52,279 bases of DNA from a virus (lineage: Duplodnaviria; Caudoviricetes), in IMG/VR virus record IMGVR_UViG_3300033420_000007, positions 1 through 52,279 of that record; one strand, written 5' to 3'. A program made the position numbers and the translations under genes. This document shows positions 1 to 52,279 of this stretch, piece by piece. A model generated the notes under the pieces. It ran no database searches. It saw nothing but the letters and a program-made list of their open reading frames with translations, and was not told the origin of the DNA. Within the stretch, counting starts at the first letter, position 1. Each line of letters opens with the position of its first letter.

Positions 1-278
1 ACAAACATTCTTGCTGGTTTAGGTAGTGTTATTTTAGTATCTCTTCAAGGCATTACTGTATAAATAGCGTGTCAGATATTATGTAATACCTCAGCCATTA
101 TCTGCCTATCAGTCATTTGATTTATATCTTCTGCCACAAAGTATAATTTATGCTCGTTAGGTTTATACTCTCGTTTACTACCTACTTGGAACTCAACTTT
201 GAACTCCTCTATAGTAGATTTAGCTAACGATTTCATCCTTTCGAGCATCTCGTTTATTTTTATTTGCTCGTTATCCAT
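1..278 (-). CDS. Partial (runs off window start); probable CobT/VWA-type partner of the adjacent MoxR AAA+ ATPase
   Basis: Reads through the TGA at 72-74 as Gly (EVLHNIGHAIYS, a degenerate HExxH-like segment); lies directly downstream of the AAA+ gene. Confidence 0.45.
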
Positions 279-302
279 ATTTATTCATAATAATTTATAA
301 AA

Positions 303-1349
303 CTAGAAAGTAATATTATCTACCTCTACGACCTCAACAGCCTCTAGTTTTGCTTTCTTAACATCTTCTTTGCTCATCCGTCTATCTCAGTCTTTGAAAA
401 ATTTATTTACTTCATCTCGGATTTGTGGAGCATCTTCTTTGTCAGCTTTAGAAATCATAGCCAACTCACAAGCAGATTTTATATCTAAGTCAGAACACCA
501 ACAAGCCCAGTCAATAAGATTTCTTGTAGAACATTCAAATAATAGCTTCTGTTCTTTGTGTAGAGTTCTTAACGAGTTAGCTACTTTTACCATTCTTGAT
601 ATTACTCAATCTCTAGTATGTGGAGCTGGTGTATCATCTATAGTAACTTTTTTATGTGCAAGTATAATAGCTTTCTCTTTTTTAGCATCAGGGTAACTAA
701 CTATTATCTGTCAAGCAAACCTATCTATAAAAGCTGCATTCATTTCTTTAGTTCAAGCGTAGTCCTCTGTAGGGTTCATAGTAGCAAATATTTTACAATT
801 AGGATGTCTTTGAATTACCTCTCAGTTCTTTTCATCTAAGATTAACACTCTTCTATCGTCCATCGCTGGATGTAATACCATAAGTATCTCCGGCAGGGCA
901 GCGTTGATCTCGTCGATGATAAGCCAAAATCCGTATTTCCAAGCTAGTGTGAATAATCAATCTTGTCGATAAGTTCACTCTTTATTTACTAACCATTTTC
1001 AAACAAGACTATCAACTCCTGTACCTCAATTTAATTGAATTGGTACTAATGGGTTATTAGTTTGTTGGGCAAGGTAATAAATAGAGGTAGTTTTACCAGT
1101 TCCCTTTGGTCACACAAGTAACAACTGTTGGTCTTTTTTTGCTGAGAGTAACAACTTCTTACTATAATCTTTTGCGTTATCCTCTTCCAAAACAAACTGC
1201 ATTCCCTTTGGTGTTAATCTTTCAGCTGTTTCAGATACTCTCTTTATCTCTTCATCCGTAATTTCAGGATATAATTTTTTTCGGCTATCTACTAAGTCAG
1301 TTAGATTAGTGATAGGACATTCTACTCAGTCTATTGCAAATGTATTCAT
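303..1349 (-). CDS. MoxR/CbbQ/NirQ/CobS-like AAA+ ATPase (348 aa)
   Basis: Walker A LLLVGPKGTGKTT, GTYWQDG (CGA=W), Walker B WLIIDEINAA, ATMNP, LNEAAFIDRF, CSTRNL. Confidence 0.9.
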
Positions 1350-1373
1350 AATTATTCATATATTATTTAAAAT

Positions 1374-1958
1374 TTAATCTAAGTTATAAATAAAATCAGA
1401 TTTCTCTACAGGTAATTCTAAATCACCTCAATAAAATTTAACTGTATCCCTATCTCATTGTAATACCTTTATTCTAGTATCTATACTATACAATATGTTA
1501 GGTATTCAATACCAATGACACTGTACTCTTTCCAGCTCGTTTTCATGGAAATCTCTTATAAGATATGATTTAACCATATATTTTTCTGATTCAGCTTTTA
1601 CATCATCAGCTGTAGGCATCTTATCTTTATTCTTCTTAGCTTCTTCTATTAACATAGCTCTTGCTTGTTGTCTTGCTCAGGATAATTTACCAGTACAATA
1701 TGTTCTTGCTATTTTTAGCTGGTCAGAACATTCCATTTTGTAATTAACTAGGCTACTTCTAAGTACCGCTAGTTTTCCTCACATTCTACTAAGCTCATCA
1801 GCTGTATAGCTATGGAAAGATTTACCACTTACTCAAACTCAATTGAGTTCATCTATAATAGATTCTATATCTATTACTACTTGTTGCCAAGTTTTATTTT
1901 GGTAAACTTGTTTTACCTCTTTTTTTGATTCTTCTACTATGTCCGTGAAAACAGCCAT
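1374..1958 (-). CDS. Hypothetical protein (194 aa)
   Basis: Open ATG to TAA under code 25; tight operon spacing. Confidence 0.7.
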
Positions 1959-1975
1959 TGGTTTGTTGGGTTAAA

Positions 1976-2509
1976 TTATAAAGAATTATAGTCTACAGAT
2001 TCTCATTCCCTAATATTAAAATCAGGACTTTCAACAGCAGAATATATACCAATAAGACCAGATAATCTTAAAACACCTCTACAATAACATCTTTTATAAG
2101 CCATATTTGACTTAAATTTTGAATCAATTTTCGTAGATTGACTATGCTTTATAACTCAATCTTTATCTTTTACCATCTCTCCTGTATTCAATTGACTTGC
2201 CTCTCATTCTACAAACACTCGATTATCTCTATCAGTATCTCATTTAAAACCTAAGAAACAAGCCCAAATATGTTGTTGTCGGTTATCAGCTGTAGGTTGT
2301 GTTAAAAATAAAGGTGTTTCCTTTACTACTATCCCACAATAATCAGCTATCTTTTTACATCAGTCATAAGATATAATCTTAGACTTTCAACTTAACCACA
2401 TATCTTTTTCATCTATAACTTTCATTAAATCTACGGTTAGTTTTCAGTATTGTCTTTCTGATTGCATTTCTTCAAAACATTTTCATAAATCTATATCTTT
2501 TTCTTCCAT
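1976..2509 (-). CDS. Putative single-strand annealing/recombination protein (177 aa)
   Basis: GEAS..N...NMAYKRCYCRGVLRLSGLIGIYSAVESPDF resembles the C-terminal motif of phage SSAP-like proteins; located in the recombination block. Confidence 0.45.
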
Positions 2510-2533
2510 TGCTATTATTTTTTAAAAATAAAA

Positions 2534-2806
2534 TTATTTTGTCTCGTGTGGTAGATTGTGTAGTTTCAAAAAATTACTTAATTCTCTACCCTTAATATGT
2601 AATTTAAATACTCTCATACATCAAGGTCTTCATTCTCAGTGAGCTAGTATCTTTCTCTTAGTAGTTTCTTTAGCTAATACTCTTCTTCAGTTCTCCTCAA
2701 TATCATATAGCATAGTATATAAAGTTGCATAGGTTTTTACTCAAGGTATTAATCACTCACTTACTATCTCTTCCAAAGAATAGTCTTTTTCCAATTCAAT
2801 AATCAT
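2534..2806 (-). CDS. Small hypothetical protein (90 aa), possibly DNA-binding
   Basis: Open frame under code 25; first gene after an AT-rich promoter-like gap. Confidence 0.6.
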
Positions 2807-2888
2807 TTTTAATTGTTTAGTTATAAAATTATTTAACTAGAGTATAATAAGAAAAAATAATCAAATTGCAAGAGAATTTTTAGACTTT

Positions 2889-3842
2889 TTATTTTGATAA
2901 CTTTTTCAACGCTATTCATATATCTTTCTGTAGCTTCTTATCCTCTGTAATCTCTATTCTCATCTTCTCTTCACCTTGCCATTTTTTTTCTCAGAAACTA
3001 TAGAACGCTCCCGCTCTTGTTATTGTTCAAGTTGCTATAGCACAAGTAATTAAGTCCTGTAGGTAGTCAAATCATTTACCAAACTTTATAGCTATATCTG
3101 TTGTTTTAAAAGGTATCCCTACTTTATTTTTAATTATATCAAACGTAGTTACTCCACTACCATCTGCATTTTTATCTTTCTTTGTCTTTGTCCTTATAAT
3201 TACACTAGCGTCAAATGGTAATGCGTTTCCTCCAGGTCTTGTATCTCAAAAAGCGTAAGGGTCAAAACTTTTTCTAATTTGATTTATAAAAAAACAGGTA
3301 CATTCATTAGCACTAGCTTTAGGTGTTATTTTTCTTAGTGCTTGACTCATAAGTCTTGCCCTCATACCCATTTCAGCATCTCATATCTCTCAACTCAGCT
3401 CTTTCATCGGAGTTAATTTAGCAACTGAATCTAACACAACAGCTTTTATTTCTCAAGAACCGCATAATTCTTCCATAATACTAAGTGCTTCCTCTGCTGA
3501 ATTTGGTTGACAGAAAACTACGTTATCCATATCTAGTCAAAGGGCTTTTGCATAATCAGGGTCAAGGGCGAATTCAACATCGATATATCAAACCTTTTTA
3601 TCAGGATAAGCTCTTTGAACTTCCGCAAGAAACAATATGGCTAAGGTACTTTTTCATGAGCTTTGCACTCAGTACAATTCCAAAATTCTTCATTCGGGTA
3701 TTCATCCTCACATAGCTAAATCTAGGCTAGGTAATCAAGTAGATAATCTTTTAACTTCTACATTCTCGAAATCTTTGAATAGTCTCGCTGAACCATCTCA
3801 GTGTTTTTTCTGGATAGTCTTTAGTAAATCTGTAATACTCAT
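2889..3842 (-). CDS. recA: RecA recombinase (317 aa)
   Basis: [85 protein letters not shown]. Confidence 0.97.
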
Positions 3843-3844
3843 CT

Positions 3845-3863
3845 GTTATAATGCCGTTATAAG
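3845..3863. promoter_or_regulatory. Palindromic operator copy 1 (GTTATAATGCCGTTATAAG), 2 nt before the recA ATG
   Basis: Near-identical copies at 24371 and 42221. Confidence 0.6.
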
Positions 3864-3865
3864 TT

Positions 3866-3930
3866 AAAAAAAAGACAGGATTTTACTCCCGCCCAGTCAC
3901 CAATAGCAATGGTAGGAGTAGTGTAATCAT
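3866..3930 (-). promoter_or_regulatory. GC-rich hairpin in the recA leader followed by a U-tract (terminator or attenuator)
   Basis: TACTCCTACC pairs with GGCGGGAGTA; a T-run follows about 10 nt later. Confidence 0.5.
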
Positions 3931-3948
3931 ATTAAATTATTTTTCAAG

Positions 3949-4137
3949 CTAATTATTATCAAATATCTGTTTTTTAAGTATTTCTATATGTTCATCTGTC
4001 ATTCATATAAACTTAACATACTTCTTGTTCTCATCAAGTAATTTTAAGTGAGTTATTTGTATATTCTTAAAAGGTGTTCAATCTTTACCTTTAAGTTTGC
4101 TATCAACAATTTCTGCTCAACTAATCTGTAAATACAT
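3949..4137 (-). CDS. Hypothetical protein (62 aa)
   Basis: Open frame ATG to TAG under code 25. Confidence 0.6.
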
Positions 4138-4156
4138 ATTTGTAAGTTATTATAAA

Positions 4157-6121
4157 TTAAAGGGTTATTCTGTTATTCTCCTGTAACTGACTGTCCTCCA
4201 AAGGCTTCCACATATTTTCTATATACTGTTTTGTGTTCTTATTGAACGCTCCAGCTATCTTTAACATTGGCAATCAAGCTCTTGATTTTGGAACACAGAA
4301 CCTAGTCGCATACCAATTATTGTCCCATTTGAAATTATCAAAATCTTTATAACTTGGGTGGTCTCAGTAATTCATTTTAGATACTAAAATTATAGTCGTA
4401 GCCTCTTTTGATATATTACCACTTCAATAAAAATCAAACTCAGTTGGCTCATCTTGCATTTTGTTTGGTTTTCTTAAATGTGATATTAAAACTACTGGTT
4501 TTTTATAGATATCTGTTATTAATTTTAACTCTCTCATCACTTCTCAAACTAACCTATTCTCATTTTCTCATTCAAGAGGTATGTAGTGTAAGTGGTCTAT
4601 GATAAATAAATCAGTCTCTTTTGACTTTCTTTTTATAACTTCTTTTAAGAATCATAACGTAGGCATAGTTCTCTTATCAAATACTATTAAATTATCTGAT
4701 AGTTTTTTGTTAATTTCTACACTATCCTCTAGTTTATTTATATCCTTTAAATTAAATCTATACTCTGCTGATGAAACAGAATCTTTTTTATTTATTTCCT
4801 TTTGTAAGTATCTTAGTGCTGACTCTTCTAGATTTCATTCAAGACTAAACAAACATACTTTTTTGTCATTCAAGGCGTTGTGTATTCAAATATTATAAGC
4901 TATCTCGCTCTTTCATACTCAAGGTTGTGCTCATATTACAACAAGTTCTTCTGGTAATATTCATACTAAATAATCGTCTAATCATTTAATTCAATATTTC
5001 ACTAATGTCTTTCAATCTATTTTCCTTCTATTTTCTTTAGCAATAGATACTAATTTTCAAAAATCAATAAAGTGACTATCTACATCAATAACTTCTCACA
5101 CTCAATTTCTCTCTTGTTGTTGTGCTTTAAACTCTTGTTTTTTCTTGTCTGATATATCCTTTATGTTTGAAAAGTTATCTTTAAACCATTGAAATGTTAA
5201 ATTGTTGTCTAAGTTATAGTGTGTTTTAACAAAAGTAAAAGAATTATATCATTTAGCTTTGTCTGATAAGTAATGCGTTCAAGTAATATAAATAACATTA
5301 TTCATTAAAAACATTCAAATATTACTTCAATCTTTTGGACTCTTAAAATTTTTTCAATCTCTTTGTAATTCTAATCAAGCATATTTGTAAATTAAATCTG
5401 ATATATCTATTTTAAGTATTTCTTCTAAAACAGGGTCATTTATGTTTGTCATAGAAACTTTTATTTCATAATTAACCTTATTTATTAACTTATTCTCCTT
5501 CTCAGAATTTGCAACTTGTGATATATTTTTTATTTTATCACTAAACAATCCTGTATCTTCTAAAATAATACACTCTTTAGATTCCAATCAGTATTTACTT
5601 CTTTTATAATTATAGGTTCAAGGTAATCTTGATAGTCTTGCGATATTTTTACAAGCAACATCAACTTTGAAAGTGTCATCAAAAATTTTATTAACTTCAT
5701 TAAAATAATTTTCTACTCAAAGTTTATAATCTTCTTTATTAAATTTCTGTCATTCTCAAACATAATATATATGAAATCAATTACCTGTAAATACAATATA
5801 TCTATAATCTCAAAATCAATTTTTTTTTAATTCTTCTTTTACATATTCCAAAGATAATAATAGTGTATCATCATCTATTATGTCATTTGTTTGTTTGTAG
5901 TAGTTTTGTCTTAAATCAAAATCCATAAAAAAATAGTTTTTAAATATTATATCATCATCAGAGCTTCTTTTACTTGGATTTTCTACTGATGCTATAAAAA
6001 ATATATCCTCCTTTCTAGTCAGTGCTTCTTCAAATCAAAAAGTAATATCAAGGTTATTGAACTCAACTTTATTCATAGGACATAGTGTTCTTAAAAAATC
6101 AGCAATTTTTTGTTTTTCCAT
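4157..6121 (-). CDS. AEP (RepB-type) primase fused to a DnaB-like SF4 helicase (654 aa)
   Basis: AEP motifs YFFMDFD, FTGNGFHIYY, ARLSRLPGTYN; helicase motifs GILPEELVVIGAQPGVGKS, LFSLE, IIDHLH, VVLISHLRK, DFYGSGNISKEATTII. Confidence 0.9.
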
Positions 6122-6131
6122 TTTAGTTATT

Positions 6132-6986
6132 TTAAATAGTAAAGTTTATAAATTTTTGCAATCATCTTTCTCTTGAAAGAAACTCTGAAAATGTGAATCT
6201 ATGTTGATAATAATTATTGTCTGCAGATGGTTTAACACTAGCCATATAATTTACATAATTTTCAGTAGCCTTTATAATCTCCTCAACAGTATATTCTTTC
6301 CTTTTCTTTATCCATAGCTTAAAAATATCTTCAGTATCTTTAATTACTTTTGGTAATCATTTATTAGCCACTCAAAATGGTTTAACATTATTTCGTTTTT
6401 CCCTAAAACCTACATACTCAGATTTATAGTCTATTTTTGGTTTTTTTTCTAAATGTCAAGTCGCGGGTATATTTGTATTTTCATTATCAATAAATAAAGC
6501 TTCAGATTTTTTTTCGGAATTATTATTATTCTTATTATTATTCTTATTTATAGTATGTGCTTCAAATTTTGAACCACTAGTGCTTCAGTTTTTTAAGCAC
6601 TGGTCCTCTAAATTTTGAACCACTAGTGCTTCAGTTTTTTGACCACTATAACTATATAACTCTAAACATTTACTACTAATATATTTAATAACTAGTTCAT
6701 CATTTATCTTGTAATAGTATTTTGCAGGTAGTCACTTTTTTACAACCGATACAAATCATACATCAATAAATCTTTTAATAGCTGTCCTTTGTTCATATTC
6801 TGATATTCATATTTCTAACTCCATATTTTTTTGTGAAAAAAAGAACTCCTCTTGTCAGAATCTATCTCTTTGTCTTATTAACTCTCAAAAATATCAGGCA
6901 TTTAAAAATCAAAACTCCTTAGCTAAAAACTTATTTACAGGAGTATATCCATCTGATGATAGTAAAGCGTTTAAAATATTATTCAT
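6132..6986 (-). CDS. Phage replication initiator (lambda O-like, N-terminal wHTH; 284 aa)
   Basis: FFFSQKNMELEIGISEYEQRTAIKRFIDVGFVSVVKKGLPAKYYYKIN; contains internal iterons; directly upstream of the primase-helicase. Confidence 0.8.
6557..6648. repeat. Four tandem 23-bp direct repeats (iterons) next to an AT-rich tract; probable replication origin
   Basis: Units start at 6557, 6580, 6603 and 6626 with consensus GTGCTTCARWTTTT..(A/C)CACTA; the period is not a multiple of 3; AT-rich TTA run at about 6520-6550. Confidence 0.8.
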
Positions 6987-7003
6987 AACTTTTATTTATA
7001 AAA

Positions 7004-7116
7004 TAAAAAACCTCCGTCAAATAAATGGCGAAGGTCTCTTTTTGGTTTGTCCTAAAACAGTGTATAAGGGCACTTTGGCATTGTCCACCCTCGCCAAAGT
7101 TTTAAGGACAAAACCG
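7004..7116 (-). promoter_or_regulatory. Structured leader (attenuator) of the replication operon
   Basis: Terminator stem 7026-7035/7010-7019 plus U6; competing antiterminator segment 7087-7096; enclosing stem 7099-7115/7044-7058. Confidence 0.65.
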
Positions 7117-7152
7117 TATTGTTTTTTGAAATAATTTCAAATTAACTCGGAT

Positions 7153-7180
7153 ACTATAATCAAATATTTGTAAATTACAA
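7153..7180 (-). promoter_or_regulatory. sigma70-like promoter TTGTAA-N16-TATAGT for the replication operon
   Basis: Motif and position in the intergenic gap. Confidence 0.6.
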
Positions 7181-7220
7181 GGGATTTTGTAATAATTAAA
7201 AAAACCAAACGGCAATTTGG

Positions 7221-7667
7221 TTATAATGTTTTTAGCTCAGTTATAGTGTTATAGTTTTTATTACATTCGTAGTAATACCCTATTTCTTCTTCGATTTTAG
7301 ATATTATATTATTAAAGTTTTCATATTGTCCTACTTTAAAATCATATCATAAATCTCTTAATATTCAAAGTGTAGCATAGATTCATCTATAATCAACTAT
7401 TACGTGATTTTTTGATTCTATTTCTACCTCAATATTTTTGTTAGTACTCAATCTGTAATAATCGTCTTTTGATTGAACTTCAAATCTATACTCAGCCCTT
7501 TTAATTTTTCAGTTAATCTGAATGTTGAATACTAGACAGAATCAATCTCAAATTACTTCTTTTGATGTAATGCAGTCATCATTGTCTAACGATTGATAGT
7601 GATGATAATACTTGTCTTGGACTTTTTCCAAGTTAATAATAATAAAGTCTGATTGGTGTATAAGCAT
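7221..7667 (-). CDS. Hypothetical protein (148 aa)
   Basis: Open frame under code 25; own promoter-like TTGATT-N15-TATAGT at 7718-7744. Confidence 0.6.
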
Positions 7668-7753
7668 GTCTTTTATAATTTTAATAATAAAAAAAGAATT
7701 TGCCGTCTGGTTAGTTTACTATACACTAAATAATTAAAAATCAAGTATAATTA

Positions 7754-7783
7754 AAAAAAATCCAACACTTTTTAGTGCTGGAT
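7754..7783 (-). terminator. Intrinsic terminator ending the late/lysis transcript
   Basis: ATCCAGCACT-AAAA-AGTGTTGGAT followed by a T-run. Confidence 0.75.
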
Positions 7784-7790
7784 GTATATT

Positions 7791-8639
7791 TTATCATCTT
7801 TTAGTTTTTGTATGTCTTAGAATTTTTTACATTCAATTACTACCTACTATTTAGATTGTTTTATTTATGTATTCTATTTTTGTTTTACAGTCTTTTATAA
7901 ACTCTTTGTCTGTTGTGAGGGTAATTATTTCTTTTAGCAATATTAATAGCCTTGATTTTCTTTTAGTTTCTTCTTTTACTTTATCTGTTGTAGCTAAAAA
8001 AACATAACCTTGACTACTAAATACATTATTTTTGATAAGTTCTTCGTAGTTCTTTAATCAATATATATTATATTTATTACCAAAGTAATTATCTACTACA
8101 AATATATAACCGTTCTTTTTAGTATTTATAGCGTGTCAAAAACTTGAAGGCCTAAAATCTACTCATTCTACTATTCAGTTGTTGTTCTTATCTATTCAGT
8201 ATGCTTTATTTCCTTTGAATGTAGTTGCTATAAAATAACCTTTATCCCAGTATTCTTTAGCGTTGCTTTTAGTTTCAACTTGTATTGACATTACTTTATT
8301 GTCAGGAAACTTAGTGTTCCATCGGTTTCTAACACAGTCAATTCATTTAAATAAATACCGTCAATCTTCTCTTACTTTTCACATTTTAACAGCTAAATCT
8401 CTTACTTCTTTAATATCCTGTTCTGTAAACTTATAATTCATTGTAGATCACAAAGCAGTCATTGAAGCGTATAATGTACAATCTAAGCTCACACCTTGAT
8501 TATACATATAAAATATATCGTCCTGTTTTATTAAATTAGGTATATTAAAAACAGCTCAAGCTAAGTAGTCATTATCAGAAATTTGATCTTCTAGTTCTCA
8601 TAACAATCAATTAGAAGGTGTAAAGTCTTTTTCTTCCAT
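7791..8639 (-). CDS. Papain-fold cysteine peptidase, candidate endolysin (282 aa)
   Basis: YNQGVSLDCTLYA (oxyanion Gln and catalytic Cys) and GHAI...VVDNYFG (His/Asn); follows the holin-like genes. Confidence 0.65.
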
Positions 8640-8642
8640 TTT

Positions 8643-8825
8643 TTATTTATTAGTATCTAAAAATTCTATAGCTCATACTGGGCAGTTATCTTTAGCGTTC
8701 TTTAATCATTACTGATCGTTATTGTCAACACAAAACGCTTTATCTGTTGTTGTGTCTATCTGACAACTCTGTGTTATCGATGCACATACTCAACAGGCTA
8801 TACAGTTTGAGTTTACTTTATACAT
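8643..8825 (-). pseudogene. Single-cluster 4Fe-4S/3Fe-4S ferredoxin with an in-frame TAA at 8709-8711
   Basis: MYKVNSNCIACGVCASI...NNDQ*GLKNAKDNCPVGAIE; CxxCxxC and CP are in the same frame. Confidence 0.8.
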
Positions 8826-8836
8826 AATGTTTTTTA

Positions 8837-9007
8837 TTAATTAAAATCTTTCATTCTTTTTTCCAAAAAATCTCTCTCGTTATATAATTCAGTAAGTTTT
8901 TCTGGTCAGTCATCTGAATGCCAGTTATTTATTTTCTCTCTAATATCTAAATATCTTTTTTCTGTTTGTCTTTTTATTACTTCTAACTGTATTTCTTTTT
9001 CAGTCAT
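8837..9007 (-). CDS. Small hypothetical protein (56 aa)
   Basis: Open frame; charged helical sequence. Confidence 0.55.
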
Positions 9008-9028
9008 ATTGTAAATAGTATCTAAAAA

Positions 9029-9223
9029 CTACACATTGGTACTATCCCCTGATGTAGATGTTGTTGTTGAGTTTTTATTTCACTTATAGTAAAAGGCAAA
9101 TACCATACCTACTATTCATATAAACTGGTCACCATTTATTAATCAAAAAAAGAAACTAATACAAAGCGTTATAGCTATTAATAAAAATACTGTTTTAGTA
9201 GCTGAAGAAAAGATTCTTTTCAT
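9029..9223 (-). CDS. Holin-like two-TM protein (64 aa)
   Basis: MKRIFSSATKTVFLLIAITLCISFFFGLINGDQFIGIVGMVFAFYYKG. Confidence 0.65.
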
Positions 9224-9232
9224 AATTTTTTA

Positions 9233-9829
9233 TTAAATGTTAAAATATTTTCGGATATATCAATAAGCATTATTTGTTTTTCACTTACAACAAGTTCATA
9301 TATGCGAACCTATTCAAGGTTTTCATCTACTTCTTGTAAAATCAGCAATAGAATCTCGTGTCTTTATAAATACTCAATCTAATGTATATTGGTTTACTTT
9401 TTTACTATTTGGATGGTATATTCAAGACTTTCATAAATTACTTCACTTTCTTCATTCATCATAACTTTGTTTTATATTATCAGTATAACTTCACCATTTA
9501 AGATTTTCTACTCTATTGTCTGTCTTTATACTATTTAAGTGCATTACAATATCACTACTATATTCTTGGTTCAAAAAGTTAATAGCAACTAATCTATGAA
9601 TGTTTTTTATAATAATATTGTTATTGTTATGTAATCATACAAATAAGTATCATGTTTGTTTATTTTTGTATTTCTTTATTAATTTACCTTTTATATATCT
9701 AGGAAAGGTATTTCATTTTTTATTTGTTATATTTACATAATGTGAAATAGATTTAACATTTCATAAACTTGATACTTGATATAATCACTCATAACCACCA
9801 ACATCTTTTCGAATTTCTAAATTTTCCAT
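9233..9829 (-). CDS. NUMOD4-HNH-NUMOD1 homing endonuclease (198 aa)
   Basis: EIWKDVGGYEGLYQVSSLGNVKS, IHRLVA, VMHLNSIKTDNRVENLKW, AYGYIWKY. Confidence 0.92.
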
Positions 9830-9831
9830 AA

Positions 9832-9961
9832 CAAAAACGGTTACAATGTAAAATAGGTGCTTTAAAATATAACCGAAGTTGTATTTATCCTATCTTACTG
9901 TGTAACCGTTTGATTATATTTTAAAGCAATTACACTATATTTATATACTTTTATTTTTCAA
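9832..9961 (-). promoter_or_regulatory. Promoter TTGAAA-N16-TATAGT plus an alternative-stem leader of the HNH gene
   Basis: Two long interleaved inverted repeats: 9912-9928/9858-9874 and 9889-9911/9835-9857. Confidence 0.65.
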
Positions 9962-9974
9962 TAGATTTTTATAA

Positions 9975-10127
9975 TTAAACAACGGCTCAAACTGTAGCTC
10001 AGAACAATGTAATCATTCAAGTAACTACTGGCTCTGCTGTTACATTAAAAACTACTATTCAAGCTACTGATAAACAAAGAACTCATATAAGTAAAATTAA
10101 TGCTAACTTTGTGGCTGATTTTAACAT
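9975..10127 (-). CDS. Holin-like protein, apparently C-terminally truncated (50 aa)
   Basis: MLKSATKLALILLIGVLCL...GATVGAVV*; shares the SATK start with 9029-9223 and ends at the HNH cassette promoter. Confidence 0.5.
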
Positions 10128-10150
10128 ATTTATTTATTTAGAATATAAAA

Positions 10151-10798
10151 CTAATTTCTTTTAAAATATATTCATAACTTAGTCTGTATCTCTATTATCA
10201 TATTTTCTACTTCATTACAATCAACTTTGAAATCTGTTAGTTTTCATTTGAAAGGGTTTTTATTATCTATCCAGTGCATCCCTACAAATCATATAAAATT
10301 ATTTCAATCCATTATAGGGAAATATAAAAACTCTTTTACTTTAAATCTTTTTAATATATTCAATTCATTCAAAGCCTTATCATAAAATGTTTGATAACAA
10401 CTTTTATCTTCCAAATCTCAAGCTATATGTGGATTGTTTAATAATGTCTTTACAAAAAATAACTGGTCTATTACATTAACATTTTGTGAACTTTCTGATA
10501 TTCTACTATATGACGGATTTACTACTTCATAATAAGTACTCATCTTTTTAACAGAATAGTTACTTACAGTCACTACTCCATTATGTGCTAAAGCTAGGAA
10601 TACTCTATCACAATTATATTTTCAATATATTCCATCAATAGTATCTCTAACTATAGCCATATTATCTATACTTTCTTTTGTTATATTCTGACTTTTTTTC
10701 TTTAATTTCTCCTTTCTATAATCAAAAATAAGTTTGGCGAATATACCAATAGTTCAAGCAAAAGATGTTATTATGGCAACCAATACAGCACTATCCAT
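10151..10798 (-). CDS. N-terminal TM plus soluble (GAF-like?) domain; lysis-region membrane protein (215 aa)
   Basis: TM segment at residues 4-25, then CDRVFLALAHNG. Confidence 0.55.
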
Positions 10799-10823
10799 TA
10801 TTTTTTGTTTTTAAATTTATAAA

Positions 10824-11450
10824 TTATTTATGATATTCTTGTCTTGAACCTAAAGTATTCTCTTCTAAATGTATGTCTACAAAAGTCGCTGATACTGTTC
10901 CTGCATAAGGATCAGCTCAAGCAAATAATCAACTTGCATTTGTTGTATCTCTATACATTCTAAATTCTATTGTATTACTCAATCAAGCACCAACTGGTGG
11001 TGTTAATCAAGCAACTGTTCAAGATATTTGGTTTATAGTTCAAGATGTATATGGAAGTTTAGAGTCAGTAAATGGTAAGTTTTTCCAAGTGCTATCAATA
11101 GCTTGTCAGTTTATTTGTCGTCTATATTGGAATAACCAGTTAGGAATATTGTTTGCATTTTGCTTTCGGTGTATATGTGGATACACAATACTACCAATTT
11201 TCCAAGCATGTCTTGTCTGCATATTTCAAAAAGTATAATCAGATAAGTTTGCAGAATTAGTATAATTAATACTATTTTCTGTATTACTCAAAGATATTCA
11301 AGAACCTGTTTGTCTTAGTGTGTTTCAAGCACCAAACAAATCTTCAAAATATGTAGCATCTCAAATAGCTTCATAAGTTCAATCGTTTTCAAACTCTGAA
11401 TAGTTAGTTGGAGACCCTATATTAATTTTCTTAGCATATTGGTATGTCAT
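10824..11450 (-). CDS. Putative virion or tail-associated protein (208 aa)
   Basis: Open frame in the late operon; beta-rich; TAATG-coupled to the upstream gene. Confidence 0.6.
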
Positions 11451-11935
11451 TATTTTCTATAAACAGAAATATAAAATCAATTAACAACAATATCACAAAC
11501 TCAATCAGCTGTAAACCTTAATTCTCAAGGATTGTTCTTCATTCAAGAACCTCCTATATAGAACTTTTCTGTCTCAACGATATTATAGGTTCAAGCATTC
11601 TTGAAATATTGATTGTCAATTGTTAAATCAAATGGTACTCATCAGATATCAAAAGTAAAGTTTAACTTCACTACTGTTCATGGAGTAACTATATCTACTA
11701 ATATATCAACTCTTATCATTACCTCATCTCAAATATCTAATCAAGAGAAGTTAAATTGATTTGTAGCTGTGTTCCATAGTTGTGTAATATTTTTTGGGTG
11801 GAATTGACTTGTAGAAAAAGGTCAAGCTCAATCATTAGTCAATACTATTGTTCAAGTTGTGTATGCAATTGGAACTGATTGTGTAGCTAGATCGTTATAA
11901 TCTATAAATCAATTACGATAAGGTTTATATGACAT
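11450..11935 (-). CDS. Putative virion or tail-associated protein (161 aa)
   Basis: Open frame; beta-rich composition. Confidence 0.6.
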
Positions 11936-11945
11936 TATTGTTTTT

Positions 11946-12407
11946 TTAAATAATAAACCGTTCTACATTTCAATCCGAAACTACAGTAATATTTGTATAC
12001 TGTGATGATATTGTTTGTGTTGTTTCTCAATCTATTGTTTTTGAGTCTGCTGAAATAATATTTACAACATTTACAGAGCTGTCTATTTTCTTGATATGAT
12101 ACACTTTTCAGTCATTTTCTGCAGGAACTGGAAGAGTAATTAATATATCTCCACCACTAGCATCAACCAAAACAACTCAATATGAAGTATCCAATAAAGT
12201 GCTTTCTGATACAGTAGTTATTTGGTTTATATAAAGTCAAGAAAATACAATGACTTTCCAATTGGCTATATCATCGATAAAATCTCATGAAACTGTAGAT
12301 GTGTGTTGTGTAATACATCTATATAATTTATTATCATCTACATATACTTGATCGTCTACCGCATATAATGTATATTGTTGCCAGTCAACAGCTCATACTC
12401 TTGTCAT
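11946..12407 (-). CDS. Tail-associated protein with an N-terminal CBM5/12-like motif (153 aa)
   Basis: DWQQYTLYAVDDQVYVDDNKLYRCITQHTS; C-terminal ITVVSDGNVEWFII. Confidence 0.6.
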
Positions 12408-12431
12408 ATTTTTTTAATTTAAATAGTAAAA

Positions 12432-12587
12432 TTATACTGCCACTTCTTCCTCTTCTTGTGGTTCTGTTGTTATCATTCATTTTGAAAACAATCTAACCTT
12501 GTTAAGAATAGCATCAAGATTATCGTTTATTCTCAATCATTCGTTAAGATTTAATTCTCTTAATATAAGTGCGATTTTTTCTTTCAT
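12432..12587 (-). CDS. Small hypothetical protein (51 aa)
   Basis: Open frame with the upstream initiation motif. Confidence 0.5.
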
Positions 12588-12611
12588 TTTGAAATATTTA
12601 ATAAATTAAAA

Positions 12612-15410
12612 TTAAGCTGTAGGCAAAACATACACAGGGGTCAATCAGTCAAAGTATTCTAAGTAATAACTAGAATTACTACCTTGCTTGATTTCACAAT
12701 GATGATCTGAAAACACTTGAACTGCTGGACCAAATGTAAATATAGCATTACTAAATCTTATACAGAATCTATTTTTTTGGACTACTCAACCACCATTGAA
12801 TGTAAGTAAGTTGTGGTCTCATTCAAATATATTAAATCTTAAATCAGATCAGTTTACTGTCAGGTCACTAATAGTTAATAAGCTAGTATTTTGTCTCATA
12901 TATCCATTAGCAAAATAACAATTTGTTGTTTCTCATAAAAATATATTATCAGAGAAATAACAATCAGTAAATGTGCATTGACTCAATCTTGTTGGAAACG
13001 AGTTTTTTTCAAATGCGAATGTACTTAGATAAAAAGTATTATTTACACTTCAAGTTCAAAAAGTATTATATGAGAAACCATAACCTCAAGGTCAGAAAAA
13101 GAACTGTTGGTTAACATCTCAAAAATTATTATAATATATTCCACTCGATCAAGTTATATTAAAATATCAACCAGATTTATAACCAAAAGTATTGGCTTCT
13201 ATTCTTGAAGCACTCGCTCTGAACCTCGCTCAATATCATCATTGGGCTCATCCTCATTGGCGAGTAAATATGTTTCAAGCAAAAGACTCTGTTGGTTGGA
13301 CAATATCAAACCATCTTGAATATAATCCAAAATAATTTGAGTTGAAACCACCTTGGACATCTATCATCATATTTGAACATTCACTTTCAAAAGTATTACT
13401 AAATGAAGTGCTATTCAAAGACCTTAAAAATATATTATAACATTGTTCTCAAAACCTAAAATTTATTTTTTGTCTTGAAGAATCATTTGAAAATAAGAAT
13501 ATCCAGCTGTTATTATTCCCGAAAGTAAAACTATTTCAACCTGAAACATAAATATAAATATCATTATTGCTGAAGCTAAAGTTAGCACAAGAGTTTAGTC
13601 TTATATTAATTAAAGAATTTCAAGTAATATAGCCAGAACTAGTTAATATTGAAGAGTATATTGTGTTAATATCCATAATAGAACAACCATTAAATATACT
13701 AGTAATAGCTCAAGATAGCTTTATATTGTTAGAGTTATACATATATATTCAATTACCTCATTTAATACTTACATCTGTACAACTTTCTAAATACGTTGAT
13801 GAAGTACCATCTATATTTATGTTGTTAGATCATGAAATAAATATTATTGCTCAATTATCAAATGTGGTAGTTCATGTTATTTTGACATTAGAATATGTAT
13901 TTCAAGGATTGAATACAAACTCATCTATATAATCAACCGCTAAAGCTGGGATAAATACTCATCAAATAGACAATCAATTAAAATCAAAAAGAGAATTAGT
14001 GTTTATATTGAAAACAGTAGATTGTCGTGTTGCTCATGAAGACGGATCTAGTGAATTATTTGTAGTGCTGTTATTCACATATATATCTCAATTAAATTCT
14101 GTTGGAGTATTAACAAAGTTTTGGGCATTAAGATTAACTATATCATATCATTTATAATTATTTAATGGATCATACGATAATCAAGTCATATCAGGTTTAT
14201 ATAATCTTGTTTTTTGTTCTACGAAATCAAAGTCAGTATCTATATTTCTTTCTGTGTCTATTCTTCTTGTTATAATTCAAGGTCTTGAAGCTAAGGCTGT
14301 GCTGAACTCAGAATAGATATAAGAATAATCAAGTGAGTCTAAAAACAAAGCATCAGCTCTTCACTGAACACGAGAATAAAAAGATGGTCAAGTCAAATCT
14401 AGTAATGGTTCATCCAAAAACTCTATTTCAAAAACTCATCATCACAAGTCAGTATAATTATAATTTACTCAAGCTGTTGAACCGTTATCTACATAAACAG
14501 AATTTACTCAGTCACTAGCATTAGCATTTCGGCTAAGAGGATTTACTCATATAATATCATAATCAATAGTTATTTTTGTAGGTCAAGTAAAGTTTATGTT
14601 AAAATTTCAAATTTGTGTTCCGTTATCATTTTCAGAATATTTATATCATGGAGCAAAATTCAATACTTGAAACTGATATTCTCCACCTCAAAGGTTTGTT
14701 AAAAGATAATCTACTCAAATAATAGAACTTGAATCAATAGTAAAACTACTACCATAATAATCTTCTCAATAAATTTCACCACCACCATCAAATGCAGGGA
14801 GTAGATCTACTGTGAAAGTATTACTTGTCACATTACTTGTTGTGAAATCTCAACTTGATGCTCAAGTGTACCATTCAGAATACAGATCAGCTCAGTAAAT
14901 AATGTTATTAGTGTAATCGTAGTATATTTCATCGTTAGGTCTTGATACTGATTCTACTTTATTATCTATTTTATTTATATCAATAGCTGTAATAACAAGT
15001 TCTTCTACTGCTCATTGAAAATATTCTTGAACATTCGCAAATTTACCTATTGTTTGATAGTCAGTAAGTTTATATTTATTTCAAGGAATAAGTGCAGATG
15101 TACTTATTAAAGTTTGTAGTTCAGCATAAGTGACATCTACTACACTAGGTATAATAGATAGTAATTCATTTATAGCTGGTATAATCTGTTGTTCTGTAGT
15201 TGATAATGAAGTCCAATTAGTGTTATCTAATAAATTTCAACTTCAATTATCTATAAGTTGATATTCAATTTTTGTCACACTATCAGTTACAATCATTCCC
15301 CAATATCTATTACTTAATAGATTTCTTTCAGCTATAGAGCTTACATATAACCTACTATCTAATGTTTTATTAAATTTAGGATTTATTTGTGAAACATAAT
15401 TTTTAATCAT
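12612..15410 (-). CDS. Large tail fibre/tailspike-like protein with beta-solenoid repeats (932 aa)
   Basis: Start and stop share a frame; repeated (N/T)xFGxxCxxNxF-type units in the C-terminal half; not every internal codon was checked. Confidence 0.7.
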
Positions 15411-15412
15411 TA

Positions 15413-15628
15413 TTAGATATTATTAAATAAAGCATTCTCTAAATCTTGTAAATTTTGTAGTTCTTGAGAAGATAACTCTACAACAGTTCCATCTACTAAT
15501 TTATATAGTTTTCATAAATCAAACTCTCAATCAATAAAACTACTTCATTCAGGTATTCACTCGCGTTCTATAGCATCATTTGATACCATTTTTAATATCT
15601 CTCAATCTTTAATATAAACTCTTGTCAT
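15413..15628 (-). CDS. Small tail-associated hypothetical protein (71 aa)
   Basis: Open frame under code 25. Confidence 0.6.
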
Positions 15629-15647
15629 TTTATAATTGTTTAAAAAA

Positions 15648-16877
15648 TTAAATAGTTTCAATCCAGGTAGGACTTGTGGCTACTGCTACGCTTCTTCAAG
15701 TTAAAGTCATTGTATCTTTATCAGCTTCATACAATATAGAATTAGTGTATGATATAACATACAATTTACCTGCGTAGAAAGTTAAAGCTCGCGGTCAAGT
15801 TATTCAGACTAGCGTTCAAACTACTGTATCTGTTATAGGGTCTATTTTTGAAACTGTATTACTTCAATAGTTAGTTAAATAGATATATCATTCATAGTAT
15901 CTAGGATGTCAAGATGTATTTCAAGTAGCTATAGTTCAAGTTTGTGTCATTGTTATTGTATCAACCTTTATAAGTCATCATCAGTTTTTATAATCTGTTA
16001 CATAACAATTAGTTCAAACAAGACAATTTCACCATAGAAAAGTTGATGGTCAAGACACACTTCTTCAAGTCAATAGAAATGTATTCAAATCTATTTCTCT
16101 CAAATAGTTTCAAGTATAACAAGAAACATATCATAATCATCTATCGTAATCAAAACTTACTCATACTGGATATACTCAAGGATTTAATGTTGCTACTATT
16201 CATAAACTTTTATTTACCTTAGTCATAAGGTTTCAAGTTCAATTTAGTGCATAAATAACATTATAATCAGTAGCTATATATCAACTATTACTAACAGCTA
16301 ACGGACTTCAAACTTGGTCTGTTAATGTCTCTATATCTAATTTGTGTAAGTCGGGTGTTGTTCTATCTGAAACATAAATATATCAATCAAGAAATTTAGC
16401 CATACTAGCACTTCATCATAATGATTTAGTTCTGGTTACTGTCATTGAGTCAGGATTTACATCGTATAATCAGTTAGTTCATCAAATATACAATCATATA
16501 GGTAGTTTATTTATCTTTGTTATGTTAACTATGTAATTTCAAGACACTAAGCTATTTATAGTAAATCAAGTATTAGTAAAATATTTGATTTCCATATCAA
16601 CTTCTTTTCAATCACTATCAACTATTGATATAATAACATTAGGTGTGTTAAAAGTATGTACTATGATTTTATCAACTCAAGCCAATAAAGTAACTCTTTG
16701 GCTACTATTAAAAGTAGGAGGGGAAAAAATAGAAAATTTAGTGGGGGCATTTATTGGGGTATCTCCTACATTTGTGGTTGTCAAAACATCATAAAGTTCT
16801 CAATCAAACTTTACTATCTCTGATATATAAAATACATCAATTAAATTATGGTCTTTGATTTGTTTGACTATTTTCAT
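15648..16877 (-). CDS. YVTN/YncE-type beta-propeller protein, putative receptor-binding (409 aa)
   Basis: Repeats such as YLTNYGSNTVSKIDPITDTVVGTL. Confidence 0.7.
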
Positions 16878-16900
16878 TAAGGTCTATTTTAAGAATAAAA

Positions 16901-17167
16901 CTAAGCATCTACCCAACCATTAAAACTATCTGATTTCAAATATTTGTAACCAATAGTTTTTAAATTTTCCTCAAGATTTTTTGTAGAATCAACAGCAGTA
17001 TTCAAATCAATATTAGCACTTATGCTTCAATATACAGGTTTTGAAAATTCATCAAGTTCTGAATTTCTCATTTCTGCATTTTTGTAAATTTCCCAAGAAA
17101 TATTTTTCAACATTGGGTTTACAGAGTTGATTTTTAAATACTGTCAATTACTATTTACTAGAGCCAT
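16901..17167 (-). CDS. Putative tail-fibre chaperone (88 aa)
   Basis: Small gene after a fibre gene; ends GYKYLKSDSFNGWVDA. Confidence 0.5.
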
Positions 17168-17194
17168 TTTATAAAATTGTAAGAAAATAAAATA

Positions 17195-20100
17195 TTATCA
17201 AGGTATTATTTGAGGCATTTTTGCTTCTACTCTCCATCTAATTGGTTCGGCTGTTCAAGTAACATACATATACAATATTCAGTTTAATCAGTTTACTGTA
17301 GGATTTACATCTCGTGTTTCAGTTCAAGCATCAAAAGCAACTACAGTTTTGTTTATTGCTCATCAAACTATTCTAGCAATATTTGAAGCATTCTTTGTAA
17401 ATGCTCATTCTAATTTCCATATTTTACAAAGTGTTCCTGTTGCATTTTTAGCAATCGCTATAGCATCAAATCAAACAACACATTCCGGAAACACTATTGA
17501 TAAACTTGAGTTTCCAGCTGTATTACCTCTTAAAAATATTTCTGTTTGTGCTGCTGAATTTACTTCTCTATGTCGTTCATTTATAGCACATCAATATCTA
17601 TTGTCTGAAAAATCATTATCATTACCTCGGAATATACCTCCTTCTCAAGCTCTGTTGTGCGATTTATATCAAATTGTAATTCAGTAAGCATTGTTTTTAT
17701 CTTCTGTGTATGCTCATAATATAACTGTACCAAATCAATCTGCTCTATTTCAAGCACCAAGAGCTGTTCAGTATTGTCAAAAAGCTTTTGCTCTATATCA
17801 AAATGCGGTGGATTCTGTGTTTCTTGACTCACATTGTGGTCATACTCAAGTCGCTCAGTTTCAAGTTACCTGACTTCTATTTCAAGCTCAATAAATACTA
17901 GTATTAGACTCATTAGCTCAAGCTCATATCCAGTTTCAATTCTTTCAATAATAAGTCCTACCTTGCTTTGGAAAAATATAATCTATCTGTCAATCAGCAG
18001 GTGTTTCTAGTAATATTTGTCAAATATTTGTATAATAGGTATCATTTATTATAACTACTTTTTCATTATCATTAGGTATCCATAACATTACACTGTATGA
18101 ACTATTTCAGCAATCCATAACAAATACATTTCACATTGTTCTATCAAGGGTTTGACTTCCAGCAGTCAGAGTTACTATTGTTTCATCAAAAGTGACAAAT
18201 TCGTTTTCCCATTTTCAAGAGGCTGCATTATATCTAAGAAAATCATTATCTTTCAATCAAACTATAAAGTTTATACAATCTAATCATCCATTTATTGGAC
18301 TATTTACTGCAATCAATGCTGTATTCGCTGGTCAGTCAAAGTATCCTGAAGTAGTTCAAACCAGTACAGAATTTGTACTCCAATATACCTGAGAGGGTAA
18401 ATCTGTAGGTGCTGCTTCGTGATATGAATTTCCGTTTATATGAAAAATCCAACCTCAAGAAGGTCATACATCTCAAATTGCGTAAGGAGTTAGAGAAGTA
18501 AAAGTTCTAACTGGTCTTACATTCATAACATTATTTTTTGAACCTACTGTAGGTCAGCCTCAATCCATTCGATAAGCGAGAGCATTACTATCACTTGATT
18601 CTTCTGAACTTCGATACCAATCATATTGGAATCACGCTACATTTCAAAAGTTTACAACAAGTTCATTATACATATCAGCAAGTTCTAACATTGTTGGCAT
18701 ATACCAACCTGTATAGATATTATCAATATTTGTATCAGATAGGTTTTTAAGTTCCATAACTTCTTCAAAATCTATATTATCAGTTCATACAATAGCTGTA
18801 GTATTTCACATTGTATGAAATATTTTATTTGCATTTATAGTTCATTCTTCAACTGAAATAATAAATCAGTTTGCATCACTTCAAGCTAACATATTACTAG
18901 CTCTTACTGCAGATGATGGTGTTGCTCAAGCAATCCATATTCACGCTTCTGTTTCATATCAAGCAAGTGGATTGTAGTACAAAATAATGTCCCCCGCTGT
19001 AGTAGTAACTCAATCAATATCTTGTCAGGTAAAAAAATCTCAAGGTACTAATCAGGTATCTCAACTACAAGTCACTTTTACAGTTGCATATTTTGTTGCA
19101 GGTGTTGCAAAAGATTCTCGTACTGCTGCTCAAACTGAATTATCAGTACAAATATATTTTAGTGTTCCAAAAGTTATAATATCTCATACATTAAAGAATC
19201 TTCAAATTAAAGCTGTATCTACGGCATCATAATCAGCAGTAGGAATAGCTAAACTTGTATAGTGAATAGCCTCTCTGAAAGAAGGTGTTACACTTGTTAA
19301 TATAAACTCCTCGTATAGTGTTGTTGGTAAATCAGAGGAAATAAATACAAGTCATCAATTACCAGAAACCACAGTATTTGATGTAATTCAAGGAGATGTT
19401 CGAGTAGAATCTGAACCAGTAGCATCATAATTTAGACGGTCTGCAACAAATATTCAGTCTGCTGTTTGTCTACTTCATACATAAGTTAAATCAATAATAT
19501 TATATACGAAAAATTCAAAATTAGATGAAGAACCTACTCAAGAACAAAATAAGTGTGTTCAATCATTAGAGCATCAGAATATTGTTGTCTGAGAAGCACT
19601 CGCTGTTAAGCTTTGGTCGAAGTGCATAGACAATATACTTACTCAAGATATTGTTACTCTTGCATATCATCAAGCAGTATTATTTGGGTGTCTTCAAGTT
19701 ATGATAAATTCTGTTGCAGATATTTGTGTGATATTATTCATATCTACTGTTGGAGCTAGGTTATCATACACCATCGGAGCAAAAAATGCTCAGTCTGTAT
19801 TGAATACAGCACACATAGCATATCAGTTATGCGTTCAAGTTACTATAAGTCTATTTACTCATAAATCATTGTATACTTTTATACTTTTTACATATCCATT
19901 AAATCAAAAGTTTGTGAGTCATACTGTATTAAATGCTCAATCTACAACGGTAATATTACACATTCATCAGTCGAATCTTCAAACCAACGCAATATAATCT
20001 GTTCAAGCAACATTATAACTTACACTATCATAAAAATCAACATTTACATATTGCCTTTGGTATCCAATAGATAAGTCTGCTGTGTTCAATTTCAAAACAA

Positions 20101-21067
20101 CACATTCTCAATTAGAAAATCAAGTTAGTATCAATAAGTTATTTGAGTATTTTAAAGAAAATACATCTGATACATCTACTCCACTTATCTCATAAAATTG
20201 TGTTTCAACTACATTTCAAAAATTATCTACTTTCGTTACTCAACTTTGTCATACAGATGTTTTTGTCCAAGCTAAGTATAAATAACTTCAATCTGATGCT
20301 ATAGCTTTAGCTGACAAATCAGCTCACACTGTAGATATTTTTTTCGTTCGTTGAACAGAATAATCTATTCAGCTTATTCTCTGTAGAATTAAACCATCAG
20401 TAGTCATATCCTGTGAATATCCATACAAGAAATAATCTCCGTTATGAAATATAGTTTCAGCTCATCTGAAATCCAATCAGGCTACTATATTACTAACTAC
20501 CTCTCAATGTATCAAATCAGTAGATTTAAAACCTCACATACTAGCTCAGTTCTCTAATTGAATATCAAGAGTAAAAAATCAGTCTGCGTGATACTCTCAA
20601 GCATATACTGATGTTCTAGTTGTTGTTAAATTTCAAAGGTTATCAAAATAGTATTCATTCTCTGTAAGTCATCGTGATGAAGCTTCTACTTTTCATTTAG
20701 TAAGAACTTTATTATCTCAAATTTTTAATCAAACTACTTGTGTTTTATTGAAAGGTTCTTCATACACTTGTGTATCCTTATTTCGTACTACTCCTTTTCA
20801 AACAGCTAAAAGAGTATCTACAGTTACATCTGAAATAACATTCTCAGGTATTTTCTTTATCCATCTTGTAAGTCAACCTAATCAAGTATCCAAAAATAAA
20901 TCTCAATCAACAGCTAAGTTTCAAGCATTACTATCAAAGTAATACTCTGAATTATTTTCAAATACAAAACTTCTATCTCAATCAGTAAGATTTATAGCTG
21001 ACTGCAAATCTGAAAGTAGGTTATATTTCCAGTTTCTGATATGTTGCTGATTTGTGATACCACTCAT
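17195..21067 (-). CDS. Long mosaic tail fibre/adhesin with a propeller-like region and an internal DUF1566/CLec-like domain (1290 aa)
   Basis: Start and stop in frame; YTGWYMPTMLE...WYWSSEES...NVRPVRTF near 18500-18720. Confidence 0.7.
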
Positions 21068-21130
21068 AGTTTACATACATTATAGGATAAATTTGTTTCT
21101 TATACCCAATACCTTAGCATTAAATATAAG

Positions 21131-21161
21131 AAACAAGGGAGGGATTAACCTCCCAATGTTT
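21131..21161 (-). terminator. Intrinsic terminator
   Basis: GGGAGG-loop-CCTCCC stem followed by TTGTTTCTT. Confidence 0.6.
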
Positions 21162-22076
21162 TTAGTTGTTGCTTTCAACTTGTATTTCAAATCTATCTCA
21201 AATAGAGAGAGGTTCTGAAAAATGAAAAGTTGTAGCAGTATCTCGTATAGCATAAGTTCATTTTGTCACAGCTCATACTCAAACCAATGTAACTACTCTT
21301 AGGTTGTTATCATTGAAATCAGCTCAAGATGTTCCAAGTGTATTAACAGTATCTCCAGTCACAGTAGCCGTTCAAGCTGTTGCTCAAGCACCAGTAGTAA
21401 TATCAATAACTTCACTAGCTACATAAGCAGCAGTTACTTCGTATTTTCTTACAAGTGGTTCTACAGTTTCAGGTTTGATAACATCTGGTCTTCCTTTGAA
21501 ACCATCTTTCATAGATATTACTGCTTCGTTTTTCAAAGCGTAAACTCTATTCACAGCGAAATCAACTGTCTGATTCAATGTCACTAATTGTACTGCACCA
21601 TCTTCAAGAACTACAACGAATGAAACTTGTAAATTTTCTGTACCAGCTCATCCTACTGCATCTCAATCAACAGCTGTACTAGCAGCTTGCATCAATCAGT
21701 AAACTTTTCTTCCTGTAGTAAAATCAATAATAGGGTCACGAGTTACTCAATCAACCAATTCAACCATATTCAGTACATTACCATAAGAATCTGCTGTATT
21801 ATTTGTACTAGCTGTACCTACTGCTCCTGCTAACGCAGTTGCGAATACTCAACCGTTGTCTTGTGTTGTAGCTAATCATAAAGCAATTGTACCTGCAAAC
21901 ATTGTAGAATCTACAAGTGTGTACTGGGCATTAACTGCCAAATCAGCATCTAAAAGAACACCTCTTGCAACTTCCATTTTTTGCATCAAGTTGTGGAGTG
22001 TGTCGTAAAGTCCTTTGTTTCCAATTGCTTGACTTCTTTTTAAGTCAATATGAAGTGCGTTTGTTACTCAAGCCAT
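21162..22076 (-). CDS. Probable abundant virion protein (304 aa)
   Basis: Ala/Thr/Gly-rich; has its own terminator like the capsid and tube genes. Confidence 0.6.
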
Positions 22077-22091
22077 AGTTTATAAAAGTAA

Positions 22092-22691
22092 TTAGGATAA
22101 AATAGTGATAACATCACCAGCATTTACATCTATTGTTAAAGATAGATGCGTTTGGTCTACTCGATTAGTATAAACTCATTTTGTTAGTTCTAATCAAGAA
22201 CAGTAAATTCTATATTTGATTCATCAGTTAAATAATGGTATTGATACTCACAAATCTCAAACATCTCCTGACAATGTATATCCAACTCAACTTGCAGTAA
22301 CATCTAATGAAGTTCCTGATACAATATTTCAAGTTACTGAAAGTATTGTTTGTTTTGTTGAAGTAAACTGTGAAACATTATCTGAAAATTTCCGATTAAG
22401 ATTGTTGTTTATATCAGTATCAAAATAACCTCTTTTCAATTCATAAGCTCAATTATTTGTTGGAGTAACATCGTCCCAAACATACACAAGCATTCATCGA
22501 CTCCTTCTGTCTGTTATTATCAAATCCCTATCAATTATAGTCTTGTGACTCTGATATCATCATTTTCCTAGGATATCAAGGTGCGTTGGAAAAGGGTCTG
22601 AATAGTCTGTTGGAGCTACTCGTCATCCCATTCTAACTCATCAATCTATTCAGGGATTACCAGATAGAGGTATTTGTTCAGGTATTGCCAT
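22092..22691 (-). CDS. Putative virion protein (199 aa)
   Basis: Motif DRDLIITDRRSWGMLVYV resembles the N-terminus of 12612-15410. Confidence 0.6.
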
Positions 22692-22711
22692 TTAGAATAT
22701 TTTTAAATAAA

Positions 22712-23419
22712 TTAAACGATTCTTAGATTTTGTATTCCTCCCAAAATATTTACACTTCTATAAACATTATAAGGCAATACTACTCAGAAAGAGTTAGTCA
22801 CATTAACTGTTCATAATTGTTTCTGAAAGGGAACAGGGAATCAAGTTCAAACATCTTTTATGTCAGATGTTGGGTCAGCTATATTTCAGAACGAAGCAGG
22901 ATATGCAAAATATTTATAATTTCATAAAGCTAATCAAAACGGATATACTCAAACAAATTGATTCTGCATATTAACATTTGCTAGTGCTTCAATCTGAACA
23001 TCATTTATAGTTGTTGCTGGATTAGAGCCTCGGTAGAATAATGAAACAAATCTAACAAGAACTGTATTTGATACTCCTGAAAGTGCTGTATCATCAACTA
23101 CTCTTGCAGTATAAGAGAAGGTACTTCATACAACATTACTTGTCAATCATACATCAGTATAATTGTCTGTTCAACCAGCAGGTCAAACAAGATGAGTAGC
23201 CATATTTACCATATTTTTTCTATAATCCAAGGAAACTATATTATTTGTTCATTTAACAAAAGTAGCATTGAGAATAACATTTACAATATCTCATACTTCA
23301 TAATCTCAAGCTTGTGGTGACGATAAAGTCACACTTGGTGGGGTTGTGGTTCATCCAGTTCAAGGAACTAAGTCTAACATTCCTGAAATAGGATTTGGCT
23401 CAAAATCATAATCTACCAT
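22712..23419 (-). CDS. Putative virion protein, Ig-like/beta-rich (235 aa)
   Basis: YEVGD...YKYFAYPASFG motifs. Confidence 0.6.
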
Positions 23420-23434
23420 TTTTAAGTATTTATT

Positions 23435-23611
23435 TTAAGTAAAATTATGCAATATTGTAAGTATATTTATACATATTAAAGATGATTGTTGTATTACCTT
23501 CTCTTTGCCGCACATACACTTACATTTTAGATAGTGACTCTTGTTTATAAATCACATATCCTCAATAACAGTTAATCTTCAAAAGTTCTTTCAAATTAAA
23601 TTTTCTTTCAT
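23435..23611 (-). pseudogene. Truncated HNH/AP2-type homing endonuclease (N-terminal Cys domain only)
   Basis: LIGKNFGRLTVIE...KCKCMCGKEK, then loses similarity to the intact paralogue at 25674-26318. Confidence 0.7.
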
Positions 23612-23710
23612 AATTAAATATTTACATAGTAAAGGTATGATAATATATTTGGGAGAGTTAATATCCTTTACATACTTACTCACATTAAGCCGCTAAGCCC
23701 CAAAGATAAT

Positions 23711-23992
23711 TTATATATTGTAGGTGTAGCTTTGGACTACTGCCAAGTCTGTAGCGGGTAATTCATACTTATGTCCTCCTTTTCAAGTTATTGCATTGAA
23801 AGCGTGTGATATAGAATCTGTGCTTCAACCAACACTAATCTTTCTCATAATCTTAAACTTAGCATCTGTAAGTGCTAATGCAGTTCAAGTTAAAGCCATA
23901 CAGTAATAAGTTTCATCTGGTCAGTTACGATATATTTTCATATCTACTGGTGCTCATCACATCTGATTGAAATCTGGATATATTCCTTGCAT
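23711..23992 (-). CDS. Small virion protein (93 aa)
   Basis: Open frame ending YTYNI*. Confidence 0.65.
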
Positions 23993-24015
23993 ATTAGTTA
24001 TTTTTAGAAAATAAA

Positions 24016-24369
24016 TTAGCTACCTAAAACTACATAATCAATTACTACCTTATCAGTAGTTGAGGTATTAGTTACAATTATAGTAGGTACATCCCCGTTA
24101 AATTCAAAAGATGTTACATTAGTTATAACTACAGCTCATATAGTCAAATTAACAAATCAATCTGCGAATAGTTTAATATATTTAGGAGTAGTTATACCTG
24201 AATAATCTAGTGTGAAAGGTACTGGTATTGCTGCAGGATTAAGTATTTCTTTATTTCTAGTGTACTCTTTCTGGTCTATAATAGTTATAGATTTATTTAA
24301 TACCGCTACTGAATCAGAACCATCAGTAACTTTTAAATTATTCACAGCTTGTAAAGTAATGTCTGCCAT
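24016..24369 (-). CDS. Putative virion protein (117 aa)
   Basis: Extends ORF 24157-24369 through TGA. Confidence 0.65.
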
Positions 24370-24370
24370 T

Positions 24371-24389
24371 ATTATAATGTCATTATAAG
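24371..24389. promoter_or_regulatory. Palindromic operator copy 2 (ATTATAATGTCATTATAAG)
   Basis: 1 nt before the ATG at 24369; matches the 3845 and 42221 copies. Confidence 0.55.
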
Positions 24390-24396
24390 TTAAAAT

Positions 24397-24828
24397 TTAT
24401 TTACCTAACTCGTATTGAGCTTTTCGTCTTAATTTTCAGATTACATCAAGGTAATCAATAAGTTTATTTTGAGTAACTAAGTCCATTTCTTCTCAAGAAA
24501 CTTTTACCATAGTTTTTAATACTCATTCCATAAACATTAAATCATTATATACTATTTCTAATCAAACTCTAATTTCTGGAACTGAATCAAGTTGTTCTAT
24601 TGAACTTCAAGCGATAGCTTCTTTTAGATTACAAGGTGTTTTATATCAAAGGATATTACATCTTTCTTTAATCCAGTCTACGGCATCATTTCAGAAGAAA
24701 CTATAAACTTCATTTAAAAAAGGATGTATGGAAATGAAGCCTTCGCCACGGCAATCAGTATGTAAACAATGGATTTTATAGTCAAGATTCAAAAAATGTG
24801 ATAACAATACTGGTAGTAATTTTTCCAT
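24397..24828 (-). CDS. dps: Dps-family mini-ferritin (143 aa)
   Basis: KIHCLHTDCRGEGFISIHPFLNEVY...VDWIKERCNILG...DLVTQNKLIDYL..GKLRWK matches the Dps ferroxidase pattern (H, H, DxxxER, D..T, W). Confidence 0.75.
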
Positions 24829-24848
24829 TTGTAAAGTATTTAAATTTA

Positions 24849-24941
24849 TAAAAAAGCCAACATAACATTAAAGTTCGCTGGCTCTCAAAAGAAGCTCTAT
24901 ATAAATTGTGCGTATTATAACTTATTTTATTATTTTTGCAA
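24849..24941 (-). promoter_or_regulatory. Late promoter plus GAGC/leader-terminator module, copy B
   Basis: TTGCAA-N16-TATAATACGC, then GAGCTTC..GAGAGCCAGCG..TGTTGGCTTTTT; homologous to 45570-45675. Confidence 0.7.
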
Positions 24942-24951
24942 TAGAATTATA

Positions 24952-25059
24952 TTATGAAGTTATTGTTAATGTTATGGTTGAGCTATTAACACTTCAAAGA
25001 GTTGGTATAGTCGCCATTCTCACTATATCTCAAGTTTTCTTTTTACCTTTACACACCAT
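24952..25059 (-). CDS. Very small ORF (35 aa)
   Basis: ATG with the typical upstream motif; fills the intergenic gap. Confidence 0.35.
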
Positions 25060-25073
25060 TTTAAACTATATTA

Positions 25074-25667
25074 TTAAACTAAAGGATTAACTAATGCTGT
25101 ATCTCGTGTAGCTGATATATTTAAGTAATCTACTTGTGATATTCAAAAATTATTATATAAATTAGTATCAAATGAAATAGTATCTGTTGCAGCACAAGAA
25201 ATATCTCTAGTAATTGAAAATGTTTGTGTTTCTGTTCCTCATCAAGGAGCAGCGATAGATTTTCAGATATTGAATAAAGCTCAAGTATTTGCTCAGTTTT
25301 TCTTAAAATAAATATTATCATCACCAAGAACTTGTCTTAATATTCAAGCATCATTTTGACTTCCAGTAACGGTAATTGAAGCTTGTACTTTAAATCTATA
25401 TGTACCCGCTTTATTTATTATATAACTAGCACTTCATACTCATACAGTTCATCAAGATGTATTATTTACAACCGGACTACCAACTGTAACAATATCTTTT
25501 TGTGCTACACTATATGTGGTTCACGCAACAATTCATATATCAGTTCATCAAATTCAAGGCAATTCTTGTGTAGTCATAGGAGTATCAGGTCATTGGTATA
25601 TAAGAGCCTCTCATACTACTGGAGTATTTAGGTCTATTCATCTTGCTTTTAAAGTGGTCTTTGGCAT
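25074..25667 (-). CDS. Putative short tail-fibre protein (197 aa)
   Basis: Open frame; fibre-like PVVGEALIYQG segment. Confidence 0.6.
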
Positions 25668-25673
25668 TTTTTA

Positions 25674-26318
25674 TTAGTTTTAGGGGTAAAATTTATATTT
25701 AGTTTTTCATTTAATGCTCTCTCTATTGTTCGTCAATAATATTTAATTCTTCTGGCTATTATCCTACTTGTTAATCAATATTGTTTTCATCGGTCTATCA
25801 TAGTTTTTGTAATTCAATTATAAGTTAATATATTAGTAGTTCTTTTATTATTTCATTGTTCTATATTAGTGGCTCGTCTACAATTTTCTTTGCAATAATT
25901 TCAGTTATTATCTATACGGTCTATAGATGTATAAGAATTATTCTTTTTATGTTCTAAATAACTTTCATACATATCATTTTTAAATTCTTCAAATGATGTT
26001 CGTAGCATCTTTATTCATCTTCATCAATATCATTTATATTCTTTATTGTTACTATCACTACACCTTTGTACCATACTATTATATATACGATAAAAAGGAT
26101 TATGAGTCATTCAATGTTTTTTATATTTAGTGTATTCACATTCTCAACAAGATTGTTTTCTTCAATGCATAAATATTCACTTCCTTATTGTAATTTTTCT
26201 ACCACAATCACATACACAATCTACATATAGAAACTTATCTTCTTTCACTCTGTATCACTCTTCTATACAAGTTAAATAATTAAACTTTTTTCATAATACA
26301 TAAATGGGTTTAAACATA
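25674..26318 (-). CDS. HNH homing endonuclease with N-terminal CxCxCG domain (214 aa)
   Basis: GKKFNYLTCIE, CVCDCG, KHGM, YGGRGIKMLWTSFEEF, SIDRIDNNGNYCKENCRWAT. Confidence 0.92.
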
Positions 26319-26459
26319 ATTATTTATAGTTATAGTATAAAATATATTTACTGGGAGGATAAGAGCTATAACCTTCTTATCCTATTACTCTCCGTCGAGA
26401 AACCGATTTATTATTTATTTTAGTTTTGTAGGCATAGGTTTATTTTTAAGGAATTAAAT

Positions 26460-27023
26460 TTAAGAGATTGAAAGTAATCATTGTAATAGTCTATATGGAT
26501 GTCGATACGCTATTCTTGTTCAGTAAATATAATTATTTCATCAGAATACTAAAGGATTAGTTATTAGTGTTCAAGTCGTTCATCATCATCAAGTCACTAC
26601 ATCTGTAAGTGAATTTAATTGTACTCATCAAGATGTAGAATTATAATATATAATATCTCAATCAAGATATACACTCGAAAAACTAGAACTAGCCGGTAAT
26701 ACAGACGGTGCGTAATATATCATACTTGATGCTCATGTTATTCAGTTTACTTTAAAAATTATCAATCATCTTAGAGTAGCACTTCAATTCATTCAAAAAC
26801 AATAAAAATTTCAGTTAGCTCTAACAACAGTACCATTTAATCCAAATGTGGTATTAGGTCAGTATAGTGCCTCTTCTTCTCATAAAAAATTTCAAGGTAT
26901 TGATGGTAAGTTTGGTCAACTAGAAAGACTTCAAACTACCCCAAATATATCTACTCCGTCTTTTATGTTAGTATCTATTAAATCAGCATCTTCAAAGTTT
27001 GATACTATTCCTTTTGTACTCAT
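26460..27023 (-). CDS. Putative tail-fibre-related protein (187 aa)
   Basis: LIDTNIKDGVDIFGVVGS motif typical of phage fibre proteins. Confidence 0.6.
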
Positions 27024-27079
27024 TTATTTTAAAAGTTTATTATATAAAGTCCGTCACCGGAAACGATGATGGAATATTA

Positions 27080-28684
27080 TTATCGGTTTTGTTTTATCCT
27101 AACTCTTATATTTGTAAATAATACTCATACATTTGTTGTTGTTACAGTATTTGCTTGTCGATGAAAATAATCAATTTGAGCAGGATTAGTAGCTAACCAA
27201 AAATTAATTCAGTCTACTGCTCAAGTAGTAGTTTTTATAACTAATCAACTTCGTCAAGATCATCAATATGTATATGTAAACATTAATGTATATCTTCATG
27301 CTTCTACATCAGCTTCTGTAACATTAAGATTATGTGTTATAACTATAGGAGAGCCTGTTCAATTAAATGGAGAAGATGTGTATATTACAGATGTATCTAA
27401 TCAAGTAGGACTCAAGAAGTTCTGTGTCTGACTAGCAAATAATACTATAGTATATGGTTGTCCTCAAGTTTCTACTGCCGTACTTGTTAAAGTAATTGTT
27501 CAAGCAGTTGCAACTCAAGTTACATTTCAAGCTGGAGGATTAGCTCAATCAAAATATACATTGAAAGGACTTGTTGCTAGTATATCAGTATCGTTTATTA
27601 TTGTAGTTAATCAAGCTGTCAATACTCAAGTAATAGTTTTAAATCAATACAAACTCTGTTGTTGAGTCGTGCTTAATGCTTTCAAGAATTTAAACTGCAT
27701 AAATGTATTAGCATCAGGAGTGTAAGTAAAGTTTATATCTTTTCCTGCAACGGTATAATCTTTTCAAACTCATAATAATCTAGGTAATTCTCAATCTACA
27801 AATATTAAGATAGAGTTTCAATCTATTGGTGTTTCTGAAAGTGTATAACTATTTTCAGCTCCTGTAAAAGTAAAGTCTTCTGAAACATAAGAGCCATTTA
27901 CAACTATTGTTCATCAACTATTTACTATAAAATTGTTAATATTTACAACTGTAGTATCTCATCAGATTATTGTAGTATTATTATATATTGCTCAGTTATC
28001 AGAATATATCCAAGTTCAAGCAGGTATTGTTTCAACAAAATTCCAAGTAATATTTCAAGCTACAACTGTTGCCGAATAAATATTTCAGATTTTTAATCAA
28101 TCCGAACAATCTTTAACATAGCATAATCGTCAGTCTAAAACTGTTTCTCAATCAATTAAAGTTGCAGTTGTTGCTGGTAAGTCATTTGCATTGTCATCAA
28201 AAATTATATCTACAAACTTTGTCCCATTTCAACTTCAACCTCCTCATCACATATTTAAGAACATTCTTCTATCCATTATATAAGCATCTGTTCCTGTATC
28301 ATTTACTTTATCATATATTGCTGTAGAATTTTGTCTGAAATAAATCGCAGCTACAGGTAAATTTCCTGTTGGTAATGTTGGCTCAACTGGAGAACCAGCC
28401 TCAACTCAAGGAGTTACAACTACGACTCATAAAGCATTTATACTTATTAAATCTATTCTCTCGTTTACTACAGGAGCTACAAATGGTCATACAACTTGTG
28501 TTGATATATCTAATCTAACTCAAGTATCTGTATAAAAAAATCATTCTTCAAGAGTTAAGTTTAAATCTACAAATAAACTTTCACGAGCTAGAAAATATGA
28601 AGCTGCTCTTGCATCTTCTCTTAATAAATTATATTGCCTAGCGGTTGCTATGTCTAATCAAGGTATGACAGGTATTGTTCTCAT
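27080..28684 (-). CDS. Baseplate-proximal tail fibre protein (534 aa)
   Basis: NERIDLISINALGVVVVTPG...PVGPTLP..LPVAAI N-terminal fibre motif; follows the baseplate genes. Confidence 0.7.
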
Positions 28685-28704
28685 TTTTTACATAATTTTA
28701 GAAA

Positions 28705-29184
28705 TTAAATTATAACATTTACTACTGATACAGTTCGTTCTATTGTAAGAACCTCTGTTGTTAATTTTACTACTGGTACTGCGAATATTGAGTGAGCTAA
28801 TAGACTTCCACTTCCGTTTATTCCTGTAGCTGTACTATCTAAAAATAATCAAGCCTCATTAAAAGTTCAAGCAAAACCTATAGGAAATCTAGCGTATACT
28901 TTAACTACATTATCTGTAAGTACTGTATCAGCTACTTTTATAGGTTGTCTTTGTATCTCATTTCAAAGAGCTATATCACTTTCTGCTGCAGGGATTACAC
29001 TATCGCCTATAGCGATATACTTAGCAAATCATAAATCAGCTGTTGTATTATCAACTAATCTTCTTGCTATACTAGACCTACCCTTTAAACAGGTTATATT
29101 TGGATATTCGTACTCTTTTTTTTCTCAGTTCTCGCTTTCCAAAATAATTTTTACCTTGTTCGAGATTGTAAACAAATTTCTCAT
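28705..29184 (-). CDS. Tail-collar/fibre-attachment protein (159 aa)
   Basis: YIAIGDS...SDIALGNEIQR...FNEAGLF...LTIEWT. Confidence 0.75.
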
Positions 29185-29206
29185 ATTTGCAATATATAAT
29201 ATAAAA

Positions 29207-29881
29207 TTAGCTCCAGTAACCTCAATCAATATAGCTTCATCAGAACCAAATAACATCTGTAGGAGCAGGTACTCAATCAATAGCCCAAATAAATGCGTTA
29301 TTGTTAGATGATGATAGTTCTGCTTTTATACCTATAGCATCTTTAACTGGTTTTGTTCTTCATATAGCTAATGTACAATGTGCTGGATGTACTTCATTAA
29401 GGATAGTTATTAATCAAGCAACATCAAGTGTAGGGCTAGGGTCATACAAATCTACAAAATAAGTCCAAGTATCATCAACATCAAATGGTGTTTCTGTCCA
29501 AAGTTCTATAAGTTTATATGTATCTGGTCAACCTCAAGTGAAACTTTCTATTACTGTTCTTATGTTTGCTATAGTTGCAGGGTTACCTGATAATTTTGAC
29601 AAAACTCTGGCTCTTCTAACTTCCAAACTTAATGTTGGATTAACTGGTATTTTAAGGAAAGTTTCTCGTTCTAATATTCAATCCACATCTGATGTGGTAG
29701 CCTCCAATCTTAATACAGCATCTTTTATTCAAGTAAATAGATTAGAAATAGCAAACACCCTAACATAATCATAATTCCAAGTAAGGCTATTTTCTTCAAA
29801 CGCCATAAACCTCAATCAAGTAGGGTATACTGATTGTAGGTAGTCTAATAGGTTTCTTTCATCCGTTGTTAGTACTGGCAT
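29207..29881 (-). CDS. Baseplate wedge protein, YmfQ/DUF2313/gpI-like (224 aa)
   Basis: Ends with the EVHPAHC motif; follows baseplate J. Confidence 0.75.
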
Positions 29882-29893
29882 TTTAGTATTTAA

Positions 29894-31330
29894 TTATAAA
29901 AATGTTATTACTGCAGTTCAAGTTACCGCCATTGCGTTTACAGGTAGGTTTGTGTTGACAATTGGAGAATTTAATGTATAATCTATAACCCCAAGCGTAT
30001 CATGAATCGCGTTCTCAATACCTACTTTATAGACTACTCATCATACTGGAATAGATTTAAAATAATTTGTTATTGAATCCTGTATAGCTGTAATTAAATA
30101 TGCTTGTGAATATCCTGTATCGTAAGTTATTATAGTTATATCATAATCAATATCTTGTGTAGCTGGTGCGACTACTGTAATATTGTCGCAAGGTGCTCTA
30201 TTTTCATCTCTAGTTACTGTTGCTAATACATCAGCTAGTAATTGTGCATCAGGTATTCAGCTACCACTAGAAGATGTAATTACTATCTCTATTTCGTTTC
30301 TGAAAGCTCCTCAAGTAGGTATAGTCACGGTAGCTGTAGCTACTCATGGAACAGCTTGACAAGTCTGACTATATCAAGATATTGTAACTTTTCAAGTGTT
30401 TGTACTCAATACCTCTGAAATTCTTTCTCTATAAGTTTCGTCATCTTCTTCGTCACTTCCACCTGTTGTTTCTGCTGTATTTGTTACATATTCTACTCAA
30501 ACTGGTTTATTTATAAATTCTACTATAGTGTTTGGTGCTGTATTTCAGAACCCTCAACCTGATGTACATTCTACTGGTATCATTACCTCAGTTCAACCTG
30601 TTTCATTTGTAGCCGGTGGTGTTTGTGTTTGTATAGAACTTCCTACTGTATCAATATAAGACGGTCATACTGTAGCGTGTAGAAACACGAAATCTGAACC
30701 ATTGTAAATATACACATTATATCAAATAGAGTTAGGTACTGATGCCCAAGTTAAAGATATTACATTTGTAGTCAATCAGTTAGAAATTGTTACTGATAAT
30801 TCAGGTGAAGCATCTGTTTCTACATTATCTCAAGTAATAGCTGTTATTTTATATCTGTAAGTTCAGTCTGGTATAAGTCCTCAAGTAGTTTGTGTTGTGT
30901 ATACTGGAGCTGGTGGAGTAGATATACTTCAAAATAATATGGCTTCGTTTATTGTATAATAAGATACTACTTTTCAGTCTAATCAAATAGGTTGTGTTGA
31001 TACTAGTGTTCATTGGTCTATTGTATAGTTAGTTGTAGCCTTTGTTGACCTTCAAAAAGTAACTCGTCATTTAGAAGCTGTAGAAACTAATCTTACTACT
31101 CATCTATCTTTTCATAAATTAGAAAGCTCATCTCAATTTGCATAAGCAAGAAATGCGTTATTTATCAAAGTCACCATATCATATTGTAGTAAGTAAGCAA
31201 CTTCCGCATAAGCCGCAGCATCCATATAGACCATACTATCAGTACTGATATTTATATTAGGTTCTACTTCTTTCCATTTTTGTAATTGTATATCAATCCA
31301 ATCTTGCATTGATTTTGTAGTAACTAGCAT
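29894..31330 (-). CDS. Baseplate J/gp47-like protein with an inserted domain (478 aa)
   Basis: GDELSNLG, VECTSGGGFGN, TGGSDEEDDETYRERI, GVIDYTLN. Confidence 0.88.
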
Positions 31331-31342
31331 ATCCCGAGTTTT

Positions 31343-31741
31343 TTAACTTATAAAATTTGTGACTTCAACAACTATAGTACCAGAGAAAGTTCATAATGTC
31401 ATTATAACCTCAACATATATAGTTGTATCAACTCTATCTATAATTTTAACTGAATCAATAGTTTGTATTCTTCAATCTTGTATCATAGGTAATAGTGAAT
31501 GGTTTACATAAGAACTCATTTGACTATCAGTGACTTTTTGTACAGGTGTGGTTTTCATAATAGCTAATAATTCACTCCCAAAACTATCGTCAAATTTCCA
31601 AGATTCTGTTAATGATTTTACCCTATTTTGTGCCGCCTGTAAGATATTCTCATCTCAAAGTACAACAGTAAAATCTCAAGTTTCTGTTAAACTCATTGTA
31701 TCTCAACCAACTAATGCTTTATCAACTAATGAATCTACCAT
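31343..31741 (-). CDS. Baseplate gp25/gpW-like sheath initiator (132 aa)
   Basis: GDENILQAAQNRV...FGSEL...DGRIQTI. Confidence 0.8.
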
Positions 31742-31743
31742 TT

Positions 31744-32079
31744 TTAATTTGAGTATAATTTAAATTGTGAAGCTACCATATTTGCGTTTCAACCTGCCTC
31801 ATCTGCTACAGGTACTAAATCTCAATCCAAAGCACAATTAAATCCCACTTGCAATTTACCCGTTCCTATCACTCATACACTATGGTCACGATAATCTGTT
31901 GGAACTCATAATACTATGGCGTGAGGATGTGCTGGGAAATAGACTATGTCAGCGTTTCTTGAGACCGACACACCCGTCACGAAAGCCTTATGATTACTAC
32001 TTATCATTCAAGTAATATTGTTTCAAAGTATATCAGTGTGTCATAAAGCCGAATCTCAATTTTGGATAACTTGTTTCAT
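31744..32079 (-). CDS. PAAR-like spike-tip protein (111 aa)
   Basis: Three xxxxGD-type repeats with His clusters (HPH, DH); follows the spike gene. Confidence 0.6.
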
Positions 32080-32095
32080 TTATTTTTATTAATAT

Positions 32096-32581
32096 TTAAA
32101 CAACATGAACAGTAGGTGCATTCAATTCTATATCTACATCAGATTTTAAAGTTATTTTTCAAGTACAATCTACTATCATCTGTCAGTCTTGTTGTATTAG
32201 TACACTAGCTTTTACTGTTCAATTTACATCAAGTGTTTGTATCTCTATTTCATTATCTTTATTTACTTTTAATTTAGCTTGCATTTTATATGAACTATTT
32301 TGTCAGCTTTGATTAAGTGTTCATCAATGCAACATCGCCTCTCAGGGCAATAAATTTAAGTCAAACTGTTCTAATACTCATAATACTACTATCTCAGCGT
32401 TATAGATTTCACATATAGCTACTACATCTCATATTCTAGGTAAAGAACTTAATCATCTTGGCATAAGTACTTCACAGTTTTGGTATTCAGCGTTTGTTAT
32501 TATTCATTTAACGTGGCAAAGTTGAGCTCACTTATCGTCATCTTTAAATACTGATGTTATTTTTCAATACTCTATTCTCAT
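32096..32581 (-). CDS. Baseplate spike, gpV/Mu gp45-like (161 aa)
   Basis: GLSSLPRIGDVV OB-fold motif; LLPGEAML; beta-helix C-terminus. Confidence 0.8.
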
Positions 32582-32582
32582 C

Positions 32583-33647
32583 TTAGCTTGATAATTTAAT
32601 AAATGGAGCTACTGTTATCTTAGTTATTGATTTATTACTGGTATCAAATTTATAGTTAATCTCCTTTACCCGCATATTTTGAGCTATTTTTTCTGATTCA
32701 ATATCAACTCTAATTACATCTAGTATCTTTATATCCTGAATTCCAAATAATTCAATAGTAAGTGTACATTTCATATCAGATTCTCTTAATAAATTCAGTG
32801 TAGACGTTCATAATTCAGCTTTATCTTTTGCAGGAGTAAGCACATTTCATACTCTATTAAGTTTGTACCCTCTCATTGTACATCTATTCCTTATCCTACT
32901 TGCGTAAGAACCTGATGTAAGCTGTGTATTTTTTAGTCAGCTCTTTGCCTGTGCTTTTCATTTCCCTGATGTATATGTGAATCAATTTACTATACTTCTT
33001 ACTGCTGTAATATCCTCTGATATATCAACGGTCATTATTCTATCTTGATTCAAGTAGAATTTCTCGTCATCAACATTAAGGAAATATTGAGGTCAGGTAT
33101 TCAATCAAGTCTCATCTTCTGGTCGTGGTTTCTTATAAATAGTATTTCAGCGTTTATATATTAAGAAATCATTGAATTTACATATATCTTCTATCACTTG
33201 ACCAATCCTTACACTTTTACCTGAAACAGAGTACTCCTTAATTTTCTTACCTGTCCCAAGCGACATATCTCGGCTATAATCTTTCAATAATAATTTTATA
33301 ATATCGTTGTCTATGTAATTTTTAAATGGTCATATATTTGGTGATACATCTGTCTCTGTTAACACTACTATCTCTTCTCTTCCTGAACAGGTCATTGTAC
33401 TTCATATATTAGCATATTTTACTTGCTTGTTTTCTATTATCCCTCTAAATATTAATACCCCCTGTGAGTATATTTCTACTAAAGCTCAAACAGGGACAGT
33501 AGTAGAGGACATTCATTTATAATTATTAAACTCTATATTAAAGGTATCAACAAATTTCTCTAGTGAAAAAGATACATCAAACGCTTTGAAGTTATCATTC
33601 TTTTTTCAATTGATATGTACCTCTAAAGGTAGTTGTAAATCTGTCAT
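32583..33647 (-). CDS. Baseplate hub, Mu gpP/gpD-like (354 aa)
   Basis: N-terminal FDVSFSLEKFVDTF and TCSGRE; position in the module. Confidence 0.75.
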
Positions 33648-33654
33648 TTTTTAT

Positions 33655-34623
33655 TTAAAATCATCAAATAGAACCAGCTCATCAAAAAGTTCATCAACCA
33701 AAACTTCAAGAGTTAGATGCTGGTGGTATAATTAAAACATCTCAAGTCTTTATATTTAATGCTCATTTCCAAGGTCAAACTTTAACTCAAGGTTTCGCTA
33801 ATGGATTAGGCGAAGTACCCCAACTTCATCAACCACCTCATCAACTAGCTGTTTTATTAGCTTCTCATAATTGTGCTATACTCATACCATATTTTTCACA
33901 AATACCACAAGCTGTTTCTCAAGGTTTTACAGTATGTGTTTTCTTCTTGGTGTTTGTAAGGCTTATTTTATTATTTTCTCCCGTAGGTACTGCTGTATAT
34001 CTTCATAATGCACAAGCTCTTATTCAAGCATCATACAATAACCATTCAGCATTAACTATTGGGTCACTTCAAGCCACAATATATCAGTCTACTAATGCTT
34101 GATAAAGCAAGTCACAAGTTGGATATTTTAGTTTTTTTGTATAGTAATCACTTACAGGTCTTATATTTATTGCTGGATATAGTTTATCTAAATTCTTATT
34201 CCATCAGCTGAAACTAAACTCCCAAAATTCTACATCATAACTAAAGTTAGGTATAGGGTCATTATTAGAATCTCATTCAATCTCATCTCATATTTGATTT
34301 ACTTTAAGACTATGTATGATACACATAAAAGTTCAAAGCAAAGGATGTACTAGTAGTCAAGGTTTATTATCATTTAATGAGAATAGTTTTTTTACATACT
34401 GCTCAGGTGTTAAATTATCAGCATAAACTCAAGATTCAGTTGCGAATGTTCAAGACATATTCATCACTCTATAATTCAATACTCTTTCGTGCAAAGCTCC
34501 ATTCATTCAAGCATATTCGTATGTTGCAACTTTAGCATTTTCATCAATAGAAAAACTCTTAATAGAGAGTGGGAACTCAAATCATTTTCGTATAATATTA
34601 AGTTGATTGTTCTGATTTAACAT
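33655..34623 (-). CDS. Mu gpN-like DNA-circulation domain plus LysM; Gly-rich C-terminus (322 aa)
   Basis: YEYAG, PGLLVHPLLG, HTVKPGETACGICEKYG; ends GSFGGGTFGGAGSIGGF. Confidence 0.8.
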
Positions 34624-36830
34624 TATTTATTAAACATAGAACTAAAACCTAGCTTTGGAACATTGAATCAATTTCAAGCACTTCAAGCTGATGTAGTATT
34701 GACACTCACATTATTAGTTCAAGGTACAGATACTGTGCTTGATACTAAATTTCAATCCATATATACATTTGTTATTGCTTGTGGTTTTTTATTTAAATCA
34801 GATAATAAACTATTAGTTTTTAGTGTTTCTGATGCTCATAAATTTATACCTCAAGGTATATTGTTTTTTCACTTTAAGTAATCTACTGGTGCATTTCAAA
34901 TAGATTTATTCTTATCTGTATCTATTCAAAAAAAGTTATTTAATTTTTCATTTGTACTTCTTTCTGTTTCTTTATCTATTTTATTCATATTAGCACTAGC
35001 CGTATTATATCACTCTCAACTTACTATATCCTTTATAAATCATACTCTACTTTTTATTGTAGAAGTTAATCAAGACATTCAAATTCATAATATTTTTAGT
35101 ATAGGGGCTACTATATCTATTATAGGTCATAAGATACTTCATATATCTGTAAATATACTATAAACATCACCTAATCATTTTGCTAAAGATGTTGCTCATT
35201 CAATAGCATTATTAAAAAATTTAGTAGCATCATCTGAAATTAATCGATTCGCCATAGATTCTAGTTTATCTATCACTGGTCATAATGCAGGATTCATTCA
35301 TTCTATATTAGCTCTTGCCTCAGCAAAAGCTGCCGCCATTCAGTTTTTATCATATCATTTTCAAGATAGTGCTCAACTAGCCATATCAAGGAATACTCAT
35401 AAAGCTGGCGATAACGCATCTCATATTTTTGTAATACTATTTCTAGCACTTTGCATAAACTTATCTCGTTTCGCACCAAATCATCACATAACTATATTAT
35501 ATTTTTCTTGTCGTAAATCCATTTCATCAGAAAATTGGTCACCCGATATTTCTCATAAATCTCTTTTCTTTTTAAGGTCTGCCATTTTCTTTTCAATAGC
35601 ATCAAGCTTAGTAAGTATTTTTACATAGTCTTTATCTCATAACAAAGTTCATAATGCTTGTGATACCTCACTTCTTCAACCTGACAATGCAGTAATAAAC
35701 GCATTTTTTGCTGACTTACCCATTCATTTTGTTTTCTCTTCTATCATTTTTAATGATTCTAACTCTCATCTTGCTTTTCAAGATTTTTTATCATACATTA
35801 TCTCTCAAAAATCAGCACCAGTCATGCTCTTAAGTCTCTTGTATTCCTCATCTGTTACTCAAAATGCTTTAGCTGAACCTTCTTTAATTCTCTTTATTTG
35901 GTTTTCAAAATTGAATGCTTGTTTTATACCTTGTGTGAAAAATCTTGTTAATGCTTTAGTGTAATTACCTGCTACATCTACTGTTTGTGTTAATGTTAAT
36001 TTTGCAAATGTACTCATTGCTGCAGCTTGCGAAAAAGAAGCTCTTTCAGCGAACTCTCAGAATTTTCAAAACTGGTTAACATACTCCTCCATTGTTCATC
36101 TTCAAGTATCAAGTGTTGCAGACATCATACTCATCGCATTCCTCCAATCCATGATGTCATTTACGTTTCACTTGAACGCTTTGATATAAACTAATCAAGC
36201 ATTTCACATAGCCTCTGAATCTGAGCCTGTACCTATCGCTGTTTTAGAAATTATTTCTTGTATTTTTATAGTTTCTTTTAACTGGTCGTTGTATGCTTTA
36301 GTTCACTCTGCAGCTGTTGGTCAAACTCAAGTAGAGAAAAGCTGTGTCATTGATTTAGTGATATTTTCTACCTTATCTCAAGTAGTATTTGATAAATCAA
36401 AAAGAGAGTCCTTCATCATTTTAATTGACTTAGGGTCTTTAAGATATGCAGTTGCTTGTAATAAAGAAAACTCTTTTGAAAATGATTTTAAATTATCTAT
36501 ACTTCATACTAATCAGATACCTCATACTATACTCATAAATCACATTACTTGTCTTCAAACATTTAATACGCTACTTCATACTGTTCTTAATACTCAACTA
36601 ACACCAGAAAATGCTGTCTTCATTTTATTTCAAGCTGTAGACGATGTATTTCATAGTGTATTAAAATGTGATGCAGATGTATTTACTGATGAACTGACTC
36701 AACTAAGTGTACCTTTCATAGTCTGAAAATGCTTACTAAGTTCCTCTGCGGACTTAGATAATCAGTTTAACGCTGTTTTTGCAGCATTAACATCAATCGC
36801 TACTTTTACATCTAATCATTTTGATACCAT
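34623..36830 (-). CDS. Tape measure protein (735 aa)
   Basis: Long Ala/Gly-rich helical ORF between the chaperone and LysM genes; LGTLFGD-type TP901 motif. Confidence 0.85.
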
Positions 36831-36841
36831 AATTTACATAA

Positions 36842-37147
36842 TTATTTTGATGAAGATTTCATTCGTTTGTCTAACTCTTCTTTTGGATTTTTTCATTCCT
36901 CTAATGCCTTTTCTACTATCCTTTGTTTCTCCTCGAATTTCTTATCTACGTATTTTTTGGTTTCAGACTTATCCCCACCTTTGGCAGATTCGTACGCTTC
37001 TTCTTCTCGTCAGCGTTTGATTTGTTCACAGGCATAGATGTAGTACCATTGTCATTCAGTAATGTCCTCATATCTTTTACCATATATTCTAATAGCTTTC
37101 TGAGCGTGGAGGTACTTAAAGACATCCCGATTTGTGATTTTTTTTTT
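36842..37147 (-). CDS. -1 frameshift extension of the tail chaperone (gpGT-like)
   Basis: The -1 frame after the A10 run (37138-37147) is open under code 25 to the TAA at 36842. Confidence 0.75.
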
Positions 37148-37575
37148 AGTTCTGATATTAGATTATCAAAATCTTCAGGTGTATTTAATGTTTGTTGTGG
37201 TGCATATTTTTCTTGAACTTCGTTATAATGTTCTATAAGTAGGTCTTTCTCGTCTACTGTAAGCTCTCAAACCTCACTAGGTGAAGCAAAGAAGTAATCT
37301 ACACTATTCACATCTTCTCAATCTTCTGGTACTTTTAATACCGCTTTATATAGTAATTCTCTCATAGATAATTCTATCACCTCGTTTTCGTTAGCGTTAG
37401 TAAGTTCTCTCTCTGCTATCTCTCTTCATTTATTAGCCGCTCTCAAAATATCATCTTGAGTAAGCACTCTTATAGCCATAGGAATATCTGTGAAAGGAAA
37501 ATTATATTTTTCAAAAGCGTTTGTGCCTCTTCTCATTTTCCTTACATCTGCAAAAGACATTTGTTCTGTATTCAT
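36946..37575 (-). CDS. Tail assembly chaperone (gpG-like, 209 aa)
   Basis: Lies between the tube and tape measure genes; contains an A10 slippery run. Confidence 0.8.
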
Positions 37576-37592
37576 TATATATATTATATTAT

Positions 37593-37624
37593 AAAACAAG
37601 GAAGAGTCTTTCGACCCTCCCAAG
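37593..37624 (-). terminator. Intrinsic terminator after the tube gene
   Basis: GGGAGGGTC-GAAA-GACTCTTCC followed by TTGTTTT. Confidence 0.8.
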
Positions 37625-37628
37625 AAAT

Positions 37629-38084
37629 TTATTTAGTAGTGACAGTCCAGTTTTTAGCTTTTCAACTAAATTTGTATGTTGAACTTTCAGTTACATTGAT
37701 AGTGTGGTCTTGTATTCTACATTCGTTGATTGTCAAGATTTGTCCTAAGTTATCAGGATTAGTTTTGTCAGGGTTTTCGAATGTTACGATGATTTGGAAA
37801 AGTACAGCTGGAGTTACTGATGTAGTAGCTGGGTCATATCAACCTGTAAGTTTCTTTAAATCTCATATATTACTATACAAGACTGCAGCATCAACACTTC
37901 GTTCTACTGTAAGTGGTTTTCTTCTTCTTAGTGTACCGCTTATGCAGTTAATCAAATCTTCTGGTGATTTTCAGTCTACTGTTAGACCAGTTACAAATCC
38001 CCATTCAACTCAGTTAACCATAATCGTACAAGAAGCAACGTCTACAGCATCCTGAAAGTCCGCTTTTCTTATTGTATTAGCCAT
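37629..38084 (-). CDS. Tail tube protein (151 aa)
   Basis: Directly after the sheath gene; size and beta-rich sequence fit. Confidence 0.75.
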
Positions 38085-38112
38085 TATGTATTAGGTTATT
38101 TAAAATATAAAA

Positions 38113-39441
38113 TTAAAGATATACTTTGAAGTTCAATGATATGAAGTTCAATGGTTTACCTGGAGCGATTTCAACATCAACATTAACTTTTGTATTGTCA
38201 TTTGGATCAGTTGATACTACAGGTTCTCTGAACGCTGGTGTATTTGTTGCTGTGTCAGCTACTAGAATATCCATTGCTGCATATTTTTGTAACATAGCAG
38301 ATACTTCAGCTTTCATAGCTTCTCTTACTTGTGCAGTGTTACCTTGCTGTAAGAATTTTTGTTGCAATACTTTAGTTATCGCTTTTTCGATAAAGTCTAC
38401 ATTAAGTCTTACTGCTCATTCTTGTCGAGTTTTATCAGGTACAGAATTTGTAGTAGTACTTGTGGTAACTAATCTAACGATATGTATTGAACTGTATTTC
38501 AATTCAATTGGTGTTACTCAAGCAGATATCAAAGCATCCATATCAGATATTTTAGATACTACTCAACCAAATCAATCAAACGCTGTAAAATTATGATTCA
38601 ACTTAGGTACTCAGTTTCAAGCAATAGCTCAACACAAAGCAGCCGCAGCTTCTCAAGATGTTACAGTCTTTCAATTAAAGTCAGTTAACAATGGGTATCA
38701 GATAATAACTTTATCAGAGTTTTGAGCTTGAGCTTTTGCAATTATTGAAGTTGCATCATCAGTAGCTTCAGCACCTCTAAAGTATACACAAGGTGTATTA
38801 TATTTATCTCTTGAATCTATACACATTTGTTCTAATTTTACTGCTGTTGCATTATCATTTAGTTCACATACTACAGTTGTTTTTTGTTCATCTTCCAACA
38901 TAGCTTGTATAGCTAAATCATAATCAGTAGTAATTTTAGCTGTTACTTCTTGAGCAATTTCACCGATATAGTGAGGGAAAGTCAAAGGAGCAGTAAACTG
39001 AATAGTTGTAGGAGTCACAGCAAGTATAGTTCTTTTTTCTTCAAAACCATAAGTTTGTCCTGTTCCAATATAACATTCGTTTCAGTTAGTGAAACCAGCA
39101 GTACTTACTACAGTAATGGTATCAGCACCAGCCAAAGAATTAGCTGACATTATATCATTTCATAATAGTGCAGTTGTAGGTTGTCAAATAGATACAGCTC
39201 TAATCAAAGAGGCTCATTCAGCAAACGCTCTTCTAATCATTAATCATAGAGTTGCACCATAGGAATAATTACCTCAGAATATAGTGTCAGCTTGGCTAAC
39301 AGAAGCTATATTGTAAACAGTATTTGCTGTTCATGTTGCTGATGTACCTATCATACCTATAACTACTTGATTGTCTCTTGGTACAGCTAGACTTTGTACA
39401 GCCTCTGTTATTATCACCTTTGGGACTAAGTTATTAGACAT
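38113..39441 (-). CDS. Contractile tail sheath protein (442 aa)
   Basis: VIGMIGTSATGTANTVYNI, ISAGVTPIE, VRLVTT, VNVDVEIAPGKPLNFISLNF. Confidence 0.88.
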
Positions 39442-39467
39442 TTATTAAGTGTTTATTAAGTAAAATT

Positions 39468-40091
39468 TTAGTATAAAGTTTCGTACATTTTTATTTTATT
39501 AATCTTAGGAAGTTCATATTCTTTCAAATAGTGAACTCGGAAGTCTACTGTTATTGTGTACTGATGTAACTCAGCATCAAACGCAGTGTTTTCTATACAA
39601 TCAACATTTCTATGATACCTAAATCTAATTTTCAAATCAGTCACTTCTCATTCTGGGTCTGTAGGCGTTACAAAATCCAACACAGGAATTACTGTCTGAA
39701 CTGGTCATCATAGGTCGGCGAAAACATCAGATGACGTGGAAGATTTAAGCTTTCTCTCAACTATTCAAACATATTTATTCATATCTCCGATAGTCTTAGT
39801 TATTATATCAATTTGATAAGTAGCATTCATAGTATATCACATTAATCTTCATATTGTAGCATCAGGTATCTCTGCTGGTTGATATCAATGAAATCAACTC
39901 AATCTCATTAAATCTCGGCTCTCACTTCATATTCTAGTTATCAATATATTAGGTAATTTCAATGTAGTATCCACATCAGGTCTTCTTGAAGTAACAGAAA
40001 CTCAGGATAAAGCAGGGTCATTTTTGAAGTATGCTATCCAAGTTTTTAGTACATCATTTTTGAATCTTTCCTCTGGGACAGTTTTAAACAT
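39468..40091 (-). CDS. Tail terminator/neck protein (207 aa)
   Basis: Position before the sheath gene; KLPNILITR motif. Confidence 0.55.
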
Positions 40092-40094
40092 TAA

Positions 40095-40586
40095 CTACTT
40101 AAATATTATAAAGTTTTTTTCTATTATATTTGCTATGTTTCACTCCTCTTGATCTAGTATAAATCTCCGTATAGGTCTAGGTGGTATATAGATATATCAT
40201 GGTCTTTTACCTGACCCCTCTTTTTTCTCTTGTCACTTAAACACTACCGCAAATAAATACTTCCTCATCTTGTCTGTCATCTTTATATATTGTCAGTATT
40301 CGTGTATAGCTCATAATCGAGATTTTACTTCATTCATATATATTATTTCCGTATTCTTATTTAATCTTCTATTCATTACCGAGTTTCTAAGCTCTCAAGT
40401 CTTTAATAATGGAGTATTACTACTTCAAGCTGGTCGTCAAGGTTGTCTTACTCAGTATTTGCTTTTTATCTTATCTCTTAAGTACTTTCAGACTTCTTTT
40501 AATGTCTTATCTAGCATCTTATCTAAATTAGCACTTGCATCTTTAAGATACGCTGAGAATTCTAAAAATCATTTAAAGTCTGCCAT
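40095..40586 (-). CDS. Virion morphogenesis/tail completion protein, Mu gpG-like (163 aa)
   Basis: PLLKTGELRNS, AIHEYG, IPPRPIW. Confidence 0.8.
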
Positions 40587-40591
40587 ATTTT

Positions 40592-41224
40592 TTAATTTGT
40601 AATATAATTAACTTTAGATTTATTCAGTCAAACTAATAATTGATATGGTTGAGGTATAATCCATTCTACAATATATTCAAGTCAATTATATATAAATCTA
40701 TCTTCTTTCTTGATATCCTCTGTGATTTCTGTTGTCATCATATACTGTACTTGTTCTATTTTTCAAGCATCTAGCATTTGTATAATATGACCTCTTGCTA
40801 AATCTATAGCATCTACTAATACTAATATCTCATCTTCTACATATTGCTTTCCGTATTCTGTTCGTTCCTCTAGTAATGGATCATAACTGCTTTGTACTGT
40901 ATCTAGTTTCTTTCTCTTTACTACTTCGTGTACACTTGTTGGTCATACCTCTCTCATTACGACTTCCATGTGTGCTCAAAGTGTATCATCAAATGTAGCA
41001 GCTCAAGCCACTACAAATTGTCTATTTCAGTGTATAAGTCTATCGTTTATTTTGAAGTCTATTACATCTGAGAAGTATTTGAACGCTATTTGCTTTGCTT
41101 TTATATCATATTTCTGATACAACATAGGCTCATAACGGAACTCTACATCTTTTAAATGGTCTGAGTAGCTTTTTTTGTCTACTGATAACCTTTTTATATC
41201 ACCTTTTTTGTTAGTTCAAAGCAT
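40592..41224 (-). CDS. Head closure/neck protein (210 aa)
   Basis: Position after the adaptor gene; open frame. Confidence 0.55.
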
Positions 41225-41239
41225 TTTATATGTATTAAT

Positions 41240-42217
41240 TTAAAATATAGAGTTATTTTTCATATATTTATATCTATCTAAGATTTCTTGTACATCTGGA
41301 GTCAAAAACTGACCACCTCAATATCATTTTCAAGTTTTATAGAGGCTCTTAGTATCAAAACCGACATAATACGCTCCTGACTTAAATATGTTCACTGGTC
41401 ACACTGTTCAAGGCATTCAAGTCTGGGTTCTATAGAAGTCTGATTTCAAGAAGTTAGCACATACAATTGCAGACGCTCTTTTTACCATAGGAGGTACAAA
41501 TGGGTCTACTTTATAATCTACTACATACAGTAATTTATCCATAGTTCCTAACACTAATAATGGATATGTTCCTACAGCACTTGCTCAATAAGCTGTTGAT
41601 ATAGGATAGTAAGCATATCATTGGTCAGGGAATAAATCTAGGTATCTTGTAAACAATACTATAGACGTACTCGCAGGAACTCGGACTCTTAAGTAGTTTA
41701 CTGATATAACAGGCTTCCTTTTAAATCTCAAATATATTCTTCCTAGATTATCTACTATAGTTTCTCATTTTTGGGTAATTACTTCTACTCATCGTTCATA
41801 ATCACAATAAGCATCAATCATATCTTTTGCCAATGTAGTAAGCTCTTCTAATTCTTCGTCTGAGTATTTACTGAAATCAAATCATACTGACATGTGTTTT
41901 AGTTCTTCTACTGTTATATATCCTCCTCATATTCTTATATCTCTTGTTTGTGTTTGTGGTACTGTTAGTATAGTTCAAGTTGCACTCATAGGATATAATC
42001 CAAATGGTGTATTCTCTGGGACTACTACTACATATTCATAGAAATATGTTTGTGGGTTATAAGTCATAGGTACATCTTTCAAATACCAAGAATGCCTACC
42101 CTCTTCGCCAATATTCAACAAAACCAAATCATTATCCATTTTCACTGGGACTTGTTGATTATCAAAGAATTGAAAGTTAATTTTTACAGTCTGTCCTGGT
42201 TTGTAAGTTTGTATCAT
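41240..42217 (-). CDS. Head-tail adaptor with an extra N-terminal Ig-like domain (325 aa)
   Basis: YITVEELK, AKDMIDAYC, VPPMVKRA, DVQEILDRY. Confidence 0.7.
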
Positions 42218-42220
42218 TGA

Positions 42221-42239
42221 GTTATAACGCCGTTATAAG
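42221..42239. promoter_or_regulatory. Palindromic operator copy 3 (GTTATAACGCCGTTATAAG)
   Basis: 3 nt before the ATG at 42217; perfect 7-bp arms. Confidence 0.6.
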
Positions 42240-42241
42240 TA

Positions 42242-42466
42242 TTAAAGATTATTTACGTAAGCCTTTAACTGTTTTATTTCGTTTATAAATAGTGAAGCGT
42301 TTACATTATGGTTACTTCTATCTGAGTTTACTACAAACTCCTCTACAGATTTTTTAGCTTCGTCTGGAAAAATAAAATAACATCTTTTTCAAGCAGCTTC
42401 AATAGTATATTCAAATCATATAGATTTCAAGAACGCAGCAATATATAAGTCAGATATTTTATACAT
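42242..42466 (-). CDS. Small DUF5659-like protein (74 aa)
   Basis: YKISDLYIAAFLKSIG...CYFIF pattern. Confidence 0.55.
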
Positions 42467-42482
42467 AATTTAATATTATTAT

Positions 42483-42524
42483 TTAAAGAAAGGGCTACCC
42501 ACCTTATTAGGACAGGTAGCCTCT
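42483..42524 (-). terminator. Terminator after the major capsid gene
   Basis: AGAGGCTACC...GGTAGCCCTT followed by CTTT. Confidence 0.65.
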
Positions 42525-42544
42525 ATTTTATATTTTATTTTCGA

Positions 42545-43516
42545 CTAAGACAATCTAATATTCGCCACACGAACTTGGAATTCACTCGCTCTACATACGA
42601 ATACTGTAGCTTCTGTAACCATGAATTTGATTGCAGCACCAGTCCTATCCAACATAGATTTTCACATTCCATACAAATCTTCCATATATAATGTATCTTG
42701 ACCTTGTGATTTTTCAGTAACCACATAGAAGTCTTCAACAACATTTGGAGCAAATGTAACTACATCAGAAGCGATAGCAAATGAAGCAACGAATGGAAGT
42801 TTACCGATCATAGATTGGTAGAATCCAACATCAACTCAAGTACCTACTTCGTTTGTGTTATCAAGATTAACTCTTACATCACCCATCAATGATAAATTGA
42901 TAGCTCTCTTCATACCGTAACCTACAAATATTGCAGTTGGTCTTTGAGCGTAAGTTCTAACGATACCTTCGATAGCAGTTTCAATAAGGTCTGTTCTGAA
43001 ACCTAATGCGTTGTTGTTATCATCGTAGAAGTTGATAGCAGAAAGAATATCGATGTTTTTTCTCAATCAATCGAATTGTAATACTGAAACACCAGTATCT
43101 CAAGTTATAATCAATTGTTCTTCATCTTGGATAACTTCTCTCAAAGCAACTTCAGTCAATTCACCTTCTAATTCGATGAAAGATTTACCAGCAGCAAGCA
43201 TTCTATCAGTAATAGATTTTGTTTTACCAAGTTCTTTATAGATAGCACTTCTTCTAGCGTAAGTTGTAGCATCTTCTGTAGGAGTAAGTCATTCAGCAAA
43301 AGCAGAAGTTCCAACTCACATAGCAGTCAATACATTCCAAGAAGCAGCTAGACCAGCACCAGTTTTTCTAGGCAATCTATCTCTAATTGGAGTTTCTTTG
43401 AAAGTCAATCTATTAATAAATGCGTCAAGATTTTCTCTTGTAAGGATTGCTCCTTGTATGTAAGCAGGCGTTCACATTGCCTTCTCTACATTTTCTAATG
43501 TTTGTTTTATATCCAT
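42545..43516 (-). CDS. Major capsid protein (323 aa)
   Basis: RENLD, ETPIRDRLPR, EEQLIITGD...QFDGL; lies between the scaffold and neck genes. Confidence 0.88.
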
Positions 43517-43544
43517 TTGAATAATATTAAAATAAATAAAAGTT

Positions 43545-45551
43545 TTATTGCATTGATTTCTTTACTTCAGCCAAAGCTTCTCATAAAGACATTTTTGGAT
43601 TTACATCCATCATCTTGTTAACTCTTTCTTCGAAACTAGCATTGTTGTTTTCCTCTCTTGAGAAAGATTTCTCTAAAGCTGTATAACTAGCAATACTTTT
43701 TCTTGGAGCAGCGTTATTTCAAATTACCTCCACTAAGTTCTTTAACGAATTAAATTCTCAAGATAGTTCACTGTATGATTTTTCAATAGTTGATAATTTA
43801 TTTTCTTCAAAAGATTTAGTAAGATTGTTAGATTTTTCTATTTCAGTTTGTAAGTTACTTACTGTTTTAGTCAATCCATTAATCATTTCTGATACACTAG
43901 CCATAATTTCTTCTTTCATATCACTGATAGCTTTACTCATAGCAACTGTATCAATACCTTTTCTATCTGGAGAAGCTTTTACTTTAGATTTTTCTGTTTC
44001 CTCTTCATCTTCTTCTTTCATTCATTCTGCTTTCTTCTCTTTAACTTTCTTATCAGCTTCTTCATTAGCTTCCTCTTCTTCTTCTTGGATTGTAGGAGCT
44101 TTCTTTTCAGTATCATCTTCATCTTCTGATTTAGTAGCTAATTGTTCTCTTGCTTGTCTTTTTGCATTGTGATCGGACATAGCTTTTCATGGAGTTACAG
44201 GCGTAGCCTTATCAACTCATTCTACATCAGCTGTTTCCTCAACAACTTCTTCCTCATTTTTAGCATATCAACATGCTTTGCAAACTTTACCTACCATCTC
44301 AGCTCAACATTTTTCACATTTACATTCTTCTGTTGATTTCGCAACCTCTTCTTGTACAGTTTCTACTGCAACTTCTACTGGTTCAATTGCTTCAGCCTCG
44401 CCTACGCTTTCAACAACTGGTTCAGTAACTGCTTCAGTAACAACTACTTCTGTGTTTTCTGGGATTGGTGTTTCTGATTTAGTAACCTCTTCTACAGCTG
44501 GCACTTCTTCAACTACAGTTTCTACAACAGCCTCAGCAACAGCTTCAACAGGTGTTTCAACTACAACTTCTTCAGCAACAACAGTCTCTTCAGTTTCGTC
44601 AACACTTTTAGTAAATCTCATTATTTTATTGTTAATTGATAAATTCTTACTTACATCTTTATTTACTGCAATTTGTCCTTCACCAACTCAAGATTGGTTT
44701 ACTGGCAAATCACTGTGGAACATTCAAGCCATTCTATTTCAAAGTGAAACTTTATGTCTCTTTCTTTCCATCATAACTCTATATGCCTCAGCTACTTTCA
44801 TAACTTCTTTATCAGATAAGTCATTACCATTAGCTTGTGGTCTAGCTCATTCTTTATTTACATAGAATGTATAGCATTTCTCCATAAGATTAATTTCATC
44901 AGCAGTTATAGTCATATCTACAACATTAGCTTTTTCTTGGAAATTAGTTTTGTTCATCTCTTGATTATTATAAGTTAAAGAATTTAAATCATTATTTTTT
45001 TTAAGTCATTTATAATACTCGATAAGTTTTTTTCATTCAGTAGTATACTCGTGCTTCTCTACATCAAATGACTTTGCTATAGATAGTGTAGTATTCATAT
45101 TACTAGGGTTTTTAACTACAGATATTTCAGTAAGCATCACATCAGTAAAAGTTTTAATCTGTCTACCAGCTTCTTTTACATACTCAAATGTAGCATCTAC
45201 TACTTTACCTCATACAGATAAAGCTACTGATTTTCCTTTCTCTAATAATACAGCTAAGTCTTTTCCAATGCTATAATCTAAATCTACTTCTCATTTAACG
45301 GTCATCTGCATATCTTTATTAAGACTAGCATCTTTCCAAACTCATATTTCTGAATAGAATTTATTCTCGTGTTCTACTCTAATAGGTATATTTCAATTGA
45401 TTACTCATTCTGCCATTTTTTTAATAGCATTTTCTGAGAACCTTTCGTTATCTCTATCAATAGAAGGATCAGAGGCTATTCATTCTATCATCAATACATT
45501 TCTTTTTGAATCTCTTGTTGCCTTAGTAATAGGTATATTCAATTTGAACAT
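43545..45551 (-). CDS. HK97-type prohead protease fused in frame to an acidic scaffold (668 aa); internal start at 44621
   Basis: EGIASDPSIDRDNERF, ALSVGG, LTEISVVKNPSN; frame read as open from about 45060 through the ATG at 44621. Confidence 0.85.
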
Positions 45552-45569
45552 AGATTATTTTGAAATTAT

Positions 45570-45675
45570 AAAAAACCAACATACTTTTCAGTTTGTCGGC
45601 TTTCAAATCGAAGCTCAGGGTGATTAGCCCTCACATAATTTAGGCGTATTATAGATAAATAACTTAATATTGCAA
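45570..45675 (-). promoter_or_regulatory. Late promoter plus GAGC/leader-terminator module, copy A
   Basis: TTGCAA-N16-TATAATACGC, GAGCTTC..GAAAGCCGACA..TGTTGGTTTTT. Confidence 0.7.
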
Positions 45676-45682
45676 TAGATTT

Positions 45683-46066
45683 TTAATTTTTTGTCATAGC
45701 CCTTCTTTTATTTTCTACTATTAATGCTCTTTGACTTACACTTAATGAAGCTAATCTTGCGTTTTCTATTACTTGCACATCAAATAAATTAATAGTGTGA
45801 CAATGTTTACATTTAATCTCTACTACTGAATCAATACTGATTGCTCTACCTAATAATCTTTTACATTCTTTACATCTTAAATCTGTAGCAAGATTTTGGA
45901 ACGCTTGTCATTTAGGTCAGATATCTTGACTAATTCTACTCTCTCAAACATAGCTTGTAAATCTGTTGTCTTCGTTTAATATCTCTATCTGTCATTCTCC
46001 TGCAGCTCTACATAATACTTTTTTAGACACGAAACATTTGTACTCTTTTAGTGGTTTTGTATTCAT
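45683..46066 (-). CDS. Mu Com-like zinc-finger regulator with a degenerate tandem first domain (127 aa)
   Basis: DLRCKECKRLLGRA...VEIKCKHCHTIN. Confidence 0.75.
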
Positions 46067-46081
46067 ATGTATTTTTATTAT

Positions 46082-46921
46082 TTAAAAACTATCTATAAAT
46101 TCTTTTGGACTACTAGTGAAATCGTATAATATTGTACATTTGCACGAAGGATGTAATGGAGGAGCATCAACTCAATGAAAACTATCGCCTATTCTTACTG
46201 TTAATCAGTTTAAACTATTACAAGGTCAGCAAGTTCTTTCATCAGCTACAGCTTCCCGAGTCTTTGTTTCTGCTCAGTTTACTCTAGCCATTTCGTGTCT
46301 TACAAATTGTAATAAACTGTTACTTTCAGTAGTCATTATTATTCAAGCTCTATCTCTAGCGATTTCTTTTCAAAGTTTTATTAGGCTACCAGTCATCTGT
46401 TTCATAGTCAATCCATTTTCTAGTCAAGTAACCATATTCTTAGCTAGTTTATTCATTGTAGTTTTGTCTAGTCACTTTATCAATGTACCTATCCTTTGCC
46501 CAATTATTTTTTCTAATCATACTCAGATTTTAAAGTCTTTTCTTGAACCTAGTTGGTCTAGTATACTTTGTCATCATATTCTAGCTACTCATAATAAGTG
46601 CATACCTATAATGGCATTATAATCTGTATTAGATAAACTGTTTATTTTTTTTGAAGCCTGTCAGGAAATATAATCTTCTAATTTTTTCCTATCCTCTACA
46701 CTAGCTTTATTATTTGCTAGTCATTCTAATACATTCTTTCATAGCGTATTGTAGACAGTCCAAACTATTCACGATAACACCAGTTCATCTCGCTGACTTT
46801 TTAGTAACTTCTGTGTTTTTTTCTCTGTAACTACATAATCGTCACTTGACTCAATTTCATCAAGCTCTGCGTTCTCTTCATATTCATCTTCATAGTTTTT
46901 TTCTATACAATCTTTACACAT
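46082..46921 (-). CDS. Mu gpF/SPP1 gp7-like minor head protein (279 aa)
   Basis: RAGIMTTE, KTWEAVADERTCGPC, APPLHPSCKCTI. Confidence 0.88.
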
Positions 46922-48377
46922 AGTCTTCTTCGTAATATAAATCTTTTTGGAACATATTATCTTCGTCATCTATATCTTTCTTGTAAGGCATACGCTTAAT
47001 GTTTACTTTTGCGTTTTCTTCTTTCCCTCTCCTATCTTGTTTTGGTAATCAAGGTTCAGGTTGTTTACCTGTGGCAGTTCTCAATTTAGCTCAGAGTTCC
47101 TCAGAAAAAATTGGTTCTTTCAAAGGGTCTTTTCAATCTCTAGCTCTTATTTCATTTGCTGTATATACTCAGTTCTGTAAGTATAAATCATCTACTTGTG
47201 CTTGTTTCAACTGTATATCTACATTATCACTTTCAATAAACTTAAACTCTAATCGTTTGAACTTATCGTTTCACTCTTCCATATATCTTATTATATTTCT
47301 TGTGAAGTATTCCTCTATAAGTTTTTTATTACTTCTTACTCATCTAGCATTACTCAAAGCACGCATAGTCTCTCAAGTACTTCTTGTCATATCCTGCAAT
47401 ATATTTGCATCAATAGAAGAAAGTCAGTAAGTAGCTAGTTTTATTTTAGATAACCAGTTTATATATTCGATATACTGCATATCCTTTTGAGATGTACTCA
47501 AAGGTATAAACTTCTTTTCTTGACTAGAACCTCGTACAAATTTCATTGAGTGAGGATTTCATATAACTGTAGCATTCCAAGTAGCGATAAACTCTTCTGC
47601 TTGGTCTTGTGTCATATCTCATAGGTCTAATATTCCTGGAGGTAAGTTATCTTTTGTAAAGTGCTTTATATTAAACATATCAGCTTCTAACGCTGCTTGT
47701 ACTTGAAGTAGTATTGATTCTATAGCAGATAATCAATATCAAAAAGTATCTATATCATTACTAGGGTTAGCCATAATATAAACTAAATCTTCTTTCTTGA
47801 AACTACATCTAACTTTTTCATAAACTAACTGAAGGTATGCTGGGTCACCTAGTTCTCAATACTCATTATATATAGGTCTCAAGGTTCAGCCGTCAACGCT
47901 ATTCAAAGCTACTATTCTTTTTCAATCTAAGCTTCTTATAATTTCTATTCACGCAGAATCGAGTGTAAGAATATCTTCCATTACTCTATCTAATAATATT
48001 CTCATATTCTCACCATTCATATTCATATACTCAAAAAGATTATAACAAGTATCTATCTCTTTCTCGTAGTCTTTCTTTATGTTACCTGGTGCGTTCTTTT
48101 TCACTTGTATTATCCATTCTGATTGAGATACAGCTTTCTTAATTACATTAATACAAATTCTTATGATAGCATCTCTACTAGCGATCTGTCTAAGTATTTT
48201 AAACGTTACTTTTCAAGGTTTCCTTAATCAGTATTGTTCTATTTGTTGAGGTGATGAATACCCTCTAGTGGTATTTAATGAAATTGCTTTGAACTTTTTG
48301 GCATCAGTACTCTCTGTTGCTTTCTGTACTGTTGCTAGTCAAGTATTTTTCTGAAATTTTCTACTTTTTTTACTCAT
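46914..48377 (-). CDS. Portal protein, HK97-like (487 aa)
   Basis: VDGGTLRP, GYGLSAIES, NLPPGIL, KDMQYIEY, GVYTANEIRA. Confidence 0.9.
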
Positions 48378-48416
48378 TTTGAAAAAATATGCAAAAATAA
48401 ATGTACAATTTTCGGG

Positions 48417-48444
48417 ATTATACATAATCTTTACAAAAAAACAA
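48417..48444 (-). promoter_or_regulatory. Promoter TTGTTT-N16-TATAAT upstream of the portal gene
   Basis: Motif and position. Confidence 0.55.
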
Positions 48445-48456
48445 CACTATTTTATA

Positions 48457-48588
48457 CTAACTTCAAAAAATTGCTCAAATTATCCGTAAAACTAATAAGA
48501 AAATTAACCAATCTCTACATCAAGGCATCTTGGTACTCATTCAAAATCACATTCAATTTCATATACTCTGATAAGCTCAAAATCTCAT
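48457..48588 (-). CDS. Small membrane protein (43 aa)
   Basis: TAATG-coupled to the upstream gene; C-terminal TM WLIFLLVLWIIGAIFG. Confidence 0.5.
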
Positions 48589-49121
48589 TACTTTTTTATC
48601 CTATAATTAAAATTAGGTCATATTTTCTTTCAATAAATTTCAGTCAGACACTTCAAAACATTACCCTGTGCCCCTTTTCCACTAGCATAATATCTTTTAC
48701 AGTCAGTCTGGCAGTTTCAGTTGGTATAGAGATCACCTACTATAGTTTTACCTCATAAGTTTTTTCAATTAAGAGCTACTTGGTATATAGCTTTTATTCA
48801 TCTATTAATATCAGGTGTTCAGTCTTCATATTTAAACTCCCTTCATCAAACATTACCTATGTTTCAAATATAACTCATATTCTTTCCTAATCAACTTTCT
48901 GATACAGCTATACATACAGCCAACTCAGGTTTGATTCAGTACATCTTTCAGTACTTTATAAAAGAACCATATAAACTACCAGCTCATTTTTTTACTAAGA
49001 ATTTCTTTAATTTTTTATCTATTACTGTTCTACTATCACAAATCTCTACTACACTCTGTGTGTTCTGATAGCATACGCTACTACACACTAAAGCTCCTGT
49101 AAGAATTAGTCAAGTGATCAT
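48588..49121 (-). CDS. Lysozyme-fold (GH73/transglycosylase-like) protein with a hydrophobic N-terminus (177 aa)
   Basis: YGIKPELAVCIAVSESGLGK..GNIGNVG...YYAS. Confidence 0.65.
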
Positions 49122-49159
49122 ATTTTGTTTTAAGAATAAGTACGGGTATACTAAAATCC

Positions 49160-49546
49160 CTATTTTATTTCGTTAAATTTGTTTTTTAGATATTCTTCTG
49201 ACATCTTTTCATTACTAATACTTTCTACTTTTATATCTTCACATTGGTAATCATTAGGTTGTGGATCATTTATGTGGTAGACAACAACTCAATCACTTAG
49301 TAAATCACTACCACTACAATAACTACCAACAAACATAGCTAATTGGTCTTGGTTATAGATATAAGCATCACAAAATTCATCTGTAGCTGTTACTGGTGTC
49401 TTATAGGTATCATATCCATTACAGAATTTATCAGCTTCTTCTTGCCAAGTAGTTTTGTTATTTACTACAAATAAAATTATAAACGCTAGAAACATTAAGG
49501 AACATAGCAATATTAATACTCTTTTTGTTTTCTCGTTATGAGTCAT
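49160..49546 (-). CDS. Membrane-anchored Cys-containing protein (128 aa)
   Basis: N-terminal TM; extends the track ORF through TGA. Confidence 0.65.
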
Positions 49547-49695
49547 TTTGTTTTAGTTACTAAATTAAAGTTTAGATATACTATAGGAAACAACACCCAC
49601 AGTATATCCGATTTTAATCTAATGAAATTTATGTGGCTGTATGTATCAGGAAATGAAATAACCTCATACTGCACTTAGGTTAACTACTCCCACCA

Positions 49696-49854
49696 CTATA
49701 TCTTTATACTGTACTTTCAATCTTTGTTCCTTATGAGAACTACTATCTCTGTAGTATTATTACCTCTCCAAAAATAATCTTCTCATCTTTTTAATAGTCG
49801 TCATTCTAACTGTAAGTATCACTCATTATAATTTCTATTTTTTTGTATTGTCAT
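49696..49854 (-). CDS. Small hypothetical protein (52 aa)
   Basis: Follows the promoter TTGTAT-N16-TATAAT at 49884-49911. Confidence 0.5.
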
Positions 49855-49939
49855 TTTATTTAGTTATTTAGTTATATAAATATATTATATTCAATTAATG
49901 TTAAAATACAAGGGAATTTTACAAAAATCTTTTTACCAG

Positions 49940-50119
49940 TTATAAACCTATACTTCTGAGTTTTTGTTTTACTTCTTCTGAAAGTGTTACTCGCTCTCAT
50001 ACAACTATATCTTCAAATCAAGTTAGTCTTTTTAATGCGTGATACAACATCTCGTTTATATATGTCTTACCAGTATTATCTATTTTCTTAATAACCTCTA
50101 CCTTTTTCTTTCTAGTCAT
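49940..50119 (-). CDS. Small hypothetical protein (59 aa)
   Basis: Open frame. Confidence 0.55.
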
Positions 50120-50125
50120 AACTAA

Positions 50126-50398
50126 TTATTTAGTTTTAAAAAGCTTTGTTAATCTCTTAATTATTTCTAACATCTCATCGTTTACTTTTAACTCGTTCCA
50201 TTCATTCTGTACTAATCTTTTGAATTCAGGATACCTACTTAATACACTGTTAGTTATATAATCTACAAAAACTACTATAGTTGTAAATTTCTTTACAGGT
50301 ATAACAACAGTATCCACTACCTCTTCAAACTCTTTTACAGTTGTGTCTGGTTTGATACTATTAGTAAACAATTTGCCTTTTTCCTTTTGGTTTCCCAT
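50126..50398 (-). CDS. Hypothetical protein (90 aa)
   Basis: Present in the ORF track; no TGA. Confidence 0.65.
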   Translation of the reverse strand: MGNQKEKGKLFTNSIKPDTTVKEFEEVVDTVVIPVKKFTTIVVFVDYITNSVLSRYPEFKRLVQNEWNELKVNDEMLEIIKRLTKLFKTK

Positions 50399-50717
50399 TT
50401 ATATTTAGTTTATTTTTTAAAATCTGCTTTTCAGTCTGCTCTCTTTGGTTTTCATCATATCTTTTTTTTGAACATACATCACAATACTTAAGGTTATTCC
50501 TTCTTATTCAATCTTTCTCAAATGTTACTCAACAATCTCTACAAACATATTGTTTTTTATTCCAAGCTAATTCTATAACCTTATTTTTTTTTTTGGTAAT
50601 AGATATTTTCAAATCTTTTAATTCTTTTCTTAAATTATATATCTGTACCATTAATACCTTATTCATATCTTTTGTCTCAAAGAGTTCTTTTCTTAACTCA
50701 AGTAATTCTTTTTCCAT
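50361..50717 (-). CDS. Coiled-coil plus Zn-ribbon protein (3' end uncertain)
   Basis: CRDCG...YCDVC; promoter TTGAAT-N16-TATAAT at 50747-50774. Confidence 0.55.
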
Positions 50718-50743
50718 TAGTTAGTATTAATATGTAAATATGT

Positions 50744-51043
50744 TTAATTATACGCTTTTTTTGTAAAAATTCAAGCGTTATAGTATTTATTTCGTCTCTC
50801 TACAAATTCTTGCTTATATACTTGTACATTACAATCAGTTTCTTTAAACTTCATAGCGTTCTGGATAGTCTCCCACATACAGAATACATAATCTCCTGCT
50901 ACACTATAATCTTCTATTAACATACTCTGGTTACTCAAAGCTTTCTTATATTCTACATCAGTTGTATAGTATTTGTACCCTAAAAATCAGTTTCCTAATA
51001 CTAGTAAAATAATAGCTAATAACATAATCTTAATCTTGTTCAT
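50744..51043 (-). CDS. Membrane-anchored hypothetical protein (99 aa)
   Basis: N-terminal TM. Confidence 0.55.
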
Positions 51044-51045
51044 TT

Positions 51046-51435
51046 TTATTTTTTATTAGAATTTAAAAGTTTCTTGAGCCTATAATTTTCCTTAGCCTTA
51101 GCTAATCTAACCTCTCTATTCTTCTTGTATCGTTCATTGTAATACTCTTTCCGTTTCTGTGTCTTATCAGGATTGTTATTGGTATAATTCTTGTTGTATT
51201 CTAGTTTAGCCTCTCTATTCTTCTTGTATCGTTCATTGTAATACTCTTTTCTCCTCTCAGCCTCCTTAGCTTTCCATTCAGCCCTCTCTTTTAGCTTTTG
51301 TTCTTTTCATTCTAATAGCTTTCTTCTCTTCTCATCTCTTGCTATAGCCCTCTGCACCATCACCTCACTCTGTTTTCTCTGTGGATGTCTTTCTACAAAC
51401 TTATCCACTAACTCTTTTATACTATCTAAACTCAT
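51046..51435 (-). CDS. Basic coiled-coil protein with an internal duplication (129 aa)
   Basis: KEYYNEWYKKNRE occurs twice (about 40-bp repeat at 51111 and 51210). Confidence 0.6.
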
Positions 51436-51459
51436 CTTTATATATATTAATAAATAAAA

Positions 51460-51951
51460 TTAATCTAACGCTCAAATAAAGTCTCAAAACTTACCCTCAT
51501 CTATATAAATCTTCGCAAATTTAACCGCTTCATCTAAATTCTCATAAAACATCCCTACTCATTTTCAATTTATAGTATCTATACAATCTCAATCCATAAA
51601 CACTGATTCTATCTTCTCTATCCTATACCTGAAACAGTGCTTATCATCTATACAATATTTTTTCTGGGTGTCGTAATCATCCCATTGCGGACTAACTATA
51701 TAAACAACACTCTTTCTGATGTCTCATACATAGCACTGGCTGTTAGGATTTACATATTCTGGTTCATTATATACTTGAGTATTTGGTAAACTATTAATTT
51801 TAGTATATATATCATTAAAAGATATATTCATATTAGCTATCTTATTCTCCAAAGCAGTAATCCTACTATCTAATGTCTTATCCTCATTCTCTACCTTTAT
51901 AGTACATCATCAAAGAAATAGTATAGGCAACAATATCCATAATTTATTCAT
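51460..51951 (-). CDS. Putative lipoprotein (163 aa)
   Basis: MNKLWILLPILFLGG-C lipobox, which requires TGA TGA = Gly Gly. Confidence 0.65.
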
Positions 51952-51968
51952 TTTATATTAGTTAAAAA

Positions 51969-52279
51969 TTAAAACTTTCCTCAATAATATTGTTTTAGTA
52001 CATTATCAATTCTCCAATCTTGATTATATTTTCAAGTCTCCGGAATATCTTTACAATACACATACTCTCAACCTCTATTCATATTATCTTCTAATAACTT
52101 ATCACTATATTCGCTTTGTATATTACACTCTCACATAGTTACGTGTCTATTTTTATCTTTAGGTCATACATCTATATTTGTACAATATCATATCCTTACA
52201 TTTGCAACAAGACATCAAAAGCCTCCGGCGTACTCCTCCAACCAAACATCAGCCACAGTTATAATACTATTCTCTAGTC
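51969..52279 (-). CDS. Partial hypothetical protein (5' end outside the window)
   Basis: Open frame to the TAA at 51969 under code 25. Confidence 0.55.

Follow-up and report, generated by a model that had tools for sequence, protein, structure and literature searches.

The 52,279-nucleotide stretch analyzed here (positions 1–52279, the window; 54% of a myovirus genome according to its virus record) very probably comes from a contractile-tailed phage in which all classes of gene use the genetic code of Absconditabacteria (SR1), passively matching that of the host. In this code, UGA would specify glycine and CGA and CGG tryptophan; UGG would stay tryptophan, CGU/CGC and AGA/AGG would stay arginine, and only UAA and UAG would terminate translation. 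A sequence-only reading had proposed these three reassignments, and they are supported both by tallies of masked codons against aligned residues and by gains in Pfam score. The gene array is as follows:

1–52279, minus strand: about 67 genes, nearly all on this strand; partial myovirus genome, read with TGA as Gly, CGA/CGG as Trp, and TAA/TAG as stops

Open reading frames (ORFs) of ≥100 amino acids number 11 under translation table 11 and 67 under table 25; thus, the window is open solely when TGA is a sense codon. The 67 ORFs end in TAA (n = 57) or TAG (n = 10), and in 15 of the 26 ORFs held in common with a standard-code relative, contig G001, the alignment comes within 6 residues of the C terminus. 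Pfam matches include the contractile-tail (myovirus) genes for portal, major capsid, prohead protease, tail sheath, and baseplate (baseplate J), as well as Mu F, RecA, DnaB, and AAA_5; no terminase was found within the window. Scores for structural matches were as follows:

Phage_portal, 79.9 bits; SU10_MCP, 40.9 bits; Peptidase_S78, 35.2 bits
Phage_sheath_1C, 31.8 bits; Baseplate_J, 109.9 bits; GpP-like, 30.4 bits

A codon-to-column tally had been suggested as a check on the proposed code. We masked TGA, CGA, and CGG as X, aligned the window ORFs to those of the syntenic G001 (26 matches, 28 to 66% identity), and computed the same tally for all 64 codons. Window TGA lies opposite Gly at 171 of 292 positions, opposite Trp at 1, and opposite a stop at 0; by summed BLOSUM62 score, Gly is its best assignment (850; next best, 50). 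A Mycoplasma-type code (table 4), in which TGA is tryptophan, would open the reading frames equally well, but it is close to inconceivable given the single Trp partner among 292, a Trp content that would reach ∼6% of residues, and the presence of TGA at the Walker A glycines of both RecA and DnaB. TGA had been placed at several motif glycines by the sequence-only reading, which was fully correct for the RecA Walker A motif (RecA ORF 2889–3842, 235.5 bits with Pfam RecA), the HNH motif YGGRG (all three Gly are TGA), and the lipobox; in the AAA+ motif GPKGTGKT, the first Gly alone is TGA, the other two being GGA and GGT.

3645–3674, minus strand: RecA Walker A, Y-G-VQSS-G-KST, in ORF 2889–3842; both Gly are TGA
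51904–51921, minus strand: lipobox-like LFL-G-G-C in ORF 51460–51951, a putative lipoprotein; both Gly are TGA

As for the two sense codons, window CGA faces Trp in G001 at 14 of 24 positions and Arg at none, and CGG faces Trp at 3 of 4 and Arg at none; TGG faces Trp at 23 of 33, and AGA and AGG face Arg at 104 of 197 and 14 of 25, respectively. Pooled, the partners of CGA/CGG in G001 are Trp at 17 of 28 positions and Arg at 0 of 28, versus Trp at 0 of 222 and Arg at 118 of 222 for AGA/AGG (Fisher p = 2e-19 for Trp and 4e-9 for Arg); this codon signal is far beyond chance. Summed BLOSUM62 scores are best for W with both CGA (147; Arg, −58) and CGG (35; Arg, −11). G001's own CGA codons lie opposite window Arg at 20 of 48 positions; thus, G001 reads CGA as Arg.

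Extended to all comparators, the tally covers 42 of the 75 CGA/CGG codons, the remaining 33 being without a comparator. Trp is the commonest partner at 27 sites; Tyr or Phe leads at 6, some other residue at 9, and Arg at none. CGA alone (37 of 67 compared) has Trp as commonest partner at 23 sites and Arg at 0; for CGG, a small sample (5 of 8 compared), four sites have Trp as the leading partner and one has Tyr. A residue other than Trp leads at 15 of the 42 sites, a rate similar to that for TGG (11 of 34). Among homologues of ORF 22092–22691, Trp is commonest at three of four CGA/CGG sites and Phe at the fourth. Some mixed Arg/Trp decoding of CGA/CGG may occur in the window.

The codon coordinates named in the sequence-only reading hold wherever checked, and alignments support Trp at the sites starting at 966, 9251, 9809, 25874, and 46256; at the Dps-like CGA, a Pfam gain of 2.7 bits, the sole indication there, hints at Trp.

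966–968, minus strand: CGA, TY-W-QDG, in the AAA_5 ATPase ORF 303–1349; opposite TGG (Trp) in G001
9251–9253, minus strand: CGA, GYI-W-KY, at the C terminus of the NUMOD4-HNH ORF 9233–9829; Trp in 90 of 93 homologues
9809–9811, minus strand: CGA, N-terminal Trp of the NUMOD4 motif (EI-W-KD), in the same HNH endonuclease ORF 9233–9829; Trp in 111 of 116 homologues
11958–11960, minus strand: CGG, SDGNVE-W-FII, in ORF 11946–12407; codon present, Trp putative, with no comparator reaching the site
24424–24426, minus strand: CGA near the C terminus of a Dps/ferritin-like protein, ORF 24397–24828; codon for residue 135
25874–25876, minus strand: CGA, near-invariant Trp of ENCR-W-AT, in a second HNH ORF, 25649–26317; Trp in 116 of 119 homologues
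25916–25918, minus strand: CGT, invariant Arg of SID-R-ID, in HNH ORF 25649–26317; Arg in 119 of 119 homologues
46256–46258, minus strand: CGG, KT-W-EAVADE, in the Mu F-like head protein ORF 46082–46969; Trp in 19 of 19 standard-code relatives

The third CGA of the NUMOD4-HNH ORF faces Trp in 56 of 112 homologues, and the other three of the second HNH ORF do so in 89 of 114, 85 of 103, and 65 of 73. Translating CGA/CGG as Trp instead of Arg raised Pfam scores for NUMOD4 of ORF 9233–9829 (53.4 to 61.9 bits, +8.5), Phage_Mu_F of ORF 46082–46969 (51.1 to 58.3, +7.2), Mu Gp48 (+5.6), Lcl_C (+3.7), YQBQ (+3.5), sheath C (+3.3), AAA_5 of ORF 303–1349 (88.7 to 91.4, +2.7), and Ferritin of ORF 24397–24828 (19.7 to 22.4, +2.7, with the end of the alignment moving from residue 132 to 142); slight drops were seen for portal (−0.9), HK97-gp10 (−1.2), DUF5074 (−1.2), CbbQ_C (−1.1), and AAA (−2.2). 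The alignment of ORF 24397–24828 to Listeria Dps 1qgh (E = 2e-7) stops at residue 132, before the CGA. Because the CGT at 25916–25918 faces an invariant Arg, CGY stays arginine; Arg is also commonest at two further CGY sites, the remaining informative sites being few. Judging from the aligned residues, CGU/CGC, AGA, and AGG all remain arginine in the window.

The standard code table is the sole argument for a reading in which CGA and CGG are still arginine and Arg is tolerated where relatives have Trp; a variant invokes C-to-U RNA editing of CGG to UGG, which would cover CGG alone. We regard both as extremely improbable: Arg is absent as a partner from all 28 positions against G001 and is the commonest partner at none of the 42 overall, the codons fall in near-invariant Trp columns (116 of 119 and 111 of 116), and true Arg columns are spelled AGA, AGG, or CGT. 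Editing of CGA would moreover produce UGA, which is Gly in an SR1-type code, yet CGA faces Gly at 0 of 24 positions.

The 67 non-nested minus-strand ORFs comprise 16,187 codons, including 907 TGA, 67 CGA, 8 CGG, and 89 TGG. TGA reaches 56 per 1,000 codons, versus just 24 for GGN and just 5.5 for TGG, and CGA density over whole ORFs is ∼41 per 10,000 codons; TGA makes up approximately 70% of Gly codons, and CGA/CGG make up 46% of Trp codons. The low GC content of the window (30%), its spelling of Arg mostly as AGA, and its use of CGG at one-eighth the frequency of CGA resemble what is described for Absconditabacteria genomes (PMC8629427). Early and late genes are both recoded, as the sequence-only reading had maintained: TGA occurs at 49 per 1,000 codons on the replication side (1–12500) and at 49 in the head-tail-baseplate block (29200–48500), and the corresponding values for CGA are 3.3 and 3.2.

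We found no tRNA genes in the window, nor in G001 (77% complete) or a recoded sister contig, G145. Since the visible part of the phage lacks a tRNA, its translation would depend on host tRNAs: a glycine tRNA with anticodon UCA would decode UGA, and CGA and CGG would be read by tRNAs that combine tryptophan identity elements with the anticodons UCG and CCG. Such decoding by the host argues that the recoding is probably a passive match to the host code rather than an early/late switch run by the phage. Alternatively, the host could use the standard code, with the phage enforcing its own by means of phage-encoded suppressor tRNAs; 46% of the genome is unseen, leaving room for tRNA genes, and phage-run stop recoding is a known strategy (10.1101/2021.08.26.457843; PMC10746230). 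However, with TGA and CGA equally dense in replication and structural genes, and 907 TGA in all, not one gene would be translatable when the phage first enters a standard-code cell; the host Arg tRNA that reads CGA would also need silencing, and the three contigs contain no tRNA gene. We therefore consider phage-run recoding very unlikely. Stop-recoded gut phages share in-frame canonical stop codons with the window but are reported to use them as a late-gene switch (10.1101/2021.08.26.457843), with a code that differs from the host's and, often, suppressor tRNAs (PMC10746230); in the window, recoding is uniform in early and late genes, includes sense codons, and is accompanied by no tRNA gene.

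From the code alone, we infer that the host belongs to Absconditabacteria. The sequence-only reading had named the same host, its one inferred step; the assignment agrees with the code and with the tRNAs of two Absconditabacteria genomes, neither identified as the host: each encodes tRNA-UCA, tRNA-UCG, and tRNA-CCG. The UCG and CCG tRNAs of these two genomes resemble tRNA-Trp(CCA) (A1:U72, G73, and no A20), while their Arg tRNAs have G1, A73, and A20; these identity rules are those used by Shulgina and Eddy (2021, PMC8629427). A spacer or prophage link, in turn, was not found. A pattern scan of 185,579 species genomes did not detect the capsid, and a search of 141 Absconditabacterales genomes did not turn up the portal; the missing prophage match may be compatible with a strictly lytic phage. 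A low-sensitivity spacer search of bases 1–20000 against the 141 genomes, scoring two candidates per genome, returned short AT-rich matches alone, the best of which (33 nt) is a poly-Asn repeat with no adjoining repeat array. We also noted one promoter-like stretch:

2842–2899, minus strand: TTGCAA, ∼17 nt, and TATACT behind an A-rich run, upstream of ORF 2534–2806

This stretch resembles sequences upstream of Absconditabacterales genes, and one match sits just upstream of an L10 leader. At E ≤ 1e-5 it matches 14 to 15 of 141 Absconditabacterales genomes versus 2 of 201 Gracilibacteria-order genomes, a comparison in which unequal numbers of candidates were scored per genome and many matches stem from neighboring genome entries; the resulting host signal is weak. 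These data bear on whether the host might instead be a member of Gracilibacteria or of another unsampled lineage with UGA=Gly, in which CGA and CGG moved to Trp independently or jointly. In some Gracilibacteria, CGG appears to mean Trp (Shulgina and Eddy 2021, PMC8629427), and the capsid, portal, and spacer searches did not connect the phage directly with an Absconditabacterales genome. That study, however, describes CGA=Trp for Absconditabacteria only, and CGA is eightfold commoner than CGG in the window; together with the promoter-like matches, albeit a weak comparison, this makes a host outside Absconditabacteria unlikely.

The phage's relatives allow the code change to be placed among close neighbors. 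Standard-code IMG/VR relatives (G001 and 21 loci) share the window's gene order from portal to AAA+ ATPase and 54 to 70% capsid identity with it, but they differ from it in having no TGA within reading frames and in decoding CGA/CGG as Arg. Only 2 of the 24 contigs compared are recoded: the window and G145, in which TGA faces Gly at 37 of 56 positions, CGA faces Trp at 8 of 12, and CGG faces Trp at 2 of 2. The two pair in the unrooted capsid tree with support of 100/98. Their position among close standard-code relatives is thus suggestive of a lineage that passed from one genetic code to another and had its codons rewritten; we infer the direction, the capsid tree being unrooted. At least nine viral contigs other than the window carry the same code signal.

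Both the bacterial code (2021, PMC8629427) and phages with TGA=Gly (2023, PMC10746230) are already published. Using Codetta, Shulgina and Eddy (2021, eLife 10:e71402, PMC8629427) predicted CGA/CGG=Trp in addition to UGA=Gly in Absconditabacteria, as the sequence-only reading had correctly stated; the same three codons have the same new meanings in the window, with CGU/CGC kept as Arg, but that study concerns bacterial genomes and the window belongs to a virus whose visible part encodes no tRNA. It also describes, in two assemblies, Bacilli phages that read AGG as Met, following a sense reassignment of the host without a decoding tRNA and so depending on the tRNAs of the host; in the window, by contrast, a stop codon changed together with two sense codons, and other amino acids are involved. 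Like the window, the code 25 phages of Absconditabacteria and Gracilibacteria (Liu, Jaffe, Chen, Bor, and Banfield 2023, mBio, PMC10746230) have dense in-frame TGA, the code of their host, and a coding density that rises strongly when table 25 replaces table 11; their code was judged by TGA and coding density only, and the main text mentions CGA, CGG, and arginine 0 times. We found no published report of CGA/CGG=Trp in phages. Standard software and the official SR1 code table turn nearly half of the window's tryptophans into arginine, and the mistranslation foreseen for code 25 annotation is already present in databases: public copies of proteins P0001, P0121, and P0243 carry R at 11 of the 11 CGA/CGG positions examined.

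The phage genome (52,279 bases, classed linear, 54% complete, 30% G+C) contains only 11 ORFs of ≥100 amino acids under the standard bacterial code (table 11) versus 67 with TGA read as Gly (table 25), with little space between them and almost all of them on the minus strand. Pfam matches in the window identify a contractile-tailed phage.

Annotated features of the window (Pfam matches unless noted)
303-1349, minus: AAA_5 ATPase
2889-3842, minus: RecA, 317 amino acids, without intein
4157-6121, minus: DnaB-type helicase
9233-9829, minus: HNH endonuclease (NUMOD4)
17195-21067, minus: fibre-like protein, 1,290 amino acids (weak Lcl_C, DUF1566-like, and YadA-head matches)
24397-24828, minus: Dps/ferritin-like protein (Listeria Dps 1qgh, E = 2e-7; Pfam Ferritin 22.4 bits, below the cutoff of 24.5)
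25649-26317, minus: second HNH endonuclease
29207-33647, minus: baseplate proteins
38113-39441, minus: tail sheath
42545-43516, minus: major capsid protein
43545-45551, minus: prohead protease
45683-46066, minus: small protein with Mu Com-like zinc ribbon (Zn_ribbon_Com, 29.9 bits)
46082-46969, minus: Mu F-like protein
46914-48425, minus: portal

The sequence-only reading held that this phage uses the alternative code of its host, with TGA as Gly and CGA and CGG as Trp; we find that both observation and interpretation are right, and the codon-to-column tallies below uphold all three reassignments. The code itself was published for Absconditabacteria (SR1) by Shulgina & Eddy (PMC8629427). To these points we add that the closest relatives of the phage use the standard code.

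The strongest evidence comes from one such relative, G001, a 74,893-base viral contig recovered by a portal search, whose gene order is common with that of the window. G001 uses the standard code: it is 88% coding under table 11, TGA serves solely as a stop, and no in-frame TGA occurs in the aligned regions. In the translated window ORFs, the placeholder X replaced each TGA, CGA, and CGG to keep the codons under test from steering the alignment; 26 of these ORFs matched G001 by tblastn, at 28-66% identity. Opposite TGA, G001 has Gly at 171 of 292 positions, Trp at one, and a stop at none. Opposite CGA it has Trp at 14 of 24 (Tyr 3, Leu 2, Arg 0), and opposite CGG, Trp at 3 of 4 and Tyr at the other. 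Control codons were read from the same alignments: TGG faced Trp (23/33), AGA and AGG faced Arg (104/197 and 14/25), and GGT faced Gly (58/94). CGA/CGG differ from AGA/AGG for both Trp and Arg (Fisher's exact test, p = 2e-19 and 4e-9, respectively), and are indistinguishable from TGG (p = 0.59). By summed BLOSUM62 score, TGA is best read as Gly and both CGA and CGG as Trp; other well-populated codons keep their standard meaning, the few exceptions being rare codons or near-ties such as GTC. In the reverse direction, CGA and CGG of G001 lie opposite Arg of the window phage at 20 of 48 and 6 of 14 positions. These tallies rule out TGA as Trp (opposite 1 of 292), CGA/CGG as Arg (opposite CGA at 0 of 24), and C-to-U editing.

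A broader set of comparators gave the same answer. The capsid-alignment scan yielded 23 loci, 22 of which lack in-frame TGA in their aligned parts and have CGA mostly opposite Arg; the remaining locus, on the sister contig G145, is recoded like the window. Among standard-code relatives, the commonest residue is Trp at 13 of 25 CGA and 3 of 4 CGG positions, and Arg at none. For genes without a relative in this group, masked queries were run against large protein databases. The four CGA codons of the second HNH gene face Trp in 89/114, 116/119, 85/103, and 65/73 homologues, and the three in the NUMOD4-HNH gene in 111/116, 56/112 (with Tyr in a further 37 and Phe in 14), and 90/93. Of the four CGA/CGG sites in ORF 22092-22691, three have Trp as their most frequent partner and one has Phe; the C-terminal half of the fibre-like protein has a single foreign homologue, with Trp opposite one CGA and Ile opposite another. 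Overall, comparators were available for 42 of the 75 CGA/CGG codons: the commonest residue is Trp at 27, Tyr or Phe at 6, another residue at 9, and Arg at none. CGT still encodes Arg, as judged from the HNH family, where it faces Arg in 119/119 homologues at the invariant SID-R-ID column. Replacing Arg with Trp raised Pfam scores (in bits) for NUMOD4 (+8.5), Mu F (+7.2), Mu Gp48 (+5.6), Lcl_C (+3.7), YQBQ (+3.5), sheath C (+3.3), AAA_5 (+2.7), and Ferritin (+2.7), and lowered them for portal (-0.9), CbbQ_C (-1.1), HK97-gp10 (-1.2), DUF5074 (-1.2), and AAA (-2.2).

All of the codons quoted in the sequence-only reading lie where it placed them, and three of its examples need qualification. The CGG at 11958-11960, a putative Trp codon, falls outside the 42 for which comparators were available. 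In the AAA+ P-loop, the first Gly is indeed TGA; the remaining glycines are not. The C-terminal codon cited as the conserved Trp of Dps is present, and as an example it is weakly supported because it lies three residues past the point where the alignment with solved Dps structures stops.

Codon use was counted in 58 ORFs of the minus strand, 15,749 codons in total. TGA accounts for 884 of them (56 per 1,000) versus only 24 per 1,000 for all GGN codons, and Gly content is ordinary once TGA is counted as Gly. In the same ORFs, TGG occurs at 5.5 per 1,000, CGA at 4.2, CGG at 0.6, CGT plus CGC at 1.1, and AGA plus AGG at 31; when CGA/CGG are counted as Trp codons, Trp goes from 5.5 up to about 10 per 1,000, close to the 12.7 in G001, the nearest standard-code relative. 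The 67 nonnested ORFs contain 907 TGA, 67 CGA, 8 CGG, and 89 TGG codons. The claim that recoding covers early and late genes alike is borne out: TGA density is 49 per 1,000 on the replication side and likewise in the head-tail block, where the corresponding CGA densities are 3.3 and 3.2. Given such uniformity, the recoding is not a late-gene switch.

The same signal is seen in at least nine other viral contigs. A pattern requiring CGA/CGG at the HNH Trp column retrieved five viral contigs, all TGA-recoded, with coding cover of 0-0.23 under table 11 versus 0.72-0.89 under table 25; in their HNH genes, Trp-majority columns lie under 8 of 8 CGA and 3 of 3 CGG codons, 5 of these 11 cases being so by construction of the pattern. 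Eleven contigs carry the same HNH motif with TGA at its Gly: their invariant Arg is AGA (5), AGG (2), CGT (3), or CGC (1), and never CGA/CGG, and their Trp column is TGG (6), CGA (4), or TTT (Phe; 1). In an unrooted capsid tree of 23 rows, G145 and the window form a pair (100/98 support) amid standard-code phages; locus L034, with no more than 219 aligned residues, was left out of this tree. One codon tally of G145 took ORFs of both strands and thus included antisense noise; the aligned-region tally is cleaner. When viral contigs were first scanned with the AAA+ protein, a single distant locus (L004) emerged, and it entered only a coding-density table and one RecA search. A metagenome scan with that protein, intended to extend the contig in search of tRNAs, found only relatives at 34-41% identity. 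The sheath alignment A2 was left out, being cut by a locus boundary.

ARAGORN found no tRNA in the window, and none was found in G001 or G145; because of this absence, the phage would rely on host tRNAs. Absconditabacteria genomes were located by a pattern for the RecA Walker A motif in which TGA encodes the glycines, and tRNAs were listed for two of them: both carry tRNA-UCA, tRNA-UCG, and tRNA-CCG. The UCG and CCG tRNAs resemble tRNA-Trp(CCA), with A1:U72, discriminator G73, and no A20; the UCU, CCU, GCG, and ACG tRNAs have G1, A73, and A20. Shulgina & Eddy's assignment of such tRNAs to Trp rests on these identity rules, and in their account CGA and CGG move together because one tRNA-UCG reads both (PMC8629427). 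A tRNA-Arg(ACG) in one Absconditabacterales genome (L124; G005:C57:114-387) has an encoded CCA end, unlike the other tRNAs of that genome.

The code matches Absconditabacteria as the probable host clade; the account in PMC8629427 describes CGA as Trp for this clade alone. Other searches for the host gave little. The capsid-alignment scan of species genomes produced 60 pattern matches and no relatives, and the portal had no match in 141 Absconditabacterales genomes. Bases 1-20000 had short matches (E ≤ 0.01) in 99 of the 141, the best being a poly-Asn repeat; no spacer-like match was found, and none of three inspected among the best lay within a repeat array. A promoter-like stretch (2842-2899, minus strand, upstream of ORF 2534-2806) is 83-85% identical over about 50 nucleotides to Absconditabacterales upstream sequences. 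At E ≤ 1e-5 it was matched in 14-15 of 141 Absconditabacterales versus 2 of 201 genomes of a Gracilibacteria order, a comparison in which the numbers of candidates scored differed between searches and many matches came from neighbouring genome handles. The match lies directly upstream of an L10 leader in one genome and about 115 bases upstream of a RecA-like ORF in another; the stretch is a weak host signal. The promoter-like word AAAATTCTCTTG is not enriched in the window (19 matches versus 16.5 expected). The nearest GenBank capsids, from SPO1-like Bacillus phages (24-27% identity), are too distant to inform on host.

Phages that follow a sense-codon change of their host were described for AGG as Met by Shulgina & Eddy (PMC8629427), and TGA=Gly phages of these bacteria have been published (PMC10746230). 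The main text of the latter never mentions CGA, CGG, or arginine, and we found no report of CGA/CGG as Trp in a phage in the literature searched, shallowly for most papers. We consider it an evenly balanced proposition that one tight phage lineage (capsids 54-77% identical) spans two codes; that a branch of it left standard-code hosts for Absconditabacteria, converting some 900 Gly codons to TGA, turning almost half of the Trp codons into CGA/CGG, and purging all CGA/CGG Arg codons (about 9 per 1,000 in G001); and that TGA=Gly phages in public virus collections generally share the code and are all mistranslated at present. If so, sense-codon reassignment would act as a firewall against viruses for a limited time only, the change in CGA/CGG would be a second, overlooked barrier, and the "code-11-compatible" phages proposed for SR1 bacteria would be crippled unless they also avoided CGA/CGG. 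The view in PMC10746230 that TGA-free phages can replicate in both code types is also qualified, because its main text leaves CGA/CGG unconsidered. With nearest relatives that are standard-code, the phage is a natural example of viruses tracking a change of three codons, and bears on whether recoding shields cells from viruses, a question raised in PMC8629427.

The practical weight falls on annotation and host prediction. The protein database places the proteins of this phage on a contig of 94,360 bases. Public database copies of three proteins of the window phage have Arg at all 11 Trp sites examined, and to our knowledge no current virus pipeline includes a step that translates CGA/CGG to Trp; hence about 46% of the phage's tryptophans, often its most conserved residues, are wrong in databases and also in structure predictions and family searches. 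The combination of CGA/CGG in Trp columns and TGA in Gly columns is a cheap marker for SR1-type hosts.

Several genes deserve mention in their own right. The fibre-like protein contains 110 TGA and 10 CGA codons, and its C-terminal half (residues 760-1290) has almost no homologues of similar length among 5.8 billion proteins. The Dps-like gene, an unusual cargo, is flanked by the tail-fibre region and an HNH endonuclease gene, and the zinc-ribbon gene separates the Mu F-like gene from that of the prohead protease. ORF 51046-51435 (minus strand) encodes the peptide KEYYNE-W-YKKNRE twice (51130-51231), with CGA for Trp in each copy and a CGG-coded Trp directly before the second. The RecA of G001 (L009:14712-16712) is a 666-amino-acid ORF split by an intein (Pfam Intein_splicing, 46.4 bits) that carries a LAGLIDADG endonuclease (LAGLIDADG_2, 31.7 bits).

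Follow-up and report, generated by a model that had tools for sequence, protein, structure and literature searches.

Leader A, a short RNA just upstream of the capsid protease gene of an uncultured phage, is, judging from covariation and recurrence among relatives, a conserved structured RNA that is absent from Rfam, and the tandem Com-type zinc-ribbon protein encoded directly upstream of it probably binds this RNA and lets transcription through. We consider the chances about even that leader A works as a switch of the kind known for Com of phage Mu, with a terminator in the place of the hairpin that blocks translation. Three parts of this reading we infer from sequence comparison, namely the binding, its direction (activation) and the level at which it acts (termination). 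The DNA analysed, hereafter the window, is the whole stretch of 52,279 nt, a 52-kb phage fragment in which every gene lies on the minus strand and whose contig covers about 54% of the genome.

Genetic code and origin of the phage

Translation table 11 yields short ORFs only in the window, while table 4 or 25 opens about 60 long ones on the minus strand. The RecA homologue contains 17 TGA codons, all of them at glycine positions, including G63, which we take to be the Walker-A glycine. Read from these positions, TGA is glycine in this phage, as it also is in Gracilibacteria and Absconditabacteria, and our reading of promoters, genes and modules throughout the window depends on TGA being a sense codon. 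The sequencing runs listed for positions 43500-47000 are DNA runs only, from microbial-mat and sediment metagenomes. A scan of reference genomes gave no prophage relative, and among GenBank phages the capsid proteins had relatives only in SPO1-like phages, with 24-27% identity. At the level of titles and listings, the literature searched on phages that read TGA as glycine, Gracilibacteria phages included, holds nothing on gene regulation.

The leader RNA, its promoter and its fold

The sequence-only reading had proposed that a module of promoter, GAGC units, hairpin and U-tract occurs twice in the window, and both copies, A and B, were found where it had seen them, on the minus strand. The features around copy A, together with the promoter of copy B, are the following.

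45683..46066 (-): tandem Com-type zinc-ribbon gene, 127 aa (Pfam, PHROG, family alignments, AlphaFold2)
45644..45679 (-): promoter A, TCTATTGCAA; -35 TTGCAA at 45670-45675, 16-nt spacer, TATAAT at 45648-45653, then ACGC
45617..45631 (-): P1 hairpin, AGGG / 7-nt loop / CCCU (covariance-model alignment)
45600..45616 (-): GAG linker (45614-45616) and P2, in which CUU (45611-45613) pairs with AAG (45600-45602)
45570..45600 (-): P3, terminator-like hairpin and U-tract; stem 45575-45600, six U at 45570-45575 (folds)
43545..45551 (-): prohead protease (Peptidase_S78, residues 30-161) with a long acidic scaffold-like tail (Pfam)
42545-43516 (-): major capsid protein gene, next after the protease/scaffold gene
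24910..24945 (-): promoter B, TCTATTGCAA-N16-TATAATACGC (sequence identity to promoter A)

The portal and MuF genes lie upstream of leader A. That one and the same TTGCAA-N16 promoter starts both modules was borne out: promoters A and B are identical in the -35, its five flanking bases, the -10 and ACGC. The pattern TTGCAA-N16-TATAAT occurs exactly twice in the window (45648-45675 and 24914-24941), against 0.24 expected, and two matches were obtained in 3/100 shuffles; the extended element TATAATACGC is exact at A and B only, among nine window matches with at most one mismatch. This promoter type recurs ahead of an HNH gene and of an unannotated gene (2534-2806). Among the aligned relatives described below, a promoter-like site stands 10-50 nt upstream of P1 in 15/23 leaders, compared with a background of 4.8%, and with a relaxed -10 in 19/23, compared with 9.8%; in six of the loci the com stop codon ends 9-10 nt downstream of the start of the -35, which therefore falls within the last com codons. 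A conserved promoter before P1 means that the RNA is a leader and not a 3' UTR only.

The tandem GAGC/AAGC units of the sequence-only reading are present in copy A as GAGCTTC-N5-GAAAGCC (45598-45616), and the 3' arm of P1 together with the linker reads CC-CU-GAG. The first base of P3 is the last base of P2, and P3 ends 22 nt upstream of the ATG at 45551; its fold has -14.8 kcal/mol (z -3.8), with 1/200 shuffles as stable. As folded, P3 of both copies takes the form of an intrinsic terminator, a stable stem-loop directly followed by a U-tract; a simple terminator scanner passed over both hairpins on account of an internal bulge. When whole leaders were folded without constraint to minimum energy, three bases of the P2 3' arm paired into P3 in 18/21 of them, and P2 and P3 can stand side by side in L003, L013, L001, L007 and L135. 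The overlap of P2, which has 3 bp only, with P3 amounts to 1-3 nt when U-tract pairs are excluded, and the GAG-containing units abut or overlap the terminator stem. An ATG inside leader A was considered as the start of a leader peptide and rejected, as it lacks conservation among relatives and lies in a region that covaries as RNA. No match in the whole window reached the gathering score of an Rfam 15 family, and at 45400-45800 the sole match of any kind was AgrB, with 20.9 bits where the gathering score is 40.

Conservation and linkage with Com-type genes

A covariance model from seven seeds gave one strong match per related locus, and the rebuilt model found the RNA in 22/28 distinct loci, once in each, on the gene strand and just upstream of the protease gene, in all 22 between a tandem-Com gene and a prohead protease/scaffold gene. 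The model match to the window spans 45591-45634 (44.9 bits, E 1.3e-15). The alignment holds 23 rows, which are 22 true matches and one false match on the opposite strand of L221, and 98.0% of its cells pair, against 24-73% with the partners slid, in alignments that are fitted to the covariance model and among sequences that are mutually related. All 3 bp of P2 have changed on both sides and are 100% paired in the 23 rows, one of the four P1 pairs covaries (G-C to C-G or A-U), and none of 500 shuffles reached the covariation score of the alignment. A stem and U-rich tail could be read by eye in 22/23 leaders. The P3 stem itself varies in sequence (CCGAC/GUCGG, CCAC/GUGG, CCGUA/UACGG and others), its tip carries inserts of 7 nt to more than 100 nt, and it stands anywhere between about 10 nt and well over 100 nt upstream of the ATG.

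The sequence-only reading had staked itself on conservation and on linkage with Com genes, and both were found: besides the leader in 22/28 loci, the protease/scaffold gene is immediately preceded by a Com-like ORF in 29/29 loci for which 490 nt or more of upstream sequence exist (25 distinct after removal of duplicates), and also in L327. The latter contig came from a motif-first DNA pattern run against IMG/VR, whose 110 matches included six that were model-positive at 44 bits or more, five of them on known contigs; the new one, L327 (86 kb), has a tandem-Com gene upstream (E 4.1e-32) and a protease gene downstream of the RNA. A looser DNA pattern added no true case among the matches listed. 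The leader RNA was thus never met away from a Com gene, in 22/22 model matches and L327. The reverse does occur, and a Com-like gene stands without model-detected RNA in 6/28 loci: L011 and L014, with intergenic gaps of only 11 and 24 nt; L006 and L228, which carry other hairpins; and L135 and L227, with variants that escape the model. L006 and L222 have a long hairpin in place of the motif, with CC-CA-GAG-AG in its 5' arm, no U-tract and a 3' arm that ends 4 nt before the ATG, the only variant that reaches it.

The tandem Com-type protein and the published Com recognition motif

A Com-type finger had been proposed directly upstream of copy A, and the gene at 45683..46066 indeed matches Pfam Zn_ribbon_Com (PF10122) above the cut-off (residues 62-93, E 3.8e-7, 29.9 bits; cut-off 22.9) as well as PHROG 6417, 'translational regulator' (E 4.3e-6), although the protein is in fact a tandem one. 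Finger 2 is intact (C64, C67, C85 and C88 in the CxxC...CxxC arrangement) and, by alignment, has the four cysteines with which the Com family holds zinc, while finger 1 keeps one of its four and has lost three according to the family alignments; all eight cysteines are retained in 20/26 members of the tandem-Com family. The two ribbons are connected by a conserved IGLRG-x-DFQ linker and followed by added C-terminal helices, so that the 127-aa protein, whose gene contains four TGA codons, departs from the Com family's single small domain with a disordered tail. The AlphaFold2 model (pLDDT 92.4) likewise has two beta-ribbons and C-terminal helices. Comparisons with known structures and profiles were weak: Foldseek against the PDB had a best E of 0.11, VIA-align a best Z of 2.9 with the zinc-ribbon protein Tim15, and a profile search a best match to eS27 (E 0.021). 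A single-protein search of IMG/VR with the Com-like protein gave no match, nor was a relative found among GenBank phages. A contig of roughly 94 kb encodes a protein with 97% identity to it.

According to the part of the published account that was accessible (Nowacka et al. 2019, PMC6483171), Mu Com has 62 aa; SELEX yielded GAG-N2-CC, mostly bipartite; and the protein binds CC-N2-3-GAG where this forms the loop region of a hairpin whose variable stem has 3-4 bp, at a site in which GA is protected and which adjoins and partly overlaps the inhibitory hairpin. The element CC-N2-3-GAG is present in 19/23 leader cores compared with 2.1% of 44-nt windows (100/4749 and 194/9388), GAG-N2-CC in 7/23 compared with 1.2% of windows, and a relaxed GAR-N2-3-CC in 20/23. 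By these counts, the leader RNA carries the published Com recognition motifs.

Copy B

24850..24897 (-): leader B, without P1; GAG 24895-24897, P2-like CUU/GAG 24882-24894, P3 24854-24884, U-tract 24850-24855
24397..24828 (-): ferritin/Dps-like DNA-binding protein (Pfam Ferritin E 8.4e-4, below cut-off; PHROG 3636 E 1.6e-16)

The units of copy B read GAGCTTC-N4-GAGAGCC (24880-24897), GAGAGCC being an exact GAG-N2-CC. Its hairpin folds with -15.9 kcal/mol (z -4.5), with 0/200 shuffles as stable, is followed by six U and ends 25 nt upstream of the ATG at 24828. The sequence-only reading held that the hairpin arms vary between the copies while pairing is kept; the pairing stands, but the differences between A and B are not compensatory, as GA/AG swaps opposite UU are tolerated through G-U wobble. 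Copy A has the 15-nt extra hairpin P1, and neither covariance model scored copy B, even with filters off. Two long related contigs (75 kb and 53 kb, both partial records) were screened for a further copy of the module by covariance model, BLAST and a promoter-hairpin-ATG scan, which returned only false matches in coding sequence, and the same partial records had no homologue of the Dps-like protein. On this comparison, copy B, which lacks P1, is a truncated paralogue and was seen in the window phage only.

A proposed switch and the alternatives to it

Leader A would be the 5' leader of a capsid operon comprising the protease/scaffold, the major capsid protein and later genes. From promoter A, of sigma-70 type, an RNA of about 70 nt would be made, with P1, the GAG linker, the weak 3-bp P2 and then P3 with its U-tract. 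When no protein is bound, the terminator stem would have the purine-rich 3' arm of P2 at its base, and transcription would mostly end before the ATG. The tandem Com protein, produced from the preceding portal-MuF transcript, would bind the CC-N2-3-GAG and GAG-N2-CC elements on P1, the linker and P2 and would either keep P2 closed or cover the base of P3, so that the terminator could not close beside the U-tract and RNA polymerase would read on. Leader B, with P2 and P3 only, may answer to the same protein.

The sequence-only reading is supported in part. Conservation, linkage with Com and the motif match speak for it, but copy B lacks P1, is model-negative and had no counterpart in the relatives examined. 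A switch for the late operons as a whole does not agree with the portal and MuF genes upstream, with promoters of the same type elsewhere and with a contig that holds about half of the genome, and on this partial genome the idea that the protein takes the place of a Q or sigma-type activator is likewise unsupported. Its further suggestion, that binding frees the start region, is unlikely to be the general mechanism, given how variable the distance between P3 and the ATG is. Other observations count against the proposed model. Terminator-like hairpins that have no P1 or P2 frequently stand near start codons in this genome, where they follow the capsid gene and precede recA, an HNH gene and a replication gene, so that passive read-through may suffice; P2 is very short, finger 1 is degenerate, some loci have the Com gene without the RNA, and copy B is incomplete.

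Several other explanations were considered. The protein could act after transcription, refolding the leader to raise the translation or stability of the protease/scaffold message, with the U-tract hairpin as a structural or stabilising element only. The one role described for Com in the accessible part of the literature (PMC6483171) is to activate the translation of a single DNA-modification gene; the layout in L006/L222 resembles the translation-inhibition structure of the Mu type, and P3 lies just 10-30 nt from the ATG in the window and in about half of the relatives. This reading is nevertheless unlikely, for the hairpin is some 70-200 nt from the ATG in L012, L013, L215, L005 and L230, nearly every leader keeps a U-rich tail that a translational operator does not need, and in the sequences read no Shine-Dalgarno-like element is sequestered by P3. 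Slightly less likely is processive antitermination, in which a protein bound to P1/P2, as in lambda N-boxB, or the RNA itself, as in HK022 put, would travel with the polymerase and make it resist P3 and downstream terminators. All genes do run in one direction, the element directly follows the promoter, as nut and put sites do, and the strong terminator at 42493-42521 is followed by the next ATG only 26 nt on, too short for a promoter, which implies that something must pass it. This terminator, however, could be leaky and set an excess of capsid over later products; moreover, the tight abutment or overlap of P2 and P3 suits a local switch and is unneeded by a processive device, and there is neither a boxA-like element nor an Rfam match.

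It is improbable that the RNA can dispense with the Com protein and is instead a constitutive attenuator, a ligand-sensing riboswitch or a stable small RNA, beside a gene that has another target and is a syntenic neighbour only. Promoter and terminator would indeed release a discrete RNA of about 60-70 nt, and L011 and L014 have the gene and not the RNA, yet every model match, 22/22, and L327 adjoin a Com gene, and the published Com motif is far above background in the leader. A repressor, whose binding would favour termination or block the leader and so curb capsid expression, seems quite improbable. Sequence does not tell activation from repression, and RNA-binding proteins that promote termination exist, TRAP and PyrR among them; against this, the protein-free fold already favours the full terminator, so that a factor is needed to open and not to close it, and repression would make poor sense of timing for a gene that lies in the morphogenesis operon immediately before the capsid genes. 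Com is, besides, an activator in the accessible part of the published work (PMC6483171). The slightest probability goes to a Q-like protein, a zinc protein that would bind promoter DNA and, in the manner of lambda Q at PR'-tR', load onto a paused RNA polymerase. The lambda Q layout is gene, promoter, short leader, terminator and late genes, and the same order is found here; the identical TATAATACGC of A and B could, in addition, belong to a DNA site. On the other hand, Pfam matches up to an E of 0.1 include no Q family and only the Com ribbon, downstream of the promoter, conservation takes the form of covarying RNA helices, and the spacers and flanks of the promoters vary among relatives.

Relation to known systems

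BglG/SacY/LicT with their RAT sites, ANTAR proteins and HutP are antiterminators that stabilise an RNA overlapping a terminator. Leader A is like them in that the 5' arm of its terminator has bases in common with a weak hairpin that, as proposed here, is held by a protein; it differs in that the protein is a zinc ribbon, not a CAT-PRD or ANTAR protein, and in that the overlap is limited to 1-3 nt plus U-tract pairs. With lambda N-nut and HK022 put it has in common a small structured RNA just after a phage promoter, in two copies in the window, although boxA and any Rfam match are missing and the element is fused to one particular terminator. The arrangement of lambda Q, PR' and tR' is similar in that right after the regulator gene come a promoter, a short leader and a terminator to be passed for the structural genes; there is no sequence relation, however, the conserved feature is an RNA structure and not a DNA element with a pause site, and portal and MuF lie upstream of the switch. 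The likeness to Mu Com and mom extends to the CxxC...CxxC zinc ribbon, to the regulator gene directly upstream of its target and, as far as the accessible part of the Mu work describes it, to CC-N2-3-GAG and GAG-N2-CC at a small hairpin that adjoins or overlaps a larger inhibitory one. Unlike the 62-aa Mu protein, those found here have tandem ribbons and 95-170 aa; unlike the mom leader, theirs has the extra hairpin P1, an inhibitory hairpin that is terminator-like, carries a U-tract, lies at variable distance from the ATG and does not cover the start codon, and downstream genes for the capsid protease/scaffold and major capsid protein, not for DNA modification.

In the literature searched, no title or abstract describes such an antitermination arrangement of Com or PF10122. 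We raise, at somewhat less than even odds, a wider interpretation: tandem Com ribbons may be a new class of RNA-binding antiterminators which, with a leader RNA not described before, gate the capsid genes in an uncultured phage lineage, many members of which use TGA for glycine, with control rewired between a terminator (in most) and the start site (the L006 type), and they may act on several operons. To our knowledge, the protein-operated terminator switches described so far use few folds (CAT, ANTAR, TRAP, PyrR and arginine-rich peptides). If our interpretation is correct, the zinc ribbon would be added to them, and Com, so far a single textbook case, would become a regulatory module of general use. 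The circuit would be a small one, in which the RNA has about 70 nt and the protein about 115 aa, and the phages that carry it use TGA as a glycine codon. The leader motif is a candidate for a new Rfam family, and the terminator and start-site hairpin variants would offer a natural comparison of one RNA-binding protein at two levels of expression.

Loss of a finger was also compared with changes in the RNA among the relatives. Finger 1 is degenerate in the window and in L003, with no RNA change common to both. Finger 2 is degenerate in L010 and L216, and both have CCAAAG where the others have CCGAC; as these are sister sequences, the loss of the finger and the change in the RNA count as a single event.

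Genome, code and gene order

Translated with the standard code, the window contains short frames only; once TGA is taken as a sense codon, about 60 long ORFs appear, all on the minus strand, and TGA accounts for up to about 8% of codons in the large ORFs. In the RecA homologue (2889-3842, minus strand) all 17 TGA codons coincide with glycine positions, including G63, the Walker-A glycine, and on this codon evidence the code of the window is table 25 (TGA = Gly) and not table 4. Matches to Pfam and PHROGs point to a phage with a contractile tail and a Mu-like head module. A single contig makes up the record, and the window covers all of it, an estimated ~54% of a genome; no terminase gene was seen there.

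Genes of the window in minus-strand order, assigned with Pfam and PHROGs
46914-48425, minus: portal
46082-46969, minus: MuF-like gene
45683-46066, minus: Com-like zinc ribbon
43545-45551, minus: prohead protease/scaffold
42545-43516, minus: major capsid protein
then, minus: sheath, tape measure, baseplate and fibre-like genes
then, minus: two HNH endonucleases
24397-24828, minus: Dps-like gene
then, minus: large fibre-like proteins, followed by the replication and recombination block

A tandem Com-type protein beside the protease gene

Copy A, the module of promoter, GAGC motif, hairpin and U-tract at about 45570-45675 (minus strand), precedes the protease/scaffold gene. The gene directly upstream of it had been read as encoding a finger of the type of Com, the zinc-ribbon RNA-binding activator of mom in phage Mu, and its match to Zn_ribbon_Com (PF10122) indeed exceeds the Pfam cut-off. 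The capsid protein as query retrieved 14 IMG/VR loci at 55-77% identity, and alignments of the protease N-terminus added three contigs from IMG/VR plus 19 close loci from metagenomes, with some contigs filed twice among these additions. The order portal, MuF, Cys-rich ORF, protease/scaffold is kept in all related loci, and the expected linkage with Com genes holds among them: a profile of the Cys-rich ORFs places a Com-type ORF immediately before the protease gene in 29/29 loci with 490 nt or more of sequence ahead of that gene (25 distinct without duplicates; two shorter loci were left out).

The family alignment reveals two Com-type ribbons in tandem with a conserved linker between them. All eight cysteines are kept in 20 of 26 members; finger 1 is mostly lost in the window's protein and in L003 (L numbers denote related loci), and finger 2 in L010 and L216. 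The family is rare: a search of 5.8 billion proteins gave 8 matches, of which one, encoded on a contig of ~94 kb, shares 97% identity with the window's protein, and no tandem-Com relatives were found in GenBank phages. The AlphaFold2 model of the window's protein is confident (pLDDT 92.4), with no clear counterpart among solved structures.

A conserved leader RNA

In the related loci, the spacer between the Com-like and protease genes is occupied by a conserved RNA element to which Rfam offered no match.

Elements of the leader, 5' to 3'
P1: 5'-most hairpin, AGG(G/C), loop, (C/G)CCU
GAG linker: between P1 and P2
P2: 3-4-bp hairpin, loop for example C-A/U-AGA
P3: longer, terminator-like hairpin directly 3' of P2, often CCGAC...GUCGG, tip of 7 nt to >100 nt across leaders, followed by a U-rich tail

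Built from seven seeds, a covariance model covering P1 and P2 gave exactly one strong match per locus, always in the com-protease spacer. The recurrence of the leader in related phages was borne out when the model rebuilt from 17 sequences matched 22 of 28 distinct loci, once each and on the gene strand, along with one weak false match on the opposite strand of L221. Over 23 rows (the 22 loci and the L221 false match) 98.0% of cells pair, against 24-73% with the 3' partners slid by 1-3 columns, both sides change at three of three P2 pairs and at one P1 pair (CCU/AGG, CUU/AAG, CUC/GAG, UCC/GGA), and the covariation score was reached by 0/500 shuffles; these figures overstate independence, given that the rows are related sequences and were aligned by fitting to the model. 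Among the six loci without a match, L011 and L014 have intergenic gaps of just 11 and 24 nt, L006 and L228 carry different hairpins, and L135 and L227 have variants recognisable by eye.

Scanning IMG/VR with a DNA pattern of the P1-P2-P3 junction gave 110 matches, six of them model-positive at 44 bits or more. Five were contigs already in the set; the sixth, L327, is an 86-kb contig missed by the protein searches, in which the RNA is flanked by a tandem-Com ORF (E 4.1e-32) immediately upstream and a protease gene immediately downstream, and carries a new compensated P2 variant, CCC/GGG. The remaining 104 were chance matches, one of which, inside a coding region, scored 15 bits. Nowhere in the sequences examined was the leader RNA found apart from a Com-like gene. 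Since the three genes seen in L327 have zero in-frame TGA and read identically with table 11, the Com/leader module is, to judge from this contig, not tied to the TGA-recoded lineage.

Promoter-like sites end 10-50 nt before P1 in 15/23 leaders, as compared with 4.8% of random positions, and in 19/23 against 9.8% when the -10 element is relaxed. Because such sites precede P1, the RNA is, as far as promoter calls go, transcribed as a 5' leader from a promoter of its own, in addition to read-through from upstream. In L003, L004, L009, L010, L216 and L220 the -35 element (TTGC or TTGA) lies within the last com codons, its start 9-10 nt ahead of where the stop codon ends. It sits in Leu-Ala codons near the C-terminus of the Com-like protein in 5/6 of these loci, so that the promoter, and not the protein, may account for the conservation of this C-terminal Leu-Ala.

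Match to the Com recognition motif

In a published SELEX study, a Com zinc finger selected GAG-N2-CC, mostly in a bipartite arrangement flanking a variable 3-4-bp stem, bound CC-N2-3-GAG in a hairpin loop and protected the GA dinucleotide (Nowacka et al. 2019, PMC6483171); in mom mRNA, the same study states, these motifs adjoin and partly overlap the translation-inhibition hairpin that Com opens (PMC6483171). The window's leader has CC-CU-GAG at the end of P1, and many relatives have CC-UA-GAG spanning the P2 loop and a GAG-AG-CC that extends into P3. CC-N2-3-GAG occurs in 19/23 leader cores versus 2.1% of 44-nt windows (100/4749 in the window and 194/9388 in eight loci), and strict GAG-N2-CC in 7/23 versus a background of 1.2%; relaxed GAR-N2-3-CC is present in 20/23. 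The "GAGC/AAGC units" of the sequence-only reading thus come close to a recognition motif measured for Com. No other single observation argues as strongly that the protein encoded next door would bind the leader RNA.

Two modules in the window

Re-reading the sequence confirmed two modules on the minus strand with the layout reported earlier, the second being copy B (24849-24941), ahead of the Dps-like gene. TTGCAA-N16-TATAAT occurs at 45648-45675 and 24914-24941 only (expected 0.24; at least two in 3/100 shuffles), exact TATAATACGC is confined to copies A and B, and in TCTATTGCAA five further bases ahead of the -35 element are common to both. Each then has GAGCTTC, 4-5 nt and GA(A/G)AGCC, followed by a hairpin (-14.8 kcal/mol in A and -15.9 in B; z -3.8 and -4.5) and six U; the hairpin ends 22 nt (A) or 25 nt (B) before the ATG. 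A 15-nt additional hairpin in copy A is absent from copy B.

The promoter, GAGCTTC and the 3' arm of P3 are common to the two copies; copy B has a P2-like CUU/GAG hairpin and an exact GAG-AG-CC, is without P1 and was scored by neither covariance model. Two long related contigs, both partial records, have neither a second module copy nor the Dps-like gene. We interpret copy B as a truncated paralogue that may still respond to the protein; it does not count as independent evidence for the two-operon regulon proposed earlier. Homing-type HNH genes lie among the fibre-like genes at 25649-26317, 23435-23683 and 9233-9829 (minus strand), respectively a full PHROG 374 member, a short fragment of the same family and a NUMOD4/HNH_3 gene; the full PHROG 374 gene is ~0.7 kb upstream of copy B and could bear on the origin of the second copy.

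A proposed switch ahead of the capsid operon

When whole leaders are folded without constraint, the P2 3' arm pairs downstream with all three of its bases, forming the base of P3, in 18/21 cases, so that P2 competes with the lower part of the terminator stem; the true P2/P3 overlap is 1-3 nt, the other pairs involving the U-tract, and in a few leaders P2 and P3 could form side by side. A U-rich tail, read by eye, follows P3 in 22/23 leaders, and the distance from P3 to the ATG ranges from ~10 nt to well >100 nt, features that appear to fit a terminator better than a mask over the start site. In the reading that we prefer, the leader would terminate when the protein is absent; the tandem Com protein, supplied by the portal-MuF transcript, would bind P1, the linker and P2 and stop the terminator base from closing, and the capsid operon would then be transcribed. 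We infer the binding, its direction and the level of action, and give this reading as a whole an even chance. A wider claim, that the protein would bind the leader and control the downstream genes at some level after initiation, we consider probable.

Several observations weaken the termination reading. P2 is tiny, the Com-like gene persists in some relatives without the RNA motif, and the degenerate finger 1 of the window's protein counts against it. Since terminator-like hairpins without P1 and P2 also occur near start codons, at 42493-42521 after the capsid gene and before recA, an HNH gene and a replication gene, leaky read-through may be routine in this phage.

In one relative, L006 (4248-4336; = L222), a long hairpin takes the place of the P1-P2-terminator motif, with CC-CA-GAG-AG in its 5' arm, a 3' arm ending 4 nt before the protease ATG and no U-tract. 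Its design is reminiscent of the Mu translation-inhibition structure and points to possible switching of one protein family between both levels of control.

The termination switch would work in a mode like that of Mu Com, although Mu Com is defined by a single small domain and the protein here is tandem, and the Com-mom system by a hairpin over the start codon, which this leader lacks. The layout is like lambda Q-PR'-tR' with a protein unrelated to Q, and the logic is that of RAT-type antiterminators, whose protein fold differs. The literature searched yielded no description of a Com-type antiterminator or of the leader RNA.

Other leaders and hairpins in the window

Further promoters of the type of copies A and B are TCTATTGAAA-N16-TATAGT at 9934-9965 (minus strand) and TCTCTTGCAA-N16-TATTAT near 2875 (minus strand; 2845-2875). 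The former is followed, within 9830-9965 (minus strand), by a long hairpin (ACGGUUACA ... UGUAACCGU), UUUUGUU and directly the ATG of the HNH/NUMOD4 endonuclease gene (9233-9829). The replication-initiator-like gene (6132-6986) has a leader at 6987-7180 (minus strand) with the promoter TTGTAA-N16-TATAGT and a long structured region that includes AGGG...CCCU, after which GAGACC leads without a gap into a terminator-like hairpin whose U-tract lies 24 nt before the ATG. This leader, scored by neither covariance model, could represent a third, diverged target of the Com-like protein; the 70-codon ORF overlapping it (6996-7208) is probably spurious.

Right after the major capsid gene, at 42493-42521 (minus strand), stands a strong terminator-like hairpin of 11 pairs, 6 of them G-C, with the next ATG 26 nt on and no room for a promoter; it could be either a leaky attenuator setting capsid protein excess or a site requiring antitermination. 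At 3873-3894 (minus strand), 23 nt ahead of the recA ATG, there is a terminator-like hairpin with a run of eight U; a promoter-like TTGAAA-N16-TACACT precedes it, forming a promoter-hairpin-ATG arrangement without a Com-type motif.
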